A stretch of DNA of 64,000 nucleotides from Verrucomicrobiia bacterium. Lineage in GTDB: Bacteria > Verrucomicrobiota > Verrucomicrobiia > Limisphaerales > UBA11358. Below, one piece after another: positions 1 through 64,000 of the stretch (positions are counted from its first letter, which is position 1; every line of letters starts with the position of its first letter). Below the pieces are notes generated by a model. That model saw only the letters and a program-made list of their open reading frames with translations, searched no databases and was not told the origin of the DNA. The position numbers were made by a program, and so were the translations under genes. The stretch covers positions 819 to 64,818 of the forward strand of contig DATLVR010000095.1 in assembly GCA_035577265.1 (NCBI GenBank), given 5' to 3'.

Positions 1-1904
1 TCGAAATTGCCGTTGCGTATCACCGGCATTGGTCCCAGCGATGCGCCACTGGAATCGGGCACGTTATCCAGATTAATGGCGGGGCCCGACCAGCCGTTGC
101 CAGGCGCATTACCCGTATTATAGAGATAGTCCATATGATAGGCCACTCGCGAATTGTAAGTGTTGCCGAACATCTTGAGGCCGAAGGCAACGATGCCCAG
201 ATTGGTTTGCAGGAACGACCGTTGGAAACTAACGCTGCCGCTACCTAACTGGCCGGCCTGCGATGATGTCAAGTCGCAATCGTAGCTATAGGGAGAATAC
301 CCGGTGTCGCTGAAGTGCAAGGCGGAGTAAGGCCCAGGCCCATTCCCGGCGTTGTAAGTGAACGAATTGCTGCTGATTTGGAAGTAATTCCCGAAGAATT
401 CATCGCCGGCGGCGTCAGAGTTCGTATCATTATACAATTCCACGCTGATGAACGGCCAGGACGATCCGATCGTAGTGCTGATGAACCTGCAATTTTGCAC
501 CGCGCAGTATTCCGAATTGTCCCGAAACCGAATGTAGTCAGCCAGGCAGTCCTGGAACAGGCAATTGGTCGCCACCACCCCCACGATGTCGTGCGAGGCG
601 TAAATCATGTGTTGATGGTTGCCATTGTTGGCAGTGAGATTGCTGAAGGTGCAGCTGTCCACCGTGACGTCCCGGGTGCCGTTCACCAAGCCAATGGCTC
701 CGTAAAGGACGTTGGTCAGATTGATGAATTGGCAGTGGGAAAATTCCAGATTCCGGCAGGGCAGGAGACCATCCGGCTGGCAGTTGATACCCCAATACGG
801 TGAGGGGCCGGTGAAGACAATGCCTTGAAATTTGATGTTCTGCGAGCCGACAATATCAATCAGGTCATTCCCGGTGGAACTGAACACCGGGCCATAAAGA
901 TTCACGGCTTGCAAACTTAACTGATGCAACGGTTCACCCATGTCATCCAAATTCACGGTGCCGTTGGTGTATTTGCCGTCCAGCAAATTTATGGTGACGT
1001 TGGTAATTTGCAACCGGTTCTGAATGTCGCTCCAGAACGTTGAACTCACATAACAACCCGCCGCATTAGCAGACGATGTTCCATCGCCCGTGCCGATTGC
1101 TTTAGGCGCCACCCAATAACTGTTGGCAATGCTTGGCATTTGTGTGACGGAAAGCGTCCAATAATTCCATTGGATTCCGGCGATGTTTTGCCCGGCGAAA
1201 CTTGTCTGACCAATCCCGGCAAATCCGATTGGTGGATTCCCGGCAGTATACGTGTAGTTGGTGCCCATTTGAGTGCCGCCAACGACGTCGGCGCCCGCTA
1301 TCGTGCCCCCCAAATACGCCGACACCGTCCATATGGGTGCAATCGTATTTAAAACGATCGTTAAATTGGTGGTTCCCGCGGGAATTACGATGGTGTTGCC
1401 CAGTGATGATCCTGTTCCCCGCCCCCCGTAAACGCCTTGAGCTGTATTGGCTCTAATACCCATCCACGCATAGCCACCCGGAGGATTATCAGTGAACCGA
1501 ACACTGATTCCAGTAGCCATGTTAGTCTGTGGAGCCGACTGTGCGAAACCCATTGCAACCCAATTGGGCATGCCTGACGGCAATGCGATCGAAGCGGTCA
1601 TGAAATAAACGCATCCGGGTTGCGGCGTGAACGGCAGGAGGGCGCAGCCTCCATTGGTGGCAATGGTGCCGTTCTGCAAAATAGTGCCATTCGTTGGGTC
1701 GGGCACGTTGTTTGTATATGTGCAAATCCACTTCGCGTTAGAGACACCGCCGAGGAGGGTGTTGGCCTTGGAGGGTGCCGTTTTGTTAAGCGTCTGCACC
1801 GGCCCGTTAAAGAAGTTGGAATAGATGAGGCTCTGCGCGTTTCCCATGGAGCAGCAGAACGTCGCCATGATTCCCGTTAACAGCAAGTTTCTAGTTGTTT
1901 TCAA
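1..1904 (-). CDS. Secreted protein with an N-terminal lectin-like module and a right-handed parallel beta-helix (pectate-lyase fold); partial, 3' end runs off the window
   Basis: Absent from the ORF track because there is no stop in the window. My translation of the minus strand gives TTG(1904)-KTTRNLLLTGIMATFCCSMGNAQSLIYSNFFNG..., open to position 1. The N-terminus parallels MKTMRNLLLAGLIPLFCCSIGNAQIIYSNAF of the 6174..8951 gene. The distal part has beta-helix-type repeats: NLEFSHCQFINLTNV, VTVDSCTFSNLTANNGNHQHMIY, VATNCLFQDC, CAVQNCRFIS. Confidence 0.7.
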   Translation of the reverse strand, partial: MKTTRNLLLTGIMATFCCSMGNAQSLIYSNFFNGPVQTLNKTAPSKANTLLGGVSNAKWICTYTNNVPDPTNGTILQNGTIATNGGCALLPFTPQPGCVYFMTASIALPSGMPNWVAMGFAQSAPQTNMATGISVRFTDNPPGGYAWMGIRANTAQGVYGGRGTGSSLGNTIVIPAGTTNLTIVLNTIAPIWTVSAYLGGTIAGADVVGGTQMGTNYTYTAGNPPIGFAGIGQTSFAGQNIAGIQWNYWTLSVTQMPSIANSYWVAPKAIGTGDGTSSANAAGCYVSSTFWSDIQNRLQITNVTINLLDGKYTNGTVNLDDMGEPLHQLSLQAVNLYGPVFSSTGNDLIDIVGSQNIKFQGIVFTGPSPYWGINCQPDGLLPCRNLEFSHCQFINLTNVLYGAIGLVNGTRDVTVDSCTFSNLTANNGNHQHMIYASHDIVGVVATNCLFQDCLADYIRFRDNSEYCAVQNCRFISTTIGSSWPFISVELYNDTNSDAAGDEFFGNYFQISSNSFTYNAGNGPGPYSALHFSDTGYSPYSYDCDLTSSQAGQLGSGSVSFQRSFLQTNLGIVAFGLKMFGNTYNSRVAYHMDYLYNTGNAPGNGWSGPAINLDNVPDSSGASLGPMPVIRNGNF

Positions 1905-2193
1905 GTTAATTTATTCGATCCGGATTAAACAATTGGATCTTCGTTACGCCACTACAGCTCTGATAGAGCAAGTCGAATTAATGATGTTCAAAATCATCCA
2001 TGCAACGCCAACCATCCCTGCCCTCAATTGAGGGCAGGCTGACGCTTACAATCTGCCGCTTTTGGCCAACCTCATAATGAATAAACAAATTGGCCAGTCG
2101 CCTGGCGACAGTCTGGCAGCCTTTACATTCATAAAATTGCAAAACATTGATGGCGCACAGATTAGAATAATTGCCCATAATCCCTCCCTGCAC

Positions 2194-5100
2194 TCATGGC
2201 GTTGAATAACGATAGAACCGCTGAGCTTGAGTGAGGATATCGTTCCACATGAATGGGCTGCTCGTAATCAGTCCGCCGGCCAACAACGTCCAGTTGGTGT
2301 TTGGCAGTGTCAGATCGGGGCTGGTCCAAAGTGAATAAGGCAAACCGATATTGCCGGCAATAGCCAAACTGAATCCGCCATTAGTAAGCGGTGATACAGA
2401 TTGAATGACAGGAGGATTGGCAGGAAGCAGGCGGACGGCCTCGCCTCGCGAGGCGTCCAAGGTCATTGTCAATGTCATCGTGGAATCCACCACCAAACGA
2501 TCAATGCGAACATGCGTGCGCGTTGGCACCGACGGGTCCTGTGAATAGATGTTCTCAACGTATTTCTGTCCAGGCGTCAAAAAGTTTAGCGGCACGCTAA
2601 AGGTGCGCGTCGTGTTTGCGTTCATGGCGCCAATGAACCATTGCGTGCCGGTGCGCCGGGCGATGATGGCGTATTGGCCGATGCTGCCCTGCAATACCTG
2701 GGTTTCGTCCCAAACACCCGGTATATAATCGTAAAATTCCATTTCCGGCACTTCGGTGATCATGGCATTGCCGCCGTTGACATACCCGTAAGAGTTGGTG
2801 GGACGGTCATACCAGTAAAGATACTGCCACGGGCTGTAGAAACAGACCGCCTTGGCCAGTTGGTAGGCATAACTCCAGTTGTTGGTGACCCGCTGTTCAA
2901 AGTAACAGACGGTGTGGTCGGCCCCGCCAGCCAACATGCGGGAAAAGAGCAACGTCGTATCTTGAGTGGTGGTGGGCGTTGTTTCGTCGCCACTAATGCC
3001 TTCCACGGTCATGAAATTGGGATAGGTGCGCGTGTAACCGGACGGACGAAATTCATCATGCACTTCCAGCATCATCTGATTGCTGGCGCAGATACGCGCA
3101 GCGGCGTTCACAGTTGCGGTGACCGGTTGCGGGCCGACGCTGACGAAGCCATACTTGATGCCTTTCACACCCCAACTATGGTAAAGCGGCGGAAGCAGGG
3201 TCAGTTCATTGGTCATGGCCTTCCAGTTGACGTAAAGGATCACGCCAATGTTATTCGAGGCGGCATAACTGATAACGCCCGGCAGGTCCAGCGAACCTAC
3301 GGCATTGGTAGCCGTAAGGGTTGAATTTTCCGGCCCATACCAGCCAGCGTCAAATTCAATGTATTGTATATTGTGTTTGGCCGCAAAATCCACACAAGCC
3401 ATGCCGCTGACGGTTTTCAGCGTTGTCTCACGAATCACTTTGCCGGGCTTGATCCAGGAAGTGTTTGTCAGGGCACAGGGAGCGTTAAGGTTCAAGACGA
3501 AGAAATTGTTTTCCAAAAGCTGGCCGGGACTGTCGGCGGCCATAATGAACCGCCACGGTGTGGTTAATGGCAACGAGTTGGTCACCGGGCCGTCGAGCAA
3601 ACTGACGAGGCTGTAGGGCTTGCCTGCAAGCGGGGCAAGCTTCATCCGTGAATAATCCACCAGCCCGGCTTCGCCGAGAGCAACATACGAGTTGGTGGCC
3701 AACTGAACCGTCAGCGGTCGTTCACAACCGCTGGCAATGCCGCTGATGGTGGTTTTGGAATAAATGCCCTGTGCCGTGTAAGTGGCCCAAGTGGGATGGT
3801 CAGCAGCGAAGCGAAACTCCGTCTGCTCTGTAAGGCTGGTCACGCCAGCCAATCCTGTCTGCGATGGAATGGTGTAACTGAAAGCCACGCCTTCATTGTA
3901 AGCGCGAAAGGTCAATTGCAACAGACGGTAAGGTGGAACGGTTTCCTGCAAATTCACCACGAGCTGGCTATAGCTGTCACGCATCGGGCTTTTCTCCCCG
4001 TAAACCGGTTGCCACGTGCCATCGTTTGTGCTGTTGCTCTTGCTCAAGACTGCCAAATAATCTTGCAGCAAGCCGTCGCCGTCAAAGGTCAGCCCCAACT
4101 TTGCGGTAGTGACGATTGTCTGTCCATTGCGAGTCAAGCTATAGACCGGACAACTCGCCGAACCATCAAAATTACTGACGGCGAATGTCAATACCAAGCT
4201 GCCATCGGGCGATGTCAGTTGGCTGGGAGGAGCATTAGTGATGTTAGGCAGAACTGTTAAGCTCACCACCGCGCTCGTGACCGCACCGTAAGTATTCGTC
4301 ACAACAACATAATAATTGGTCCCGGCGTCGCTGGCTGACACGGGACCAATTATTAACGAGGAATTGGTGGTGCCATCAATGGGGACATTGTTGGTGAACC
4401 ACTGGTAGAAGAGCGGCCCGCCGCTGGCGTCGGCAATCACCGATACCGTGTTGGTGCAGATGCCACCCACGGCCACAGCCTGTGACACCGGCTGCTGAGT
4501 AATGACCGGCAGCAGCGCCGTGGAAAGCGTCAAATAATTCCAGTGGATCCCCGCACTGGAACTCACGGTGGTTTGACCAATTCCAACCGCACTGATTGCC
4601 GGGTTGGCACTATAGGTATAGTCTGCCCCTACTTGAGTGCCATCAATAAACTCAGATGCAATCCAATTAGCACGAGTCGTATCCAATTTAAAGCCAATAG
4701 TGTAGGTTCCTGGCGTCGGCATCAACTGCGCATTGCCGACTTCGTGGCTTCGGTCGTAGAAAAAATGGTCACCTGCCGGCCCGATGCGCAAGTATGTCCA
4801 CGGGTTGCCGCTTACGGCTGCGTCATTGAACCGCGGGGTTGCACTATTCGCGGGGTTGTTTGCCCCAAAACCCATCGTGATCCAGTTACCCGGATCAGTT
4901 GTGAAAGTCACCGAAGCGGTCAGGGTGTAAATGTAACCGGACTGCGGCGTAAACGGCAAAAGGCAGCTGTTTTGGGTTGGGCCAACGGTGCCGTCTGTAG
5001 ACATGTATGCTCCAGCGCTGGCATTGTTACTTACGATATTCCACTGCGCGCCACTGTTGCCGCCCGCGACGTTGTTGGCCACCGTGGGTGCTGATCCCTC

Positions 5101-6054
5101 AATGCTCACTCCACTACTGCCACTAGTGAAGTCGTTGGAATAGATGATTTGCGCGTTTCCAACGGCATTCGCCGACGAAGCCAGCTTGGCCTGCTGATAC
5201 GTCCAACCCAACAGGCTGGGATTGCCCGATTGTGCGGGATAATTGACCGCCGCCGCGGAGATGCCGTGACCGCCGGTGGCAAACTCGGTGTAAAGCGGGT
5301 GGCCGCCGACCGCTTGCAACGCACTGACCATCTGCCGCGTGCCGGTCACGGGAACGGTGGGATCATTGGCCGCATGAAACGTCCAGATGGGCAGGCCTTT
5401 GATAATCGCTGCCTTGGTCGGATCGGTTCCGCCCATGAGGGGAATCACCGCTGCCCAGAGCGTTGGATAGCGAACCGCCGCCTCCCACGCGCCATAGCCA
5501 CCCATGGATTCACCCACCAGATAGATGCGCTTGGGATCAATCGGCTGGGTTTGTTGCAGCGATTTCACCAGTTCAACCATCATGCGCATACTGGGAGTGG
5601 CGTTTGCCTTCATGGTGTAAGGCGTGTTGGCAAAATTTTCCACGCCGTTCGTCGTGTTGTCCGCCCAGAGCCGGTTGGTCGGCATCACTGGCGCGAGCAC
5701 GAACAATGGATGCGCCAGTTGATTGGTTGCCCGCGCCCAAATTTGCGCGGCCTCGCGTAGAGATGCAGCCGTGGTGTCCGTGCCCCGGTTGCCCGACCCG
5801 TGCAAAAACACCACCAGCGGATAGTTGGTGCCGGGTTGGAGGCCCCCCGGCGTGAATAACGCGTAACGGTTGCTTTGGTTGGGATTGCTGGTGCTGATGA
5901 AGGGAATGTTCTGCTGGAAGTTGACGGTCTCAGCCAGTCCTGCGCCGGGCAGAAGAAATCCAAGCCATGCCAGTCGCCACAACCCAGATGTTTGTTTCCA
6001 GCATGGGTTTTTCATAAAATCATTTTCAGCGGATTCATTTTTTCGGGAGGTCAA
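2194..6054 (-). CDS. Multidomain secreted enzyme: CE1-like esterase + lectin-like module + Ig-like domain + GH97 glycosidase + conserved C-terminal domain
   Basis: 1286-aa ORF. aa ~60-270 is an alpha/beta-hydrolase: VVFLHGSGNRG, GESMGGYGAW (GxSxG), FHAANDPTVP, GGHG. aa ~300-512 is the shared lectin-like module. aa ~515-602 is Ig-like: PLFYQWFTNNVPIDG...DAGTNYYVVVTN. aa ~610-1200 is GH97: VDFAAKHNIQYIEFDAGWYG, WGVKGIKYGFV, EVHDEFRPSGYTRTYPNFMTVEGISGDE. The tail ends ...QRFYRYSTP. The start could instead be the internal MKNPCWK (6015). Confidence 0.85.
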   Translation of the reverse strand: MTSRKNESAENDFMKNPCWKQTSGLWRLAWLGFLLPGAGLAETVNFQQNIPFISTSNPNQSNRYALFTPGGLQPGTNYPLVVFLHGSGNRGTDTTAASLREAAQIWARATNQLAHPLFVLAPVMPTNRLWADNTTNGVENFANTPYTMKANATPSMRMMVELVKSLQQTQPIDPKRIYLVGESMGGYGAWEAAVRYPTLWAAVIPLMGGTDPTKAAIIKGLPIWTFHAANDPTVPVTGTRQMVSALQAVGGHPLYTEFATGGHGISAAAVNYPAQSGNPSLLGWTYQQAKLASSANAVGNAQIIYSNDFTSGSSGVSIEGSAPTVANNVAGGNSGAQWNIVSNNASAGAYMSTDGTVGPTQNSCLLPFTPQSGYIYTLTASVTFTTDPGNWITMGFGANNPANSATPRFNDAAVSGNPWTYLRIGPAGDHFFYDRSHEVGNAQLMPTPGTYTIGFKLDTTRANWIASEFIDGTQVGADYTYSANPAISAVGIGQTTVSSSAGIHWNYLTLSTALLPVITQQPVSQAVAVGGICTNTVSVIADASGGPLFYQWFTNNVPIDGTTNSSLIIGPVSASDAGTNYYVVVTNTYGAVTSAVVSLTVLPNITNAPPSQLTSPDGSLVLTFAVSNFDGSASCPVYSLTRNGQTIVTTAKLGLTFDGDGLLQDYLAVLSKSNSTNDGTWQPVYGEKSPMRDSYSQLVVNLQETVPPYRLLQLTFRAYNEGVAFSYTIPSQTGLAGVTSLTEQTEFRFAADHPTWATYTAQGIYSKTTISGIASGCERPLTVQLATNSYVALGEAGLVDYSRMKLAPLAGKPYSLVSLLDGPVTNSLPLTTPWRFIMAADSPGQLLENNFFVLNLNAPCALTNTSWIKPGKVIRETTLKTVSGMACVDFAAKHNIQYIEFDAGWYGPENSTLTATNAVGSLDLPGVISYAASNNIGVILYVNWKAMTNELTLLPPLYHSWGVKGIKYGFVSVGPQPVTATVNAAARICASNQMMLEVHDEFRPSGYTRTYPNFMTVEGISGDETTPTTTQDTTLLFSRMLAGGADHTVCYFEQRVTNNWSYAYQLAKAVCFYSPWQYLYWYDRPTNSYGYVNGGNAMITEVPEMEFYDYIPGVWDETQVLQGSIGQYAIIARRTGTQWFIGAMNANTTRTFSVPLNFLTPGQKYVENIYSQDPSVPTRTHVRIDRLVVDSTMTLTMTLDASRGEAVRLLPANPPVIQSVSPLTNGGFSLAIAGNIGLPYSLWTSPDLTLPNTNWTLLAGGLITSSPFMWNDILTQAQRFYRYSTP

Positions 6055-6111
6055 ATGAAACCATATTCATCGCCTGGTTCCGGCAGGTTTGTTTTATTTT
6101 CAATTTTTAAC

Positions 6112-6161
6112 TTTTAAAACCCGCGCAGGCTTCAGGATGTTTTACCCAAAGCTCGCGCGGG
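6112..6161 (-). terminator. Putative intrinsic terminator after the GH79-like gene
   Basis: On the minus strand, just after the stop at 6174: CCCGCGC(GA)GCTT ...loop... AAGC(CT)GCGCGGG followed by TTTTAAAAG. The stem is 7 bp + 4 bp with a 2-nt mismatch. The loop is long, so this is tentative. Confidence 0.35.
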
Positions 6162-6173
6162 ATAATAGGGACG

Positions 6174-8951
6174 TTATTGCCAGATGAGGAATGTGTCTCC
6201 AGCGCTTCCGTAACCGAATGTAATATCGGCGCCACCACCGTTATTCGAATTGCGCAACAACCAAGTGTTCCCACGCACTATACCGGGCGTGAACGTGCCA
6301 TTGCCATCCCAATCGCCGGTAATCGGAATGTCTCCCGACACGTAACCGCCATACGTATAGACAATATCGGCACCGCCTCCATTATTTGAATTGCGCAGAT
6401 TCCATGTCCACTGGCTGCTGGTATTGGTGGAAACAATACCGGGAGTGAAGGTGCCATTGCCATCCCAGTCGCCGACAATCGGGATGCCTCCCCCATCAGC
6501 ACGGCCATAGGTATAGACAATATCGGCGCCGCCGCCCGCGTTCGAATTGCGCAGATTCCATGTCCATTGGCCGACGGAATTGGTGCGGATTATACCTGGC
6601 GTCATGGTTCCGTTGCCATCCCAGTCGCCGACCACCAGCACGTCTCCCGGAAGGGCAGTGCCATAGGCAAAGTCGTAATCGGCACCGCCGCCATCATTCT
6701 TATTGTGCAGCAACCATTCCCACTGGCCGGAGGTATTGATGCGCACTACACCGGGCGACCACGTGCCGTCGCCGTCCCAGTCACCCATGAGAAAGTTGGT
6801 GTCAGTGCTGCTTCCCCAGTGATAGCTGTAGTCAGCAGGGCCGGTGGTCAAGTCTTCGCGCAGGTTGAAGATGGGTCCCGAAGTAACAACTGCCGGCTTG
6901 GATCCAACGGTAATCGGAATCAACAAAACGGCGCTGATAGGCGGCACACCCACCGTCACTTGCCCACTTGGCGCCGACAGCACCGATTGCACGGCGCCAG
7001 CCCACGAGCCGTCCAGATTGATTGGCGCGCCGCCGAGTGTATAGCCGTTGGTGCAGTAGAGGTTTGGACTCGTCAACGTAATCATTGCTACGCTGGCGAC
7101 ACCCGACCCCAAGCTGACGGCCGCGTTCACCGTGTCATTCACCTCCTTGTTGATCAGCAGGGCGCTCCTCCCACCGCTCGTGCAGTTCACGCCATACGCC
7201 GTGAAATTGATACCCGAAGCCCCCGTAATGGTAGCCGGAACGGCGTAGCCCGTCGGAATCATCGAAAACATTCCCATTCCGTAAAATTCCCCATGCACCG
7301 CCGTGACATTCCCAACTCCGTCGTCGGTAATAGGCGAATAAGGGCTTTTGCCGCCACCATGAAAATTGACGCCTTGGACGCCATCTTGCGCCGCCGTGCC
7401 CATAAAATCCAGCGACCAGAGCGCGGCGCCGTAAACGTCGCTCACATCGAGAGTGCCGCCTGCGGAAAATGAGGCACATTCACTTATGCGGGAGCCGTTT
7501 GCGCAGTGCCCTAATGCTGCCCCCACGATGTTAGTCGATAATGTGTGCAAGAATGGATCCGCTGTCAGCATCGTTTGCATGGTGTTGACAGGCTGGCCAC
7601 CGGTGCCCCGATAGTAATGTTGGGTCAGCAACGAAGCCACTCCCGACTCATCGCTGGCAAACGGGTCCGTGATTGCCGATAATTGGCCTTGTCCCGCGTC
7701 GGCACCGTCAAGGATCCAGCCATTGCCACCATTGGTAACGGCCCAGCCCGGCACGTGATTTGTAATGGCGGCCGCCAAAATCCGCCAGTGCCCACGAAAA
7801 GCGCTATAACTGAAATTGGGATAAAATTCAGGTTCGTTTCCAATTTCAAAGCCGAGCAGTCTGGATCCCAGCGCTTGGTGCGCATAAACTGCTTCGCCTT
7901 CGACATTGTCCGCGGTGTTGTGGAGATAATTGATGCCGTAAATCACAGACACGTTTCCAGGCAGCGCGTTGATAAATCCGGCAAGCCTATCTACTTGGGC
8001 CGCTGTAATTGGAATGGTGTTCGATATCCCGTTCCAGCCCGTCGTATCCACGGTGCCGCCACCGATGCGCAAGACAAGAGGTCCCATCAAGCTTAACAAA
8101 TTCACCAGCGGGAGGTTGTTGGAGCTGAAATAATTGGCGTTGGTCATCTGCAATTTCTCGTAGCTCATTCCGACGAACCCCGGGTAAAAATGCCAGCCCG
8201 TGCCCGAGAAACTTACCGTGGCATTAACCGTGCTCGTGCTCCTCGTCCCGGTGGCTTCAAGCGCCAAATAATTCCATTTAATCCCGGTGCTGGAACTCAG
8301 GGCGGTTTGGCCAACTCCAATTCCAGTGATGTCGGGGTTGGTGCTATAGGTATAGGTTGTTCCGATTTGAGTGCCATTTACAAATTCAGATGCTTTCCAT
8401 GAACTACCGGTCGTATCCAACTTTAGTTGCACTGTGTAGGTTCCCGCCGTCGGCATCAAATTGGCATTGCCAGTGGTCGTTCCTCTGAGGGGGTAAAAAA
8501 AGCAACCTCCGGTTCCCTCGGTCAAATACGTCCACGGGTTGCCGCTTACCTGCGTGCTTCCGAATCGCGGGTCTGAAGCAGTATTAAGGAGTGGGTTGTA
8601 TTCCGCAAAACCCATTGTGATCCATTTGCCGGCCGTCATGGTTGGCACCGTCACTGAAGCTGACAGGGTGTAAACATAACCGTTCTCCGGCGTAAATGGC
8701 ATGAGGGAGGTGGTCATACCTGTGCCAACGGTGCCATCTTGGTGCAGGAATGACGTAGCACTGTTGCTCAAGCTATTCCAATGTGGGCCACTGATACCGC
8801 CAGCGTCGTTGGTGGACACCTGGGGCACAAATCTGTTAATGCCAGATGCCCCCCCGTTAAAGGCGTTGGAATAGATGATTTGGGCGTTTCCAATCGAGCA
8901 GCAGAACAAAGGTATTAGTCCCGCCAAAAGCAGGTTTCTCATCGTTTTCAT
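6174..8951 (-). CDS. Secreted GH79-like (clan GH-A) glycosidase with N-terminal lectin-like module and C-terminal FG-GAP-type repeats
   Basis: The ORF track extends to 9047. The likely start is MKTMRNLLLAGLIPLFCCSIGNAQ (ATG 8951), a signal peptide. The lectin-like module lies at ~8250-8888. The catalytic part has LRIGGGTVD, GFEIGNEPEFYP (acid/base-type NEP), HYYRG and RISECASFSAGG (nucleophile-type E), resembling GH79/heparanase-like TIM barrels. The C-terminus carries 4 GDWDG(D/N)GT repeats. Confidence 0.65.
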   Translation of the reverse strand: MKTMRNLLLAGLIPLFCCSIGNAQIIYSNAFNGGASGINRFVPQVSTNDAGGISGPHWNSLSNSATSFLHQDGTVGTGMTTSLMPFTPENGYVYTLSASVTVPTMTAGKWITMGFAEYNPLLNTASDPRFGSTQVSGNPWTYLTEGTGGCFFYPLRGTTTGNANLMPTAGTYTVQLKLDTTGSSWKASEFVNGTQIGTTYTYSTNPDITGIGVGQTALSSSTGIKWNYLALEATGTRSTSTVNATVSFSGTGWHFYPGFVGMSYEKLQMTNANYFSSNNLPLVNLLSLMGPLVLRIGGGTVDTTGWNGISNTIPITAAQVDRLAGFINALPGNVSVIYGINYLHNTADNVEGEAVYAHQALGSRLLGFEIGNEPEFYPNFSYSAFRGHWRILAAAITNHVPGWAVTNGGNGWILDGADAGQGQLSAITDPFASDESGVASLLTQHYYRGTGGQPVNTMQTMLTADPFLHTLSTNIVGAALGHCANGSRISECASFSAGGTLDVSDVYGAALWSLDFMGTAAQDGVQGVNFHGGGKSPYSPITDDGVGNVTAVHGEFYGMGMFSMIPTGYAVPATITGASGINFTAYGVNCTSGGRSALLINKEVNDTVNAAVSLGSGVASVAMITLTSPNLYCTNGYTLGGAPINLDGSWAGAVQSVLSAPSGQVTVGVPPISAVLLIPITVGSKPAVVTSGPIFNLREDLTTGPADYSYHWGSSTDTNFLMGDWDGDGTWSPGVVRINTSGQWEWLLHNKNDGGGADYDFAYGTALPGDVLVVGDWDGNGTMTPGIIRTNSVGQWTWNLRNSNAGGGADIVYTYGRADGGGIPIVGDWDGNGTFTPGIVSTNTSSQWTWNLRNSNNGGGADIVYTYGGYVSGDIPITGDWDGNGTFTPGIVRGNTWLLRNSNNGGGADITFGYGSAGDTFLIWQ
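6177..6790 (-). repeat. Four tandem ~52-aa (~156-bp) FG-GAP/VCBS-like coding repeats
   Basis: The repeat unit is GDWDG[DN]GT-x-[ST]PG[IV][IV]R.N..GQW.W.L.N.N.GGGAD..[FY].YG. It recurs at aa 755, 807, 859 and 911 of the 957-aa ORF; the last unit is shortened. Confidence 0.8.
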
Positions 8952-9144
8952 AGCTTGGTTAACTTCCATGTCCAGTGCCAGCGTGGAGGCAAACACCGCC
9001 GCACGACGGAAGATTGTATTGTTGAAGTATTGGATTGGTTTTTTCATAGCCAGTCTTTCATTCTGGTTGAGTTGTTGGTTTGTTTCTTTGTTTGAAGGCG
9101 GCTGAACGAGCGGTCTCAGTTCGACCCAAATTGGATGTGCCCTT

Positions 9145-9855
9145 TCAAGGTTTGTTAAAGGCCGCAGCTAAAACGTTCGCCGGATAAGAATCATACCAGT
9201 TGCCGCCAGGCAGATAAACCAAGCGATTGGTTTCCCCGGCAAACATGGGCGCCACCAGCACGGAATCGCCGAACATGAATTCGTCATCAATCTGGCGCAC
9301 TTTTGGATTTGCCGGCCAGTCCAAAACCAGCGCGCAAATCGGCGGTTTGCCGGTGGAATGATATTCGTTGAAGGCCGTGCCAATGACTATGATGAGTTGA
9401 TTGATGGAAACCAGCCGTCCGCGCATTTGCGCCGTCGCGATTTCGGAGATATACATCGGCGAAAGGTTGGACGCCAGGCCGATGGCTACGCCGCTCAGCA
9501 TCCGCCACGAGATGAAGATGGAAAAAGTCGGGGCAAACGCGTTGCCGAGGGAAGTGATGGCAAATAAAAACGCCGAGACGATCAGTGGTCGTTTGCGCCC
9601 CAACTTGTCGCTCAAGACGGCGGCCACCAGCGCTCCGACGAGGCAGCCGATAAGTGCGCAACTGTTCGCCCAGGTGGATTGCGCTGCTGTGGTCAGATGA
9701 AAATACTTCTCGAAAAACGGCTTCGCGCCGCCGATGACGACCCAGTCCCAGCCAAACAGCAATCCGCCCGGCGCGGCGACGATGGAAATGAGCCAGATGT
9801 AGCCAAAGTTCAGCTCGGCTTTCAGACTTGAGGATTCCGATTTTATTGATGTCAT
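9145..9855 (-). pseudogene. Chimeric remnant: 5' third of an MFS sugar porter fused in frame to a 3' fragment of a GH31 glycosidase
   Basis: aa 1-~162 are sugar-porter-like: GLLFGWDWVVIGGA, LSDKLGRKRPL, SPMYISEIATAQMRGRLVSINQLIIVIG. This covers only ~5 TM segments of an expected 12. aa ~165-236 are a GH31 C-terminal motif region: PPICALVLDWPANPKVRQIDDEFMFGDSVLVAPMF...VYLPGGNWYD, followed by an early stop. Confidence 0.75.
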
Positions 9856-9873
9856 TATATTTGTTGCCGAAAC

Positions 9874-11463
9874 TTATTTCGGCTGCACACGCACCAACGC
9901 GACTCCGTGGCGTGGAACTTCTGTCTCAAACGCCTTGTCGAATAAGCCGATTTCTTTTTGCCGCCAGAGATCGCGGACGGCCTGCTTTCCGCTGATGCCA
10001 AGATCATCCCACGAAACCGAAATTGTTCGCGGCTGCGACGAAAGATTGAACAGCCCCACTGCTTTTGAGCCGTCTTCAAGTTTCTTGACCAACACGCATT
10101 CATCAGGAGTCTGGCGCAGAATTCTCGCCTGCCGGCCAAGCGGGTCCTGGTCCACGGCGATGACTTCCGCATTGCAGAGAACGTTCAGCGTAAAAGCGTC
10201 AAGCTTGGTCATGTCGCCGCTGAAAATGAGCGGCGCGGCCATGAGCGACCACAGGCTCATATAGCTGTATTGCTCGTTGGGCGTGAGCGTCGTCTGCTTG
10301 AAGCTTTTACCATGGTTGGAGCCAATCCAGCCAATGAGGATGTAGTCGGGATCATTCCACGCGCCGGGCCGGGCATATTCCCAATGCTTCGCGTTGCCAA
10401 AGGCGATGCTGTAAAATCCCGGTAATTTTTCGCCCCGCGCGAGGCCCAGGTCCAGCGCGTGGCCCAGGTCGTCGGTCGTGCGCCAGCAGTTGCCAACGTC
10501 ACCGCCCCATTTCCAAACCCCGCCCATGCCGTATTGGCAGAGGTTGAACACGATGTCGCGGTCGAGTTTCTGGAGTTCGCGCGACATCAGTTCATAAGGA
10601 AATTTGTATCCGGCCAAACCTTTCGCCGCCTGCACGGAAACAGTGTTCGTCAAACGCGGGTCGCCACCGTGGAAAATCTGGCCGTAACTGCACCAGTCGT
10701 ATTTCAGAAAATCAAAACCCCACTCGGCGAACGTGCGGGCATCCTGCGCCTCGTGCTGCCAGCTTCCTTCAAAACCAGCGCACGTTTTTGGACCAGGCGA
10801 AGTGTAAATGCCGGACTTGAGTCCCTTCGCATGGATGTAATCCACCATGCCTTTGATGTCGGGAAAACGCTGGTTTGGCAGTATTTGTCCGTTGGCGTCG
10901 CGTGTCGGCTCGCCGACTTCGGAGTTGGTCAAGCCGGGTTGCCTCGCCCAGCAATCATCAATGTTGACATACTGGTAGCCGACGTCCGCCATGCCGGAAG
11001 CAATCATCTGATCGGCCGCGTCGCACATTGCCGCTTCGGTAACGTGGTGCAAATAGATATACCAGCTGTTCCAGCCCATCGGCGGCGTAAGCGCGAGCTG
11101 TTGGCCAACGATGATGCGAAACTCACGTTTCGCCATGCCGCGCGCATTTTGCACGATGAGCGTCACGCGATTTGTGCCGGCGGTGGAAATTTTCCCGGTG
11201 ATGATGCCGCTCTGCGCATCCAATGTCAGTCCCGCCGACAAATTTTCGGCGGAAAATTTCACCGGCCGCTCGCCGGTGCAGGGAATGCGGTAAAGAAACG
11301 GCGAGCCGGGACGCACGCCATAAACCAGCGGGCCGTTGATGCGCGGCGCGGGTGGCGCGGGCGGCGTGAGGATGACGGGTTCTTCCGGCGGCGTATTGGT
11401 TGCGCCCGGTGCCGTCAGCGTTACACAGGCCAAGGCCAGGTTTAGCAACAACATCCTTTTCAT
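9874..11463 (-). CDS. Secreted GH27 alpha-galactosidase-like enzyme with N-terminal He_PIG-type Ig domain (copy 2)
   Basis: Signal peptide MKRMLLLNLALACVTLTAPGA. The Ig-like part is CTGERPVKFSAENLSAGLTLDAQSGIITGKI. GH27 motifs: LTPPMGWNSWY, YQYVNIDDCW, FDFLKYDWC, WNDPDYILIG. Confidence 0.85.
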   Translation of the reverse strand: MKRMLLLNLALACVTLTAPGATNTPPEEPVILTPPAPPAPRINGPLVYGVRPGSPFLYRIPCTGERPVKFSAENLSAGLTLDAQSGIITGKISTAGTNRVTLIVQNARGMAKREFRIIVGQQLALTPPMGWNSWYIYLHHVTEAAMCDAADQMIASGMADVGYQYVNIDDCWARQPGLTNSEVGEPTRDANGQILPNQRFPDIKGMVDYIHAKGLKSGIYTSPGPKTCAGFEGSWQHEAQDARTFAEWGFDFLKYDWCSYGQIFHGGDPRLTNTVSVQAAKGLAGYKFPYELMSRELQKLDRDIVFNLCQYGMGGVWKWGGDVGNCWRTTDDLGHALDLGLARGEKLPGFYSIAFGNAKHWEYARPGAWNDPDYILIGWIGSNHGKSFKQTTLTPNEQYSYMSLWSLMAAPLIFSGDMTKLDAFTLNVLCNAEVIAVDQDPLGRQARILRQTPDECVLVKKLEDGSKAVGLFNLSSQPRTISVSWDDLGISGKQAVRDLWRQKEIGLFDKAFETEVPRHGVALVRVQPK

Positions 11464-11506
11464 AAATCAAGCCGTTTGCGTGGTGGTGATCATAAATCTT
11501 CGGATT

Positions 11507-13099
11507 TCATTTCGACCACAACCGCACCATAATCACACCGTGGCGCGGCACTTCGGTTTGGAATGCCTGGTTGAATTGTCCCAAGTCTTTTTGCCGCCAT
11601 AAATCCCGGACGTGTTGTTTGCCGGAAATGCCAAGTTCAGTCCAGAAAACCGCGAGCTTCGCCGGTTGTTCGCCGAGGTTGAACAGGCCGACCGCTTTTG
11701 AGCCGTCTTCAAGCTCCTTGACCAGCACGAATTCATCGGGAGTTTGGCGCAAAATTTTTGCCTGCCGGCCAAGCGGGTCCTGGTCCACAGCGATCACCTC
11801 GGCGTTGCAGAGAACGTTCAGCGTGAAAGCATCCAGCTTGGCCATGTCGCCGCTGAAAATGAGCGGCGCGGCCAGGAGCGACCACATGCTCATGTAGCTG
11901 TATTGTTCATTCGGCGTGAGAGCAGTTATTTTGCCTTCACCCATGCCATGCGCATCGCCGACCCAGCCGATGAGGATGTAGTCGGGATCGTTCCACGCGC
12001 CGGGTCGGGCGTTTTCCCAATGTTTCGCATTGCTGAAACCGATATCATAAAAGCTTGGCAGCCGCGCCCCGCGGGCCAGACCAAGGTCGCCAGTTGTCCG
12101 CCAGCTATTGCCGACTTCGCCGCCCCATGTCCACACCTGCCCCTTGCCGTATTGGCAGAGGTTGAACACGATGTCGCGGTCGAGTTTCTGGAGTTCGCCC
12201 CACATAAGTTCGTAAGGAAATTTGTATCCGGTCAAACCTTTCGCCACCTGCACGGAAACGGAATTCGTCAGACGCGAGTCGCCTCCGTTAAAAATATGGC
12301 CGTAGCTGCACCAGTCGTATTTCAAAAAGTCGAAGCCCCACTCGGCGAACTTCCGCGCATCTGTCGCCTCGTGCTGGTAAGCGCCGACATACCCGCCGCA
12401 GGTCCACGGGCCGGGCGACGTGTATAGCCCCGCCTTCAGCCCCTTGCCGTGGATGTAATCGGTGAGGCTTTTCATGTCGTGAAATTTTCCGTTTGGCAGC
12501 ACCGCGCCATCGGCGTCACGATATGGCACGTCACCTTTGCTCTTCATCCAACAATCGTCAATGTTCACATATTGGTAGCCGTAATCCGCCATGCCGGAGA
12601 CGATCATCTGGTCCGCGGCCTGGCGCATGACGGCGTCGCTCACGCGGTTATAATGGATATACCAACTGTTCCAGCCCATCGGCGGTGTCAGTGCCAGTTT
12701 GTTTCCAACTTCAATCCGAAATTCGCGCTGGGCCTTGCCAAACGCGTTCCTGGCAAACAATGTCACGCGAATCGTTCCGGGATTTGCGATTTTGCCGGTG
12801 ATGATGCCGCTTGATGAATCCAGCGTCAGCCCTTTGGGCAAACCTTTGGCGCGAAAAGAAATTGGTCGCTCACCCGTGCAAGGAATACGATATAGAAACG
12901 GAGAACCGGGACGCACGCCATACACTTCCGGCCCGTTAATGCGCGGCTCGTTTGGCGGAGGTGGTGTGAGCAACACGGCTTCCTCGGCGGGCTCAACGAC
13001 GGTTGTGGCCGATTCGTTCTGCCGGGCGAGAGCCGTATGAACAAAAAAGCTGATACCAAAAAATGCTGCGGCAAAAAATTGAAAGACGTTTGATTTCAC
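11507..13099 (-). CDS. Secreted GH27 alpha-galactosidase-like enzyme with N-terminal He_PIG-type Ig domain (copy 1)
   Basis: A paralog of 9874..11463 with the same motif set: LTPPMGWNSWY, YQYVNIDDCW, FDFLKYDWC, WNDPDYILIG. Long stretches are identical, e.g. APLIFSGDM.KLDAFTLNVLCNAEVIAVDQDPLGRQA.ILRQTPDE. Confidence 0.85.
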   Translation of the reverse strand: MKSNVFQFFAAAFFGISFFVHTALARQNESATTVVEPAEEAVLLTPPPPNEPRINGPEVYGVRPGSPFLYRIPCTGERPISFRAKGLPKGLTLDSSSGIITGKIANPGTIRVTLFARNAFGKAQREFRIEVGNKLALTPPMGWNSWYIHYNRVSDAVMRQAADQMIVSGMADYGYQYVNIDDCWMKSKGDVPYRDADGAVLPNGKFHDMKSLTDYIHGKGLKAGLYTSPGPWTCGGYVGAYQHEATDARKFAEWGFDFLKYDWCSYGHIFNGGDSRLTNSVSVQVAKGLTGYKFPYELMWGELQKLDRDIVFNLCQYGKGQVWTWGGEVGNSWRTTGDLGLARGARLPSFYDIGFSNAKHWENARPGAWNDPDYILIGWVGDAHGMGEGKITALTPNEQYSYMSMWSLLAAPLIFSGDMAKLDAFTLNVLCNAEVIAVDQDPLGRQAKILRQTPDEFVLVKELEDGSKAVGLFNLGEQPAKLAVFWTELGISGKQHVRDLWRQKDLGQFNQAFQTEVPRHGVIMVRLWSK

Positions 13100-13529
13100 A
13101 AAATTGTTTAATCGGCGTTTGCCTTCATTTTATTGCTTGGCCAGGTCTGATGCCAGCGCGTGATTTGGATCGTGTTTGAGAACGGCTCCTGGCAATTCGC
13201 ACACATTGGTGGCTTTGCCCAAGCTGAGACGATGCCTGGTCCTGCAAAGAAAGCGGTCGTTTCCTGCCAAAATTGCAAATCGTCGTCGTGTCGGCAGAAA
13301 CGTGGCGGGAGCAATCAATTTTGGCCGGCATTTTGCAGCTTCAACGCCGGTCATCAAATTGCGGAACAGTCTTTTCATCTTCGCTTTTTAGGCGAGCTTT
13401 TCCCATTGCCAGCGCGGAATAGAAATTCATTTCCAAGAACGAGCATACATCTCAGTTTTTAGACGACGGACAACTCTTATTTAGTTTACGAGCTGATGTC
13501 TTACTTTAAACTGCGCGAAGGGATATCGT

Positions 13530-13553
13530 AAATACCCTCATTCGAGGGTATTT
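13530..13553. other. Perfect 10-bp palindromic hairpin (AAATACCCTC-attc-GAGGGTATTT) in a ~900-bp non-coding gap
   Basis: Read directly from the sequence. The stems are 13530-13539 and 13544-13553, exact reverse complements, with a 4-nt loop. Function is unknown; it could be an operator or a bidirectional hairpin. Confidence 0.4.
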
Positions 13554-14006
13554 AGCAGGTAGCCCGTCAAATTTAATAATGCAGCTGCCAAGCGGTTGGT
13601 TTAACCGAGACCGGACCGTTTCTTTTCAGGATTAAACCCGGTCCTATTTCGATCGGATAGAAAGCCATCAGTCTCTTAAACCAATACCGATATTGACATT
13701 ATCATGGCCGTGGGTGGGGTCATTTGGCTTGAAATTCGTCTGGTTGAATTTCCACACGGTGGAGCCAAGCTGGCGCCGGCCAACGACGACACTGGCGTTT
13801 AGTCCATAAAAATCGATATACTGAGTGATACCGATCTATTCCAGATTATCGCGGGCAAAGGCCACAGTATCGTGGACCGAGTAACCCCGCGCGACCGGCA
13901 CCAGAGTGACTCCGGGTGCCAGGGATTGGGCGCTGCCGATGGCCAGTGAAGCATGAACGGTTATCCAATCCATGACTATAATTCGATTAGACATTGCGGT
14001 GGCTTG

Positions 14007-14756
14007 TCATGATTTCTGGATTCTGCTTCCCGCCGCCGTCAACTTTTCCCGCGCGTTGTCGGAGTCCGCTATTGAACTGGCCGGGAGGTTGGCAGTGTAG
14101 CGCATCACCGCTTCCGTGCGACAGTGGACATGCAATTTTTCGTAGATCGTTTTCAAATAGCTGCGCACGGTTTCGATGCTCAAACGCATCTGGTCGGCGA
14201 TTTCCTTGTTTGACAATCCACGCGACAACAAATCCAGCACTTCGATTTCACGCGTGGACAAATGCGTTTGGTTGCGTGGATTGGCCGGCGGGCGGCGGAA
14301 CGAGCGCACTACCCGCCGCGCGATGGCACTGCTCATCGGCGCGCCGCCTTCCAGCACATCCAACAGCGCTGTCCGCAAATCTGTTGGTTTTGAACGCTTG
14401 AGCATATATCCGTCAGCACCGGCTTCCAACGCACGAAAAATCAACTCATCGTCATCCAACACGGTGAGGATGACAATGGGTGTCGCTGGCAATAATTCTT
14501 TCAGCCGCGACGTGCATTCGATGCCCGACATGCGAGGCAGGCGGATGTCCATCAAAATCACGTCAGGCCGCGCTTCAGGGATGACGCACATCGCTTCCTC
14601 GGCGGACGCGCAAGTGCAGAGGCACTCGAATCCGCCGAATGATTCGATAATTCGCACCCAGCTCTGGCACAAATCTTTTTGGTCTTCCACCAAAGCCACG
14701 CTGATCGTGGAATTGGCAATAGACTCGGCAGGAATGTTCTTAGAAGGGAATTTCAT
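14007..14756 (-). CDS. NarL/FixJ-family response regulator (REC + LuxR-type HTH)
   Basis: REC domain: VALVEDQKDL, ILMDIRLPRMSG, ILTVLDDDELIFRALEAGADGYMLK. HTH domain: LSTREIEVLDLLSRGLSNKEIADQMRLSIETVRSYLKTIYEKLHV. Confidence 0.9.
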   Translation of the reverse strand: MKFPSKNIPAESIANSTISVALVEDQKDLCQSWVRIIESFGGFECLCTCASAEEAMCVIPEARPDVILMDIRLPRMSGIECTSRLKELLPATPIVILTVLDDDELIFRALEAGADGYMLKRSKPTDLRTALLDVLEGGAPMSSAIARRVVRSFRRPPANPRNQTHLSTREIEVLDLLSRGLSNKEIADQMRLSIETVRSYLKTIYEKLHVHCRTEAVMRYTANLPASSIADSDNAREKLTAAGSRIQKS

Positions 14757-14795
14757 GGACTATTGCGGTTGTAAATGTTGCCCATCGGGGGAAAT

Positions 14796-16307
14796 TCAAC
14801 TTGGCGATTCTCCGGCTGCCTTCGCGGGCGGGACCTCTTCGCGGTGGCCCGGAAAACCGGGCTCAAGAACAGAGTGATTGCTCGATTGAAACGGCGACTT
14901 GAAAAACGATCGTTGTTTCAGTGGCACGGCAAAGCTGACTCTGCAGCCTTCGCCGGGCCGACTGGCTACCAGGCAATCGCCGCCGATTTCCACCATCCGC
15001 GATTTCATGTTCGTCAGCCCGTTTCGCTCCTGGCTGGCCTGGGTGAAATCAAAACCGCAGCCATTGTCGGCCACGACGACGTTTAGCAAAGAACCGTTTA
15101 TTTCGATATGCACCGTCAGCTCAGTGGCTCCTGAGTGTTTCACAGCGTTGTTGAGAGCTTCTTTTATCGCCAGAAACAAATTGCGCCGCGCGATTTGGCT
15201 CAATTTTTGGGCCGGGATTTCCTGCGGCACATCGAACCGGCAGCGGATCGGCGAAGGACCCAAAAATTGTTGCACCCATTTGCAAACGTAAATGATAAAA
15301 TCTTCCAAGTTGTCATGCTGCGAGTTGATGATCCAAACCACTTCATCGATCGTGGCTAGAATGTTTCGTGCGCCGTCGCACATTTGCAACAGCGGCGCAC
15401 CGGGAGCAGGCGCGGATTCAATTTGCGCCACTTCGCCGATCAGCAGCAATTGCGTCAGCTTGGAGCCAAGATCGTCGTGAATGTCGCGCGCAATGCGATC
15501 GCGTTCGGCTTGCACCAGATGATGTGCTTTCGATTGGCTCACGAGTTGAACCAAAAGATACAGGCAAAAGAAAACGAAAACGCCGCTGCCGCCTAACAAG
15601 CCGATTTGAAATTCCCTGCTCTGCCAAACCGGAATCGGTTTCGGCAGCTCCGCGCGGATGTGGAGCACCGACGTCGGAATGGTCCACCATGGCATCCTGC
15701 CGAAATTGGTGGCGATCGAGGCGTTCGGCCAATTCTCGGCAGGTTGCAGGGCCGTCTCCCAATTGGGGTCCGCATCTGGAACCACGCGCCACGTCAGGTC
15801 GGAACAGATCTGCATCAGCTGGCCATTGGCCATCTCCAGACTCAGGCCAAGGATGACGCCCGCCTGGTCATTGTCGTTGAAACCTTCCACCGCCAGCACA
15901 TGCGCGCCGGAATTCAACGTGCCTTCCAAATGATAAATGCTCAATGTTCGCCAGTCACTGCCACTGCCAAGTTCCTGGCCATCCAGCCAAATTTTGAAGG
16001 CGTTGTCTGCCGCAATGCGCAACTCGGCGCGGGCTACCGGATTCGTTTTGGGAACGTTAAAGCTGTGCCATAGCCGGACGGTTTGTTTGTTGAGCGTGGC
16101 CTTATCCCATATCCAGCAGCCCAAACCGTTGGTCACTTCCGGCTCGGATTTCGCGACGTAAATCGTGGGGTAATTGCTGGCGACGGCTGCTGAAATGTCG
16201 CCAGCGTGGGCCGAGGCGAAACTCATCGCCAGACTAAACTGTATAAATGCCACAGGTTGGAGGAATTTCTCACGAATTCCGGCAAGTTTTGGAAGATGCA
16301 AATTCAC
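14796..16307 (-). CDS. Sensor histidine kinase (HisKA_3 + HATPase_c) with periplasmic galactose-binding-like beta-sandwich sensor
   Basis: H-box ERDRIARDIHDDLGSKLTQL. The ATPase part has LAIKEALNNAVKHSGA and DNGCGF. One TM follows the periplasmic part (IGLLGGSGVFVFFCLYLLVQLV). The sensor (aa ~55-190) resembles GH2 sugar-binding / rhamnosidase-N domains: ARAELRIAADNAFKIWLDGQELGSGSDW...GAHVLAVEGFNDNDQAGVILGL. GTG start at 16307. Confidence 0.85.
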   Translation of the reverse strand: MNLHLPKLAGIREKFLQPVAFIQFSLAMSFASAHAGDISAAVASNYPTIYVAKSEPEVTNGLGCWIWDKATLNKQTVRLWHSFNVPKTNPVARAELRIAADNAFKIWLDGQELGSGSDWRTLSIYHLEGTLNSGAHVLAVEGFNDNDQAGVILGLSLEMANGQLMQICSDLTWRVVPDADPNWETALQPAENWPNASIATNFGRMPWWTIPTSVLHIRAELPKPIPVWQSREFQIGLLGGSGVFVFFCLYLLVQLVSQSKAHHLVQAERDRIARDIHDDLGSKLTQLLLIGEVAQIESAPAPGAPLLQMCDGARNILATIDEVVWIINSQHDNLEDFIIYVCKWVQQFLGPSPIRCRFDVPQEIPAQKLSQIARRNLFLAIKEALNNAVKHSGATELTVHIEINGSLLNVVVADNGCGFDFTQASQERNGLTNMKSRMVEIGGDCLVASRPGEGCRVSFAVPLKQRSFFKSPFQSSNHSVLEPGFPGHREEVPPAKAAGESPS

Positions 16308-16407
16308 GGGCGGGGAAATCTTGTAGAATTTACTTTAGTTAGCGGCATAGTTGGCGTCAACCTGCAATTTCAGGCGTGACACAAGCTCTCAGCCCGTGCC
16401 ACTGCTT

Positions 16408-18984
16408 TCATGGATAACTCACCACCACTCGCAGAAACGTCTCCGTCGAGTCATCCAGTGTCGCATCGCGCAACTGAATTGCCTGATTGCTGGTGCTTGC
16501 CGTCCGCACATCGGTGGCGAGCCACGCGGGCGAATTCAGTGTCCGCGCATGTTGCAACGTGTAATGCCGGCCCGGCTGACCCCAAACCGCAACGGTCACC
16601 GCCAGCCCGGCGTCATAGCTGTGCTGGATGATGCGAAACCGGTCGTTCGCTTCCAGCGGATTGGTGCCGGCGACAAACTCCGCGTAATTGCTCACCCCGT
16701 CGCCGTCCGCGTCTGCCGCCGGATTGGCGATGGCCGGATTCGCCGCGTTGGTGCCGAACCAGCTGGCGGCCCAGTTTGCAAAAAGAGCCGCAGGTGACGG
16801 CGTGTTGTTTGTATTCAACCAAATCGCATGCTGGCCTGCACCGACGTTTGTGACGATGAGCCAGTTGTTCGAAAGCTTGCCGGGAGAAATTACGCCGTCC
16901 ACCAACGCAACTGGATTCGTCGAGCCGAGCGTTGGCAACATCACAGTGGCGGTGACGTTGCCAGGTATATTCAACAGCAGTTGAAAGCTTCCCGGCGCGT
17001 TGCTTGCCGAAATGGCCACTGGCCCGCGAATCGTCGGCACCACACCTCGCGCGCAGGTCAACGTATGGCCAAGTTGCGGCTGGATGAAAATTTGTCCATA
17101 ACCGGCGGTGATGGGCCGCAGCCCCAAAACGAAGCGCGAAATCAAATTGCCCGGCGCTGCACCCCACGCATGGTTCCAATCCATGTTCGGCTTGTCGGTG
17201 AAATTCCACGCTTCGGTCGTGAGTGTGGAACCGAGAATGATCATGTTCAGCCAGCCGCGCGGGCCGTTGGTGGTCATCAGACCGAGCGCGGTATCCGCAT
17301 CGCCTGCATCAAACAACCCCTCCAATAAATACTGCGCGCCATAGACGCTGCACGGCATCCCGGCGTTCGCGGCGATTCGCGAGTGAAGAAAATCAACGAC
17401 CGCAGTTTGCCTGCTCGCCGGCACCAGGCCGAAGGCGAGCGGAAAAAAATTTCCATGCGCAGATGCGTGATCCGTTCCAACGCCGTCCCGGTAACATTGC
17501 GCGGCGTTGTTCCAAAATGTTGCGTTGTAGGCGGTATAAACCTGATCGGCATTGGCGGCGTAAGCCGCGGCATCCTTCGTGTGGCCGAGAGCCGTGGCGA
17601 TATTGGCCATGAGTCTCAGGCCGTGATAATAAAAGGCGTTGTTGACGGAATTGGTCCAGTTCCGATAACCGCCGTCTTTGATCACAAAACCGTCGCGGTC
17701 GTCGCGAGGCCAGTCCACGACGTCAGAATTGGTGGTTTGCGGAAAATTTGGAAAGCCCTTCATCAAACCGCTGCTTGTAGCCGCCCAGGTGAACGAGTCC
17801 GCTTGCAACTTCGTGTAATACTCGTGGATCAGATTGGTATTGCCCGTCTGGAGATAATCCGCCCACGCCATGAAAATACTGTGAGATTTCCATTCGGTGG
17901 GCCACGTTGGATGTTGCAGCAGATATTCGAGGCTGTGGCGCGGCAGCATGAATTCCCGATCCACCGCATACGAACTCATCTGGTGGATGTAGGAATCTGC
18001 CTCGTAAGGTTTGCGCTCGCGATCGCCGTCCACGTAAATACCATCAAAGGTCAGTATCTGCATGGAGTTCCGGCACAGGTTCCAAATCTGGTTCAGCGCG
18101 ACGCTTGAGCTGATGAAGCTTGCGGCATTGGTGTTGAAATGGGAAAGCAGTCGCATTTGCACGACGTCCGTGAGCGTGAGCGCGCCTGGAAAATTAGTGA
18201 ATTCAAGATACCGGAATGGCATAATTGCGCCGCAACCCATCGGATTGATCGCACTGCCGGAATATGAATACTCCGGTGGTCGAATCGAGTTGGGGATATT
18301 TCCACTCACCAAATTGAACGTGGTATTCGTATATCGCACCATGCTGCCGGTTGGCGGTGTCGTGTTGACGGCAAAACCGTTGGACATTTCTCCGAAGCGC
18401 ACTTGTATGATGGTCGGACTAAACGCGCCGCTCGCATGCACCCTCGCATAACCAAAAGCGTCCTGCCCAAAATCGGCGAACCACCGGCCTGGCGCGGTGT
18501 TTGTGAGCAACACCGGCGTGGCGGCCACGAAATTCAGCGGGTAGCGACCGGCAAATACATTTGTCGCCGAGCCAATGATGAAATGTTGTGCAACCGAAAA
18601 CGGACCGCCCTGCCCTGCGCTATCCGCTGTCTGCACGCACCAATAATAATCCGCGCCGATGGCCAGTGGCTCTCCGGCGTAAGACACGTTGATCGAAATG
18701 GAATTGCTGATCCAGCCAGAATCCCAAACATCACCTGCACCCGCGTCAGCCAGCTTTAAATTCGACGCGACAATGATATGGTAGCCACTTTGTGAATCAT
18801 TGCGGAACGACGGATTGTAAATCCAGCCGAATTGTGGTCTTGTGTTGGATATAACGGTTTCCTCCGGATGCTCCAACAAATCGCATAGCAGTCCACTCGG
18901 TGCATTGGCGGCGCGTAACGCCACCGGCAATGTCAAACCGAACACGCAAAGCAACCAAGGCAAATTCATCGTTTTAGTATCCAT
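16408..18984 (-). CDS. Secreted GH78-like alpha-L-rhamnosidase-family six-hairpin glycosidase with conserved C-terminal domain
   Basis: The ORF track extends to 19119. The likely start is MDTKTMNLPWLLCVFGLTLPVALRAANA (18984). GH78-type N-terminus: GLLCDLLEHPEETVISNTRPQFGWIY. Catalytic region: DGDRERKPYEADSYIHQ. A calcium-type motif DADGDGVSNYAEFVAGTNP precedes a ~75-aa tail ending ETFLRVVVSYP. Confidence 0.65.
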   Translation of the reverse strand: MDTKTMNLPWLLCVFGLTLPVALRAANAPSGLLCDLLEHPEETVISNTRPQFGWIYNPSFRNDSQSGYHIIVASNLKLADAGAGDVWDSGWISNSISINVSYAGEPLAIGADYYWCVQTADSAGQGGPFSVAQHFIIGSATNVFAGRYPLNFVAATPVLLTNTAPGRWFADFGQDAFGYARVHASGAFSPTIIQVRFGEMSNGFAVNTTPPTGSMVRYTNTTFNLVSGNIPNSIRPPEYSYSGSAINPMGCGAIMPFRYLEFTNFPGALTLTDVVQMRLLSHFNTNAASFISSSVALNQIWNLCRNSMQILTFDGIYVDGDRERKPYEADSYIHQMSSYAVDREFMLPRHSLEYLLQHPTWPTEWKSHSIFMAWADYLQTGNTNLIHEYYTKLQADSFTWAATSSGLMKGFPNFPQTTNSDVVDWPRDDRDGFVIKDGGYRNWTNSVNNAFYYHGLRLMANIATALGHTKDAAAYAANADQVYTAYNATFWNNAAQCYRDGVGTDHASAHGNFFPLAFGLVPASRQTAVVDFLHSRIAANAGMPCSVYGAQYLLEGLFDAGDADTALGLMTTNGPRGWLNMIILGSTLTTEAWNFTDKPNMDWNHAWGAAPGNLISRFVLGLRPITAGYGQIFIQPQLGHTLTCARGVVPTIRGPVAISASNAPGSFQLLLNIPGNVTATVMLPTLGSTNPVALVDGVISPGKLSNNWLIVTNVGAGQHAIWLNTNNTPSPAALFANWAASWFGTNAANPAIANPAADADGDGVSNYAEFVAGTNPLEANDRFRIIQHSYDAGLAVTVAVWGQPGRHYTLQHARTLNSPAWLATDVRTASTSNQAIQLRDATLDDSTETFLRVVVSYP

Positions 18985-19344
18985 TGCTCTTCTGAAGTTG
19001 CACATCCCCTCAAACGGGTGAGGCCAATTCACAACCCACATCCGATTCTCCAAGAATGACGGCATGGTGATGATGACCGACGACGAATTGCCACGGACAG
19101 ATATAATCCCGCACAGCACCTTGTCAATCAGTCGCTAATTCCAAAACAAGGACCAAAAAACTGCCGTTTTGCGCGGGCAGATTTAACGTGTTATTCCGAG
19201 GGTTTCAAAGGTTGCCTCCATTTTCTAGCGCTGGCAACGCTGATCCCATTGGGTGACGATTTTGTGGGCCGACCTGACTGACGTGATTGAGTTTTTTCGG
19301 ACCACTTGAAGTGTTAGTCTGGGCCTGACGAAAGGACCAGACGA

Positions 19345-19614
19345 ATGAAAGGCAAACGGTATACGACGGAAGACAATATCCGCCTCCTGCGGGAAGCGGA
19401 TCAACGTAAAAAGAGCATCAGGGACATTTGCCGTGAGGCGAACGTGTCGGAAGTGACGTTCCACCGGTGGAAGAAGCAGTTTGGGCATATGGAAGTGAAC
19501 GAGGCCCGGCGGCTCAAGGAGCTGGAACGGGAGAACAGCGAGCTCAAAAAGATGCTGGCGGAGGAGATGCTCAAGAACCGCGTCTTGTCTTACGTATGCG
19601 AAAAAAAGCTGTGA
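19345..19614 (+). CDS. IS3-family transposase OrfA (HTH)
   Basis: MKGKRYTTEDNIRLLREADQRKKSIRDICREANVSEVTFHRWKKQFG... followed by a leucine-zipper-like ELERENSELKKMLAE. This is typical of the Transposase_8/IS3 OrfA. Confidence 0.85.
   Translation: MKGKRYTTEDNIRLLREADQRKKSIRDICREANVSEVTFHRWKKQFGHMEVNEARRLKELERENSELKKMLAEEMLKNRVLSYVCEKKL
19602..19608 (+). promoter_or_regulatory. Programmed -1 ribosomal frameshift heptamer A AAA AAG
   Basis: In the orfA frame the codons are GAA AAA AAG CTG TGA (19600-19614). The -1 frame continues KKAVSPAQRRAFAREVV..., which is orfB. Confidence 0.75.
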
Positions 19615-20195
19615 GCCCGGCTCAGCGCCGGGCATTTGCACGGGAAGTGGTGGGCCAAACATTGTGTTCGCAACGGCAGGCGTGTCGGTTTCCGAAGCTG
19701 GCGCGTTCGACGTTCAACTATCGTGGACGACCAGCAACGCCAGCGGAAGAACAGTTAAGGAAACGGCAGTTGGAACTGTCAGCGGAGCATCCGCGCTATG
19801 GGTATCGTCGGATTGCAGCGTTGTTGCGCCGGGAAGGCTGGCGGGTGGGCAAGCGTCACATCCAGCGGCTGCGCCGTGACGCCGGTCTGCGGGTACCGCC
19901 AACCAAACGTAAAATCATCCGGCGTGGGATTTCGACGGGGTTGCCGACCATGGCGACCCATCGGAACCACGTTTGGACGTGGGACTTCATTGCCGACGCG
20001 ACGGGGCGTGGCGGGGCATTGAAGATGTTTACGATCCTGGACGAATCACGCGGGAGCCTGAATCAAATAAGAGCAGCCGTGAGCCAAATAACAGAATCAT
20101 TCGTTAACTCACCTCCCTTAAATTTTCTAATTTTGTCTGGGATTTTGCCAAATAAGCCGAAGAAATTAACACGGCCCATTGTCTTGGAATTTTGA
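19602..20195 (+). pseudogene. Truncated IS3-family transposase OrfB (HTH_21 + start of the rve domain only)
   Basis: RYGYRRIAALLRREGWRVGKRHIQRLRRDAGL and NHVWTWDFIADA are OrfB-like. After ~20070 the frame reads unrelated AT-rich sequence to the stop at 20195. Confidence 0.75.
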
Positions 20196-20508
20196 GTTTA
20201 AGATGAAAATCGGTCAAATATCGCGTGGTGTTTTACCTTTCAGCATGTCTTTAGAAAGCCAAAATATTTTCTGGTTTGCTTGCTTTGAATCTCTCTTTGC
20301 CAAAAAATAGTAATTAAATCGCAGAAACGGCAACGCCGACTGTCAATAAAAACGTCAGCAGAGGTGTGTTGGAAAGCTCGTAAAAGTAATGAAAGTGCTG
20401 TCTTGAATCATTCTTAAAAAGCCTGTATTTCAAGTCTGTCAATCGCTCTTTGTCGACCAATCCCGGCCATTGGCTCCACTTTTCACCGCCAGTTTTCAAT
20501 CAAATTCT

Positions 20509-21801
20509 TCACCGACTCCGTGGCCACTCGTCTGTCCGGAATGGCACGGCCGGCAGATCGGCCTCAAAGCGCACGGCCACGCGTTTGCCAACAGCCTCCG
20601 GCGAGCTGTTCACGGGCCAGGAGCGGAGCGCTCCGGACGTTCGTTCTGATTTCAATTTTTCTCCTTGATCCACTCCGGTGTTCTTTGGGCTGGAATTGGA
20701 AACGGCCGATGCGTTCGGAGGCACGACTTGCAGCATCACCACCGAACTGCTGCAGGACCAGGAATAAAGCAATCCCTCAGGAGTCGGGTGATTCCAACGC
20801 GACCAAGAAAGATTGTCTGACGTCCGGCGATTTTCCCAGGCGATGTCGGCATTGTTCTGCAACCAGGACTGGTATCTGGATTGAAGGCCACGCGCCTTCA
20901 TGAACCGCGCGAGCCAGCGGGCGCAAATGCCATTGAAACCTCCGGCATCTCCTGATTCCTTATAACCCGGCAGGATTCCTCCCCGGCACAGTTCATTCTT
21001 CGTGTAATCGGCCGCCAAAATCGCTTCATTCGTGTGCCCCAGGAAATTCGCCATGCCGATAAACGTCCCCTGATTGTAGCTAAACGATCTTTCATCTTTG
21101 TCGCCGTTGGATTCAATATTGTCGTAAACCTGGCCGGTGCTGGCATCGAACAAGGCCGAGCGCTCCCAGCGATAAAGGTTCTCCGCCTTCGTCAAATAAT
21201 TGGTGTCGCCGCCGGCCTGATACAACAGATACGCCGCAATGGCGGCGGGGCAGTTCACACAGGAATTCTTGGTGAGATTCGAAATCTTCCACCATAATCC
21301 GCCGCCCAGGTTGGTGGACCAGGCCCGCGCAAAACAAAGGTCGAAATTCTCTTTGGCAACATCACGATAGCCGGTGTTCCCGGTGAGCTGGTGGGCACGG
21401 GCACAGGCGATCACCATCCACATGATGTCGTCATTGAATTCGTTGCCCATCCAGTTGGTGCCGTGATCGGCCACGAACCCCTGGTAGATGCGATTAAACA
21501 TCAACAGGCAATCGGTGTTCGTCGTGCGTTCGTAAACATCCAAAACCATCTCCATCTGCTCGGCCCGGTCCCAGAACCGGGTCTTCCCTCCCACCGTGGT
21601 GGCGCGATAGTAGCCCTTGTCCCCCTCCATGAAATAAAACGCATCGTTGTAACTTTTGAAAATCGCATCCGCGTCGGCGACACTGAACGCGCGCACCGGG
21701 CATGCCGTCATGCCCGCAATCGCGAAACAGGCAGCCATGCAAAGCATCGCTCGCATCCTGCACACATCACTCCGGAATAATTTTATCATCGCTGAATTCA
21801 T
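20509..21801 (-). CDS. Secreted GH76 alpha-1,6-mannanase-like enzyme (stand-alone)
   Basis: GH76 motifs: FWDRAEQMEMVLDVYE, NEFNDDIMWMVIACARAHQLTGNTGYRDVAKENF, GGGLWWKISNLTKNSCVNCPAAIAAYLLYQ, YNQGTFIG. The last ~75 aa are charged and unrelated to the paralog at 50167..53853. Confidence 0.85.
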   Translation of the reverse strand: MNSAMIKLFRSDVCRMRAMLCMAACFAIAGMTACPVRAFSVADADAIFKSYNDAFYFMEGDKGYYRATTVGGKTRFWDRAEQMEMVLDVYERTTNTDCLLMFNRIYQGFVADHGTNWMGNEFNDDIMWMVIACARAHQLTGNTGYRDVAKENFDLCFARAWSTNLGGGLWWKISNLTKNSCVNCPAAIAAYLLYQAGGDTNYLTKAENLYRWERSALFDASTGQVYDNIESNGDKDERSFSYNQGTFIGMANFLGHTNEAILAADYTKNELCRGGILPGYKESGDAGGFNGICARWLARFMKARGLQSRYQSWLQNNADIAWENRRTSDNLSWSRWNHPTPEGLLYSWSCSSSVVMLQVVPPNASAVSNSSPKNTGVDQGEKLKSERTSGALRSWPVNSSPEAVGKRVAVRFEADLPAVPFRTDEWPRSR

Positions 21802-21807
21802 GACTTT

Positions 21808-24573
21808 CTAAAACCGTGACGGTTCCTCCCGGATGGAAATGACGCCGGCCTTGTCCGGGCGATTAATTTCCCGCACGGCATTCCAACCGTCCAGCCGCAA
21901 TTGGACTTGTTTGGCGTCAGCCGCCTGGTTATCAAACCGGATGCGCACCGTTCTCACCTCGCCGGGCAGCAGCGAAAAGAAATTGTCGTCATAGAATGCC
22001 GGGCGCACCGGTTTGGCATCGGTGATGTGTTGCAGCCGCAGCCAGACCATGAACGCCAGCGTTTGCGTGGGATTCTTCACCGTGACATCACAAACGTTTT
22101 CGTTCCCGTCCCGGTTCCATTTCACTTCGCTTGCAAGTTTCACCGGCGGAAGTTTCGCGAGTTCCTCAAAGCCTTGAAATTCCGGCCCGGTCCAGGTGCG
22201 GCCCCGCTCATAAGGTTTATTGGAACGCCAATAAAACGTGTCGGACACCGGGCGCCCCCGGGCATCCGCGAGCTCCAGCTTGATGAAATGAACCGGCGAC
22301 ACGTTGGCTGGAAACGCGATGGACAGCACCTTGTTCGTGACCGCCTCCGCGTCAACGGACACCGGCACGGTCTGATGAAAAACTTCGTGCATGTCCAAGT
22401 TCAGAACGCGGGCCGTTACTTGTCCCTTGAAATCACGCGGAAACTCGTTGTTCACCGCCACGGTATTTTTCAGGAAATCGAATTGTGCGTGGAGCGGCTC
22501 CAGCGCGTTCTGCGTGAAATAGAGCGCTGCCGTAGGCTCCAACGACCAGTCCCACATTCGCCCGCAAACCTGGCGGTTCGGACTGTTGTGATACCAGAAC
22601 AGCAGCCCAGTCGCAAAACGGTCGCCGTAATCAAATTTGTTTGCGTTCCAACATTCCCAGATGGCGCGCCACGCCAGACCACCGAACGCCTGGGCCTTCA
22701 TCGCGTAGTCATCAATATTTTTAGCCGCCCCATACTGTTGCACCGCGCGGTCAAAGTTGCCGGTCATGCCATGAAAACCACCGCCATCGAGATAATCCCA
22801 GACTGTCTTGTTGATCGGCCAGAGATCCTTGTCCGGCATCATTTCGCGCAGGCAATCCACCGTCGGCAAAATGGGACAGCCGTATTCGGGGCAAAGGCCG
22901 TTGATGCGGCTGCCGCGTTTCGAGGCGGTGTCCTCATAGTAGAACATCGGATTTTCCGAAATGTAAGGACTGCCGTCGTGGATGCCGTCGGTCTCCGAAC
23001 CGACTTGATAACTGCAGGTCGGATCCAGTTTCTGAATCAGGTCGGCAATGGAAATGATCCCTTTGGCATCCCGTTCGTTGGCGGAAACGTAGTATGCCTG
23101 GCTAGGGTGATTACGCAGACGCAGAATTGTGTCGGTGACATTGGCACGATACAGCTCGCGGTCGGCCGGAAGCTGCGTGTCGCCAGTCAGCCAAAATTCA
23201 GTCCACACGAGGATGCCATACTGGTCGCAAAGGTCGTAAAATTCGTCGGACTCGGCAACCCCCCCGGCCCACAGGCGAAGAAAGTTGACTCCGGCTTGCT
23301 GCGTATAACGCAGTTCCGCCGCGGTGCGTTCCGGCGAATTGCGGCACATGGCCTCGGGAACCCAATTCGAACCGTGGAGGAACAATCGTTTCCCGTTCAC
23401 CATGAATTCCCGGCTCTGATCCGGCGTGTCGCGATCGCTGCGAATGTCGCGGATGCCGAAGTGCGTCTCGAGCCGGTCGGAGACCGGCTGTTTCCCCTGC
23501 ACAAATTCCAGCGTGAGATGATACAAAAATTGCCCGCCTTTATTGAGCGGCCACCATAAATGCGGCTCGGAAATAGTCAGGGCTTTGAATTCTTCCGGAG
23601 TGAGGCGGATGGTTTTGGTTTCACCCGGCTGCAGACTCACGTTTTTTTCAATTTTGATTTCCGCCTCTTTCACGCTGGCTTTCAGAACGCCTTCCTGCGT
23701 ATTCGACGTGGCATTGACCACGTCTACGCTGATGCTTTCGTTGGCTGGAGCCAGGGTGGGAATGGGCAGATGACTTTCCACAAACGCGTGCCGCAGCGCC
23801 ACCGTCCCCGTCGCGAACAGTTTCACATCGCGCCAGATACCGGTGTTCCGGTCACGAATGCCATCAGTGAACGTGAAATCCCAGCCCACGGTCATCAGCA
23901 TTGTCGTGTTGCGACCGATTTCACCGTCGCCGCCGTTGCGGTTTTCACCTGCGGCGCGAACCGCCTTGTCCTTCTGCCGAAATCCACCCGGTTGATCCAC
24001 CGGCTGCACCAACACGGCCAGCGCATTCGTGCCGGTGAAACGCAAGGCCTCGGTGGCGTTGAACAATCCGCGTCGGAACATGCCGGCGAGGTCGCCCAGC
24101 CTGCGTCCATTCAGCCAGACTTCAGCGTGATAATTGATGCCGTCGAATTGCAACCACACCTGACGCCCGGAAAATTCCTTCGGCACAAAAAACTCGGTGC
24201 GAAACCAGTAGGTGTAAAACTCGCGCCCCACCTCCGAAATATCAGGAATCAATTTTTGCTCGTGCGCATTGTTCAAGCCGAAGTAAGGCTCGGGATAGAC
24301 GCCGTCAAAAACGAGGCTGTTCAAGACCGTGCCGGGCACCACGGCGGTCTGCCAGCCCGCAGTATCAACTCCTGGCAGCGACAAACCGGCTCCGTCCACC
24401 TTCGCATCGTGCCGCCGGATCATGCGCCAGGAATTTGAGCCGCCATGCTGTTCCGGCGAGCGCAGCAGCACCGTCTGCCCCGCCGTGGTCTGCGCCCGCG
24501 ATAGCATGCAAAGGCACAACGACAGGATTGCGCCGGCGAGCAAGAACTTTGATTTTAGCCCGATGACTTTCAC
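21808..24573 (-). CDS. Secreted GH2 glycosidase (beta-mannosidase / exo-beta-glucosaminidase-like subgroup)
   Basis: Signal peptide. GH2 motifs: GWQTAVVPGTVLNSLVFDGVYPEPYFGLNN, VWLQFDGINYHAEVWLNGRRLG, LHGSNWVPE...GVNFLRLWAGG...YGILVWTEFW. The GTG start overlaps the upstream stop (GTGA). Confidence 0.8.
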   Translation of the reverse strand: MKVIGLKSKFLLAGAILSLCLCMLSRAQTTAGQTVLLRSPEQHGGSNSWRMIRRHDAKVDGAGLSLPGVDTAGWQTAVVPGTVLNSLVFDGVYPEPYFGLNNAHEQKLIPDISEVGREFYTYWFRTEFFVPKEFSGRQVWLQFDGINYHAEVWLNGRRLGDLAGMFRRGLFNATEALRFTGTNALAVLVQPVDQPGGFRQKDKAVRAAGENRNGGDGEIGRNTTMLMTVGWDFTFTDGIRDRNTGIWRDVKLFATGTVALRHAFVESHLPIPTLAPANESISVDVVNATSNTQEGVLKASVKEAEIKIEKNVSLQPGETKTIRLTPEEFKALTISEPHLWWPLNKGGQFLYHLTLEFVQGKQPVSDRLETHFGIRDIRSDRDTPDQSREFMVNGKRLFLHGSNWVPEAMCRNSPERTAAELRYTQQAGVNFLRLWAGGVAESDEFYDLCDQYGILVWTEFWLTGDTQLPADRELYRANVTDTILRLRNHPSQAYYVSANERDAKGIISIADLIQKLDPTCSYQVGSETDGIHDGSPYISENPMFYYEDTASKRGSRINGLCPEYGCPILPTVDCLREMMPDKDLWPINKTVWDYLDGGGFHGMTGNFDRAVQQYGAAKNIDDYAMKAQAFGGLAWRAIWECWNANKFDYGDRFATGLLFWYHNSPNRQVCGRMWDWSLEPTAALYFTQNALEPLHAQFDFLKNTVAVNNEFPRDFKGQVTARVLNLDMHEVFHQTVPVSVDAEAVTNKVLSIAFPANVSPVHFIKLELADARGRPVSDTFYWRSNKPYERGRTWTGPEFQGFEELAKLPPVKLASEVKWNRDGNENVCDVTVKNPTQTLAFMVWLRLQHITDAKPVRPAFYDDNFFSLLPGEVRTVRIRFDNQAADAKQVQLRLDGWNAVREINRPDKAGVISIREEPSRF

Positions 24574-26321
24574 AAAATTTGTCCGGCGTCTACCAGCCGG
24601 GGTTGAAGTTTCTTCAGGTTGATGCGCTGGACGCTCGTGCCTTCCTGCAATGCCTGGTCCGCAGCGCGCGCTGCCGATTCACTTAAGATCATCGATGGTG
24701 GTTCCATGCGAACGGAGGCGAAGGCCACGTGCGTGCTGGAAACACAAAAGGTCACCAGGAGGTTTTCGCATTCCGTTTCGCGCGGCGTGATGGCGCCGTA
24801 AGGAATGGAATAGGAATTGCCAATGCGATGGTAAAACCCGCCCTCGTGAATCGCCGCCTGATCCTTCACCAACCGCTGACAGACATGCGAATCAAGCGAG
24901 TAGCTGCCGCAGCCGACGGAATCTTCGCGTTTGACCGGATGTTCACAATGTCGCTGGGTGATGATGTAGTTGCCGACCATGCGCCGAGCCTGCCGGATAT
25001 AAAGCTGTGTCGGCCAGCCACCGGTATCTTGGAACTCGTCCTTCGGCAGGCCCCACGGCGCGATTTCAGTCCGCAGCCATTCCGGGAGCCGATCATCGGT
25101 GCGCAGGAAGTAGAGATAACTACGCTGATAATCCTCATGCGCCCGCCAGAGCCGGGCGCGTTCCGCCCAAGTGCCGTTCGCATAACGCTCCGCACCCCCG
25201 TTGATAAAATCCATCGAGATGCTTGACGAACCATTGTTCACGTCGGTCTTGCCACGCAAGAGCCGGGTGATTTTCAACAGACGCGGGTGATCGCGTGGAA
25301 TTGCATGACCAAAATTGAAATACAGGTCGCCCGGCTCAAGCGGATCGCGCATCTCGTCTAGCGCCGCGATATAGCGGCGCACGATTTCGAAATGTTTCGG
25401 GTCGTAGTTTGCGGGCGGAGCAATCGGTATCGGATTGTTCTTGGTCAGGCACAGCCGGAAATTATATGCCTGAACGGCGGCATTCTGACTGCCTTCCGGG
25501 GGCAGAGATGGGCTGGCGACGAATGGAATCAACCCGCTGGATGAATCACCCGGACGCAGCCAGGGATCAATTTTTACCGGTGTGCGGACGGTCTTCCGGG
25601 AACTACCGGAACCCTCAAATCTCTGGTTTTCGACCGGCGCGAAACAGACGCCGGCAAAGCTTTCATCATATTCTTCCCGGCTTTCACGATCTGTCCGGCA
25701 ACTGACTCCAGCGCGTGCGAGCAAGTCACCTTCGTAGGAACAATCCATGAACATCGCCGCTTCGACCGTTAGATAATTCCGCTCCACTGGATCTGCCACC
25801 GGTGCGCCATGCGAATCCACCGGCGCCTTGTCCAGGGTGATGGATCGTATACGCCTTCCATTTTTTTGCACCGATGCCAGCCGGGATTCGCGAATCACCT
25901 CCACTTTGTGCCGGGCAATGAGCTTTTCGAACATCTCCTCGGCCACATGCGGTTCAACACTCCAGCCGCTGTTTGGAATCCCGGCCGCGGCATAGCGGGC
26001 ACGGACATCGTCAAAGTATTGCCTGGTCAGACTGCCCATGGTTGAAGCGCGACCGTAATCTATCCAGCCGAGACCGCCGGAAGTCATTCCTCCCACGTGA
26101 CGGGTCGGTTCAATGAGCAGGACGGCACGCCCGAGCCGGGCCAAAGCAACTGCCGCGATCACACCGCCGGAGGTGCCGCCGTAAATGCAGACATCCACCT
26201 TGCGACGATTTTCCGTTCCGGCCGCAAAAGCGGGGCCTGTAAGCACGGCGGTGACCGCCAGCGACGTTGTTTGGAGGAACGAGCGTCGGGAGAGCTTGGT
26301 TGATCTGGCGCCGGTAGTCAT
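24570..26321 (-). CDS. Tat-signal FAD-dependent oxidoreductase (FAD_oxidored/PF12831-like)
   Basis: Twin-arginine signal SRRSFLQTTSLAVTAVLTGPAFA. Dinucleotide-binding motif DVCIYGGTSGGVIAAVALARLG...LIEPTRHVGGMTSGG. Confidence 0.75.
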   Translation of the reverse strand: MTTGARSTKLSRRSFLQTTSLAVTAVLTGPAFAAGTENRRKVDVCIYGGTSGGVIAAVALARLGRAVLLIEPTRHVGGMTSGGLGWIDYGRASTMGSLTRQYFDDVRARYAAAGIPNSGWSVEPHVAEEMFEKLIARHKVEVIRESRLASVQKNGRRIRSITLDKAPVDSHGAPVADPVERNYLTVEAAMFMDCSYEGDLLARAGVSCRTDRESREEYDESFAGVCFAPVENQRFEGSGSSRKTVRTPVKIDPWLRPGDSSSGLIPFVASPSLPPEGSQNAAVQAYNFRLCLTKNNPIPIAPPANYDPKHFEIVRRYIAALDEMRDPLEPGDLYFNFGHAIPRDHPRLLKITRLLRGKTDVNNGSSSISMDFINGGAERYANGTWAERARLWRAHEDYQRSYLYFLRTDDRLPEWLRTEIAPWGLPKDEFQDTGGWPTQLYIRQARRMVGNYIITQRHCEHPVKREDSVGCGSYSLDSHVCQRLVKDQAAIHEGGFYHRIGNSYSIPYGAITPRETECENLLVTFCVSSTHVAFASVRMEPPSMILSESAARAADQALQEGTSVQRINLKKLQPRLVDAGQIL

Positions 26322-26475
26322 GTTACATCTGGCCCTGATTTAGCACCACGGCCTCGCCGATATCAACAGCCTGAATGGATTTCTCGACCGCATCTGGCAA
26401 ATACAAAATTTGTAAAAGCGTAAATCATTCGAGAATTATTTTCCGACCGCACCGGGATTGAAGGCGGTTGGCGTA

Positions 26476-27309
26476 CTACCACGGTGCCGGCCTCCCGGCC
26501 GTAGGCACATAATTCTTATACCAAATAAGGTTTCCCCAGTCCTGAAATTTGAAAAGCGCGGCATGGCCATCCACATAACTTACGTTGATGGACCCCGGAA
26601 TCGGCTGCATAAAAGTCGTTTTTCCGGACTTTAACGGATGTCTTGATACGAGGATACGGTTCGGACCATTTATCGGTGCGCTGCCACTAAATGGATAGTT
26701 GGGGTCTCCCTCACCGGTCAACAGGTTTAAATTTGCACTCGGAGTCTTTGAAGGGTCCATCCAGTAATCACACCATGCCGCATCGCAAAAAACCGGCACG
26801 GATGTCGGTTGAAAGATGGAATCTACTTTTCCAAACAAGTGCGAGCTGTCCGGAACGGGGGAATTATGATATAAATATCCGTTGATTGCGTAGCTGCCGC
26901 TGGTTGAACCGGTATACGCAGGATCAATCGCTCCAAACCAATGCCAGGCAGCCGTTGCATTTCCCCCGTCATTGTTATATCCGCCACCGGCTCCGCCAAC
27001 GGGAGCTGTGGGGCAAATCCGCGAGGAACCGGCTTTGGCATAGTAGGCAGACATTGTAGCCATCCATAACGTCGAGCCATACTGGTTGGTGTATTCTATG
27101 CCCACTCCGCCAAAGTCATCCTGATACAAGGCAAACGCCAACTGTAATTGTTTTAGATTATTCAAACACGCGATCTGCTGGCCTTTTTGTTTTGCCTTGG
27201 ACAACGCCGGCAAAAGCATGGCCGCCAGAATCGCGATGATGGCGATGACCACCAGCAGTTCAATCAGCGTGAACCCGTTTGACCTTTTTAATTGTATCTT
27301 CATGTTCAT
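26476..27309 (-). CDS. Prepilin-type N-terminal cleavage/methylation domain protein (DUF1559 / H-X9-DG-type pseudopilin-like)
   Basis: [44 protein letters not shown] at the N-terminus and NVSYVDGHA near the C-terminus. The likely start is [12 protein letters not shown] (27309), preceded by GAGGG. The ORF track extends to 27384. Confidence 0.85.
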
Positions 27310-27337
27310 TGCAAACCCTCGTTTTCTTCGGACAATT

Positions 27338-27367
27338 CGCGTGGGGCCAATTTTCCGGCCCCACGCG
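27338..27367 (-). promoter_or_regulatory. Perfect 11-bp GC-rich hairpin in the 83-nt spacer between the giant PATR gene and the pseudopilin-like gene
   Basis: CGCGTGGGGCC-(8 nt)-GGCCCCACGCG are exact complements. No U-tract follows on the minus strand, so it is not a classical terminator. It may be an RNA stability or processing element, or an attenuator. Confidence 0.35.
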
Positions 27368-27392
27368 ATTAGTTTTTCAATCATTGGCCAGC

Positions 27393-30300
27393 TTACGGAT
27401 GGCGCAAGCGGTAAAACACGTTTGTCAGGCCGGGATTAAGTGTGATGTTCAGATTCGTCACCGATTGCGAACCGGCGATGTCGAACCAGAAGTTGGTGTT
27501 CGCCAGACTGACACTATTGGATTGCGCATACCAGCCGAGATGGGTTGCCGGCCAGGCGAGGGTCAGCACACCGCCGCTGACCGTCGTCGTGATGTTCGTC
27601 GGATAGGAGGCCGTTGCCGCCGGACCCGTCAGCACCGTGATGCTGCCCGAACCGGTGGTCGATCCCGTTGCGCCGACGAGGCCGGTCCAAGTGGCGGGGA
27701 AATTAGCCGGGAAGGAACCGTTCAATTCGGCGAAGGTATGCGTTCCGGCCGGCAAGCCCGTGCCACTGATCGTCGCCGCGTGGAACGTGTCATTCTGGGT
27801 CAGGTAGAACCGGCCATTGAGCACCAAGTCTGAGTTGGGGTTGTTGATATCATACGTTGTTTGCAATGCGCCTTGCGCGCCAACGGTGATCGCATTGGTG
27901 CCCAAAGCATTGGGCGCGCTACCAACGAGCGATCCCAAATCGGCGTTCCAAGTTCCGGTATAGGTATTATTGACGTTGGTGATATTCAATGACGCGCTTG
28001 AGCCAGTCTGCAGCGTCGTAAAGGTGGTGTAAGCATGGTAGGTGATATTGCCATTGCCCGTCAGCAAGGCTTGAATCGTAATGGCGCGCGGGCTCGTGTC
28101 ATCCGACGCCCACACCACGGTGTTGGAGATGACATTCACTTCGCCGGTCAGAATTGCCGGCCATCCGCTGTTTAGAATACTGCAGATCTGACCACCGGCC
28201 ATCTGTAATTTCTTGAAGTAAACCGTCGAGGGATTCCCACCCTTGATACGAATTGCGCCGGCGGCAGTCAGACTGGTGTCATAGGTTCCGTTCCCTTCGA
28301 CGCGAAGCACGTCACCCGGGAACGAAGAGGAAGTGGGGCTGTTGGGGCTGTTGAAATCCGGCGTGCGCAAACCACCGGGTGCCAGAACAATATTGGTGCT
28401 GCCAGGATATTGGACGGCCAGCAAACTGGCCGAGCCAGGGAGGCTCCAGATGCCGTCCGTATCCCAATTGCTTCCACTCCCTTGAATCACGGAGGTGGTG
28501 ATATTGGTCGGCGGACCCACCGGCTGAATGGTGAGGGCGGCCACACTGCTGGTCACCGAACCGACCAAGTTGGTGATGATAACAATGTAGTTGGTCGGAT
28601 CTGTCAGAGCCAGATTGCTGACCGTCAAGATTGCCGCCTGCGATCCGGATATCCGGCCGCCATCCGTCAAATCCTCATAAACCCCGTTGGTTCCCACCTG
28701 CCAGCGATAAGAGAGCGGAGCCGTGCCACTGACTTGCACGCTGAACTGTGCGGCTTGTTGTTCATACAATGTCTGGTTCGCTGCCGGCTGCACCGTGATC
28801 ACCGGCGGGAAATTGGTCAAGCCAGAGGCGGCCGTCAGCATCGCCGTGATCTGGGCCGAGGACAATGCCCGGCCAAACACGGCCACCTCGTCAATAATGC
28901 CATTGAATGTCCGCGCGCCATTGACCCCAAACGGATCGTTCCCCATGACATTGGTCTGGTTGAAGTTTTGCACCACGTGCGTCATGGTATGCACGGCCGA
29001 CGCCACACCATTCGTGGTCGCCACATAAATCGTGGCGTTCGTTGGCGTCACCACCAACGCAACCAGCGACCATTGGTTCACCGGCGGCACCAGCCCGGAA
29101 TTCCAGTTGTAACTGTTGGCATCGCCGTTCCAAGTATAGCCCAAAGTATGTTCACCATTTGAGTTCGTGCTGGCGGTATAGTTCATGCCGGCGACATTGG
29201 CTCCCCGGCTGAAAATCACGCCGTTGAAATCGTTCTGGCCATCGGTCGGATGAATCCAAGCCGAGAGCGTCACGGTGTTCGTATTGATCGGCAAGGATGC
29301 CACCGTCACCTGGGAATTGGCGTAGCCATGGAATACTTGCACCGCCGCATTGCCATTCTCAAACCCGGGATAGCCGTCGGCTGGCTGCGGGCCGAAAATA
29401 CCATTGAAACCATTGAGCACGTTCGCCCCATAAACCCCGTCATAACCGCCGGCATAATCATAAGCCGGCAGATTGGGCGTGTTGACCGGATCGCCCGTCT
29501 CGTTCAACCGATAATAAGCCACCGGGTTGTTGCTCGCCACCAACGCTTCGTAATTCGCGATTGGCGTCACGACCGTCAATGTCGCCGCACTGCTGATGGA
29601 TGAACCGGAGAGATTCGTAAACACGACGTCATAGCTTCGCGCATTGGCGGCGGTTAGATTGGTGATGGTCAAAACGCTGGTGGTCGTGCCGGAGACATTG
29701 CCGCCATCGCCGATCGGCACACCGTTGGTCCGCCATTGCGTGCCGATGACACCAAAGGCCGTGGCCGTGAACTGAACACTGGCACCCGGATAGCGGGAGA
29801 TCGAAACCGGCTGGGTGGCGATGAACGGAGCGAGCGAACCGCTCATCAGCACAAGGTCAATCGAGCTTTTCGTCACGTTATTGGTCAGGTAACCAGTGAA
29901 TCCCGGTGGCAGAGCGCCCAGACTTAATGTTGTCAGAACATTATTTCCATCCACGGCACCGGGTGCCAACGTGGTGTATTTGATAAGCGGCGTTGCTTGA
30001 GGGATGACTCCTCCACCGACGATAATCGGAATATTAATCGTGTTCGCCGCCCCGCCTAGGGCGAGAGTGCCGGCCGTGATATTGGTCGGGAAGCTGAATA
30101 TCTGAAGTTGAACCGTTCCGTTGGTCATGGCAAACGTGCCGCTGGTATTGACGAGGTTATTGGATAAAACCAATGTTGCGTTCGCATCGACATCAATCAA
30201 AGAACTACTGTTGATCCTGGAACCGGGCACACCCAGATTTAGCGTTCCGTTGAGGATAAATGTTGGGCCGGTGTAGGTGTTAGTGCCGGAGAGTGTCGTT

Positions 30301-31391
30301 GTTCCCGGTCCGATAAAAGCCAATCCACCATCCGTGGCGGCGTCACCGGAAATGGTGCTGTGCACCAAAGGATGGGCGATACCCATGGAAAACCCGTTGT
30401 TATCTATGGTCGAAGTATTGGTGCGGACATTGGCTGTCAATCCGGCCAAAAGTGGCAGGAAAGCGGGAGCCGCTCCGGACGCGGCCGCCTGTAATCTGCC
30501 ACCGTTAAAGTTGAAAACGCCTATGGTTGCGGCAGTGGTTTTCCGGATGTTTCCCAAGGCTAGCGTTCCGCCGTTCAGATTCATGATGCCCAGACCAGGG
30601 CTTCCATTGCCCATGTTGAGAGATCCGTTGGCGGCATTGCCAGTATAGGCATTACTCAGAACACCGCTTACAATAGTTACCGTGCCCGTGGAAGAATTGG
30701 CAGCGGCCAGAATGATTGATCCAAACGATGTCCCGCCAGCAGTGATAAAACGGCCTCCTTCAATCCTTATTTCCGGAGCTGCATTGGCGGCGTTTGGAAT
30801 ACGGATATTGCTGCCGTTTCCAGAATGCTGAATGGTGCCGCCGGTCAGCACCCGAATCGTGGAGCCCGGCGCGCCTTCGAAGTTAAAACCTTGATTGGCG
30901 GTTTGGACATAATTCGCGCCATTATCGATGATCAATGTTCCACCAAAAACGGCGCCTGAGTTGAATGTGAAGGGGTTTTGAGACGAAGCGATCGTCACAT
31001 TGGTCCCCAAGGTGGCTGTTTGGCCGGTAGCCACGTTGATGCCGCGATTGGCTGTGTTGATAGTGATGGTGGACACTGGACCGCCAAGATTGGTCAAAAT
31101 ATAGCCGGAGCTGTTGAACGTGATATTCGTGGTGGCGAAGCTGTTGGTGATTTGAATGCCAACGTTGCCGGCTCCGCCAAAAACAGCTCCATTTAGGGAA
31201 TTGGTAAAAGCAACGCCTGCATTCCAATTCGGTGTGTTGGTATCCCATATTCCGCTGGTCGGGCTGGCGGTGGTCCCACCGGGACCGGCCCAATTTAAGT
31301 CGAGCGCCAAAGCCGAACCGGCAAATGTCAAGACGGCAGCGGTTATTGCGGCGGCAAGCAGAACTTTTCGTAATGGTTTAATTTGTTTCAT
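27393..31391 (-). CDS. Giant secreted non-catalytic surface protein: PATR beta-strand repeats + 2 Ig-like domains + LamG-like domain + shared C-terminal module
   Basis: The likely start is [29 protein letters not shown] (31391); the ORF track extends to 31541. PATR-type repeats include [30 protein letters not shown]. Ig-like domains lie at ~29568-29828 and ~28521-28808 ([17 protein letters not shown]). The LamG-like domain lies at ~28827-29549 (YYRLNE...TLSAWIHP...[12 protein letters not shown]). It ends NVFYRLRHP. Confidence 0.8.
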
Positions 31392-31645
31392 GGCGTTGCG
31401 TTGGTGGTTTTGGGTTATGAACGGATGGCTGTCGTTTTGAAAATCATGGCAGCAGCAATCAAGCAAGCAGTCGTCGTTGAACGATGAAGACACTGATTTT
31501 TGTTTAGTTGTGCTAGCATGGGCTGATTCGGTGTCAAACATAGGCGACTGGCAAATTTATTCCATCATGCAAACGGATGATTTTGCCCCGTGCCGCCAAA
31601 ACCGTAGAATGCCGACAGATACCCGTCGGTGGAACGCCGCCAGCA

Positions 31646-32266
31646 TCACTGGAGATATTTCAACACGGCCTCGGTGCGGGAACGCACGTGAAGTTTTTCG
31701 TAGATATGCTGGAGATGCGTGCGGACGGTGTTGACGCTGACGGACGTGCGATCCGCAATTTCCTTGGTGGAATAGCCCTTGGCCAGTTGTTCCAGAATTT
31801 CCTCCTCGCGTTCAGAAAGCTCCTCCACCTTGCGGGCGCCTTCCGAGTCACCGCGAAACGACTGCACCACCTGCCGGGCGATCTTGCTGCTCATCGGCGC
31901 CCCGCCCTGTTTGACTTCCTGAATCGCGCGAAGAATGTCCGCCGGATCCGCACGCTTCAACAAATAGCCGCTGGCGCCGGCTTTCAACGCGCCAAAGACC
32001 CGCTCATTATCTTCATACACGGTCAGGATCAGGATCTGGATTCCGGGACAAATGTCCTTGAGCCGCCGCGTGCAGGCCATGCCGGACATGCTGGGCAGAT
32101 GAATGTCCATGAGCACCACCTCCGGGGAAATTTTCGGCATCACTTTCAGCGCCTCCTCCGCGGAGCCACACGCCGCCACGCATTTATATCCCGGCGCGTC
32201 ATTCAAATACCGGGACAGGGTGTTCCGGAAATCCCGATTATCCTCAACGATGCCAACACTGATCAT
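31646..32266 (-). CDS. NarL/FixJ-family response regulator
   Basis: VGIVEDNRDFRN, VLMDIHLPSMSG, ILTVYEDNERVFGALKAGASGYLLK, LSEREEEILEQLAKGYSTKEIADRTSVSVNTVRTHLQHIYEKLHV. It is a paralog of 14007..14756. Confidence 0.9.
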   Translation of the reverse strand: MISVGIVEDNRDFRNTLSRYLNDAPGYKCVAACGSAEEALKVMPKISPEVVLMDIHLPSMSGMACTRRLKDICPGIQILILTVYEDNERVFGALKAGASGYLLKRADPADILRAIQEVKQGGAPMSSKIARQVVQSFRGDSEGARKVEELSEREEEILEQLAKGYSTKEIADRTSVSVNTVRTHLQHIYEKLHVRSRTEAVLKYLQ

Positions 32267-32283
32267 AATTCAATATCTCTCAT

Positions 32284-35200
32284 TCAATCCCCGTTCAGCG
32301 GGGCGACCTTTGCCAACGGCAGGAGGATGCGGCAGGACGTTCCTCCGCCCGGTTTGGTTTCGAACGCGAACTGCCCGCCGATCTCCTCCACCCGGCGACG
32401 CATGTTCAGCAACCCCTCACCAACATCCGCCGCCGCCGACTCCTCAAAACCGCGGCCGTTGTCCTCCACGATGATGATGAGGCTGTTTTCATGCTTCTGG
32501 ATTCGCAGCCAGACTTCGGTCGCTTGGGAATGCTTGGCAATGTTGTTCATGGCCTCGCGCACGGCGAGATAAAGGTTGTGCCGCACCTCGGAAGTGAGCG
32601 CCACCGGCGGCAACGCATCAGCCACCTCCATCCGGCAGCGAATTGGCGTGGGCCGGAAGAACTCTTCCGCGACATGGCACAAATAATCGACGAGGTTGGG
32701 CAACAAGTCATTGGCCGGATTGATGGCCCAAACGATCTCATCCAGGGAGGTGACCAGTTGATGGGATTTCTCCGACACTTCCCGCAACTGGATGCGCGTC
32801 TCCTCCGGCACAGCTTCGTCGCGGCTTTCCACCGCGCTCAAAAAACGGATCTGTGTCAGCGCCGCGCCCAGATCATCATGCAGGTCACGGGCAATCCGGG
32901 TCCGCTCCTGTTCCAGCGCCCGCTGACGTTCGGTCTGCTCGCGAAGATGGATTTCCCCGGCCAGTTGGGTCGTGCGCTCCTCCACCTTGCGGCGCAGTTG
33001 CGTGATCCAGATGGAGGCCGCCAGCAGCACAAACGACAATCCCCCAATGACCGTCAGGGCATGTTGCACGGTCCACCAGGATGGACGCGATAATACCACC
33101 AGATCATCGAGCGAACGCGTCAAAATCCGGATCCCGCCCACGCTCCGGCCCAGTTCGGCATATTGCACCGGATCCATTTGCCAGACGCCGGTGATTCGCA
33201 ATTGCGTTCCGGGCATGATGTCCTGCGCCTCCCGGATGCTTGCCGGCAGGAACACTTGCAGCGTGCGGCCATAGGAAACCACTTCCATGACCAGATGCGA
33301 CCCCATGAGTTGCTGCCCGGTGAATTCGCCGTCAATGCGCACCAGCGTCGAATCCCGCTTCCAATCCGTGAAATCATCCGTCTTCAGTTCCTCGACTTTC
33401 AACTGCCCGGTGCCGATTTTTTTCGCGAGAACTTCCGTCAACACCGGGGAATACCCGTGCGTCTCACGGAAGCCCAGCACTTCCAGCCGGTCGCCCGGAG
33501 AAAATTGCGGGATGGCGCTGCCGGACACATTGGTGGCGGAAGTGCGCCAAAAGGACCATTGCGAACGGCCGAAAATGGAATCCAGCACCACATCCTGTTT
33601 GTAGATGGCCATCACGGAACCGGTGTCATCCTGTAGAAAAAGTTTCTGACCATCCTGCAGCGTCAGCACGCCTTCCACGCGGATCCGGTGGGACGCTTCA
33701 ACCGGCCCGCTCACCTGCATGATGCTCGCAATGGACTGGACCGGCTGGGAGAACGGCACTGCCGGCGGCTGCTCCACCTGCAGATATTGGAGCGAAGGAA
33801 TTAACAGATGGACCCCCTGCATCCGCCCCCAGTCATCCAGAGACGCAATTCCCACACCGCGGACCCGCACCGTCGCGTCCACGAGTTGATTGACCATCGG
33901 CGCAGCGGCCGCGCCAAAACTTGCCGTCACCGGCCGGCCGTCGCAACTCAACAGCAGATGCGCCCCATCGGTTGCCCGCACCACGCCATCCATCTCGACC
34001 CATTGTGAGTCCATCCGGCCATTTGCCAGCTGCCCCCAGGGAAGCCGCTGCGGTTGGGGCAGCGTGCCGCGACCGATGAACACAACCTTGTTCGCGGTGA
34101 TGAGCGGCGTGGCGGCGTCGCTGATCCCGACCTGACCGGTGATTTCAATATATTCTCCCAGTTCCTCCAGCTTGCTGCTGTCCGAGGACTTGACCACCAC
34201 CTGGATGCCCGCCGTATCGTCCTGCAAATAAACCCCGAGCAAACTCGTCACCACTCCGCGAATGGTCACCGTGGGCCGGCGTCGCCACTCTTCCACCGTC
34301 ATCTGACGGATTTGGGCAATCTTGGTGATGCCGGCAGCATCTGGCTTCGTGTCCTTGAATAATTCCGATCGGAGCGCAGCGCCGCCACCGGATTCTTCCT
34401 CGGTCGCTGGTAATTCCACGAAACTCGTCGCCCTCAAGGATGCAGCCACCCAGATTCCCTTGTCATTGAAACCACCCCGGCAAATCCCGGTCACCCGCAC
34501 CCTTCGCCCGGCGCCCGGCAATTTTTTGGCCTCGCCAATATCGGGCATGGAAACGCTCATGCTGTGGTTGCCCGACTGTAATTCAAAAAAAATCTGTCCT
34601 TCGATCTGCTGTCTGAATTCGATGGTTCCTCCGACTTCGGCCCACAGGAAATCGTCCTCCTTGGCGAGCGGCTGCTCCGGTGGAAAACGCGCCGGAGTGG
34701 TGACGGTGGACTGAGTGCGAACTTGAAGGCGGACATTCCCAACGCCTGCCTGCCCGCCGCTCCACGTCGTGACCCCTTCCACCAACACCCGCTGGCCGGG
34801 CACGAGCTGAAATAATTCCGGCGGGCCGGTCATTTCCAAAAACCCGGAATCATCCAGCAGCTCCACCCTGCTGCTTCCGGCAATTTTCCCGGCAACAACG
34901 CCCTCGAACCGGATCGGATAACCGGCGGCCGCCCGCATCCGCAATTCGTGCAACCGGGCTATGTTTGTGACCAACACGCTGGAGGGCGCCTCGTATTGCC
35001 ATTGGACCCATGTGGCGCAAGTGGAGTTGTCCTTCGGAATATCGAGCCATTTGGTTTCCACCAGTCCGTCAAACACATGGTCCACTGACTCCAATGGCGG
35101 GTTGTCTCCTTGCACCGTGATCTTGTCCAGATAAACCGGAGTGGGACTCGTATCCCCCGATGTTCTGCCCATCAACTCAATCTCCGCAAGTTGAACCGAA

Positions 35201-35529
35201 TTTGCCGATTTCGGTTTGCGCACCCGGTCAATCTGCAGCCGGTAAATGTTGAAGGCATTCGTATTGGCCAGTTCAAAAACCCGACGCTGATGGCGTTCCG
35301 AAAAAACCTCGTCCTGCCGCTGGTCCAACGTCGTCCAGGTTTTCCCGCCATCGTTGGATCCCAGCAAACGCCAGTTCTGCGGGTCGCGTTGCTGGAAATC
35401 ATTGGCCGACGTCAGAGCATAAGAACCCACCACATGGCGTGGGCCTGAAGCAAAATTGGCGGCCGCCACAGCTTGCATGCAAAGGGCAAGACAACTGGCG
35501 ATCCGGAAAATGTTTTTGAGCCAAAGCAT
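32284..35529 (-). CDS. Large sensor histidine kinase (HisKA_3 + HATPase_c) with ~800-aa periplasmic region containing discoidin-like and repeated beta-barrel modules
   Basis: H-box ERTRIARDLHDDLGAALTQI. The ATPase part has LAVREAMNNIAKHSQA and DNGRGF. TM segment: WWTVQHALTVIGGLSFVLLAASIWI. The N-terminus is F5/8-type-C-like: DPQNWRLLGSNDGGKTWTTLD...FNIYRLQIDRV. After that come 10 or more recurrences of a V.V.G strand motif, some followed by (Y/F)LQDDTG. Confidence 0.85.
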   Translation of the reverse strand: MLWLKNIFRIASCLALCMQAVAAANFASGPRHVVGSYALTSANDFQQRDPQNWRLLGSNDGGKTWTTLDQRQDEVFSERHQRRVFELANTNAFNIYRLQIDRVRKPKSANSVQLAEIELMGRTSGDTSPTPVYLDKITVQGDNPPLESVDHVFDGLVETKWLDIPKDNSTCATWVQWQYEAPSSVLVTNIARLHELRMRAAAGYPIRFEGVVAGKIAGSSRVELLDDSGFLEMTGPPELFQLVPGQRVLVEGVTTWSGGQAGVGNVRLQVRTQSTVTTPARFPPEQPLAKEDDFLWAEVGGTIEFRQQIEGQIFFELQSGNHSMSVSMPDIGEAKKLPGAGRRVRVTGICRGGFNDKGIWVAASLRATSFVELPATEEESGGGAALRSELFKDTKPDAAGITKIAQIRQMTVEEWRRRPTVTIRGVVTSLLGVYLQDDTAGIQVVVKSSDSSKLEELGEYIEITGQVGISDAATPLITANKVVFIGRGTLPQPQRLPWGQLANGRMDSQWVEMDGVVRATDGAHLLLSCDGRPVTASFGAAAAPMVNQLVDATVRVRGVGIASLDDWGRMQGVHLLIPSLQYLQVEQPPAVPFSQPVQSIASIMQVSGPVEASHRIRVEGVLTLQDGQKLFLQDDTGSVMAIYKQDVVLDSIFGRSQWSFWRTSATNVSGSAIPQFSPGDRLEVLGFRETHGYSPVLTEVLAKKIGTGQLKVEELKTDDFTDWKRDSTLVRIDGEFTGQQLMGSHLVMEVVSYGRTLQVFLPASIREAQDIMPGTQLRITGVWQMDPVQYAELGRSVGGIRILTRSLDDLVVLSRPSWWTVQHALTVIGGLSFVLLAASIWITQLRRKVEERTTQLAGEIHLREQTERQRALEQERTRIARDLHDDLGAALTQIRFLSAVESRDEAVPEETRIQLREVSEKSHQLVTSLDEIVWAINPANDLLPNLVDYLCHVAEEFFRPTPIRCRMEVADALPPVALTSEVRHNLYLAVREAMNNIAKHSQATEVWLRIQKHENSLIIIVEDNGRGFEESAAADVGEGLLNMRRRVEEIGGQFAFETKPGGGTSCRILLPLAKVAPLNGD

Positions 35530-35677
35530 GTCAGGTGGTCAGTCGGCAGAGTAACGCACCCGCACCAGCTAAATCAATCCGTGTTCGCAAAATCGACATT
35601 GTTTTCAAAGCTTTTGGCGGTCTGCCAAGTTTATTTTGTTGATGCCTGGCTTGCGGTATTGGCAATAAACACACCAT

Positions 35678-38611
35678 TTACTCAGCGAGCACACGGAAGA
35701 ACTGGCGCGGTTCCGTTGGCGTCACGACAAACGGAGAACTCGCCGCAGCGTTCGTCGTCCATGGACCGGCAAGATTGGCCGCTTGCAGCAACTTGCCCGA
35801 ACCCGCCCAAGTCAGAGTCAGTTGCGCGCCATCCCAACTGGATACCAGCATCGGACTCACAGGCGGTCCCACGATCAAGCTGCCTGATGCGTTGGTGACC
35901 GCGGCACCCGGTTGAGCGAGCCAGGTCGCCGGGAAATTCGCCGGGTAAGCGGCGTTCAATTGCGCAAATGAGTATTGGCCCGGGGCCAACGACACTCCGC
36001 CGATTGTCACCGCACGGAAACGATGGTCTCGCGTCAGATTCAATCGCCCGTTCAAAATCAGGCCACCCTGCGGGTTATTGATCGCGTAAGTCGTCTGCAA
36101 AGCACCAGCCGCGTCAACGGTGATGGTGTTTGTCCCCAACGCATTCATCCCCGAACCCACCAGTGTGCCGCGCACCACGTGCCAGGTTCCGGAATAAGCG
36201 TTGTTTGTTCCGGAAATGTTCAGGCTGCAAACCCACGTTGGCTGAAACGTGCTGCCGCTGTAACCACGATATTCAACATTCCCATTTCCGGTCAGTTGAG
36301 CAGCCACCTGAATGGAGCCGCCGCTGCCGGAGTTGCTCGCGCTGATCGGCGTGTTCGCGACCACCTCCATCGCGCCGCCGATCACCGCATTGCCCGCATT
36401 GTTGATGCCGTTGCCGATCGAGCCGCCGTTCATCATCAGGTGAGGAAAATTTACGGTGCTGGGATTGGCGCCTTTGAGAATGATGGCTCCCAACGAAACG
36501 CCGTTGCCGCTCACCGTCAATAAACTTCCCGGAAAGGTGGCTATGGAACTCGTCGCCGGCGTGCGCATGCCCGCACCGGGAAGGATCTCAAACGTGCTGC
36601 CCGGATATCCCGCTGCGGTGGTGGATGCCGGCTGGCCGTTGTTCCAATAGCTGCCCGTGTCCCAATCCACCGCCGGCGAAACATTGGGCTGCACCGAGGA
36701 CATCGTGATGTATTGCGGAGGTCCCAGACTAGGCGTCACGGTCAACTTCGCCACGACGCTGGTTACGGAACCGTAGTTGTCTGAAACCACAGCCACATAA
36801 TTCGTCGAATCCGTGGAAGCGAGATTGTTGATCGTGAGTGACGCCGTTTGCGCGCCGGAAATTCTGCCGTTGTCCGAAAGATTGGAGTAAAGACCGTTTG
36901 ACTGGACCCGCCATTGATAGCTCAACGGCTGGTTCCCCCACGCCGCCACCGTAAAGGTCGTCGCCTGATAGACGAACTGCGTCCTGTTGGTGGGTTGGGT
37001 TGTGATCAGCAACGGCTCCGGCTGTTGCGTGGGAAGAATTGTGAGGTCATTGGCAAACGCCAGTGTCCGCATACCCATGCCGTAAAGTGTGGTCGCCGGC
37101 GTGTTGCTGCCGGGCATATAGACGTGGTCGAACGTGATGCCGTTGATGGATGCGCCGCTGCTGAGACCTTTGATAAAGCCGCCGGTGGTGCCCACATCCC
37201 GCACGGTGATGTTCTTCACCAGGATATTTGAAACCGGCCCGCCGCCATCCCCCAGGCCATTTTGAATCAGGAACACCGCCCAGGCACCATGACCGTCATT
37301 GACGTAGGAAACACGCTCCACGTCGATATTTTCAAATGTCACATGGTTGACGATGGACGCGCCGTTTTTGTGATCGATGCAAATCGCCCCGGCGCAGTTG
37401 TAGGCAACGCTATTTTTGAAAGTGATGCCATCCTGAACCTGTTGCACGCCCTGCCCGACTTTGAAGGCGTAACAAATCGTCCACGCGAGGCAGTTGTCGA
37501 AAACAAGGTCGCTGTTTTTCATGTTGGCACCCGGCCACGGAATGCTGGTGTAGGTTTTGGTGGAAAACGGATCGTCAAGCCCGATGGCGACCACGTTGGA
37601 TACGCTGACATGCTGCGAACAATTCACGTCAATGCCGTCGGAGTTCCCCACGGAAAGCTTGTTCAGAATCTTGAGGTTGTTGAACGTGACGTTCACCGCA
37701 ATGCACGGAATGATGGCCCAGCCGCCCGAATCTCTGAACGTGACACCATCGGCGGTGAAGTTGGTGCAATTGATCGGCATCAGCGTGTTGACCGCGAAAT
37801 TTTTGGTGTAAACCATGTAATCGCCATTTGCGTCCACCGTTCCCCGGCCGTAGATCTTCATGTTCGCGCCATTGGTGGTGTAAAGAAACCAGGTGCCGCT
37901 GGACAACGGGCCAAAGGTCTGATTGGTCTGATAATCGGCGGGATTGCCCGTGCAACGGATCACCGATCCGCCCTGCAGATAGAGCGCCATGTTGCTTTTG
38001 AGCTTGAGGTTGCCAGACAAATACAAACCCGCTGGCACAAATACGATGCCCTGCCCATTCGCGGTGCCATACACGCTCGCATCATTGATGGCATTTTGAA
38101 TCGCCGCGGTCGTGATGGCTGATCCAGTGTTGTTCGCATTGTAGGGCGCGTTGGTGACGTTGAAAATCCCGGCACCCGATGAAGCGGGCACATCCGTTTC
38201 CGCCGCATCCGCGCAAATGACCAGCCGCTTCAGGCTGTTGATCTGCACGATGAGATACTGGTTCGTCGCGAGCGTGAAGGTGAGTTTATTTCCCGAAATG
38301 ACGCCGGTGATGTTCAACTTCTTTGGGCTGATGCCGTAGGACGTGACGCTGGCCTGGGTGAGCGCGGTGACTTCAAATGTCACCGCACCGTTGGACAGGG
38401 AGAGCTGCGCATAATCATAATCGCCGGTATAACCCACCACCGGAACATTCGTGCCGTTCACCTTGAGCGAATAGACCGATGATACCGGATATATCGAAGG
38501 CTGCGGATAAACCTGAACACTCGCGTCCGCATAACCCAATTGAGCGTGGGCCAAAAGCAGCACGAGAAGGAGAGCGACACAGGCAAATGAGCGATTGGGG
38601 TGAGACTTCAT
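35678..38611 (-). CDS. Secreted GH28 (polygalacturonase-family beta-helix) enzyme + Ig-like domain + shared C-terminal PATR module
   Basis: GH28 motifs: FNVTNAPYNANNTGSAITTAAIQNAINDA, GIVFVPAGLYLSGNLKLKSN, NSDGIDVNCSQHVSVSN and GLDDPFSTKT (NxDG / G.DD pattern). Ig-like domain at ~36734-37015 (PLSYQWRVQSNGLYSNL). It ends PRQFFRVLAE. Confidence 0.8.
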   Translation of the reverse strand: MKSHPNRSFACVALLLVLLLAHAQLGYADASVQVYPQPSIYPVSSVYSLKVNGTNVPVVGYTGDYDYAQLSLSNGAVTFEVTALTQASVTSYGISPKKLNITGVISGNKLTFTLATNQYLIVQINSLKRLVICADAAETDVPASSGAGIFNVTNAPYNANNTGSAITTAAIQNAINDASVYGTANGQGIVFVPAGLYLSGNLKLKSNMALYLQGGSVIRCTGNPADYQTNQTFGPLSSGTWFLYTTNGANMKIYGRGTVDANGDYMVYTKNFAVNTLMPINCTNFTADGVTFRDSGGWAIIPCIAVNVTFNNLKILNKLSVGNSDGIDVNCSQHVSVSNVVAIGLDDPFSTKTYTSIPWPGANMKNSDLVFDNCLAWTICYAFKVGQGVQQVQDGITFKNSVAYNCAGAICIDHKNGASIVNHVTFENIDVERVSYVNDGHGAWAVFLIQNGLGDGGGPVSNILVKNITVRDVGTTGGFIKGLSSGASINGITFDHVYMPGSNTPATTLYGMGMRTLAFANDLTILPTQQPEPLLITTQPTNRTQFVYQATTFTVAAWGNQPLSYQWRVQSNGLYSNLSDNGRISGAQTASLTINNLASTDSTNYVAVVSDNYGSVTSVVAKLTVTPSLGPPQYITMSSVQPNVSPAVDWDTGSYWNNGQPASTTAAGYPGSTFEILPGAGMRTPATSSIATFPGSLLTVSGNGVSLGAIILKGANPSTVNFPHLMMNGGSIGNGINNAGNAVIGGAMEVVANTPISASNSGSGGSIQVAAQLTGNGNVEYRGYSGSTFQPTWVCSLNISGTNNAYSGTWHVVRGTLVGSGMNALGTNTITVDAAGALQTTYAINNPQGGLILNGRLNLTRDHRFRAVTIGGVSLAPGQYSFAQLNAAYPANFPATWLAQPGAAVTNASGSLIVGPPVSPMLVSSWDGAQLTLTWAGSGKLLQAANLAGPWTTNAAASSPFVVTPTEPRQFFRVLAE

Positions 38612-38618
38612 GGCTCCT

Positions 38619-40616
38619 TCAATGAACTGACGCTTCCTCGCCGGGCTTGTTCGAAGTCAATTTTACCTGTTGCCCAGCCTTTAAATCGTCTTCCACCGCG
38701 AGCAACGCGAGATAACCATCCGACAAATAGCCTTCGTAGCCGTGACACCGGCCCTGCCAGTCACGCCAGTCCTTGGACAATCCATTCGTATCAGATCCCT
38801 GAAAACCTCCGGCGGCAAAACTCTTGAGCATCGGATAGTAAATTTTCCGCGCGTCTTTGGCCCGGCCGAGTTGATACAACGCCTTGATGGTCCAGTAGGC
38901 ATGGCAATGCGTGGCCCCGCCGTTCTCGTATATTTGAAACGCGTCCGAACCGTCCGCCAGTTCAGGTCCGCCGTAACGATGCCGGAGATCCGTGTAATCA
39001 GCGCGATGGATGGGAACCAGATTTCCCGGCAGACCGAACTCAAAATGCGAATAGCCGACCTCGTCCATTTTCTCCAGCAATCGGTCCATGATCGCATTTG
39101 CCCGTTGCGTGTCCACGAGGCCGAATGATATGGCCATGCCGTTGACGAACGTGAACCAGTAATCGTGCAGCTGGCCATCCGCACTTTTCCAGCCGGCCAG
39201 CACACCGGTCTTTGAGTCGTAAAACGTCGGGACGTAGGCCAGACGGATTTTGCGCGTGGCAGATGAAAATTCTTCCGCTTCGTCCGGTTTTCCCAGATCC
39301 CTCGCCAGCTCGCTCATCAACTGGCAGGCGCGATAGGCGAGCGCATTGGCATAGGCATCCTCATGGCCGAAGCCAATGGTGTCCCACCAGTTCGCCGGCC
39401 GGTCGCCCGGCTTCCAACTGCCGGAGTTGCCTGAGCGCGGATATTCAATCAGCCCGTTGCCATCGTGATCCTCCGCTAGCATCTTCCGACCGAGCCCGGT
39501 CAGCTGTTGAAAGCGCGCGCTGGCCCAGCGCTGATCATCGCTGCTTTCGACATATCGGCACGCGGCAATCAACAACGAAGGCAGTGTGTCGAGCGAATCG
39601 ATATCAGGCGACCAGACCGCCACCTCGGGAAACGTCGGCGTGCTGTGATAGCCCGCCTGTCCATAAGTCAAACCGCCGTCGAGGACACGGTCGAGTGAAG
39701 CACGCAACAGATCATTGACCGTCAAACCATCAGCCAGCGGAGGCGCTTTCGCGGCCAGCTCTGCGTATTCCCAGAAACAAAAACCGCAGACATCGCTTGA
39801 AGAATTATTTGCCAGCGTGCGCAGGCGGGGATGAAGCTGGATCAGGTTCAAAAAATTACGGCGATAACCGTCGTAGAGCGGATTGTCCGCCAGCCCGGGC
39901 GCTTTGGGATAAATCAACGTCATGTCCAGCGAGTATTCCACCACACCCTGCGCCTCAGTCGCCGACGGAAAAGCGATCCGCACGAAATTTTCCGGCTGCC
40001 GGCGGCGGCCGTCATATTCCAGCGCTGCTCCCGGAGTGGATGAGGCGATACGAAACGTGCCATGATCGGGCAGATGCAACACGCAGGGCATACTCACCTT
40101 GAGTTCGCCGGGCAAAAGATGTCCGAGCAACGTTGCGTGATTTTTCTTTTGATCCATCAGGAGCAAAAAAGGCGGGACCTTCGTTCCCGGCACAAACTCG
40201 GAATGCAAGGTGATTTGATTCGTGGAAAATTTTATCCGCCAGACCTCCACTGCAGTTCCATCCGCCAACCTCTGCAGGTAGCGGAAAGTATTTTTGCCAA
40301 TCGCTTCGAGCTGGTTGGAGCCCACGGGCAGCTTGTCATTGAGAACCGCATTCTCCAACCGCTCGCCATGGCCCAGCGAATCCACCGCGAAACCGGAAAA
40401 TGCCGGTGCGGTCGGTGCTAAATTGGCCGAGAGAAATGAGGATTTGAATCCAGCGTCCGAATCTCCCGTTGCAGCCCGGGTCAATACTGCAACCAACGCA
40501 CCTGAAACCAGGCAAAATTTAAGAGCCCGATTAAGCGTCTTTCCTGGCCTGGTAAACCCGGCGGTCAGCACCGCCGACAAAACATGCCGGCGAGGCTGGT
40601 TGGCGATGAGATGCAT
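38619..40616 (-). CDS. Six-hairpin (alpha/alpha)6 glycosidase-like protein, family not assigned
   Basis: DHDGNGLIEYPRSGN...ANWWDTIGFGHEDAYANALAYRACQLMSELARDLGKPDEAEEF and later YENGGATHCHAYWTIKALYQLG resemble the GDE_C/GH63/GH15-type toroid fold. No exact family motif was recognised. Confidence 0.5.
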   Translation of the reverse strand: MHLIANQPRRHVLSAVLTAGFTRPGKTLNRALKFCLVSGALVAVLTRAATGDSDAGFKSSFLSANLAPTAPAFSGFAVDSLGHGERLENAVLNDKLPVGSNQLEAIGKNTFRYLQRLADGTAVEVWRIKFSTNQITLHSEFVPGTKVPPFLLLMDQKKNHATLLGHLLPGELKVSMPCVLHLPDHGTFRIASSTPGAALEYDGRRRQPENFVRIAFPSATEAQGVVEYSLDMTLIYPKAPGLADNPLYDGYRRNFLNLIQLHPRLRTLANNSSSDVCGFCFWEYAELAAKAPPLADGLTVNDLLRASLDRVLDGGLTYGQAGYHSTPTFPEVAVWSPDIDSLDTLPSLLIAACRYVESSDDQRWASARFQQLTGLGRKMLAEDHDGNGLIEYPRSGNSGSWKPGDRPANWWDTIGFGHEDAYANALAYRACQLMSELARDLGKPDEAEEFSSATRKIRLAYVPTFYDSKTGVLAGWKSADGQLHDYWFTFVNGMAISFGLVDTQRANAIMDRLLEKMDEVGYSHFEFGLPGNLVPIHRADYTDLRHRYGGPELADGSDAFQIYENGGATHCHAYWTIKALYQLGRAKDARKIYYPMLKSFAAGGFQGSDTNGLSKDWRDWQGRCHGYEGYLSDGYLALLAVEDDLKAGQQVKLTSNKPGEEASVH

Positions 40617-40722
40617 TCACCATTACTTAACTCGAAACAATCGACGAGAGATATCATCCAAACAGATGATTTTCGGAAAGACGTGTGCGAGCGAGACCCG
40701 AGGTGCCATTTCAATGGTGCCC

Positions 40723-43248
40723 TTACGGGTAAGTTAACCTGTAAAAAACGCTCCCATCGCCCGGCGAAATTGGAACAGTCATCGAGTTGGTGATATCGGC
40801 ACCGGAAACTTCAGACCAGTTCGCGCCCAGACCAGCGCCGGGAGCGTTCGTTTGAACCCACAATCGCCAGCCGGTATGCGTCGCCGGCCAGGACAGGGCG
40901 AGCGAGTTGCCCGCCGTTGGTTGCGCCGTGATGTTGGTTGGCACGGTGGAGACGCCGTAGAACTGAATTTCGGACACGTTACAACTTCCATTCGGCGGCG
41001 AAACATATCGCAGATAGCGGAACACGGCATGATTCGTGAGGGTGATGGTGGTGAACAAGCCTTCTGGTGGAGCATATCCGACAACGTGCAACGTGACCGC
41101 ATCACTGAAGTCCGCCATGTTCGCCGCTTCGAATACGCCCGTCACCATGCGCGGAGACCAATTGGCGCGCGGACAATAGCGGAGCGTCGTCACCGCCATA
41201 GGGTTCCCGGCACCAAGATCCAGTCCGACCCAGGCGCCGCTCGTCGTTGGCGCATCGAAATAGGTGACGAGGCTGCCATCAAATGCTTTCTCCTTCGTGT
41301 TACCCCCGTTGCCAAATGATCCACTGGTGCCAATGATGGTGCCGCTCAAAAGCTGGCTTGGGCTGACCGTCAACGGCGGCTCCTGGAAAAACCGCGCGAC
41401 AAAACCGGAGCCGCCCGTGTTGGTAATGGTCACGAACAATACACTGCCGCGCGTCACGGTGGTGTGTTCCAAGCTGGTGCTGGATTCGCGGATGATCTGC
41501 GCCTGATACGTCGTGTTGGAATTCAGGAAGGTCAGCGGCACTACCCAACCTTGCGTGACACCCGTGTTCATGATTCCAATGAACCATTCATTGCCCTTGC
41601 GCCGGGCGGTGGCGACGGTCGTGCCCAGCTGACTCTGTGATAAAACCATGGTTTCATCCCACATGCTGGGAATCGCGCGGATCACCGGGGCAAACGGACT
41701 TTTGGCGATGGTATCCGACCGCTCGGCGTATGTAATGATCGGCCCGGGCATGTTGATCGGATTGGCGATTTCGTAAGCCGACTGACTGCCCAATAACATC
41801 GGCGTGAAATCAGCCGGACCGGCGAGGAAACGCGTGAATGGAACAGGCATCGTGGCGGCAGAACTCAGGAATTGTTCCTTGCCGAACACCGCCTCGACTT
41901 CAATCAGATTCGGCCAGGTGCGGAATTGTCCCGTGGGTTTTGTCGATCCATGAAAATTTGCGACCAGATGATAGGCGGCCGCATCACGCAAAATGTCTTC
42001 CTCCAATTTGACCCGCTCTTTCGCCGAGGCATTGACACCACTGAAGTCGAAGAAGTCCGCCTTGAATCCATCCACGCCATACGTCTGCAACAGCTGGAAA
42101 AAATTTGTGCGCTGTGAAAACGTGTTTAACTCGGACGAAGTTTTCCAAAGCAGCACCTTCACCCCGGCGGCATGGGAAAAATTGACGACCTGCTGCACCT
42201 GTGGCCAGGGATTGCCGTCGTTCCAGGACGACCAGCCGGAATCCACCGTGTTGTATTCAAATCCCAGCCGGGCGGCCCACAAGGAATTCGTCATCGCGTT
42301 GGTCCAGGTGATGCCACCGGGTTGCGGGCGCAGCCAATCCCAAACCGACCGCCCTGTCGTCGCCCAGGATGTCGCCGTGCCTTCAGGAAACAGGACCGGA
42401 TCAGGTGGCGGTGCGAGACTTTCCACAATGTCATTATTCACGATCATGTTGAGGTTTGAGCCAACCATGATGACGTTCCACGGTGTGCTGACTGCGCCGG
42501 CCACGGACACGCCGGTGCCGCCGCCCTGGTTGACTGGATAGGTCACTTGAAATTTTCGCCCGGTCGGGTCCGCGATTTTGGTCAGATACGGACTGCCGAA
42601 CACTCCCAAGGTGGACTCCGTGAGCGCGACAAATCCATTCGCTCCCGGAAGCTGAACCGTCACCGGCGGACCCATCGCCGTGTTGGTTGCCATCGCAGTG
42701 ATGCTCATGCCGCTGTAAACACCCTCGTAAACCGAAGTGCCATTCTGTGACCAGACCGTGCTGCTGTCCGGAATGACAAAGCTGCTGGATTCCGCCGTGA
42801 TATTTTTCGTCGCCGAGTTGGTGAATTCGTAGCGGAACGCCACCCCGTTGCCATATGCACGGACATTGAGAAAGCCGGTCAAACCCGACGCCGCATGATT
42901 CAAGGTGATGAGCTGAGCCTGAAATTGGTCCACACCGGTCGCGTGGATCCCGTGGCGTGACGGAAATATTCCATTCGTCGAGTAGGCGGTCGCACCGGCG
43001 ATGGTCACCCCTGAGCCTAGATTGGTGCCGTTGACCGTAACGCCAAGTGATGACGCTTCAATCACCGGCACTCCGCGATACGTCACGGAATAATTTAAAT
43101 TCCCTGAGGTCGTTTGAACGGTCGCTACGACCGCCCCGTCCGGTCCGGTGACGGTAACCGCCGACGCGCACGCGTTGCCCAGCATCAGCAAGCCCGCCAG
43201 CAACAAGGCCCGCAACGCATTCCGCCTTTGAAAATCACGCCCGCTCAC
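40723..43248 (-). CDS. Secreted GH97 glycosidase + discoidin (F5/8 type C, CBM32-like) domain + conserved C-terminal domain
   Basis: GH97 motifs: LNVRAYGNGVAFRYEF, YNTVDSGWSSW, YGVDGFKADFFD, NFHGSTKPTGQFRTWPNLIEVEAVFGKE. Discoidin-like part: KEKAFDGSLVTYFDAPTTSGAWVGLDLG. The tail ends GSVFYRLTYP. The GTG start overlaps the aguA stop (GTGA). Confidence 0.85.
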   Translation of the reverse strand: MSGRDFQRRNALRALLLAGLLMLGNACASAVTVTGPDGAVVATVQTTSGNLNYSVTYRGVPVIEASSLGVTVNGTNLGSGVTIAGATAYSTNGIFPSRHGIHATGVDQFQAQLITLNHAASGLTGFLNVRAYGNGVAFRYEFTNSATKNITAESSSFVIPDSSTVWSQNGTSVYEGVYSGMSITAMATNTAMGPPVTVQLPGANGFVALTESTLGVFGSPYLTKIADPTGRKFQVTYPVNQGGGTGVSVAGAVSTPWNVIMVGSNLNMIVNNDIVESLAPPPDPVLFPEGTATSWATTGRSVWDWLRPQPGGITWTNAMTNSLWAARLGFEYNTVDSGWSSWNDGNPWPQVQQVVNFSHAAGVKVLLWKTSSELNTFSQRTNFFQLLQTYGVDGFKADFFDFSGVNASAKERVKLEEDILRDAAAYHLVANFHGSTKPTGQFRTWPNLIEVEAVFGKEQFLSSAATMPVPFTRFLAGPADFTPMLLGSQSAYEIANPINMPGPIITYAERSDTIAKSPFAPVIRAIPSMWDETMVLSQSQLGTTVATARRKGNEWFIGIMNTGVTQGWVVPLTFLNSNTTYQAQIIRESSTSLEHTTVTRGSVLFVTITNTGGSGFVARFFQEPPLTVSPSQLLSGTIIGTSGSFGNGGNTKEKAFDGSLVTYFDAPTTSGAWVGLDLGAGNPMAVTTLRYCPRANWSPRMVTGVFEAANMADFSDAVTLHVVGYAPPEGLFTTITLTNHAVFRYLRYVSPPNGSCNVSEIQFYGVSTVPTNITAQPTAGNSLALSWPATHTGWRLWVQTNAPGAGLGANWSEVSGADITNSMTVPISPGDGSVFYRLTYP

Positions 43249-45398
43249 GACGGCTCCTTGTGCATGGCCAGATGGTCGGGCAAGGGCTTGTTATTCACGG
43301 ACTGAAAATAACGCAGGCAGGTATCCCGCCAGTTGACCGCGTGAGCCAGCTGGGTCGCGAGTTTTTTTTGCACGGCCTCAAACCGCTCCGCGTCCACCCT
43401 GCCCCGCAGCGTTTCCCACTGCACCTGCATCGTCTTCACATACTCGACGCCGGCATTGTAACGAGCACACAGTTCATCCCACACCGTGCGCCCATCCGAC
43501 AATTTGTAATCCCAGTCAACATGATGGAACCACAACAGCAGGTCAGGCGGACAGGTGTTCAGGTTGGAAAAATAATCTCCCACTGGTGGTGCATACTGGG
43601 CAACCGCATCGGAGCCACTGGCGGTGCGGTCGAACCCTATGCCCCGCGCATCGGCCTGGTGATAATACCACCCCGAATATTCCGGGGATTTGTTATTGTG
43701 CGTTTGCGGTGCTGGATCATAGTGTCCGCCGCCTTCCATGATATGATGCAGCCCCAGCGGCATCTCGTAATCCACGCACCCCTCCCACGAGCCGAGCATC
43801 ATGTTGGTGATGGTGGCGATCACCTTGGGATCGTTGCTCCAGGTCATTTTGCCCCATTCCTCCGCGATCTGCGCCGCGCTCAACCGGCTGTTCCAGGCCA
43901 GCCGGCCAAACGCATACCAATTGGCCTGGGCGAAATCATGGCCGCACCAGTTGCGATCCTGTCCGGTGTTCGCCACGCCGGCGATGGCGGTGTGGGCCGA
44001 AGCGGCAAACGTTTTCGCCACGGTTGAACCCGGACCGTCAGCGTGCGTGTCCGATTCCAAAAATTCCTGCCACATGGGCGCCAGAAATACCAGGTCAGTG
44101 GCGTGCCCCATGTTCTCCTGCGTGATCTCCAGTTCCGCCATCAAGGATGTTTTGTGCATCGCACCAAACAACGGATGAAACGGTTCGTGCGGCTGGAAAT
44201 CAATCGGGCCGGTTTTCACCTGGACAAAAACATTGTCGCCAAATTTTCCGTCCAGCGGTTTGAATTCCGTGTAGGCGCGTTTGGCGCGATCCGGGTCCAC
44301 CTTCGGACTGTTGTAAACGAAAGCCCGCCACATCACCACGCCACCATGCGGCGCGAGGGCATCGGCCAGCAGGTTTGCCCCGTCCGCATGCGTGAGGCCG
44401 TAATCCTGCGGGCCGGGCTGGCCTTCGGAATTGGCCTTCACCAGAAAACCGCCGAAGTCCGGGATGAGCGCATAAATTTCATCCGCTTTTTGCCGCCACC
44501 ATTTGCGAACCGCCGGATCTTTGGGATTGGCCGTCTTCAATCCACCCAGCTTTTTTGGCGAAGCGAAATTCACCGAAAGATAAACACGGATGCCATAGGG
44601 CCGGAACACCTCCGCCAGCGCCGCCGCCTTCTTGAGATTTTCCGTGCTCAATTGCTCCGGCCGGGCGTTGACATTGTTTAACACCGCACCATTCAACCCG
44701 AGCGAGGCATCCGCCCTGGCGTAATCCTGATAACGCGGCTCCAGTTTTCCCGGCAGTTCGGCCCATTGCCACAGGGATCTCCCGGCAAATCCGCGCTCCA
44801 CGCTGCCGTTCAAATTGTCCCAATGATTCAACAGCCTACGCTCCAGCGCGGGCTTCTCGGCGATGGCCAGGTGATCAATGGCCTGACGAGTCTGGAGCAA
44901 CCGCAAAAAATGAAATGTTCCGTAGAGCGCCCCGGTCTCACCCTGCGACGCGATCACAGTCAGGGCACGACCGGAATTGGTCACCGACCGGATGAGATAT
45001 CCGTCGTTGCCAAGCTGCTTGAGTTCGGCATCCCATCCCACTGCAGCAACCGCCGGGTTATTGGCGGGAGTTCCAATCACCAGCGCGCCGCTGCGGGTAA
45101 CGGCCTGCGAACATTGCCGATTGCCACCCAGTAATCCCGACAATCCGTCTTTAATTTCATCCCGGATCACCTGCTGCGTTGGCGAATTGGTCGCCACCAC
45201 AATTTCAGTGATGTGCGTCAAATACGCTTCCCGCTGCACGCGATTGGTGACAGGTTCGTATCGCAGCCACAGCCGGTAACCATCCTCGGCCTGAAGCGGC
45301 AAGGCAAACAACAGCACCAGCAAAAATGCGCCCAGATAAAATCTGCTGCCGGGACTTTGGGACCGGCGGGAACTAATTTGATCGATCGCGCTGGTCAT
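43245..45398 (-). CDS. aguA: GH67 alpha-glucuronidase
   Basis: EDGYRLWLRYEPV at the mature N-terminus, RRLLNHWDNLNGSVERGFAGRSLW and other GH67-typical blocks, at the expected ~700-aa length. Its ATG overlaps the upstream stop (ATGA). Confidence 0.85.
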   Translation of the reverse strand: MTSAIDQISSRRSQSPGSRFYLGAFLLVLLFALPLQAEDGYRLWLRYEPVTNRVQREAYLTHITEIVVATNSPTQQVIRDEIKDGLSGLLGGNRQCSQAVTRSGALVIGTPANNPAVAAVGWDAELKQLGNDGYLIRSVTNSGRALTVIASQGETGALYGTFHFLRLLQTRQAIDHLAIAEKPALERRLLNHWDNLNGSVERGFAGRSLWQWAELPGKLEPRYQDYARADASLGLNGAVLNNVNARPEQLSTENLKKAAALAEVFRPYGIRVYLSVNFASPKKLGGLKTANPKDPAVRKWWRQKADEIYALIPDFGGFLVKANSEGQPGPQDYGLTHADGANLLADALAPHGGVVMWRAFVYNSPKVDPDRAKRAYTEFKPLDGKFGDNVFVQVKTGPIDFQPHEPFHPLFGAMHKTSLMAELEITQENMGHATDLVFLAPMWQEFLESDTHADGPGSTVAKTFAASAHTAIAGVANTGQDRNWCGHDFAQANWYAFGRLAWNSRLSAAQIAEEWGKMTWSNDPKVIATITNMMLGSWEGCVDYEMPLGLHHIMEGGGHYDPAPQTHNNKSPEYSGWYYHQADARGIGFDRTASGSDAVAQYAPPVGDYFSNLNTCPPDLLLWFHHVDWDYKLSDGRTVWDELCARYNAGVEYVKTMQVQWETLRGRVDAERFEAVQKKLATQLAHAVNWRDTCLRYFQSVNNKPLPDHLAMHKEPS

Positions 45399-48300
45399 GG
45401 ATATGTGAGCCGGAAAAAAGTGCCTCCTTCGGTCAGATCAACCGGCAAGATTATTGCGTTCGTCACGTCCGAACCCGCAACGTCCACCCAGTTCGTGGCC
45501 AAACCCGCAGTCAGACTATTTGTCTGAGTTTGCAACCGCCACCCGATGTGATCTTCCGGCCAGGAGAGGGTCAGTGAATTGTTCGCGACCGCCACCCATA
45601 GGTTCGTTGGATTGGTTGCAACGACGCGTAACAACGCAATCGTTCCATCAACCGCGAGCTTGTTGGTCCACGTCAACGCTGAATCAACAACCGGCAGATT
45701 GACGGTGGTGAACCCGGCGACCGGCATGTTGAATAATTGGAAGCTGTCGCCCGCCTGAAGCGCGGGACCGAGATTGTTCACTGTCAATATGCCGCCGCCC
45801 GTGATGGTTCCGGTGGTCGAAATCAATTTGTCGTTCGGCTGTGCGTTGGTGCGATTCAGTTCTACGACGACAGTTCCGGCGAGAGTGATATTGCTCTGTA
45901 CTACGAGCGTTCCAACGGTATCGCCGGGATTGATGATGGAACCGCCCACGGCATTCAACTTGCCAAGCAAAGTTCCACTGCCGCGAAGAGTCTTACCGCT
46001 GTTCAAGGTCAATGTCCGGTCCGTGCGCCCCGTCACATCCAACACCGCTGTGTTGGAGATGATGATTTGCGCGCTGCTGGCAATGTTGCCGGGTTCAACC
46101 AACGCCAGCGTGCCGGCACCGATGGTCGTGTTGCCGGCGTAGGTGTTCGCTTTTGATAAGGTGAGCCTGCCGGCACCGAGTTTGCTCAAACCGCCGGCAC
46201 CATTCGCCAGCACCTGCGCGATGGTGATATTGAAATTCGCCGTGTCGAACATGACGCCGCCAGGATTCACCGTGGCTGTAGTGAGATTGGTGATGAAGCT
46301 TATGCTGTTCGCGCCCGCGATGAATTTTACGCCGTTCAAATTCAATATGCTGGTGCCGGTGCCGCCGGCGATGCCCGAGCCAGTTGTCGTGATCTTCAAC
46401 GTGCCGCCGTTCAAGTTCAGTGTTCCCGCCGACTGCGTGGTTGCGCCGAGCAAAATGGCCGTGCTGTTATCCGTGGAGGCGACGACGCTCGTGCCGTCGA
46501 GATTCGTGATGGTTAGAACACCCGTCGCCGTGCCCACGCCGCCGCCGAGCAGATTTCTGCCGAGCACAACGACACTGCCCGCGCGGCTGATGTCGAGGTG
46601 ATTGGCAGAACTGTTTCCCAGAATCAACGCACCGACCTGCCCGCCGCCACCGGTGTTGTTGATCGTGCCAATCGTCAAGCTGCTTAAATTGCCGACGAAC
46701 GTCCCGGCGGAAAAATTGTTGCTCGACATAAAGGTCGTTCCCGTGCCGAGCTGACCGAGCGCGGCGGAGTTGCCGATGCTCAAGGCGGTGCGGCTTCCAG
46801 TTGAACCAACGTTGAAGACCGCGCCGCTGCCGCAGGTGAAAGTTGGATTGCACTTCCGTGCGCCCAGAATCAGCGTCGGCGTCAGGATGGTGGTGATTCC
46901 ATTGGGCGCAGTGGTCAAAACCGCCTGTGAGCTTGCAGCATTAAAGGCGCTGGCGGCGTCGCCAATGGTTATGGATGTCGAGGCGGTGATAGTATTGTTC
47001 GTGCCGAGATTCAATGTGCCGGTCCACGGGAAATTACCACCGGGGTTCTGTGCATTAACGCCAACCTGAATGGAGCCAACGTTCACCGTAAAATTGGACG
47101 AGGCGGAAACGTCCAGCGTGCCGAACGAAGCCGCGCCAAAATTTCCAGCGGCAATGGAAATGGAATCGCTGGAACCGCTGCCAATGCTTACCGATGTGTT
47201 GGCTGGAACGACCACACTGCCATTCGTCATCGGCGAACTGCTGTTGTTGAGAGCGATGTTCAGGCTGGCCACGGAAGAATTACCCGCGAGCGTCTGCGTG
47301 CCGCTACCGGTTTTGTTCAAGATCAAAGGCCGGGCGCTACTGGAAACCAGCTTGCCGGAAAAACTTCCACTACTATTGCCACTCCCTACGGTCAGACTCA
47401 CTGAATTAGACGACCCATTTGTGATAACGCCACCGGTTCCCAACAGCGCGCCAATGATCTGACTCGTTCCGTTCAAATCAACCAAGCCGAAGCCGTGCGC
47501 CGCGTTGTTGCTGATGGCCAAAAATGCGCCGGAGCCGAGCGTGCCGGAGCCGGAAAGCTGCACTGTGTCCGCTGCATTGAGCACTGTGCCGTTGGTGTAG
47601 GTATTCGCTCCGGTGAGCAGCAAGGTGCCACCGGTGATTCCACCCGGGGCATCCACCGTCAACGTGCCGCCACCACTGATCTGCGACGCCACGGTAAACA
47701 GGTTTGCCTGCGGGTCGAAGAGATTACCGGTGCCGATCAAGGAAACATATCCCGCCAACGTTTCCGGCAATCCGGACCAGTCGCTCACCACGCCGCCACC
47801 CAGAAACAACGCCGTGCCAGGTGCCGCACCAATGGTCGTCACATTGCCACTACCGGTTGCCTTGATGCGTAGAGCTCCGCCATTGGTGAGATATAATGCG
47901 CCACCTGCAAATATCTGATCGCCGCCGACCGCCGGCGTGCGCAAGTCCAGCCCGGAAACTTGATAGATGTTCGTCGCAGTAGGGGCCAAGGAGTTCGACC
48001 AATTCAACCCCGAGTTAAAGCTCGATACGCCGACAGCATCGCTGTTAGTCAGCGGAATGGTGACCGGATCAATCCATTGAAAATTATAGGTGGCATGAGC
48101 CGAAACACCATAGTCCATCCCCACGGCTTCCACTTCAATCGGCGTGAAGGCTTCATTGTTGCTGCGCGCGAGCTGGGAAATAAAAACGCCATTGTTCGGC
48201 GTGGCCCAAAGCCAGCTCAAACTGTTGTTAGGATTCCGGCGATAAACATTGTAGTAATAAACCGCGTCGGTGGAATTGCTCCAAGTCAGACGCAGGTTAT

Positions 48301-50050
48301 ATGTTTTCCAATCCAGATTGTATAATTTGTCCACCGCAACCGAAGCGGGCGCGGCTGGCGTGCTAATGGAGCCGTTGTAGACCGATAGCTGACCGACGCG
48401 CAGCGAGTAGCTACCGACCGTAGTAGCGTTGCCGATGCGCAGAGAAATCGTTGAAATCTTTTTTCCGGCGAACACAGATAAATCCAATGTGTTCGTGTTC
48501 CATCCAGTGGTAACGGTATTGCCGATGTCGAGAAACTGAAAATTTGTCGGGCTGTCTTCAAAGGCCAGTCCGAGTTTCAAATACGTCGCGCCAATCAAGC
48601 CGGTTTTGTAGATGCACCGAACATGGGTATTGTTGCTGACCGCAAGGCTGGTTTGATAAAGCCAGATGTCGTTGGTGGCGCTGGTAACTGTGCCAGCGAT
48701 CATCAAAGACGCGCCGCCGTAATACGCGTCAACAAAATCAATGCTCGGAACGAGCTTGGTGCCGGTGCTTTTCACCAGCCAGCGCCAGGTTGGCAAAACG
48801 TCCTGCAAGCCAAGGTTGTTCCAGCCGCCATTCATCAATTGCTGGCCGTTTATGTTGAAAAAACTCCCCTGCCCAGGATTGAAGCTTGTTGTGAAAGGCA
48901 CGCTGCTGATGGGTGACGCCGCCGGAATGAAATGCGATATACCCGGCCACGCATTGTTTGAGGAGGTGTTGCCCGGATCGCCGCCGGGTCCGACCCAGTA
49001 ATAATTGTCGCGCGCGTAGAAGTTCGTTACACTGGATGCGTAGTTAAAGGTCCATTCCGGCCGGTAGATGCCCAGCGAAACCAAGTGCGGCTGGCCTTCA
49101 GGAAAAAGATAATACCAGTCAATCCCGGTTGTAGTGTAGCCGCCGCTTTCCGTGTCAATGCCCGCATAAAGATCATAGGGACTGCGGCCAAGACTTTGCG
49201 CCAGCGAACGGGAGTTCGGCAGCTCTGTGGTGTCCCCATAATTGCTGCCCCACCAAAAATTCAAAAACATATTATCCGAGACCGGCCCGCTCACCCCTTG
49301 AAAAAACATCTGGTTGTAGCTGTCCAACTCATTCCGATAATCAATGCTGCCGTTTTTATCCATCGCGTCATACCAGACAATCTTCAGTCCGGGCGCCTTC
49401 GCGTGAAAATAGTTGATGAAATTGGTCATCGCCGACGCCGTTGCCGACGATCCGCCAACGGTCTCCTGATTGATAAACCAGCCATCGAAACCAAAATACT
49501 GCGCGGCCTGGATCAACTTGTCCGCCACCGGAAAGTTTGTGCCGGACTGCTGGAGAAAATCATTCACCCATTGAAATTTTCCGCCATAAACGGTTGGCGG
49601 GAAAAAGACGTTACCCATCATCATCACGCCGTTGCGGTGCGCTGCGTCAATCACGTGGCCGTTGGGCACGAGAAGAATGCCCGAACCTGCCGATCCGCCC
49701 CAATACACCATGGACTTCATGTATTGCCAGTAGTTGCCGGCGTAAAAACGGTTCGTGCGCGAGCCTTCGGCGGAACTGACCGGCGTGGAATTGAACGCCA
49801 CCAGCGACATTACGCCCGCTTCGTTGGTGCGGGCGTGAGGATTTACATTCAACGCGGGATTAACAAATCGCATCGCCAACGGAATGGTGCTTTTGTTGTA
49901 AAATGCGTCCGGGTCGTTCGTCGGATTCCAGTTTAGAATTGTTGCAGGATAAAATGATGGTGCGGCCGGCTCGCCCAGTTCCTGGGCTTTCACCGCAATT
50001 CCAAAGGGGACGCAAAGCATCGACAGGAACATCCAGGCAAATAGCTTCAT
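45395..50050 (-). CDS. Secreted GH85 endo-beta-N-acetylglucosaminidase head + FN3-like domain + ~885-aa PATR stalk + conserved C-terminal domain
   Basis: The likely start is MKLFAWMFLSMLCVPFGIAVKAQ (50050). The ORF track extends to 50437, but that part overlaps the upstream gene. GH85 motifs: MVYWGGSAGSGILLVPNGHVIDAAHRNGVMMMGNVFFPP and YFGFDGWFINQET. PATR repeat: GLSKLGAGRLTLSKANTYAGNTTIGAGTLAL. It ends GGTFFRLTYP. Confidence 0.85.
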   Translation of the reverse strand: MKLFAWMFLSMLCVPFGIAVKAQELGEPAAPSFYPATILNWNPTNDPDAFYNKSTIPLAMRFVNPALNVNPHARTNEAGVMSLVAFNSTPVSSAEGSRTNRFYAGNYWQYMKSMVYWGGSAGSGILLVPNGHVIDAAHRNGVMMMGNVFFPPTVYGGKFQWVNDFLQQSGTNFPVADKLIQAAQYFGFDGWFINQETVGGSSATASAMTNFINYFHAKAPGLKIVWYDAMDKNGSIDYRNELDSYNQMFFQGVSGPVSDNMFLNFWWGSNYGDTTELPNSRSLAQSLGRSPYDLYAGIDTESGGYTTTGIDWYYLFPEGQPHLVSLGIYRPEWTFNYASSVTNFYARDNYYWVGPGGDPGNTSSNNAWPGISHFIPAASPISSVPFTTSFNPGQGSFFNINGQQLMNGGWNNLGLQDVLPTWRWLVKSTGTKLVPSIDFVDAYYGGASLMIAGTVTSATNDIWLYQTSLAVSNNTHVRCIYKTGLIGATYLKLGLAFEDSPTNFQFLDIGNTVTTGWNTNTLDLSVFAGKKISTISLRIGNATTVGSYSLRVGQLSVYNGSISTPAAPASVAVDKLYNLDWKTYNLRLTWSNSTDAVYYYNVYRRNPNNSLSWLWATPNNGVFISQLARSNNEAFTPIEVEAVGMDYGVSAHATYNFQWIDPVTIPLTNSDAVGVSSFNSGLNWSNSLAPTATNIYQVSGLDLRTPAVGGDQIFAGGALYLTNGGALRIKATGSGNVTTIGAAPGTALFLGGGVVSDWSGLPETLAGYVSLIGTGNLFDPQANLFTVASQISGGGTLTVDAPGGITGGTLLLTGANTYTNGTVLNAADTVQLSGSGTLGSGAFLAISNNAAHGFGLVDLNGTSQIIGALLGTGGVITNGSSNSVSLTVGSGNSSGSFSGKLVSSSARPLILNKTGSGTQTLAGNSSVASLNIALNNSSSPMTNGSVVVPANTSVSIGSGSSDSISIAAGNFGAASFGTLDVSASSNFTVNVGSIQVGVNAQNPGGNFPWTGTLNLGTNNTITASTSITIGDAASAFNAASSQAVLTTAPNGITTILTPTLILGARKCNPTFTCGSGAVFNVGSTGSRTALSIGNSAALGQLGTGTTFMSSNNFSAGTFVGNLSSLTIGTINNTGGGGQVGALILGNSSANHLDISRAGSVVVLGRNLLGGGVGTATGVLTITNLDGTSVVASTDNSTAILLGATTQSAGTLNLNGGTLKITTTGSGIAGGTGTSILNLNGVKFIAGANSISFITNLTTATVNPGGVMFDTANFNITIAQVLANGAGGLSKLGAGRLTLSKANTYAGNTTIGAGTLALVEPGNIASSAQIIISNTAVLDVTGRTDRTLTLNSGKTLRGSGTLLGKLNAVGGSIINPGDTVGTLVVQSNITLAGTVVVELNRTNAQPNDKLISTTGTITGGGILTVNNLGPALQAGDSFQLFNMPVAGFTTVNLPVVDSALTWTNKLAVDGTIALLRVVATNPTNLWVAVANNSLTLSWPEDHIGWRLQTQTNSLTAGLATNWVDVAGSDVTNAIILPVDLTEGGTFFRLTYP

Positions 50051-50166
50051 GATCCGCTTGTCTGCTGGCAGGGGCCGATCCGCTGCCACCGACGAAGCTG
50101 TCAGAGTTCGCACGCTGGAGATTGCACGCTGTCGAAATGGTTTTCGCATACTCAGGGTCAAAACGT

Positions 50167-53100
50167 TCACGGGAAAACGAGCCGGAAAAAGACGCCGCCA
50201 TTGGCCGGATTGATGGGCATCGTCATCACGTTGGTCGCCGCAGCGCCGATCATATCCACCCAGTTCGCGCCCAGACCGGTCGCCAGCGCATTGGTCTGCA
50301 CCTCCAGTCGCCAGCCGATGTGATCGGCCGGCCAGGCCAGAGTCAATTGATTGCCTGCGCCGATTCCTGTCGCAATGACCGCTGCATTGGTTGACACCAC
50401 CCGGATGCTTCCGTCCATCGCCACGTTGTTTTGCCACACATTCCCGCCCGTTAATGCCGGCAGGTTCACCGTTGTGAATCCATCCACCGGCTGGTTAAAC
50501 AGATAAAACACATCTCCGCCCTGTAACGCCCCGCCAAGATTATTCACCGTCAAGGTTCCGCCTCCGCCAATGCTTCCAGAGATGGATACTAGTTTGTCGT
50601 TCAATGGAACATTGCCGCGGTTTATTTCCATCACCAACGTTCCTCCCAAGGTGATGTTGGTTTCCACGGCGAGCGTGCCGATGGTGTCACCCGGGTTGAT
50701 GGTCGATCCACTCAAGGCATTCAGCTCGCCCAGCAACGTCCCGCCACCGCGCAGCGACCGGCCGTTGTTGAGCGTCAAGGTCTGATCACTCCGCCCGGTC
50801 ACATCCAGAACTGCGGCGTTGGAAATTATGATGGACGCGCTGCTGGCAATGCTGCCCGGCTCGACCAATGCCAGCGTGCCCACACCAATCACGGTATCTC
50901 CGGCATAAGTGTTCGCCTTCGATAGCGTCAGCTTGCCCGCGCCGGACTTGCGCAACCCACCGCCACCATTGGCAAGCACTTGGGGAATGACCAGATTGAA
51001 ACCTGCCGTGTCGAACGCAACACCGCCGGCATTCACATTGACCGTGGTGACATTGGTGATGTAACCGGCGCTGCCGGCCCCGGCCTTGAGAGTGATTCCG
51101 TCCAGATTAACCGTGCTGGTTCCGGCACCGCCCGCGATGCCCGGCCCCGTCGTGGTGATCGTCAACGTGCCTCCGTTCAAGTTCAGTGTCCCCGCAGATT
51201 TGGCGGTGCCGCCCAGCAAAATCGCCGCGCCGTTGTCGGTCGAAACAACGACGCTTGATGAATCGAGATTGCTCAAGGTCAGGACGCCGACCGACTGACC
51301 TGATCCGCTGCCGCTCAAATATTGCCCGACGGTCACCACGGTTCCACTGCCGGCGAGATCAAGATGATTCGCAGCGTTGCCGCCCATGGTGAGAAGTCCG
51401 GTTTCATTCCCATTACCACCGTTGGCCAGTTGACCGAGCGCCAGTTTGCTGAGCCAGGCATTGAGGCGGCCGCCGGAACAATCGAGGTTCCCCGTGTAGT
51501 TGCCGCTGCCACCGCGCGATGATGCGGCGATGTTCAACGCGGTGCGATTGCCGTTGTTTCCCAGGTTCAACGTTGACCCCATTCCTAGCGTGAAGGTCGC
51601 ACTGGCTTTGCTGCCGCCCAGGGTCAGGCTCGGTGTCAGCATGGTCGTGCTGCCGTTGTCGGCGGTGGTGACGGATTGTGCGGTCGTGTTGAAGGTGTTC
51701 CCCATGTCGCCGAAGACAATTGAGGAAGCCGCATTGAGCGTGTTGTTCGTGCCGAGCTTCAGGGTCCCGAGAATGACAGGCGAGCCGCCGGAGGTATTGG
51801 TGCTGATGCCCAGCTGAATCGTGTTCACGTTCGCGGTGAAATTGGTGGACGCCGACACGTCCAACGTCGCGGTGATGGTGCCGGAATTGACATTGCCGGC
51901 CGACGCGATTGCCAGTTGATTGCTGATGGCCAGCAGCGCATTGGACACAACCAACGTGCCGCCGGAGACGATCAATCCGCCGTTGACATAATTGGTGTTC
52001 CGCGCGAAGGAAATGGTTCCAACTCCCGTCTTGACCAGTTCGATCCCGCCGGTGCCATTCCAAATGGATCCCTGAAAAATACCGCCGGCGGCATCGCCAT
52101 TGCCGATGGTCAGCGTGCTCAGATTGGTGTTGCCATTGTAGATTTTCCCGCCAATGCCGCTTAGATTGCCCACGCCCAGATCGAGTCCGTTGAGGTCGAC
52201 GGAGCCGTAGCCATTGCCAGCGCTGTTGCTGAAAGTGAGCGAACCGTTGGTATCACCCAGCGAGCCAGTGCCGCTGAGGCGAACGGTGTCCGCTGCATCA
52301 ATGATGGTCCCGCCCGTGTAGGTGTTGTATCCGGAAAAAATCAGCGTGCCGCCGCTTTGGATCGGGTTCGCCGCCTTTACCTTCAAAAATCCCGGGCCGC
52401 CGATGAATGCCGAGATCGTGAACGTGTTTCCCTGCGGATCAAATTTCCCCCCGCCGGCCCGCAACGTGACATTGCCATAGAAGGTGGCGCTGTTGTTCGC
52501 CCAGTCAGCGACCTCCCCGTTGTCCAGAAACAGATCTGTCCCCACCGAAATCCCCCGTCCGCCGCTCGTGTTCTTGCAGGCGAGTATGCCATTATTGGTC
52601 AACGTCAGCGAACTGCCCGCGAAATAATGGTGCAGCCCGTCCGGTGGGGTTCTCAATGTCAGTCCGTTGACAACATAATCGTGGGCTGAGGATGGCGCCG
52701 TGCCATCCGACCAGTTCAAGCCGCTCTCAAAGCTGCTGCTGCCCGTATCCGACGCGCTCAACGTCACCGTGGTCGGATTCACGGTCTGTGACGGGGGCAC
52801 GGCGATCATGGCCTCGAAGGAGGAGATGCAATCATACGAAAAGAAATTCGTGCCCTCGGGAGTCCGTTGCGGCCATTGACACCAGGAAAGGTTGTCTGAA
52901 GCCCGGCGGCCGTTCCACGCGGCGTTCGCCAGATTCTGCAACCAGACCTGGTAGCTGCTTTCCAGGCCGCGATGCTTCATGAATTTCGCCAGCCAGCGGA
53001 TGCAGATCGCGTTGAAGATGGAATTGTTCTGTGCGATGCCATACTGCGGCATGAAACCGGAACTGCCCATGTTGTTTTTGGTGTAGTTCGCGGCGAGAAT

Positions 53101-53853
53101 CGCGTCATTGGTCAGCCCGAGAAAATCCGCCGCGCCGATGAAAGTGCCCTGATTGTAAGTCGTCGGCACCTGACTCGACAGGCTGTCATAGACCTGGCCG
53201 TTGGCCGGGTTGAAAAAATTCGCTTTGCCCCAGGTATAAATATTGGTTGCCTTCGTCAGGTAAGCGGGATCACCCAGACACTGATAGAGCAGATAAGCTG
53301 CGATGGCTGCGGGAAAGTTAACGGCAGAATTCTTGGAATTGTTGGCGGTAGTCCAGAACATCCCCCCGATGGGTGGCACAACAGTTCCATTGGTGTCCCA
53401 ACCGCGTGCATAACACATATCGAAATTATTTTTGGCGATGTCCAGAAATGCAGGGTTACCGGTCTTGAGATATCCCCGGGCATACGCCATGCACGCCCAC
53501 ATGATGTCGTCGTTAAAGCTGTTCGAAGACCAGTTGGTGCCATTGTAACTTTTAAATCCGTTCAGCAGATTGGTGATCATCACCTGATACGTGGCGTTGG
53601 AAGTCCAATCGTGGGCGTCGATCACGCATTCGATCTCGTTGGCCAGCCACCAGAAATAGGTATAGTTCGCGTTGGCCTGATTCTCCCTGAAATAGCCGTT
53701 GGTGCCGCTGACCACATAAAACTTGTTGGTGTAGGCATTGACGATGGTCGCCACGTCGTTGCTGTAAAAGGCAGACGCCTTGAATCCGCACAGCAAAATC
53801 GTGAGACAAAGCAGCCGAATCCAAACTGACTTCAACTGAATCATTTTTGCCAT
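50167..53853 (-). CDS. Secreted GH76 alpha-1,6-mannanase head + ~860-aa PATR stalk + conserved C-terminal domain
   Basis: GH76 motifs: NSFNDDIMWACMAYARGYLKTGNPAFLDIAKNNF, GGMFWTTANNSKNSAVNFPAAIAAYLLYQ, YNQGTFIG. The stalk is collinear with that of 45395..50050. It ends GGVFFRLVFP. Confidence 0.85.
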   Translation of the reverse strand: MAKMIQLKSVWIRLLCLTILLCGFKASAFYSNDVATIVNAYTNKFYVVSGTNGYFRENQANANYTYFWWLANEIECVIDAHDWTSNATYQVMITNLLNGFKSYNGTNWSSNSFNDDIMWACMAYARGYLKTGNPAFLDIAKNNFDMCYARGWDTNGTVVPPIGGMFWTTANNSKNSAVNFPAAIAAYLLYQCLGDPAYLTKATNIYTWGKANFFNPANGQVYDSLSSQVPTTYNQGTFIGAADFLGLTNDAILAANYTKNNMGSSGFMPQYGIAQNNSIFNAICIRWLAKFMKHRGLESSYQVWLQNLANAAWNGRRASDNLSWCQWPQRTPEGTNFFSYDCISSFEAMIAVPPSQTVNPTTVTLSASDTGSSSFESGLNWSDGTAPSSAHDYVVNGLTLRTPPDGLHHYFAGSSLTLTNNGILACKNTSGGRGISVGTDLFLDNGEVADWANNSATFYGNVTLRAGGGKFDPQGNTFTISAFIGGPGFLKVKAANPIQSGGTLIFSGYNTYTGGTIIDAADTVRLSGTGSLGDTNGSLTFSNSAGNGYGSVDLNGLDLGVGNLSGIGGKIYNGNTNLSTLTIGNGDAAGGIFQGSIWNGTGGIELVKTGVGTISFARNTNYVNGGLIVSGGTLVVSNALLAISNQLAIASAGNVNSGTITATLDVSASTNFTANVNTIQLGISTNTSGGSPVILGTLKLGTNNTLNAASSIVFGDMGNTFNTTAQSVTTADNGSTTMLTPSLTLGGSKASATFTLGMGSTLNLGNNGNRTALNIAASSRGGSGNYTGNLDCSGGRLNAWLSKLALGQLANGGNGNETGLLTMGGNAANHLDLAGSGTVVTVGQYLSGSGSGQSVGVLTLSNLDSSSVVVSTDNGAAILLGGTAKSAGTLNLNGGTLTITTTGPGIAGGAGTSTVNLDGITLKAGAGSAGYITNVTTVNVNAGGVAFDTAGFNLVIPQVLANGGGGLRKSGAGKLTLSKANTYAGDTVIGVGTLALVEPGSIASSASIIISNAAVLDVTGRSDQTLTLNNGRSLRGGGTLLGELNALSGSTINPGDTIGTLAVETNITLGGTLVMEINRGNVPLNDKLVSISGSIGGGGTLTVNNLGGALQGGDVFYLFNQPVDGFTTVNLPALTGGNVWQNNVAMDGSIRVVSTNAAVIATGIGAGNQLTLAWPADHIGWRLEVQTNALATGLGANWVDMIGAAATNVMTMPINPANGGVFFRLVFP

Positions 53854-53870
53854 GGATAAACGGTTCGTTT

Positions 53871-55745
53871 TTATTTTTTCGCGGACATTGCCGGCACGAG
53901 CCAGGCAACATAGCCGCCATCCTTGCGCAAGGGCAGCGGCAGATGGTCCTTCTGCGTGACGATGCGCTCGGTGCGGATAAAGGCGTCGTTCCGTTCCGGA
54001 TCATCCGCCAGTTCGACCAAGCGGTAGCCACCGCTGCCGAGAAAACTCAACGCGACACTCTCGTGGCGTGGTGTGAGGTCGTTGATCACGCCGATAAACC
54101 ATTGGTCACGGCTTCGACGCGCGAAGGCGGCGACCTGCCCGATTTCACTGCCGTGCAGCACGCGGGTTTCGTCCCAATCCGAAGGCAGTGCCTTCAGGAC
54201 ATCCACCGCCATACTCTTGAGATAGTTGGTGGGATTGTCGCCCATGCAAAGATACGGAGAAGTGAAGACGATCGCCATGGCCAGTTCATGCGCAAAGGAA
54301 GAACCTTTCAAACGGTCGTGCATGAACAGTGTTGGCGTGAAGTCGGCAGGCCCTTGAACATAACGCAGAAATGGCAGCGTGATGTCGTGCAACGCCGGAC
54401 TCTTGCCCTGCTCGCGACCGGCGACTGCCTCCCGTGACATCTCGTTCGGCCACGTGCGTTCACGGCCGGTCGGTTTCACCGCCCCGTGAAAATCGATCAT
54501 GAGTTGGTTCGCCGCGGCATCGCGCAATACATCCTCATACCATTGCACCCACGTGGCACTGGCGGGCTCCGGAAAATCCACTTTCAATCCCACGATCCCC
54601 ATGGCCTTGGCGCGTTTGAAATACGCCTCCCGATCCGCCGGTTGGAGGACATATTTGGCATGCACCCACGCCCAGATGTCGACGTTCTGGCTTTTCGCAT
54701 AGGCGACAATTTCTTCCATCGCCTTCCACGCATTATCCCCGCCGCCGTTCCAATCGCGCCAGCCGTCATCGATGAGATAATATTCGTAGCCCATCTCCCG
54801 CGTGCGATCCACCCACCACTTCTGCTTGCCGAGTTCCGGCCCGCAATAGCAACTCAGCCAATGCCAGATCGAACGGCCAGGTTTGATCCACGCCGCATCG
54901 GCCAGTTCCGCCGGCGGCGGCGGGCAAAGATTTTTGATGAGGTCGCTGTTCACCATGGCATTCAAATCGGCGGCCAGCAGCGTCACGTGCCAGGGCGAAA
55001 TGATTTCACCTTCCTGGTCCCAGCCATCGGGGTCGTCGTGAAAAACGGCTTTGAATCCGTTGGGGCCGCTCGACGTCAGCGCCATGTCACTGTAATGAAT
55101 CAAATTCGCCTCAGTCATCAGACCGTAACCGGCATTGTCCGGAAACTTCAACGCGGCGGGTGCCATCAAATGCTGGTTCGTTCCCATCTGGCCGACGATG
55201 TTGGGCACAAAACGTGCCTCGTAAGAACGATTGTCCGCGCTTTGATGCCAGATGGTGGTGCCGGCGGGCAGCTGCCATTCTGAACTTTCGCCATTGATGT
55301 GGTGCCTGCCGGTTTCGGGCACGCGGTAGCGATAGGCGACCCCGTCGTCGTAAGCGCGCAGTTCCAGCTGCCATGATGTTCCCTGCGTGCCGCCAGTCAG
55401 CGGGATGATCGCGGAACAAAAGTGATTGATGGCGTTGGTATGAACACCCCGCGTAACGTAATGCTCGTTGATTTCCTTGGTCTCCGGTTTTCCGGCAAGT
55501 GCAACTTTCTGCCCCAGATCATTGCCGTCCACGGTCACGCCCATCTGTGAGGTTTTCACCACTACCGCATGATGAAACTCAACGGAGTAAGTCAGGCGCT
55601 CACCGGGCTGAACCTGCACCGACACGTGGCCGTCCGGACTTTTGACCGTCACCGCACCGGCGGCATGGCCGGTGACAGCCGCCAACACCCCGGCGGCGCA
55701 CAGGACCATCAAGTTTTTGGGAACGAAATTATTTGAAACGAACAT
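53871..55745 (-). CDS. Secreted GH97 glycosidase (single-domain architecture)
   Basis: The likely start is MFVSNNFVPKNLMVLCAAGVLAAVTGHAAG (55745). The ORF track extends to 55952, overlapping the GH125 gene. GH97 motifs: LELRAYDDGVAYRYRVP, YYLIDDGWRDW, MGIVGLKVDFPE, IDFHGAVKPTGRERTWPNEMSREAVAGRE. Confidence 0.85.
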   Translation of the reverse strand: MFVSNNFVPKNLMVLCAAGVLAAVTGHAAGAVTVKSPDGHVSVQVQPGERLTYSVEFHHAVVVKTSQMGVTVDGNDLGQKVALAGKPETKEINEHYVTRGVHTNAINHFCSAIIPLTGGTQGTSWQLELRAYDDGVAYRYRVPETGRHHINGESSEWQLPAGTTIWHQSADNRSYEARFVPNIVGQMGTNQHLMAPAALKFPDNAGYGLMTEANLIHYSDMALTSSGPNGFKAVFHDDPDGWDQEGEIISPWHVTLLAADLNAMVNSDLIKNLCPPPPAELADAAWIKPGRSIWHWLSCYCGPELGKQKWWVDRTREMGYEYYLIDDGWRDWNGGGDNAWKAMEEIVAYAKSQNVDIWAWVHAKYVLQPADREAYFKRAKAMGIVGLKVDFPEPASATWVQWYEDVLRDAAANQLMIDFHGAVKPTGRERTWPNEMSREAVAGREQGKSPALHDITLPFLRYVQGPADFTPTLFMHDRLKGSSFAHELAMAIVFTSPYLCMGDNPTNYLKSMAVDVLKALPSDWDETRVLHGSEIGQVAAFARRSRDQWFIGVINDLTPRHESVALSFLGSGGYRLVELADDPERNDAFIRTERIVTQKDHLPLPLRKDGGYVAWLVPAMSAKK

Positions 55746-55767
55746 GGTTGATTTTTCTTGAGCGGAG

Positions 55768-57189
55768 TTAATCCAGCAAGTGTGGTTGGGTATTGAATGT
55801 TTTCCAGACGAACTCACCGAAAATCGTGTTCGCCCAGGCAAACCATGAGCGCGTGAATTTACCTGGATTGTCCTTGTTGAACGCCTCGTGGATAAAACCC
55901 GTGCCGGCGTGCGTGTGCTGAAGCGTTTCAAGACATTGACGAATTTCCGCATCGTTTGTGGCGGTCAGCCCTTCCATGATCACGCCCAGCGGCCAGATCA
56001 TGTCCACGCCCACATGCGGCCCGCCGGGCCCGCTCGCCGCCTTGCCGACACAATAATACGGATTGTCCGCCGACAGCAGCAGCCGGCGCGTGTTCTGGTA
56101 GAGCGCATCGCTGTGCGTTGTCGCTCCCAGATACGGCAGCGACAGCAGGCTCGGAATGTTGCCGTCGTCCGTGCAATAGTAGTTGCCGTAGGCGTCCACC
56201 TCGAATGCATACACGCGGCCGGCCTTGGGATGATTGACGACCGCGTATTCGCGCAGCGCATTTTCCACTTCATCAGCCATGGCGCGGCATTGCTTCGCCA
56301 GATCGTGATCATTTTGAATCTGTTCAACCATCTCCGCCGCCTGGCGCAGGCTGACGACGGCAAAGAAATTTGATGGCACCAGGAACGGAAAAATGGTCGC
56401 GTCATCACTCGGCCGGAACATTGAAAAAATAAGCCCCACAGGCTTTGCGGGATTGCCATAGCCGTGTCCCGGAACGGTGTCTGTCTGAAATTCCGTCCGG
56501 CGCATGAAATGATACGGCCCCCTGCCCGTCTTGCGCTGCTGTTCACGAAAAGTTTGCAGCGTCAATTTGATGGCGTCATGCCACGCGGCGTCGAACGGCG
56601 CGGCGTCTCCGGAAAGTTTCCAGTATTGATGCGCCAGCCGGATCGGGTAGCAGAGGGAATCGATCTCCCATTTGCGCTCATGCACTCCCGGCTTCATGTC
56701 CGTCAGGTCATTTTTCCACTCGCCGACTTTGTGGTCATCCTTGTAAAACGCATTCGCATAGGGATCCTTCAGGATGCAGCGGGTTTGACGGTTGATGACG
56801 CCCGCGATCAACTGCTGCAACGGTGCGTCGTCCTTCATCAAGGACAGATACGGGTAAACTTGTGCCGAGCTGTCGCGCAGCCACATCGCGTCAATATCGC
56901 CGGTGATGACGTAGGTGTCCGGACGTCCGTCCACCACCGCAAAATCCACCGTGGTGTCCAGCGTGTTCGGGAAACAATTTCCGAACATCCACGCGAGTTC
57001 CTTGTTGCCGATGGTGGACTGCACCTGCGCAATCGCGCGCTCGACGGCGACACTCTTGAACTTGCGTTTCGCTTCCGGCGTGCGCACGACCGGAAAGCCG
57101 GGCGCCGGTTCAGCGGCCCAGTTCAAAGGCGTAAAAGTAAGCACCGAGGAGGCGATGGCGCTGTTAAGGATGAATTCTCTTCGGTTCAT
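55768..57189 (-). CDS. GH125 exo-alpha-1,6-mannosidase-like enzyme
   Basis: The likely start is MNRREFILNSAIASSVLTFTPLNWA (57189), a Tat-like RREF signal. The GH125 signature is YVITGDIDAMWLRDSSAQVYPYL; the protein is ~470 aa. Confidence 0.8.
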   Translation of the reverse strand: MNRREFILNSAIASSVLTFTPLNWAAEPAPGFPVVRTPEAKRKFKSVAVERAIAQVQSTIGNKELAWMFGNCFPNTLDTTVDFAVVDGRPDTYVITGDIDAMWLRDSSAQVYPYLSLMKDDAPLQQLIAGVINRQTRCILKDPYANAFYKDDHKVGEWKNDLTDMKPGVHERKWEIDSLCYPIRLAHQYWKLSGDAAPFDAAWHDAIKLTLQTFREQQRKTGRGPYHFMRRTEFQTDTVPGHGYGNPAKPVGLIFSMFRPSDDATIFPFLVPSNFFAVVSLRQAAEMVEQIQNDHDLAKQCRAMADEVENALREYAVVNHPKAGRVYAFEVDAYGNYYCTDDGNIPSLLSLPYLGATTHSDALYQNTRRLLLSADNPYYCVGKAASGPGGPHVGVDMIWPLGVIMEGLTATNDAEIRQCLETLQHTHAGTGFIHEAFNKDNPGKFTRSWFAWANTIFGEFVWKTFNTQPHLLD

Positions 57190-57835
57190 ATCGGAAGGAT
57201 CATGTGCGCGGTTCAACCCGTCCGTTTGCTGTCCGAGGCTGCGATCCCTGACGCAGCCGGGCAGGACAAGCCAACAAACCAATAACGATTCGACTCTGTA
57301 TATTCACAATTCGGCGATTTAGCTCTTCGGCCAGGCCAGGAATCAACGACATAAAATTTTACCGGCGGACGAACAATGCCGGTGCAAAATCAGCGTCGGG
57401 CTTGGATTCAGGTTCGGCCAACCTAGCATGATTAAGCTCCATTGCCCTCACTCAAATGGATGATTTTCAATGCAGGGTCCGGACTAACAGTTCACGTGGC
57501 CCGAAAAAGCTTCGTCACCTCAAGCCGCATGAGGTCGAAAATTCCGGTTCAAACATCAAAATAAAATAACCAGCGTATTGCCTTCACGGATACAACGAAG
57601 CATCAGAACGAAGTCGCTCCGGGTTCATCGGCAACCGGCTGGTAAAACAGAAATTGCTTGCCATTACGGTCGATTTAACTGATAAAAGGCCGCACTGTTT
57701 GGAAGTTTAAGACGAATCCCGTATCCAGGGGGGTGGGATTTTGCATGAATCAGGTGGCAGTGGTGGAGTCTGAAAATAATGACAATGGCAAAGACAGAAG
57801 CTTTGCCAATTGCAGTAATCAGGTTGTGTTTCCCT
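57190..57835. promoter_or_regulatory. Divergent intergenic control region between the minus-strand CAZyme array and the plus-strand three-gene operon
   Basis: This is a ~650-bp lower-GC non-coding gap flanked by divergently oriented start codons. I could not assign specific promoter boxes. Confidence 0.4.
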
Positions 57836-58843
57836 ATGAACTATCAAAAAATCACGCCTTCATTGAAGGTGTTGGGCCTGTTCTTTTTTACCATTCTTAC
57901 GTTTGTTTCCTTGCAGGCGGACACGATCCGAACCCAAACCATCGCCCTGCATAAAGGCTGGAATTCCATTTATCTGGAGGTCACGCCAACGAACCCCAGC
58001 CCGGCTCTGGTTTTTTCCAATACGCCGGTGTCCATTGCCGCGGTTTATTTTGGCGGTGACTCACCGGTGCAGTTCATCCAGAACCCGGGCAGCATTTCCT
58101 GGAAGAAGGACGGCTGGGCGGTGTGGTATGCCCCGTCCCGCCCGGACGGATTTCTCACCACCCTGTTCACCCTCAATGGCAACCGGGCCTACCTGATTTT
58201 TTCCGAACAGGATTTTACCTGGAGCATCAGCGGAAATGTGAGCCTGGGGTCGGTGAAATGGCGGCCGAACTCCTACAATCTTGCCGGGTTCGGCGTGGAT
58301 GCGATGGCGCCGCCGACGTTTGGAAAATTTTTCGCCGGTTCACCGGTGCATCAGCCGGGGCAGATCTACCGCCTGGTGAACAATCAATGGACGTTGATCG
58401 CCAGCCCGTCCACCACGACCATGCGGTCGGGTGAAGCGTGCTGGATTTATTGCAAAGGAGCTTCGGATTATCAGGGACCGCTCACCGTCAAGCTTGCCAC
58501 CGCCGACAGCGTCTCTTTTGGGAGCTCTGCTGAATCACCCATTTCGCTTGAGAATTGCACGGCCGATCCATTGACCGTCAAGGTGGAAACGGTCGCGAAT
58601 GCCGGTGGCATTCCGCTCGGCTATGTCGTGCGTGGCATAACGGAGGGCAAGATGGTGGATGCCACTTTTGACCTGCCGGCGCAATATGCCCCGCCGACGC
58701 TGGAAGCCGGGCAGACCAGCTGGCTCTGGCTCAAATTGCGCCGCGAGAAAATGAGCGCTCCCGCGCAGGGCGCGCTGCTGAAAATTTCCACTGATTCCGG
58801 CGCCGAAACCTGGGTGCCGGTCACCGGCACACTCACCCCTTGA
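57836..58843 (+). CDS. Secreted hypothetical protein (beta-rich, no recognised domain)
   Basis: The likely start is MNYQKITPSLKVLGLFFFTILTFVSLQA, a signal peptide; the ORF track starts at 57779. The mature part begins DTIRTQTIALHKGWNSIYLEV. It lies 18 nt upstream of the next gene. Confidence 0.6.
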   Translation: MNYQKITPSLKVLGLFFFTILTFVSLQADTIRTQTIALHKGWNSIYLEVTPTNPSPALVFSNTPVSIAAVYFGGDSPVQFIQNPGSISWKKDGWAVWYAPSRPDGFLTTLFTLNGNRAYLIFSEQDFTWSISGNVSLGSVKWRPNSYNLAGFGVDAMAPPTFGKFFAGSPVHQPGQIYRLVNNQWTLIASPSTTTMRSGEACWIYCKGASDYQGPLTVKLATADSVSFGSSAESPISLENCTADPLTVKVETVANAGGIPLGYVVRGITEGKMVDATFDLPAQYAPPTLEAGQTSWLWLKLRREKMSAPAQGALLKISTDSGAETWVPVTGTLTP

Positions 58844-58861
58844 CCCGTTTTACCACACCTC

Positions 58862-60286
58862 ATGATGCGAAATCATTTCCTGCTCGTCACGAGCTGCGCG
58901 GCGCTCGTGTTCCTGGCCGCCAAAACTTTTGCGGACGGCTCGTCCACGGCCGGGCTTTGGGTCGGTGAAGTCACGCTTACCAAGGTCAACGAAACGGTCG
59001 TTGGCATCAACGCCGCAAACCAGGTGGTCGCCCCGGACCCGGCGGTCGCCACGCCGGTGCAATCGCCCGCGCATCTGCGCATCCTGCTGCACGTGGACGC
59101 CCTGGGCCAGGTGCGCCTGCTCAAGAATGTCGCGGCGGTGGACAAGTCCACCAACAGCACGCCCGCGCTCGTGTTGATCACCGATGAATCGCTGTATCCG
59201 AATTATCCCGGCACCGGCCGGCGGTTCACGGCGGCGGCGTTTGATTTTGGCGACAGCAATGCCAACGAGCTGCTGAACCTCATCGCCATCACGGCCGCGA
59301 ATGCCGCGGCGACCAACGGCAATGCCACCAATGCCGCCAACGCGGTGGCGGCCAGGGCGAATGCGGAGGGGATTTATCAATCATTTGTGACCGGCGCGGG
59401 TTTCCGCAACGCCGCATTGAACGCCGCGCTTTCCGCGAAGCTCGGCGCGTTGCAGGCCAAGGGGACGAATGGCAACGCCACGCAGGTGCTGGCCGCCGCC
59501 ACCGGTGCCGCCAATGGTAATTTTTACGTCATGACCAATCGCGCCTATGCGCAGTCGCTCACCGCCGCCGCACTGATTGCGGACGCACGTTTCGTGACGG
59601 CAGTGGATGCGATTGCCAGCGGGGCGGCGGGCGGAGCCGCAACGGCGGCCAGCTCCAATCTTACGGCGACAGTGGTCGGCGCCAGCGCCACGAACGCTGC
59701 GCTGGCGGCGCTAACCAACGTCATCAACGCGCCCGCCATCGTTTCACCGGGCTATCAGACTTTCATCACCACGGCGGATTTCCAATCTGCCGCCGGTGTG
59801 GCGGCGGCGGCGGCGGCGGCGGCGGCCAAACAGGCCCGTGATGCCGGCGCGTTGCCGGCGCTGGTGCAGAACCGGGCGCAGGCGGCGGCGTTGAAAGCCT
59901 TGACCGATGCGGGCATTTTCAAAACGGCGGACAAAGTGGTGAACAATGAGTTATTGCTCACCGGTTCGCTGGGAGCAGGTGGTTCGCTGGCGGGAACCAT
60001 TTACCTCGGCGCGAACCATCCCACGAATCCATTCATGCACCGCCGGCACACGGATCATTCGACGGGCTACAGCATCACCCGGAACCTCAACATCCAGTTC
60101 GATGCCGCCACCAGCACAAACGGACTGGCGCTGGCGGGCTTCGGGGTTGAACGGCTGACGGGGACGTATCACGAGGAGATTTTCGGCCTGCACAAACCGC
60201 TCGGCCCGGACCAGGACAAGGGGCTGATCACCGAGGGAGTGATTTTGCTCAACCGGATCAGCCAGGTAGACACCTTGAATCAGTGA
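58862..60286 (+). CDS. Secreted hypothetical protein with beta-rich termini flanking a ~250-aa Ala/Asn-rich low-complexity core
   Basis: Signal peptide MMRNHFLLVTSCAALVFLAAKTFA. N-terminal block GLWVGEVTLTKVNE...HLRILLHVDALGQVRLLKNV. The core contains a 13-residue Ala/Val tract around an A9 run. C-terminal block GANHPTNPFMHRRHTDHSTGYSITRNLNIQFD. Confidence 0.6.
   Translation: MMRNHFLLVTSCAALVFLAAKTFADGSSTAGLWVGEVTLTKVNETVVGINAANQVVAPDPAVATPVQSPAHLRILLHVDALGQVRLLKNVAAVDKSTNSTPALVLITDESLYPNYPGTGRRFTAAAFDFGDSNANELLNLIAITAANAAATNGNATNAANAVAARANAEGIYQSFVTGAGFRNAALNAALSAKLGALQAKGTNGNATQVLAAATGAANGNFYVMTNRAYAQSLTAAALIADARFVTAVDAIASGAAGGAATAASSNLTATVVGASATNAALAALTNVINAPAIVSPGYQTFITTADFQSAAGVAAAAAAAAAKQARDAGALPALVQNRAQAAALKALTDAGIFKTADKVVNNELLLTGSLGAGGSLAGTIYLGANHPTNPFMHRRHTDHSTGYSITRNLNIQFDAATSTNGLALAGFGVERLTGTYHEEIFGLHKPLGPDQDKGLITEGVILLNRISQVDTLNQ
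59801..59824 (+). repeat. (GCG)8 perfect trinucleotide microsatellite, in frame (poly-Ala)
   Basis: Read directly: GCG repeated 8 times at 59801-59824, followed by GCC. This encodes the A9 run. Confidence 0.9.
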
Positions 60287-60305
60287 TTTCTCAAAAACTT
60301 TTGCC

Positions 60306-64000: not shown

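Follow-up and report, generated by a model that had tools for sequence, protein, structure and literature searches.

Described systems for α-mannan breakdown

The α-mannan loci of Bacteroides thetaiotaomicron, MAN-PUL1/2/3 and HMNG-PUL, which Cuskin et al. are said to have described in 2015, reportedly combine a surface endo-acting GH76, a periplasmic GH125 and short GH76, a GH97 α-galactosidase (in MAN-PUL1), a surface endo-β-N-acetylglucosaminidase (ENGase) that releases N-glycans and an in-locus sensor-regulator. The locus analysed here, a 15-gene array within a 64,000 nt stretch of verrucomicrobial DNA (the window), resembles these PULs in those enzyme types and in its sensor-regulator. 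The Bacteroides loci differ in their use of lipoproteins, SusC/D import, HTCS regulators, a GH18 rather than a GH85 ENGase, and GH92/GH38/GH99 debranching, whereas GH67, GH28 and a PF12831 flavoprotein are present in the window locus and absent from the B. thetaiotaomicron PULs.

The α-mannan locus PUL52 of Bacteroides salyersiae encodes T9SS-CTD-tagged GH76, GH38 and binding proteins (bioRxiv 10.1101/2022.07.15.500217). Like the window locus, it contains GH76, GH125, GH97 and GH2 together with sensor-regulators and a short second GH76, and its very large multimodular GH76 and large binding proteins share a C-terminal domain of ~80 aa that other enzymes of the locus do not carry. However, PUL52 has a SusC/SusD pair, GH92/GH38 and the TIGR04183 Por_Secre_tail recognized by the T9SS, while the window locus has no SusC/D, GH92, GH38 or TIGR04183 and combines a different tag family with a β-helix stalk. 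The T9SS is not known from outside the Bacteroidota.

Within the Verrucomicrobia, CAZyme clusters and TonB-dependent ‘CUT loci’, some of the TBDR type, have been reported (He et al. 2017, PMC5615132). These also encode exported glycoside hydrolases without SusD, and have been read as extracellular hydrolysis followed by uptake; unlike the window locus and its seven relatives, in which no TBDR lies within reach, they carry TonB-dependent receptors and inner-membrane transporters. Neither a stalk-and-tag architecture nor a linked pseudopilin is described for CUT loci (PMC5615132). SusC/D-less verrucomicrobial CAZyme clusters and CTD-tagged Bacteroides GH76 are, thus, already known, and the first-pass annotation of this DNA overstated its case in suggesting a possibly undescribed organization. 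What is new here is the predicted barrel-less passenger-like stalk, the 78 aa tag, the exchange of that tag for PEP-CTERM, the recurring gene set and the CBM32 of the sensor kinase.

Organization of the locus

The host, represented by a single 92.7-kb contig, is a soil Pedosphaera-like Verrucomicrobium; its kinase is 80–83% identical to Pedosphaera/Verrucomicrobiia MAG proteins, which agrees with the PVC origin proposed at first pass. All 15 ORFs of the minus-strand array at 20509–57189 were found at the coordinates given earlier, and Pfam assignments agree with the earlier family order, from GH125 at the 57189 end to a short GH76 at the 20509 end (Table 1). Junctions were measured from the starts that give signal peptides and agree with public gene calls. 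The three 4 nt overlaps in the original description (GH85/GH67, GH67/GH97 and FAD/GH2) are real, but the description of the spacers as mostly short (7–25 nt) survives only in part: 8 of the 14 junctions overlap or measure at most 22 nt, and the other six measure 116, 106, 148, 254, 83 and 154 nt. Gaps of 83–254 nt make several transcription units likely, and the array is, therefore, probably not transcribed as one.

Table 1. Features of the 15-gene array, in confirmed gene order, with the tag copies and the upstream intergenic region
Feature	Position	Strand	Basis or remark
GH125 exo-α-1,6-mannosidase, untagged	55768..57189	-	Pfam PF06824 E 1e-166
GH97, α-galactosidase-like, Sec signal, untagged	53871..55745	-	Pfam GH97_N/GH97/GH97_C
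GH76 endo-α-1,6-mannanase head, β-helix stalk, C-terminal tag	50167..53853	-	Pfam GH76+PATR
GH85 Endo-A-like endo-β-N-acetylglucosaminidase head, stalk, tag	45395..50050	-	Pfam GH85+GH85_C+PATR
GH67 α-glucuronidase, Sec signal, untagged	43245..45398	-	Pfam GH67 N/M/C E 3e-141
GH97, CBM62-like galactose-binding module, C-terminal tag	40723..43248	-	Pfam GH97
(α/α)6 six-hairpin (toroid) glycosidase-like, distantly GH78-like, untagged	38619..40616	-	Pfam Bac_rhamnosid6H, MGH1-like
GH28, Ig stalk, divergent C-terminal tag (…FFRVLAE)	35678..38611	-	Pfam GH28, I-set
Sensor histidine kinase (HK; HisKA_3/HATPase_c)	32284..35529	-	Pfam
NarL/LuxR-type response regulator (RR)	31646..32266	-	Pfam Response_reg + GerE
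Giant secreted PATR/LamG_3/Ig protein, C-terminal tag	27393..31391	-	Pfam
Prepilin-type pseudopilin-like protein, H-X9-DG/DUF1559-type expansion	26476..27309	-	Pfam N_methyl
PF12831 FAD-dependent oxidoreductase	24570..26321	-	Pfam FAD_oxidored E 6e-90
GH2, β-mannosidase/exo-β-glucosaminidase clade	21808..24573	-	Pfam
Short GH76, head only, Sec signal	20509..21801	-	Pfam GH76 E 3e-34
C-terminal tag, 78 aa	50167..50403	-	Alignment of tagged proteins
Tag copy, GH85	45395-45631	-	
Tag copy, GH97-CBM62	40723-40959	-	
Tag copy, giant protein	27393-27629	-	
Divergent intergenic region upstream of GH125	57190..57778	.	Probable promoter region and upper locus boundary

Past the divergent intergenic region, the genes on the plus strand form a giant adhesin-like operon. 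At the other end, the one-strand CAZyme array extends below 20509: past a truncated IS3 remnant lies a second cluster, equipped with a separate HK/RR, that reaches the start of the window. This downstream cluster contains GH78, two GH27, a GH79-like gene and an esterase-GH97.

All 13 non-regulatory proteins of the array begin with an export signal, which is of the TAT type in two. Eleven CAZyme genes surround one HK/RR pair (Pfam), a sensor/regulator arrangement shared with Bacteroidota-type PULs, and the HK and RR, lying inside the array, supply the nearby signature gene (a transporter, transcription factor or signal-transduction protein) that, with CAZymes, makes up a dbCAN-type CAZyme gene cluster (CGC). 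The adjacent susC-like and susD-like genes of a Bacteroidota-type PUL are absent: window ORFs of at least 150 aa gave no Pfam match to TonB_dep_Rec, Plug or SusD, and the earlier statement that TBDT and SusD are lacking extends to the 6 kb past the upstream end and to the genes called within ±10 kb of the related loci on seven contigs. The only permease in the window is a broken MFS/GH31 chimera (9145–9855), so none is intact, as had been noted. The wider claim that no transporter lies adjacent holds for outer-membrane transporters but not generally, as a Lac/Chb-type PTS in one relative and an MFS+ROK pair in another adjoin these genes.

Mannan and N-glycan core enzymes

The combination of α-1,6-mannan and N-glycan enzymes recognized at first pass is borne out by the catalytic motifs. 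The array contains the GH76 and GH125 pair that characterizes yeast α-mannan loci, with the NDD motif kept in both GH76 genes. GH125, 473 aa in the public gene call, has a TAT-type signal (MNRREFIL). The stalked GH76, whose orthologs in Verrucomicrobiae MAGs are 65–69% identical, consists of a head (aa 1–340), a stalk of ~800 aa and the tag; the short GH76 is 46% identical to that head, and no stalk remnant was found downstream of it. The GH85 protein has a signal peptide after the start at 50050 and a PF03644 catalytic domain (E 2e-74), and matches Endo-A (PDB 2vtf, E 8e-132). It retains the N-x-E catalytic motif that marks GH85 membership, equivalent to N171/E173 of Endo-A, within a conserved FINQET. 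We take the 2vtf structure to be the E173Q mutant of Endo-A. The GH2 protein matches CsxA (2vzt, E 1e-68) and β-mannosidase (5n6u, E 1e-44).

No GH92, GH38, GH99 or GH47 side-chain mannosidase was found in the window (Pfam). A faint GH99 match, and nothing stronger, lies near the related contig L085.

GH76 and GH125 accept any accessible α-1,6-mannan backbone, Actinobacteria are abundant in soil and the GH92, GH38 and GH99 of yeast-mannan PULs are missing from the window, all of which would suit a bacterial target such as actinobacterial lipomannan/lipoarabinomannan, or another microbial heteropolysaccharide, in place of a fungal one. We regard such a target as very improbable, because the Endo-A-like GH85 targets a chitobiose core, present in eukaryotic N-glycans but not in bacterial lipomannan, and is kept next to GH76 in the related contigs L088 and L090, and because a β-mannosidase-clade GH2 fits the Man-β-1,4-GlcNAc core.

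Debranching enzymes and the recurring gene set

The window also encodes a debranching set of two α-galactosidase-type GH97, a CBM62, GH67, GH28 and the GH78-like toroid. The closest solved structure to the untagged GH97 is the BtGH97b α-galactosidase (3a24, E 1e-48). In the second GH97, the module at residues 634–767, annotated at first as CBM32, proves on sequence comparison to be a galactose-binding module of the CBM62 type (2yb7, E 1.4e-40). The six-hairpin protein, conserved in L088, matches Bac_rhamnosid6H weakly (36 bits, above the cutoff) and has no sequence relative in the PDB. GH28 gave a PglB-like NCBIfam match (E 1e-22) and is 71% identical to its ortholog in L086; its residues 533–935 are 46% identical to residues 862–1280 of the giant protein, a common Ig-containing stalk.

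GH67 and GH28 are known for activity on plant xylan and pectin, and both were initially taken for misfits in a mannan locus. In the relatives, viewed to ±10 kb each, they are instead conserved partners of the stalked GH76. The set of GH76-stalk, GH67, GH97, GH28, flavoprotein, GH2, HK/RR and giant protein with pseudopilin recurs, shuffled, in seven related contigs; GH76-stalk, GH67 and GH97, with or without GH28, PF12831, GH2, GH85 and GH125, are found in L004, L085, L086/87, L088, L090 and L091 in differing orders, and the GH2 called in L086/87 has matching Pfam domains. Recurrence in differing orders argues that selection, not accretion, has kept the set together, and, because GH67 and GH28 recur with it, that both belong to the system.

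A composite island is one counter-proposal: the plant polymers glucuronoxylan, pectin or arabinogalactan-protein would be the targets of GH67, GH28, the GH78-like protein and GH97, mannan or N-glycan that of GH76, GH125 and GH85, and rearrangement would have joined the genes. The known specificities of GH67, GH28 and GH78 (CAZy), the plant- or gum-oriented look of the downstream cluster, the IS3 remnant and deletion chimera that mark a rearranged region, and the large internal spacers that suggest separate units all point this way. We nonetheless think it unlikely. Four contigs of differing order (L004, L085, L086/87 and L088) have GH67 directly beside the stalked GH76 or GH97; the GH28 ortholog of L086/87 begins with a region that shares ~40% identity with a portion of the GH76 stalk, and in L090 a GH28 neighbours the giant protein; a single HK/RR pair sits mid-set in the window, L086 and L090; and xylanase, pectate lyase and galactanase are absent.

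Because GH67 and GH28 are conserved partners of the stalked GH76, we prefer a decorated acidic heteromannan over a mixed substrate. The target would be fungal-type glycoprotein glycans on an α-1,6-mannan/N-glycan core, decorated with α-galactose, uronic acid and probably rhamnose rather than long mannose side chains. If true, a mannan-linked role for GH67 and GH28 would represent a new specificity. Mannose, rhamnose, α-glucuronic acid and galactose occur together in fungal peptidorhamnomannans (PMC3243909). The lack of side-chain mannosidases in the window and the mannosidase-related CBM32 of the kinase sensor also favour this substrate.

Stalk and C-terminal tag

The head-stalk-tag architecture suggested at first pass is real, modular and conserved among relatives. 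Stalk and tag form a module of ~900 aa that is 50% identical between GH85 (residues 605–1551) and GH76 (residues 316–1228). The AF2 model of the GH76 stalk is a β-helix (pLDDT 89.7) whose best PDB matches are autotransporter passenger β-helices (E 2e-4 to 1e-3, probability up to 1.0), and the stalks carry the PATR matches (Pfam) of a type Va passenger. As in the type Va autotransporters EspC, Ag43, IcsA, Hap and pertactin, a long right-handed PATR β-helix bears a functional head, but the stalked proteins have a glycoside hydrolase as head and no C-terminal 12-strand β-barrel; no array protein matched the Autotransporter translocator family of Pfam, and the GH76 protein ends 78 aa past the helix, in an FN3-like domain. 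The stalk is, thus, predicted to be an autotransporter-passenger-like β-helix without a barrel.

This terminal domain is the common tag noticed earlier, recovered by BLASTP among four proteins (E 1e-13 to 1e-29); tag matches reached E 6.5e-34 in the giant protein and E 5e-39 in GH97-CBM62. It is modelled as an FN3-like β-sandwich (pLDDT 85), although FN3 fold matches are weak (E about 0.1), and it has no match in Pfam or NCBIfam. The tag matches 4,782 representative proteins; among the best 150 of these, it reaches the C-terminus (to within 3 aa) in 149 and ends in a terminal Pro in 127. Across the loci searched, each significant match runs up to a stop codon; non-verrucomicrobial loci, ~1.2 Mb in all, gave none. 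The heads bearing it are diverse (PATR, LamG, GH78, GH71, GH76 and lectins), and a 159 aa ORF (166 aa stop-to-stop frame) also ends in the tag. Within the array, its bearers are endo-acting and binding proteins.

Neither a membrane anchor nor a recognized sorting motif occurs in the tag, and an NCBIfam scan of the tagged proteins found no T9SS CTD family (Por_Secre_tail, TIGR04183) at E<=0.01. Like the tag, the PEP-CTERM/exosortase signal is found at the C-terminus of secreted PATR proteins in this lineage, and it stands in place of the tag on 3 of 118 stalk homologs. P0335, P0355, P0380 and a 301 aa protein of L085 show the PEP motif, TM helix and basic cluster of such a signal, which the C-termini of the window proteins lack; the tag is a folded domain with none of these elements. 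A PEP-CTERM protein is encoded in L085.

We infer that the tag is a localization module that retains its bearers at the surface. It could alternatively be a passive terminal domain or CBM. FN3 domains are often passive linkers in secreted glycosidases, and a structural or carbohydrate-binding FN3-like end would suit stalked enzymes set free from the cell, for instance through type II secretion, with the cell scavenging mono- and disaccharides through generic transporters. The fold fits such an end, being a β-sandwich that weakly resembles FN3 and lacks a hydrophobic anchor and any known motif; every enzyme needed to reach monosaccharides carries an export signal, making complete extracellular digestion possible, and none of the loci examined contains an outer-membrane importer. 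Release is a possibility that we take seriously but doubt, as so strict a C-terminal placement, with a conserved terminal Pro, is unusual for passive linkers and CBMs; PEP-CTERM can end the same stalk; the tag also occurs on non-enzymatic giant proteins and the 159 aa ORF; and the CTD-tagged Bacteroides analogue is cell-associated (bioRxiv 10.1101/2022.07.15.500217).

A two-tier working model

Surface retention is accordingly the reading adopted in our working model, in which we have moderate confidence: a two-component-regulated, SusC/D-less cluster that degrades decorated fungal-type α-mannan N-glycans with two tiers of enzymes. The outer tier would comprise the large secreted proteins that share the 78 aa FN3-like domain, namely GH85, GH76, GH97-CBM62, GH28 and the giant LamG/Ig protein (a putative glycan-binding protein), with the β-helix as shared stalk in GH76 and GH85 and the Ig-containing module in GH28 and the giant protein. 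These would act beyond the outer membrane, most likely kept at the cell surface, where the Endo-A-like ENGase would cut the glycan off the protein. A second tier of compact, untagged enzymes with export signals (GH125 and the flavoprotein, both TAT-type, with GH97, GH67, the six-hairpin enzyme, GH2 and the short GH76) would finish the fragments. A periplasmic location of this tier would call for an outer-membrane importer, which the loci examined did not reveal; outer-membrane passage and cytoplasmic uptake would be encoded elsewhere.

The kinase combines a ~790 aa extracytoplasmic sensor with one TM segment at 820–846, and its full-length orthologs are confined to Pedosphaera-like MAGs. Sensor residues ~35–132 match the N-terminal CBM32 of the NnGH92 α-mannosidase 7nsn (E 1.7e-29; PMC10167667). 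Through this mannosidase-type module, the kinase may detect released oligosaccharide, and the LuxR-type regulator would then turn the genes on together.

The pseudopilin and a possible export route

Orthologs of the giant protein lie directly before the pseudopilin gene in L004, L086 and L090. The pseudopilin has a prepilin leader of the G|F-x-x-x-E type (KRSNG|FTLIELLVV) with a hydrophobic N-terminal helix (N_methyl 07963, E 3e-9; TIGR02532); its NCBIfam matches are limited to the GspG/PilA N-terminus, and its homologs, more than 7,000 at E<=1e-10, are named prepilin/H-X9-DG or ‘xcpT 10’. No prepilin peptidase, assembly ATPase or secretin gene was found in the window.

A bolder proposal, which we consider quite improbable, makes the tag a functional counterpart of the T9SS CTD: a signal for recognition or attachment in a new verrucomicrobial route by which folded proteins of very large size cross the outer membrane or come to sit on it. 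The locus-specific H-X9-DG pseudopilin would then be a cargo-specific adaptor or tip in a T2SS/type-IV-pilus-like machine that exports or displays tagged proteins, possibly reeling in glycan. GH67, and perhaps GH28 and the flavoprotein as well, would act with novel specificity on fungal mannan that carries uronic acids. Such a route, if true, would explain how PVC bacteria manage without SusC/D. The flavoprotein of the array has a TAT signal (SRRSFLQ), no PDB relative and a 74% identical ortholog in L086; PF12831 proteins were also called in L085 and L089.

Organization of the glycoside hydrolase array

An ORF scan of the window recovered an unbroken series of long minus-strand ORFs from 57282 down to 20509, and the Pfam assignments agree exactly with the 15 gene identities and the gene order proposed in the first-pass annotation (see the table of features). 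The window covers bases 819-64818 of the 92.7-kb metagenomic contig k141_478717 (ENA ERZ27256706). With start codons picked for signal peptides and for agreement with the genes called publicly on that contig, the 14 junctions measure 22, 17, 116, -4, -4, 106, 7, 148, 17, 254, 83, 154, -4 and 6 nt, confirming the three 4 nt overlaps noted previously. The accompanying description of mostly short spacers holds for the eight tight junctions, but the other six are roomy enough for internal promoters, and so the array is best read as about five co-oriented units, rather than one proven 37 kb operon. Consensus scans for promoters and terminators across 19000-58000 gave counts not above those of shuffles and no clear operon boundaries, and Rfam and tRNA scans of the whole window returned no matches. 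N-terminal export signals are present in all 13 non-regulatory proteins, and twin-arginine motifs were found in GH125 (NRREFIL) and the PF12831 flavoprotein (SRRSFLQ).

Over 617 residues the GH85 head aligns with Arthrobacter Endo-A (E 8e-132), and it retains the N-x-E catalytic motif (FINQET). The NDD motif is retained in both GH76 copies. The untagged GH97 is nearest to the alpha-galactosidase BtGH97b (E 1e-48); in the other GH97, the extra module previously labelled CBM32 proved to be a CBM62-type galactose-binding domain (2yb7, E 1.4e-40). The GH2 falls in the exo-beta-glucosaminidase/beta-mannosidase clade. PDB sequence searches returned no relatives for the flavoprotein or for the toroid, a six-hairpin protein distantly similar to GH78.

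Features of the window and of related verrucomicrobial loci
Feature	Location	Strand	Content
Second CAZyme cluster	window 2194-19119	minus	own HisKA_3 kinase and LuxR regulator
Proteins sharing an unannotated module	window 3-1910, 6174-9047, 2194-6054	minus	module of ~215-300 aa
MFS/GH31 chimera	window 9145-9855	minus	in-frame fusion
IS3-family remnant	window 19345-20195	plus	OrfA-like 89-aa ORF, OrfB N-terminal HTH_21
Array genes 1-5 (Pfam)		minus	GH125, GH97, GH76+PATR, GH85+GH85_C+PATR, GH67
Array genes 6-7 (Pfam)		minus	GH97 with extra beta-domain; six-hairpin Bac_rhamnosid6H (weak, above threshold)
Array genes 8-10 (Pfam)		minus	GH28+Ig; HisKA_3 kinase; LuxR-type regulator
Array genes 11-15 (Pfam)		minus	1,332-aa PATR/LamG_3/Ig; N_methyl prepilin-like; PF12831 FAD oxidoreductase; GH2; short GH76
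Kinase CBM32-like region	window 35135-35430	minus	residues ~35-132
Divergent operon	window 57779-64000 and L083 11445-21425	plus (window)	354-aa, 474-aa (Ala-rich), 3,153-aa giant, then 880-aa proteins
L088 (223-kb soil contig)			window order: divergent adhesin genes, GH125-GH97-GH76-GH85-GH67-GH97-toroid-GH28-kinase
L086/L087			giant LamG protein, pseudopilin, kinase, regulator, GH76-stalk, PF12831, PATR-GH28, GH67, GH2
L090 (Pedosphaera sp. GCA_028293325.1)			GH28 / giant protein, pseudopilin, kinase, regulator, GH85-stalk, GH76-stalk
L085			GH97, GH76-stalk, GH67, GH97-CBM-tag, then convergent regulator, kinase, PF12831
L085 PEP-CTERM protein	L085 18453-19358	minus	301 aa
L004			kinase, regulator, giant protein, pseudopilin, then convergent GH97-CBM and GH67
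L004 GH97-CBM-tag ortholog	L004 6865-9402	minus	two ORFs (464 + 378 aa)
L089 short tagged ORF	L089 9289-9768	plus	159 aa (166-aa stop-to-stop frame)
L089 uptake neighbourhood	L089 12669-18218		pseudopilin ortholog and PF12831 gene adjoining Lac/Chb-type PTS (EIIC, EIIB, HPr-EI-EIIA)
L091 uptake neighbourhood	L091 3735-6005; 11111-15005		GH76-GH97-GH125 string with ROK and MFS permease at head; pseudopilin adjoining PTS

A stalk and a C-terminal tag behind unrelated heads

In all-against-all BLASTP comparisons, residues 316-1228 of the stalked GH76 and 605-1551 of the GH85 protein were 50% identical over 957 aa, placing one stalk-plus-tag module of ~900 aa behind two unrelated catalytic heads; residues 533-935 of the GH28 protein and 862-1280 of the giant protein were 46% identical. 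The AlphaFold2 model of the GH76 stalk and tag, built from a 33-sequence alignment, is all-beta (mean pLDDT 89.7, pTM 0.81). Its best PDB matches are the passenger beta-helices of type Va autotransporters, namely EspC, Ag43, IcsA, Hap, EspP and pertactin, with E values of 2e-4 to 1e-3, probabilities of up to 1.0 and the low global TM that is expected with long helices. The stalk and these autotransporters have a passenger-like beta-helix in common, but the stalk comes with no beta-barrel translocator.

The common C-terminal tag that had been proposed is borne out: the GH76, GH85, GH97-CBM62 and giant proteins all end in the same 78-residue pattern, …LTLSWPxxHxGWxLQxQTN…NW…G…TN…P…FFRLxYP-stop, and divergent versions end the GH28 protein and the downstream esterase-GH97. 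A separate model of the tag, based on 119 sequences, shows a small beta-sandwich (pLDDT 85) whose top fold matches are FN3 domains, at weak scores (E about 0.1, TM 0.45-0.48). It matched no model in Pfam or NCBIfam, those for the T9SS Por_Secre_tail and PEP-CTERM included, and the precomputed Pfam annotations of its homologs, which are nearly all short unnamed metagenomic fragments, leave the tag region uncovered.

A tag profile made from four copies and searched against 1.84 billion representative proteins gave 4,782 matches at E<=1e-3, of which 3,314 reached E<=1e-10. Among the best 150 of the 4,782, the match ended no more than 3 residues from the protein C-terminus in 149, and the final residue was proline in 127. 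Heads on 34 full-length tagged representatives were mostly PATR (17), LamG_3 (10) and Ig (10), and more rarely GH78, GH71 alpha-1,3-glucanase, GH76, F5/8C, DUF642 and ricin lectins. Two of ten tag-bearing representatives carry the JGI name 'fibronectin-binding autotransporter adhesin', and taxonomy is almost absent. All significant matches in the compared loci abut stop codons and lie in verrucomicrobial loci; none fell in the loci from Bacteroidota, Desulfobacterota and other groups, which total about 1.2 Mb and in which the loci sharing just the kinase core with the array served as a negative control. The tag is also the ending of 96 of 118 stalk homologs; the other 22 have mostly divergent W…F[YF]R[LV]-type endings, with a few fragments or different endings, and a PEP-CTERM signal replaces the tag in 3 of the 118.

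The tag is strictly terminal, follows many kinds of head, has so far been confined to verrucomicrobial sequences and can be exchanged for an established sorting signal. These features would be expected of a localisation module, although they do not prove such a role. The tag can occur without a large cargo domain, since in locus L089 it ends a 159-aa ORF (E 7.5e-23) and fills about the C-terminal half. In locus L085, a 301-aa protein encoded between the tagged GH97 and the regulator was considered as a pseudopilin and turned out to be a PEP-CTERM protein (…VPEPSTWAVFGLGILPLMLAFKKR), so exosortase and tag systems coexist in the same lineage.

Conservation of the locus and links to uptake

Orthologs across the related loci are 45-74% identical, indicating that these loci come from different species. 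GH67 and GH28, previously regarded as a poor fit to a mannan system, both recur with GH76 in relatives of differing gene order; their recurrence, like that of the flavoprotein and GH2, places all four at the core of the GH76 system rather than among stray genes. In the window, L004, L086 and L090, the genes for the giant tagged protein and the pseudopilin are conserved as a pair that points in one direction, usually adjoining the kinase and regulator genes. A dedicated secretion or display pathway, dependent on the tag and assisted by the pseudopilin, would be of high interest if true; we consider it unlikely. In L004 the GH97-CBM-tag ortholog is split, through a frameshift that made it a pseudogene or through an error in the assembly.

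No match to the TonB-dependent receptor, Plug or SusD families was obtained for any ORF of the window, in line with the first report of a locus lacking a TonB-dependent transporter and a SusD-like protein. The wider claim that transporters are absent nearby stands in part: the relatives' loci also show no TonB-dependent receptor and no SusD over the +/-10 kb covered around each, but a PTS adjoins system genes in L089 and L091, as do an MFS permease and ROK gene in L091, showing that inner-membrane uptake can be linked to the system. The PTS may import the Man-GlcNAc core. The reported lack of an intact permease was also upheld, as the sole permease-like sequence of the window is an in-frame chimera. 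The N-terminal part of an MFS sugar transporter (TM1-4) makes up its first ~160 aa and is fused to a piece of the C-terminal beta-domain of a GH31 enzyme; a deletion apparently left this remnant and destroyed both genes.

Substrate, sensing and a two-tier model

The mannan and N-glycan enzymes of the locus are the GH76 and GH125 backbone pair, the N-glycan-releasing ENGase (GH85) and the beta-mannosidase-clade GH2. GH92, GH38 and GH99 predominate in yeast-mannan PULs, and none of these alpha-1,2/1,3-mannosidase families was found in the locus. The debranching candidates are instead two alpha-galactosidase-type GH97 enzymes (one with CBM62), a member of the GH67 alpha-glucuronidase family, GH28 and the GH78-like toroid. 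Family-level specificities thus fit a fungal alpha-mannan or N-glycan backbone bearing galactose, uronic acid and rhamnose. Glycans of this kind occur in Sporothrix and Pseudallescheria, whose peptidorhamnomannans and galactomannans contain mannose, galactose, rhamnose and rhamnose-substituted alpha-D-glucuronic acid (PMC3243909). If GH67 and GH28 do act on mannan decorations, these activities would be new and would extend two well-studied 'plant' CAZy families.

The array kinase has a single TM segment at 820-846, which leaves ~790 residues extracytoplasmic. Its first module is a homolog (E 1.7e-29) of the CBM32 that opens the Neobacillus novalis GH92 alpha-1,2-mannosidase (7nsn) and that had mannoimidazole bound in the crystal (PMC10167667). 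For the other ~650 residues of the sensor, relatives are detectable in close MAGs alone. A kinase scan of genome contigs gave only two true orthologs, and the other 78 loci, from Bacteroidota and Desulfobacterota, were kinase-core matches alone. The earlier suggestion of a PVC system is right: two MAGs, one of a Pedosphaera sp. and one of Verrucomicrobiia, encode proteins 80% and 83% identical to the kinase, and the NCBI-named stalk homologs come from Verrucomicrobiae or Pedosphaera MAGs.

We infer that a two-tier topology, with surface work and product sensing, is most likely. An outer tier, comprising the tagged ENGase, endo-mannanase, alpha-galactosidase-CBM62, GH28 and giant binding protein, would act beyond the outer membrane and is probably cell-associated. 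The untagged GH125, GH97, GH67, toroid, flavoprotein, GH2 and short GH76 would complete the oligosaccharides, and the CBM32-bearing kinase would detect products and turn on transcription via the LuxR-type regulator. This split between tagged, endo-acting or binding proteins and untagged, exo-acting ones parallels the surface/periplasm split of Bacteroides mannan PULs. An especially close parallel is a B. salyersiae PUL encoding a very large GH76 and two binding proteins with T9SS CTDs (bioRxiv 10.1101/2022.07.15.500217).

Relation to known systems

Verrucomicrobia are major polysaccharide degraders in soil and aquatic environments. To our knowledge, how they arrange extracellular glycan breakdown without the SusC/D and T9SS toolkits of Bacteroidota is poorly understood, and this locus represents a concrete, conserved and testable case. 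In Bacteroidota, alpha-mannan loci and C-terminal-domain-directed GH76 display are already known. CAZyme clusters lacking SusC/D are likewise known in Verrucomicrobia, some of them carrying TonB-dependent receptors (PMC5615132). Within Pfam, NCBIfam and the searchable open-access literature, what appears new is the family of FN3-like tags placed strictly at the C-terminus, the joining of these tags, on glycoside hydrolases, to passenger-like beta-helix stalks that lack a barrel, the conserved pairing of giant protein and pseudopilin, and the conserved association of GH67, GH28 and PF12831 with GH76. The open-access literature yielded nothing directly relevant on PF12831 in polysaccharide use, on links between pseudopilins or DUF1559 and glycoside hydrolases, on 'autotransporter-associated beta strand' proteins, or on Verrucomicrobia with GH76/GH125.

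A regulated enzyme set for fungal cell-wall glycoprotein, as proposed here, would bear on the turnover of fungal necromass carbon in soil. The architecture of head, beta-helix and C-terminal domain recurs in thousands of uncharacterised proteins; if the tag is a sorting signal, a large protein family would be annotated and a new secretion or anchoring mechanism indicated.

Flanking DNA

Upstream of GH125, a 590-nt divergent region precedes a plus-strand operon with no transporter among its four proteins. The 354-aa, 474-aa and 3,153-aa products have no significant Pfam match, the last giving weak PA14 and beta-propeller matches, and the 880-aa protein is cadherin/Calx-beta/RTX-like. The first two genes also adjoin the locus in L088.

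On the other side lies a truncated IS3-family remnant without an integrase core. No other coding remnant on the plus strand separates the two CAZyme clusters, and it marks a point of rearrangement. That the short GH76 is a stalked copy cut by this element was considered and rejected, since no stalk-like sequence lies between the gene and the remnant. The second cluster encodes a GH78, two GH27, a GH79-like protein (PDB 5bwi, E 5.6e-54; no Pfam detection) and an esterase-Ig-GH97 fusion, and by its content looks more like a locus for plant gum or arabinogalactan-protein. Its GH78 includes a TSP3 repeat and another kind of C-terminal domain, with the ending FLRVVVSYP, and the GH27 pair are GH27+He_PIG paralogs, 73% identical. 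Three downstream proteins have in common an unannotated module (33-55% identity) with no Pfam match, another shuffled module in the source genome. In the GH79-like protein and in the ORF crossing the window start it lies near the N-terminus; in the esterase-GH97 fusion it occupies residues ~291-518.

What the first reader, a model, noticed from the sequence alone, without database searches (positions are those of the whole stretch)
40726..50382. Conserved ~70-aa extreme C-terminal domain ending (F/Y)(F/Y)R(L/V)..P in seven secreted proteins: candidate sorting/anchoring tag
I found seven tails. 2197-2440 ends QRFYRYSTP and 16411-16641 ends ETFLRVVVSYP. 27396-27605 reads [17 protein letters not shown]...NVFYRLRHP and 35681-35854 reads LTLTWAG..KLLQAANLAGPW...RQFFRVLAE. 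40726-40941 reads LALSWPATHTGWRLWVQTNAPGAGLGANWSEV...GSVFYRLTYP. 45398-45613 reads LTLSWPEDHIGWRLQTQTNSLTAGLATNWVDV...GGTFFRLTYP. 50170-50382 reads LTLAWPADHIGWRLEVQTNALATGLGANWVDM...GGVFFRLVFP. The domain is always the last element. It is attached to unrelated enzymes (GH97 x2, GH78-like, GH28, GH85, GH76) and to the non-catalytic giant, and it terminates 2-4 residues after the aromatic-Arg motif. This positional behaviour matches C-terminal sorting domains such as the T9SS CTD. There is no hydrophobic helix with a basic tail, so it is not PEP-CTERM or LPXTG, and there is no beta-barrel translocator, so it is not an autotransporter. I do not know of a described secretion or attachment pathway for such a tag in PVC bacteria.
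Basis: partly seen in the sequence, partly recalled or inferred. Interest (0 to 1): 0.7.

Follow-up and report, generated by a model that had tools for sequence, protein, structure and literature searches.

The report
Strictly terminal truncated-FN3 tail family
Secreted sugar-degrading enzymes and giant adhesin-like proteins of one order of Verrucomicrobia all end in the same uncatalogued ~75-residue fibronectin-III-like module that stops one strand short of a full fold, which makes it a good candidate address or docking tag, though its function is untested.

Summary
All genes are on the minus strand. Four tails (GH97b, GH85, GH76, LamG/PATR giant) form one tight family: 51% pairwise identity, E = 3e-27, on unrelated cargo. 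The GH97a and GH28 tails belong to a looser second class that is remotely homologous to it (hhalign 92-94%, P about 1e-7). The GH78 tail is not demonstrably related.

No Pfam or NCBIfam model, PDB sequence or searchable paper covers the module. It has 5,221 50%-identity clusters, and named hits are almost all Verrucomicrobiota/Limisphaerales. It is terminal in 90/90 genomic copies and in all 150 best database hits, one of which is a tandem pair with an extra internal copy. It ends R-[LM]-x-[YF]-P-COOH.

AlphaFold (pLDDT 90), Foldseek and alignment to canonical FN3 repeats in the same proteins indicate an FN3-like sandwich ending after strand F, with no G strand.

Hosts carry signal peptides and varied cargo. 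Tail-less GH76 and GH97 paralogues sit in the same locus.

The sorting or docking reading is plausible but unproven, and no machinery was found. One giant subfamily is followed by a prepilin-type gene in 37% of loci.

The parts
40726..40956 (-). Core-type tail of GH97b (aa 765-841), ...LALSWPATHTGWRLWVQTN...SVFYRLTYP-COOH
   Evidence: (E=2e-34)
45398..45628 (-). Core-type tail of the GH85/PATR protein (last 77 aa), ...LTLSWPEDHIGWRLQTQTN...GTFFRLTYP-COOH; the sequence modelled by AlphaFold
   Evidence: pLDDT 90.3; E=6e-37
50170..50400 (-). Core-type tail of the GH76/PATR protein (aa 1152-1228), ...LTLAWPADHIGWRLEVQTN...GVFFRLVFP-COOH
   Evidence: (E=1e-34)
27396..27617 (-). Core-type tail (divergent subtype) of the LamG_3/PATR/Ig giant (aa 1309-1382), ...[18 protein letters not shown]...[13 protein letters not shown]
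   Evidence: (E=5e-28)
2197..2412 (-). Class-2 tail of the esterase+GH97a protein (aa 1215-1286), ...GLPYSLWTSPDLTLPNTNW...QRFYRYSTP-COOH
   Evidence: E=4.8e-7; hhalign 98.5%, P=2.5e-15; hmmsearch E=2.3e-14 with a window-independent profile
35681..35854 (-). Class-2 (short subtype) tail of the GH28 protein, ...LTLTWAGSGKLLQAANLAGPW...RQFFRVLAE-COOH
   Evidence: P=0.0011 vs core; E=1.2e-7; P=3.5e-4
16411..16653 (-). C-terminal region of the GH78 protein after a TSP3 repeat, ending ETFLRVVVSYP; relation to the tails is unproven
   Evidence: TSP3_bac 803-822; P=8.6e-4, prob 24%
40723..43248 (-). GH97b gene (GH97_N/GH97/GH97_C + weak F5/8C-like region + tail), signal-peptide-like N-terminus
45395..50050 (-). 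GH85 gene (GH85 + GH85_C + PATR + tail); start set at M130 with signal peptide MKLFAWMFLSMLCVPFGIAVKA
50167..53853 (-). GH76 gene (GH76 + PATR + tail), signal peptide
27393..31391 (-). Non-catalytic giant (PATR, LamG_3, Ig/I-set + tail); start probably M51 with signal peptide [29 protein letters not shown]
26476..27384 (-). Prepilin-type N-terminal cleavage/methylation protein (302 aa), 8 nt downstream of the giant; this gene pair is conserved in other genomes
   Evidence: N_methyl; 31/83 loci; TIGR02532 above cutoff
20509..21801 (-). Tail-less GH76 paralogue (430 aa) in the same locus
53871..55952 (-). Tail-less GH97 paralogue (693 aa) in the same locus

Best explanation
The tails are an uncatalogued, lineage-specific derivative of the fibronectin type III fold. 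They span strands A to F and then the polypeptide ends: V-F-[YF]-R-[LM]-x-[YF]-P-COOH is the F strand, and there is no F-G loop or G strand.

The module is appended as the last element of Sec-exported proteins of Limisphaerales-type Verrucomicrobiota. These include glycoside hydrolases and lyases of many families, and PATR/LamG/Ig giants that lack an autotransporter barrel or PEP-CTERM.

My best reading is that it is a common docking or address module. After Sec export, the conserved polar and aromatic face (H27, Q35, N37, R73, W30, W47) and the unprotected edge of the terminal F strand bind one shared partner of the cell envelope or export apparatus, probably by beta-strand augmentation. This directs or retains the cargo at the cell surface. 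Tail-less paralogues would stay periplasmic.

Shown: family membership, fold class, strict terminal position, cargo range, signal peptides, taxonomic restriction. Inferred: the missing G strand (from alignment register and strand count), the shared partner, and surface localisation.
For: Strictly terminal position:
- 90/90 copies in 79 loci from 41 assemblies end 0-4 aa before the stop.
- All 150 best of 5,221 cluster representatives end within 4 aa of the protein end.
- The C-terminus is 3-6 aa after the invariant Arg. The last residue is Pro in 66/90 and 224/263.

Conservation:
- 6 invariant and 10 nearly invariant positions in 77 across unrelated cargo and genomes.
- DNA identity among the window's four tails is only 60-66%, so selection acts on the protein.

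Cargo and export:
- Cargo is heterogeneous: GH97, GH85, GH76, GH28, GH30, pectate lyase, lectins, PATR, LamG.
- Host proteins have signal-peptide-like N-termini.
- Tail-less GH76 and GH97 paralogues lie in the same locus.

Fold:
- AF2 pLDDT 90.3 with six beta elements. Foldseek returns only FN3 domains in the top 50.
- An iterated profile reaches canonical Pfam fn3 repeats inside the same proteins, and the tail ends where their F strand (YYYVVSA) ends.
- hhalign of class 2 vs FN3 gives P = 2e-4, ending at template column 75 of 97.

No known family: Pfam, NCBIfam and PDB sequence searches all negative.

From established knowledge (TIGR02601 and TIGR04393 descriptions): PATR-type repeats normally sit upstream of an autotransporter barrel or a PEP-CTERM anchor. 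Here the tail occupies that position.
Against: - No partner, machinery, cleavage site or localisation data were found. Recurrent neighbours are regulators and, for one subfamily only, a prepilin-like gene.
- FN3-like modules are common passive spacers or binding modules in bacterial CAZymes, so the fold does not imply sorting.
- One tandem pair (P0121) and a few internal class-2-like copies (L051/L075, L018) show the fold can exist away from a terminus.
- The missing G strand rests on weak sequence-to-FN3 alignments (P = 0.014 for the core type) and on DSSP strand counts. I could not inspect coordinates.
- Positional statistics come from the best-scoring members. The roughly 5,000 weaker hits were not examined.
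Confidence: 0.45

Rival explanations
1. It is a passive accessory module: an FN3-like spacer, stabiliser or carbohydrate-binding domain with no sorting role. It sits last only because domain shuffling adds modules at 3' ends. The conserved Trp and His residues are core residues or a glycan-binding platform.
For: FN3 fold. Canonical FN3 repeats occur in the same proteins. Cargo is mostly CAZymes and lectin-type giants. A tandem copy exists. No machinery was found.
Against: Binding and spacer modules are normally found at variable positions and in variable copy number. This one is terminal in 90/90 genomic copies and in all 150 best hits, with a fixed 3-6-residue end and a conserved terminal Pro. 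One highly conserved module on enzymes for unrelated substrates (pectin, mannan, N-glycan, alpha-glucosides/galactosides) argues against substrate targeting. It matches no CBM or fn3 model, even at E <= 10.
Confidence: 0.27
2. It is a true translocation signal in the manner of the T9SS CTD. An outer-membrane export machine recognises it and a sortase-like peptidase removes it, so the mature protein lacks the tail.
For: It shows the same positional logic, size (~75 aa), beta-sandwich nature, cargo diversity and many copies per genome as T9SS CTDs. At least 16 loci from one MAG appear among the best 80.
Against: There is no similarity to T9SS type A or B models (best E = 0.092, below cutoff). 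No T9SS CTD structure appears among the 50 best Foldseek matches. T9SS is, to my knowledge, confined to Bacteroidota/FCB. No conserved cleavage motif is evident upstream beyond the domain's own PTNIT start. Sequence conservation (50-65%) is much higher than is usual for T9SS CTDs, to my knowledge.
Confidence: 0.15
3. It is an assembly module that couples cargo to type II secretion or type IV pilus-like fibres. The prepilin-type proteins that are hugely expanded in PVC bacteria supply the missing strand or bind the tail. This exports or displays the cargo, analogous to cohesin-dockerin pairing or to minor-pilin-dependent secretion.
For: 31 of 83 assessable tail genes are followed within 60-281 nt, on the same strand, by a ~300-aa prepilin-type gene, including the window's giant -> 26476..27384 pair. 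The read-through fragment P0108 shows the same pairing. An incomplete Ig-like fold is the classic acceptor for donor-strand complementation (established knowledge of chaperone-usher pilins).
Against: The pairing is confined to one tail subtype on non-enzymatic giants and is absent next to the GH-cargo genes. It may therefore belong to the giant and not to the tail. The background frequency of prepilin-like genes in these genomes was not measured. No interaction evidence exists.
Confidence: 0.1

Closest known systems
Fibronectin type III domain (Pfam PF00041 fn3; bacterial FN3 repeats of CAZymes and adhesins)
   Same: Beta-sandwich with the same strand order. All top 50 Foldseek matches are FN3. 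The tail aligns in register to canonical fn3 repeats in the same proteins: P..P..L / L.LSW / Y.V.R~W.LQ / ...YYYVV~VFYRL.
   Different: No PF00041 hit, even at E <= 10. It stops after strand F, with no F-G loop or G strand. It is strictly terminal and single-copy, with a distinct invariant set (WP.DH.GW, QTN, W, F.R...P-COOH), whereas canonical FN3 repeats are internal and tandem.
T9SS C-terminal sorting domains (TIGR04183/PF18962 type A; TIGR04131/PF13585 type B)
   Same: A 70-100-aa beta-sandwich that is always the last element of Sec-exported proteins with very diverse cargo, in many copies per genome.
   Different: No sequence match. Different phylum. T9SS CTDs are complete 7-stranded sandwiches (my knowledge). 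No Por/Spr machinery is known in Verrucomicrobiota. Processing and attachment are untested here.
Dockerin modules of cellulosomal enzymes
   Same: A small, conserved, usually C-terminal module shared by many unrelated CAZymes that docks them to a common partner.
   Different: Dockerins are Ca-binding helical repeats, whereas this module is all-beta. No dockerin or cohesin Pfam hit in the window.
PEP-CTERM/exosortase and autotransporter beta-barrel ends of PATR-repeat proteins
   Same: Occupies the same architectural slot, downstream of PATR/autotransporter-associated beta-strand repeats.
   Different: No transmembrane helix plus basic tail and no barrel domain; the sequence ends in ...FYRLxYP. 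No NCBIfam sorting-signal hit.
G-strand-less Ig-like pilin domains of chaperone-usher pili (donor-strand complementation)
   Same: An incomplete Ig/FN3-like sandwich lacking the last strand. This suggests completion by a strand from another protein.
   Different: No sequence or family relation. Here the module is a tail on large enzymes, not a pilin subunit. Complementation is purely inferred.

Membership tests
T9SS C-terminal sorting domain (type A TIGR04183/PF18962, type B TIGR04131/PF13585) | Significant match to the family HMM | tested here: not met
   Pfam and NCBIfam scans of all seven tails at E <= 10: no type A hit. One type B hit at E = 0.092, 12.9 bits against a cutoff of 35.
T9SS C-terminal sorting domain | Extreme C-terminal position on signal-peptide-bearing, diverse cargo | tested here: met
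T9SS C-terminal sorting domain | Co-occurrence with T9SS machinery (SprA/Sov, PorK/L/M/N, PorU/V) and cleavage by PorU | not testable with these tools
Fibronectin type III (PF00041) | Match to the fn3 HMM at or above the gathering score | tested here: not met
   No fn3 hit for any tail at E <= 10. Internal repeats of the same proteins do hit (E = 2.8e-7).
Fibronectin type III (fold level) | FN3-type beta-sandwich topology | tested here: met
   AF2 pLDDT 90.3. The 50 best Foldseek PDB matches are all FN3 domains, prob up to 1.0, TM 0.45-0.61, but E only about 0.02. Profile links P = 2e-4 to 0.014.
Fibronectin type III (fold level) | Complete seven-strand sandwich including strand G | tested here: inconclusive
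   The alignment register ends at the F strand (template column 74-75 of 97). DSSP shows six beta elements. Model coordinates could not be inspected.
PEP-CTERM / other exosortase, archaeosortase or rhombosortase signals | Signature motif followed by a hydrophobic helix and a basic cluster at the C-terminus | tested here: not met
   The tails end ...FYRLxYP with no hydrophobic helix. No NCBIfam or Pfam hit.
Autotransporter (T5SS) | C-terminal beta-barrel translocator domain | tested here: not met
   PATR repeats are present but no autotransporter barrel domain is found in any of the seven proteins.
Dockerin | Duplicated Ca-binding helical repeat (PF00404) | tested here: not met
   No hit. The model is all-beta.

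The most novel reading that the evidence does not exclude
The tail is the address tag of a previously unrecognised PVC-specific export or surface-attachment pathway. A G-strand-less FN3 at the free C-terminus would be completed by a donor strand from a dedicated envelope receptor. That receptor may be one of the massively expanded prepilin-type proteins, which would give those enigmatic paralogue families a function. The pathway would decide which CAZymes and giant adhesins reach the cell surface in Limisphaerales.
Probability: 0.25. Interest if true: 0.85.

Novelty: new variant of a known kind. Interest (0 to 1): 0.6.

Why it matters
Verrucomicrobiota are major polysaccharide degraders in soil and freshwater. 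It is not known how they move their large CAZyme arsenals and barrel-less PATR giants across or onto the outer membrane. This module is large (over 5,000 clusters at 50% identity), sharply defined and strictly terminal, and it is absent from Pfam, NCBIfam and the PDB.

That gives a concrete handle:
- It predicts which enzymes are surface-exposed and which are periplasmic.
- It provides a bait for finding the partner or machinery.
- If it works by strand complementation, it would be a new way of using an FN3 scaffold.

Even if it proves to be only a binding module, it deserves a family definition. It would also improve annotation of thousands of 'hypothetical' C-termini.

Tried and rejected
- Pfam and NCBIfam scans of the tails alone at E <= 10 found nothing usable.
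- A PDB sequence search with the 69-sequence profile gave only chance hits, E >= 1.
- The core HMMs (4 and 69 sequences) do not detect the GH97a, GH28 or GH78 tails. Single-sequence hhalign was inconclusive. The link needed independent class-2 profiles.
- A database search with the GH97a tail returned only two near-identical fragments. The class-2 alignment search returned 27 short unnamed fragments, so the taxonomic breadth of class 2 stays open.
- AF2 of the GH97a tail from a 3-sequence alignment gave pLDDT 48.8 and is unusable. No fold comparison was attempted on it.
- Gene conversion or a DNA-level repeat as the cause of similarity is rejected: nt identity is 60-66%.
- The neighbour search for machinery found only antisense artefacts, NarL-type regulators, HisKA_3 kinases, other GHs and the prepilin-type genes.
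- Six literature searches found no description of the tail.
- P0122's 'internal' copy is rejected as a read-through of an upstream gene's degenerate tail into the next gene's signal peptide.
Full report
**1. Observation**

The window's long ORFs are nearly all on the minus strand. On the minus strand they give exactly the quoted peptides, each at the extreme C-terminus of a long ORF.

Pfam confirms the cargo:
- esterase + Ig + GH97 (2194..6054)
- GH78 (16408..19119)
- a PATR/LamG_3/Ig giant (27393..31541)
- GH28 (35678..38611)
- GH97 (40723..43248)
- GH85 + PATR (45395..50437; real start probably nt 50050)
- GH76 + PATR (50167..53853)

All seven have signal-peptide-like N-termini by eye.

**2. 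How many tails are really one domain**

- Core type. An HMM of the four most similar tails (giant, GH97b, GH85, GH76) finds only those four among all six-frame ORFs of the window. It finds no internal copy. GH85 and GH97b tails are 51% identical, BLASTP E = 3e-27, on unrelated catalytic domains. Their DNA is only 60-66% identical, so this is protein-level conservation and not recent gene conversion.
- The deeper 69-sequence profile (A2) also misses the GH97a, GH28 and GH78 tails.
- Class 2. In 79 related genomic loci I found other large ORFs ending in ...FYR[VLI]xxx: 10 of 298, against about 0.7 expected for the motif. An HMM built only from those 10 detects the GH28 tail (E = 1.2e-7) and the GH97a tail (E = 4.8e-7) at their C-termini and nothing else in the window.
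- A larger window-independent class-2 profile (27 sequences) gives GH97a 98.5%, P = 2.5e-15.
- Class 2 versus the core profile gives 91.9-94.3%, P = 7e-7 to 1e-7, end to end in one register. Reversed controls give 0.3-0.6%. Iterating from class 2 recruits all core tails.
- The GH78 tail follows a TSP3 repeat. It reaches only P = 8.6e-4, probability 24%, and nothing. It is unproven.

**3. Size, distribution, position**

- No Pfam or NCBIfam model matches any tail, even at E <= 10. No PDB sequence matches the profile.
- An exhaustive profile search of 1.84 billion cluster representatives finds 5,221 at E <= 1e-3 and 3,797 at E <= 1e-10. In all 150 best, the match ends within 4 residues of the protein end.
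The best 80 come from 41 assemblies. Nearly all are labelled Verrucomicrobiota, Verrucomicrobiia, 'subdivision 3' or Limisphaerales. A few carry labels from other phyla, which I suspect are mislabelled MAGs. One MAG supplies 16 of the loci.
- In those loci, 90 of 90 HMM hits end 0-4 residues before a stop codon.
- The C-terminus lies 3-6 residues after the invariant Arg in 90/90 genomic copies, and 3-7 residues after it in 263/270 database proteins. The last residue is Pro in 66/90 and 224/263.
- Exceptions: one true tandem pair (P0121); one gene-call read-through (P0122); a few internal class-2-like copies. One orthologous pair of these (L051/L075) has lost the Arg (FFGL/FYGL).

**4. Cargo and context**

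- Forty complete host ORFs from other genomes carry PATR (13), LamG_3 (8), Ig, GH76 (5), GH28, pectate lyase, GH30, GH97, ricin-type lectin and F5/8C domains.
- 53 of 64 complete hosts pass a strict signal-peptide heuristic. Most of the rest have one by eye.
- The window is a CAZyme locus: GH76 x2, GH125, GH85, GH97 x3, GH67, GH2, GH27 x2, GH78-like x2 and GH28, plus two HisKA_3 kinases and NarL-type regulators.
- GH76 and GH97 each occur both with and without the tail. This fits two destinations for one activity.

**5. Fold**

- AlphaFold2 with the 69-sequence alignment gives pLDDT 90.3 and an all-beta model with six beta elements.
- All 50 best Foldseek PDB matches are fibronectin type III domains (prob up to 1.0, TM 0.45-0.61, E about 0.02).
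- The iterated profile reaches internal repeats of the same proteins that are bona fide Pfam fn3 (E = 2.8e-7). These read ...LSW...Y.V.R...GTTYYYVVSAvn..GES..S..v.a.P.
- The tail aligns with them from the A strand (P.NI) to the F strand (VFYRLxYP over YYYVVSA) and then ends. FN3 continues for about 20 more residues through the F-G loop and G strand. hhalign stops at template column 74-75 of 97 (P = 0.014 for core, 2e-4 for class 2).
- The residues upstream differ with cargo: a PATR end in GH85 and GH76, and the last strand of a weakly matching discoidin-like (F5/8C) region in GH97b. No conserved cis strand is therefore available to fill the G position.
- The missing G strand is an inference. 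I could not inspect coordinates.

**6. Mechanism**

Four features are expected of a module that a single partner recognises through its free end:
- strict terminal position with a fixed, Pro-capped end
- high conservation across unrelated cargo
- many copies per genome
- occupation of the slot that an autotransporter barrel or PEP-CTERM takes in other PATR proteins (from my knowledge of the TIGR02601 and TIGR04393 descriptions)

A substrate-binding or spacer domain would not be expected to show them. An FN3 lacking strand G exposes the F-strand edge, which suggests docking by beta-augmentation.

I therefore favour a docking or address tag that puts cargo on the cell surface (confidence 0.45). 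The rivals are a passive binding or spacer module (0.27), a cleaved T9SS-like export signal (0.15) and coupling to prepilin-type fibres (0.10).

For the last rival, 31 of 83 assessable tail genes are followed within 60-281 nt by a ~300-aa prepilin-type gene. This includes the window's giant -> 26476..27384 pair. The pairing tracks one giant subfamily, not the tail in general.

**7. Known systems and novelty**

- The module fails the HMM tests for T9SS CTDs, PEP-CTERM-type signals, dockerin and fn3. The proteins have no autotransporter barrel.
- It shares the positional logic of T9SS CTDs and the fold of FN3.
- Six full-text literature searches found no description.
- I rate it a new variant of a known kind: a C-terminal beta-sandwich tag and a new FN3-derived family. 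Function is untested.

**8. Limits**

- Positional statistics cover the best-scoring members only.
- The taxonomic breadth of class 2 is unknown.
- The class-2 structure prediction failed.
- No genome-wide co-occurrence analysis was possible.

Noticed in passing
window 26476-35529 (minus strand): Operon-like row: HisKA_3 sensor kinase (32284..35529), NarL-type response regulator (31646..32266), tail-bearing LamG/PATR giant (27393..31541), prepilin-type protein (26476..27384, 8-nt gap). Homologues of the regulator and kinase recur upstream of tail genes in 15-16 other loci. The prepilin-type gene follows 31/83 tail genes.
   Followed up: partly
window 9145-9855 (minus strand): A 236-aa ORF that joins an N-terminal fragment of a sugar/MFS transporter (first ~150 of 452 profile positions) to a GH31 C-terminal domain. 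It is probably a deletion or fusion remnant, i.e. a pseudogene.
   Followed up: no
window 19467-20195 (plus strand): A 242-aa ORF with an HTH_21 domain (the transposase/integrase-type HTH), alone on the plus strand between the GH78 and GH76 genes. It is a likely IS-element remnant inside the CAZyme locus.
   Followed up: no
window 6174-9047 (minus strand): A 957-aa signal-peptide protein with no Pfam or NCBIfam hit. It ends in repeated '...GDWDGNGTFTPGIVRGNTWLLRNSNNGGGADI...' units. It has no FYRL tail.
   Followed up: no
P0121 (279-aa metagenome fragment); L051:7069-10464 and L075:7573-9633: Rare non-terminal copies. P0121 carries two tails in tandem. An orthologous pair of proteins has an internal class-2-like copy in which the invariant Arg is replaced (KRFFGLSYP / KRFYGLSLP), and the chain continues beyond it (676 further residues in L051; L075 runs off the end of its contig). 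This hints that the Arg matters only at a free terminus.
   Followed up: partly
window 16411-16740 (minus strand), GH78 C-terminus: The GH78 protein carries a bacterial TSP3 repeat and a weak match to the Amuc_1099 pilus-like-system family (aa 786-826) just before its ...TFLRVVVSYP end. This may be a different terminal module type.
   Followed up: partly
window 57779-60286 (plus strand) and 60291-64000: Two plus-strand ORFs (354 and 474 aa) have no family hit. The minus-strand ORFs beyond 60291 are Arg/His-rich and look like non-coding or antisense reading frames, so the true genes there were not determined.
   Followed up: no
locus table: Several tail-bearing contigs are deposited under names such as Bifidobacterium, Candidatus Sulfotelmatobacter, Methylacidimicrobium or Paceibacterota, although their content matches Limisphaerales-type Verrucomicrobiota. 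These are probably mislabelled MAGs.
   Followed up: no

Follow-up and report, generated by a model that had tools for sequence, protein, structure and literature searches.

Introduction

In a 64,000-nt window of a Verrucomicrobiia assembly (GCA_035577265.1, contig DATLVR010000095.1), two adjoining minus-strand open reading frames (ORFs), 50167..53853 (1228 aa) and 45395..50437, join unrelated catalytic heads to similar long C-terminal stalks, which raises the question of how the two enzymes came to share a stalk and what the stalk does for them. Verrucomicrobiota of soil and freshwater play a major part in polysaccharide degradation and, to our knowledge, are without the SusC/D-lipoprotein system of Bacteroidota. 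The original prediction for this locus was that an entire stalk-anchor cassette had recently been duplicated and its catalytic head exchanged, yielding a modular display system for enzymes of one substrate class.

Organization of the gene pair

Both proteins are predicted, from sequence and modeling, to comprise a signal peptide, a complete endo-glycosidase, a PATR beta-solenoid of ~795 aa and an FN3-like C-terminal domain (CTD) of ~75 aa, the parts following in that order; the head of the GH76-stalk protein is a putative endo-alpha-1,6-mannanase. The features are as follows.

50167..53853, minus strand: GH76-stalk gene, 1228 aa (ORF, translation, Pfam GH76 1.3e-28 and PATR)
52780..53769, minus strand: GH76 catalytic head, residues ~29-358, joining the stalk without a linker
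50392..52779, minus strand: GH76 stalk, predicted beta-solenoid of ~795 aa, protein residues 359-1154 (AF2 model and Foldseek)
50170..50391, minus strand: GH76 CTD, FN3-like, ~74 aa, ending VFFRLVFP (FN3 structural matches)
50051..50166, minus strand: spacer of 116 nt from the GH76 stop to the probable GH85 start
45395..50050, minus strand: GH85-stalk gene, 1551 aa from the ATG at 50050 (Pfam GH85 2.4e-74, GH85_C and PATR)
48071..49981, minus strand: GH85 head, complete three-domain Endo-A-type endo-beta-N-acetylglucosaminidase (phmmer to Endo-A)
45620..48070, minus strand: GH85 stalk, beta-solenoid collinear with the GH76 stalk (single BLASTP HSP, identity profile)
45398..45619, minus strand: GH85 CTD, ending TFFRLTYP
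45530..45920, minus strand: mosaic tract of ~400 nt in the 3' part of the GH85 stalk (identity dip against the related locus L038)

The ATG at 50050 is the probable start of the GH85-stalk gene, favored because a near-identical relative (P0010) begins at MQLFAWMFL; the maximal ORF extends to a GTG at 50437, which would make it run into the GH76 gene. The 116-nt spacer has no site resembling a promoter or a terminator, and the two genes are probably co-transcribed.

Catalytic heads and their locus

Profile and homolog matches identify the heads as a likely GH76 endo-alpha-1,6-mannanase and a likely Endo-A-type GH85 endo-beta-N-acetylglucosaminidase (ENGase). Pfam places GH76 at residues 35-336 of the first protein, in addition to PATR, and the GH76 profile PF03663 scores 101 bits against a cutoff of 25.9, which puts the head in that family. 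The head aligns with Bacillus circulans Aman6 (5m77; phmmer E 7e-38) up to residue 355, and the NDD motif is kept, with FNDDIMW aligning to NPFNDDIMW of Aman6; the adjacent catalytic Asp-Asp pair of GH76 is presumably D124/D125 in BcGH76. The second protein belongs to GH85 by its matches to PF03644 (residues 223-526, 251 bits) and GH85_C (residues 700-788, 49.6 bits), likewise in addition to PATR. Its head aligns with Endo-A (2vtf/3fhq; phmmer E 5e-132) over chain residues 11-608 of 626, and its GWFINQE preserves the N-x-E motif, whose catalytic residues in Endo-A we take to be N171/E173.

That the two enzymes act on one substrate class, as originally proposed, is plausible from their sequences, given an Aman6-like GH76, an Endo-A-like GH85 and neighboring GH125, GH97 and GH2 genes. 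The stalk-less enzymes of the locus are a 430-aa GH76 (20509..21801), which is 46% identical to the GH76 head and ends at the same VPP boundary, together with GH125, one GH97, GH2 and GH27. A scan of 22 large window ORFs outside 60306-63998 gave no SusC- or SusD-like Pfam match of the kind expected of a Bacteroidota-type PUL. We regard the locus as a mannan/N-glycan utilization locus of a Pedosphaera-like Verrucomicrobium.

The shared stalk

BLASTP of the two proteins returns a single collinear HSP (E=0, 50% identity, 955 columns), and one collinear C-terminal region of ~865 aa is common to both genes while the catalytic heads are unrelated. The stalk alignment has 53.6% identity over ~870 aligned residues and needs only 32 gap columns. 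Adjacency, collinear stalks and unrelated heads all stand as first described. The shared region was recovered where it had been placed, although homology starts 4-6 codons upstream of the proposed limits, at (N/D)P.T(V/I).L(S/T).SD..G.SSF.SGLNWS (nt ~52779 and ~48070). To call the stalks near-duplicate or highly similar was an overstatement: protein identity is ~54%, DNA identity is 48-74%, the two genes share no exact DNA stretch as long as 20 nt, and four-fold degenerate sites agree at a rate of 0.14-0.45, where chance alone would give 0.32. Along the stalk, protein identity rises from ~46% in residues 1-520 to 61-74% in residues 520-790; the consensus string quoted in the original prediction falls in the best-conserved stretch (62-84% identical), and the best-conserved part as a whole, the C-terminal third, is common to many non-enzymatic PATR giants.

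Both proteins belong to the PATR family, with PF12951 scoring 34.1 and 40.3 bits (cutoff 27) and TIGR02601 33.1 and 33.6 bits (cutoff 19.85); the PATR matches lie at residues 967-996 of the GH76 protein (nt 50866-50955) and 1417-1446 of the GH85 ORF (nt 46100-46189). The likeness of the stalks is nevertheless not generic PATR likeness, because a phmmer search of the 6.18-Mb genome with the stalk's first 520 aa hits just these two genes (3e-95), and no further protein reaches E<1e-5. The genome's remaining PATR proteins match the last 200-390 aa only, at 33-45% identity. The identity profile and the genome-wide phmmer search thus agree with collinearity from end to end, beyond short PATR consensus repeats.

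The AF2 model of the GH76 stalk is all beta (pLDDT 92.5, pTM 0.82) and suggests one long beta-solenoid followed by the FN3-like domain, consistent with the long beta-helix anticipated from the sequence; the middle piece (residues 255-510) is also modeled as solenoid, with no inserted domain. The best Foldseek matches are the autotransporter passengers EspP, EspC, Ag43, Hbp and Hap (probability up to 0.97), at TM scores of 0.13-0.21, low values that are usual for long curved rods. The stalk also matches the CBM89 structure 7jvi at the level of fold (probability 0.98, TMt 0.30, 14% identity). A search of the stalk sequence against PDB chains gave no match except three marginal ones to serine protease (E 0.006).

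Age and recombination of the stalks

The duplication that produced the two stalks is old, because orthologues of both genes occur in the corresponding mannan/N-glycan locus of other Pedosphaera-like MAGs. Gene order in L038 is identical to that in the window, L049 has GH85 and GH76 adjacent in reversed order, and L039/L040 have the order GH125-GH97-GH76-GH2-GH85; the GH76-stalk orthologues P0003-P0007 are 63-69% identical. Between the two stalks dS is ~1.75 (saturated) and dN 0.41, compared with a dS of 0.14-0.20 for orthologues in L038 and 1.0-1.5 for those in L049. These sequence comparisons argue for old paralogues that are homologous end to end.

Trees of the stalk family indicate that its parts have had separate histories. 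Residues 1-250 sort by head, and all GH76 stalks fall on one side (support 94). The tests reject such grouping for residues 250-520 (p-AU 4e-6 and 7e-59), where the GH85 stalk groups with Kelch and some GH76 stalks, not with its GH76 neighbor; over residues 1-520 the two genes fall in different old stalk lineages. Head type does not order the tree of the C-terminal part either. Breakpoints are detectable within the stalk itself, around residue 250 and in its C-terminal third, as well as at the stalk start, and a single recombination breakpoint at the head/stalk junction is therefore not supported. Further heads, for which a survey had been suggested, do exist: the full-length stalk carries GH76, GH85 or Kelch, and its first ~340 aa sit elsewhere behind GH28, GH5, SASA-esterase and LamG/Ig heads. 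The Kelch head, on a relative that does not lie in a CAZyme locus, gives the clearest example of a swap at the junction. Modularity is thus real but old, within a narrow stalk family whose parts have joined different heads by recombination on several occasions.

Two other histories bear on this conclusion. A recent duplication of the whole stalk-anchor cassette, followed by head exchange at the junction, fits the adjacency and end-to-end collinearity of the genes, and L050, where no GH85 lies between GH76 and GH67, implies that the gene was gained or lost there. We consider this history highly improbable, the dS value and the phylogeny ruling it out: the stalks are diverged in dS and DNA identity as described and share no 20-mer, orthologues with kept synteny occur in genomes that are themselves at dS 1.0-1.5, and over residues 250-520 the GH85 stalk groups apart from its neighbor. 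Occasional gene conversion or recombination, acting besides purifying selection, may have kept the C-terminal third (stalk ~520-864) alike within a genome, a possibility that we take seriously while leaning slightly against it. Within-genome paralogues are more alike than cross-genome GH76 orthologues both in segment M (69-74% vs 62%) and in the L049 tail (69% vs 51-57%), and a single GH76 group is rejected for the C-terminal part (p 0.04), although support in that tree is weak and a single GH85 group is not rejected (p 0.07). The mosaic tract separates two 96%-identical strains, since against L038, the 96%-identical relative, identity drops to 40-80% within 45530..45920 and is 97-100% in the flanks; no donor was found in this genome, where the best match is 70%. 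Between the window genes, however, dS of the C-terminal part is still 1.56, which leaves no recent tract, its dN/dS is lower, as simple constraint predicts, and GH85 orthologues, at 88% identity in segment M, are closer to each other than the paralogues are. As an evolutionary event the pair is best read as ordinary, old domain shuffling with no fresh head swap.

The tail domain and possible routes of export

At least 63 ORFs of this genome terminate in the tail domain, and 53 of them have a signal-peptide-like N-terminus by a crude check. Its modeled structure matches the FN3 domain TENCON (4lpw; TMt 0.47, probability 0.96), its sequence has no Pfam or NCBIfam match even at E<=10, and against PDB sequences it gives marginal matches only (CBM32-like E 0.002, FN3 0.03). 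One GH97 in the window carries it too. GH97 is normally counted as exo-acting, so a rule of endo-acting enzymes outside and exo-acting enzymes inside is not clean.

A type Va autotransporter was rejected, because the beta-helix passenger fold is predicted but the C-terminal translocator barrel PF03797 is absent from both proteins and from the whole 94%-complete genome, with E. coli and other controls positive. PF07589 (PEP-CTERM/exosortase) has no match in either protein, both of which end in a folded domain with ...FFRL..P. Separately, the more distant stalk relatives P0054 and P0086 do carry PF07589. Whereas T9SS cargo carries a C-terminal beta-sandwich of ~80 aa recognized by CTD profiles (Por_Secre_tail, type A or B), the tail here is modeled as a ~75-aa beta-sandwich at the extreme C-terminus and matches no Pfam or NCBIfam profile. 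No export or anchoring machine was identified for the stalked proteins. The PATR solenoid and FN3-like tail could conceivably mark a dedicated barrel-less route of outer-membrane export and surface attachment in Pedosphaera-like Verrucomicrobiota, a speculative idea that we hold as unlikely. Were it true, the route would be analogous in function to T9SS CTD sorting, with at least 63 substrates in this genome, it would put endo-glycosidases such as the present pair on display, and modular recombination of the stalk would be the way in which new enzymes plug into it.

Discussion

We lean towards an account in which stalk and tail together are a spacer plus a surface-retention or export module for endo-acting enzymes on fungal mannoprotein, and we hold it, as a whole comprising the anatomy, the old paralogy, the shuffling and the spacer/retention role, to be rather probable. 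After Sec export the rigid solenoid would space the endo-acting enzymes away from the cell, and the tail domain would carry the proteins across the outer membrane and/or retain them at the surface. The stalked GH76 and GH85 would make the first cuts in fungal mannoprotein, and the stalk-less enzymes listed above would finish its breakdown in the periplasm. The tail on one GH97 and the position of the Kelch-headed relative away from any CAZyme locus count against this account. Surface display of the stalked enzymes, as we infer it, would make stalk and tail a concrete candidate for a verrucomicrobial display module, reshuffled among GH76, GH85, GH28, GH5, esterase and Kelch heads.

Alternatively, the stalk may be no passive spacer and mainly a very large beta-helix carbohydrate-binding module (CBM), docking the enzymes onto mannan or mannoprotein much as CBM89 or the helix of Amuc0953 would, a role compatible with surface anchoring that we judge to be improbable but worth weighing. 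The fold-level match to 7jvi is in keeping with such a role, as are the CBM that follows the GH76 domain of Aman6 just where the stalk starts here, and the co-segregation of stalk residues 1-250 with head type, expected if the two work together. Documented beta-helix CBMs include those of a GH10 xylanase (PMC8810776) and of a verrucomicrobial sulfatase. Homologous stalk parts, however, follow heads of differing substrates (GH28 pectinase-like, GH5, SASA esterase, Kelch), the stalk of ~795 aa is far longer than any known CBM (~420 aa for 7jvi), and its most conserved part is the third that non-enzymatic PATR giants also have.

The spacer and retention account can be set beside several known systems. 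Bacteroides thetaiotaomicron has a surface endo-GH76 (BT2623/BT3792) and a surface ENGase, BT3987, with periplasmic GH76 and GH125 (PMC4978465). Its mannan/N-glycan PULs share the enzyme set found here, an endo-alpha-1,6-mannanase, an ENGase, a second small GH76, a GH125 exo-alpha-1,6-mannosidase and GH97, and the proposed division between surface and periplasm would match that organism, in which endo-mannanases and the ENGase are the surface enzymes. The enzyme types that Bacteroides exposes are those that bear the long beta-helix and the shared tail domain in this organism. The means differ: B. thetaiotaomicron uses lipoproteins that act together with SusC/D, and a GH18 ENGase, whereas here the scan of ORFs found no lipobox and no SusC/D, the ENGase belongs to GH85, and the enzymes bear a solenoid of ~795 aa and a tail domain.

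SPATE-type and other type Va passengers (EspP 3sze, EspC 9mne, Hbp 1wxr, Hap 3syj, Ag43 7koh) resemble the present proteins in carrying an N-terminal enzyme head on a long right-handed beta-helix, with PATR-type repeats in both, but type Va autotransporters end in a 12-stranded barrel where the stalked enzymes have the FN3-like domain of 75 aa, and SPATE-type heads are proteases while those here are glycosidases of an environmental Verrucomicrobium. CBM89 (7jvi; PMC8810776) establishes that the beta-helix of a CAZyme can serve to bind carbohydrate, and Akkermansia Amuc0953, likewise verrucomicrobial and with a small C-terminal beta-sandwich domain, has an N-terminal mucin-binding helix, a T9SS-like CTD and cell-bound activity (bioRxiv 10.1101/2025.09.11.675649). 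Both, like the stalks described here, join a non-catalytic parallel beta-helix to a carbohydrate-active enzyme; in them the helix is N-terminal or shorter and its binding has been shown experimentally, whereas here it lies C-terminal to the enzyme and is twice as long.

Domain architecture of the two stalked enzymes

The stalked glycosidases are encoded by adjacent ORFs on the minus strand:

50167..53853, minus strand: GH76-stalk gene, 1228 aa
45395..50437, minus strand: GH85-stalk gene, maximal ORF, the longest reading opening at GTG 50437

Read from GTG 50437, the GH85 ORF overlaps the GH76 gene by 271 nt. ATG 50050 is indicated as its start because homologues start there: the equivalent codon opens the sequence MQLFAWMFL in the near-identical relative P0010, giving a protein of 1551 aa. 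The in-frame ATG at 50149 could also serve as the start codon. From ATG 50050 the two genes are separated by a 116-nt spacer in which no promoter- or terminator-like site was found, and the GH85 stop shares 4 nt with the start of the GH67 gene that follows. A Sec-type signal peptide is recognisable by eye at the N-terminus of each protein.

Pfam assigns PATR to both proteins, together with GH76 at residues 35-336 of one and GH85 (223-526) and GH85_C (700-788) of the other. The GH76 head matches Bacillus circulans Aman6 (5m77; E 7e-38) and retains the NDD motif, and the GH85 head matches essentially the entire three-domain Arthrobacter Endo-A (E 5e-132) and retains GWFINQE, so that each head looks like an intact enzyme capable of catalysis. 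Neither protein has a linker between head and stalk. A stalk-less GH76 paralogue of 430 aa at 20509..21801 shares 46% identity with the stalked head, and its C-terminus falls at the same VPP boundary.

The original prediction expected the stalk to be a long beta-helix, and structural modelling agrees. Our AlphaFold2 model of the stalk (864 aa, 48-sequence alignment) is all beta, with a pLDDT of 92.5 and a pTM of 0.82, and the first Foldseek matches in the PDB are the autotransporter passengers EspP, EspC, Ag43, Hbp, Hap, Ssp and IcsA; the CBM89 beta-helix 7jvi is also among the matches, and the last ~79 residues match FN3 domains. A separate, confident model (pLDDT 89.9) of the most weakly conserved stretch, residues 255-510, where strands are unusually long, gave only weak matches, all to beta-helices, so that no inserted lectin-like or CBM domain was seen there. 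At about 20-25 residues per 4.8-Angstrom turn, a helix of roughly 800 residues would be an estimated 15-19 nm long. The predicted shape is shared with autotransporter passengers, but no autotransporter barrel (PF03797) occurs in either protein or elsewhere in the 94% complete genome (control genomes were positive), which rules out membership of that family. The genome lacks PF03797 despite encoding dozens of PATR proteins.

Collinear stalks of ancient origin

BLASTP between the two proteins returned a single collinear HSP (E=0). A separate alignment of the stalks, which needs few gaps across about 870 residues, is 53.6% identical, and homology sets in about 15 residues ahead of SSF(N/E)SGLNWS (nt ~52779 in the GH76 gene, ~48070 in the GH85 gene). 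Identity is 40-55% in the first ~500 residues, falling to about 20% near residues 250-325, reaches 62-84% from ~520 to ~790, and is about 50% in the final 75. In the 6.18-Mb genome the sole match to residues 1-520 is the partner gene (3e-95), which excludes a similarity confined to PATR repeats; the next 270 residues match 17 ORFs and the last 74 match 26 (single-sequence phmmer). The proposed end-to-end collinearity therefore stands, and the homology is real, but "near-duplicate" overstates an identity that at the DNA level is 48-74%.

The duplication had also been taken as recent, which the divergence of the pair contradicts. The two stalk genes share no identical run as long as 20 nt, and their four-fold degenerate third positions agree at chance level (0.14-0.45 vs 0.32 expected from composition). 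Nei-Gojobori estimates for the window pair are dS 1.75 and dN 0.41 overall, dS 1.89 for residues 1-520, and dS 1.56 with dN 0.27 for the remainder; because dS is saturated in every segment, recent duplication, gene conversion or other recent exchange between these two genes is ruled out. Orthologues differ by dS 0.14-0.20 in L038, a 96%-identical relative's locus, and by 1.0-1.5 in L049, from a Pedosphaera sp. MAG.

A search of 5.8 billion proteins with the GH76 stalk recovered orthologues of both genes from Verrucomicrobiae and Pedosphaera MAGs, those of the GH76-stalk protein (P0003-P0007) at 63-69% identity to the query and those of the GH85-stalk protein (P0009-P0013) at 50-55%. The locus itself is conserved: gene order in L038 is identical to that of the window, L049 has GH85 and GH76 as neighbours in reversed order, and the loci L039/L040 read GH125-GH97-GH76(970 aa)-GH2-GH85. 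In a further relative's locus, L050 (6118-16410), the order is GH97-GH76stalk-GH67-GH97: no GH85-stalk gene intervenes where GH76 meets GH67, so gain or loss of the GH85 gene took place exactly at this junction. The stalk was duplicated no later than the divergence of these lineages.

Re-pairing of heads and stalk segments

Segment trees of 17 full-length stalks place the exchanges inside the helix. Residues 1-250 sort by head, with nine of nine GH76 proteins on one side (support 94) and GH85 and Kelch proteins opposite, Kelch being nested within GH85. Over residues 250-520 head-wise grouping is strongly rejected (p-AU 4e-6 for GH85, 7e-59 for GH76): the GH85 protein P0011 carries a GH76-type segment, and the GH76 proteins P0014 and P0015 carry a GH85/Kelch-type segment. 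The C-terminal third shows no sorting by head. Heads and stalk parts have thus been combined anew on several occasions, and the mobile unit is often a head with its first ~250 stalk residues, which puts breakpoints within the solenoid, near residues ~250 and ~520, rather than at the head/stalk junction as originally proposed. The cleanest exchange at the junction itself is that of Kelch for GH85, in which Kelch-repeat heads sit on full-length stalks (P0016/P0017; 100% coverage, 48% identity). The Kelch gene P0016 (L041:3028-7125) lies among methyltransferase and housekeeping genes, outside any CAZyme locus. Over residues 1-520 the two window genes fall in two different old stalk lineages. The original observation was thus real but overstated, and a "recent head swap" was wrong in both timing and breakpoint position.

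In parts of the C-terminal third, paralogues of the same genome are closer to one another than GH76 orthologues of different genomes are: 69-74% vs 62% over segment 520-700, and 69% vs 51-57% for the L049 tail. A mosaic tract of ~400 nt in the 3' part of the GH85 gene (45530-45920) is 40-80% identical to L038 between flanks of 97-100%; no donor was found in the genome or the fetched loci, the best match being 70-72%. Together, these patterns suggest occasional recombination in this part of the stalk.

These data support the broader proposal of a modular stalk bearing carbohydrate-active heads, an arrangement that is widespread across this clade. HMMER with the first 520 residues against 1.84 billion cluster representatives gave 26 matches at E<=1e-30 and 148 at E<=1e-10. 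The survey for further heads extended the list beyond Kelch, the first ~340 stalk residues following GH28 (P0141, P0146, P0155, P0156), GH5 plus Big_7 (P0137), a SASA-type esterase (P0129), LamG plus I-set (P0128, P0148), and heads of no known type. Other PATR-plus-tail proteins in the genome bear GH27-like and BNR heads.

A shared C-terminal tail domain

We regard the tail domain as the more interesting lead. It is an FN3-like domain of about 75 aa with the consensus ...LTLSWP...GWRLQ.QTN.L...NW.DV.GS...N.......SVFYRL..P and a final motif (F/Y)(F/Y)R(L/V)..P. Copies in the window, and FYR/FFR-type tails on proteins with no long PATR stalk, are as follows:

45398-45619: tail domain copy
50170-50391: tail domain copy
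40726-40950: tail domain copy
27396-27620: tail domain copy
2194-6054: GH97 plus esterase, tail with no long stalk
35678-38611: GH28 plus Ig, tail with no long stalk
40723-43248: GH97 plus discoidin domain, tail with no long stalk

A conservative iterated search placed the domain within 5 residues of the C-terminus in at least 63 ORFs of the genome, 53 of which, on a crude test, begin with a sequence resembling a signal peptide; looser iteration reached up to 178 ORFs. The domain has no match in Pfam or NCBIfam at E<=10, and its profile gave only marginal matches, CBM32-like and FN3, among PDB sequences. Its distribution across the phylum is patchy, with copies in 19 of the 151 genomes sampled. 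A search for SprA_N, of the T9SS machinery, had no match in the genome and none in the control genomes either. Proteins of the window that end in the tail are the stalked GH76 and GH85, the GH28, two of the three GH97 enzymes and a PATR/LamG/Ig giant with no catalytic domain; the small GH76, GH125, GH67, GH2, both GH27 proteins and the FAD oxidoreductase lack it.

Possible function and comparison with known systems

Architecture, homology, age and shuffling are demonstrated by the data above; for function, we infer a scheme in which Sec would export the stalked GH76 and GH85 proteins, the solenoid would serve as a rigid spacer, and the tail domain would provide outer-membrane passage and/or retention. 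Taken as a whole this scheme is somewhat probable; the display step by itself is held more tentatively, at slightly under an even chance. The helix may instead be a carbohydrate-binding module, a role compatible with display. Recent work on Akkermansia (bioRxiv 10.1101/2025.09.11.675649) describes a beta-helix that binds mucin, which backs this alternative, and a cell-bound sulfatase with a T9SS-like CTD; the same work also backs the display idea. Nothing specific on PATR-stalk glycosidases in Verrucomicrobia was found in the literature.

The architecture of these two proteins is a variant of the enzyme-on-beta-helix design of autotransporters, with no barrel and with an uncurated tail domain at the C-terminus. 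In its enzyme logic the locus matches the yeast-mannan and high-mannose N-glycan PULs of Bacteroides thetaiotaomicron, in which the endo-alpha-1,6-mannanases BT2623 and BT3792 and the ENGase BT3987 act at the cell surface, while a second GH76 set and GH125 enzymes act in the periplasm (PMC4978465). By analogy with BT2631/BT3782, the stalk-less GH76 is a candidate periplasmic partner. Because the counterparts of the B. thetaiotaomicron surface enzymes are here the carriers of stalk and tail, we favor a model in which the stalk may act as a spacer for enzyme display.
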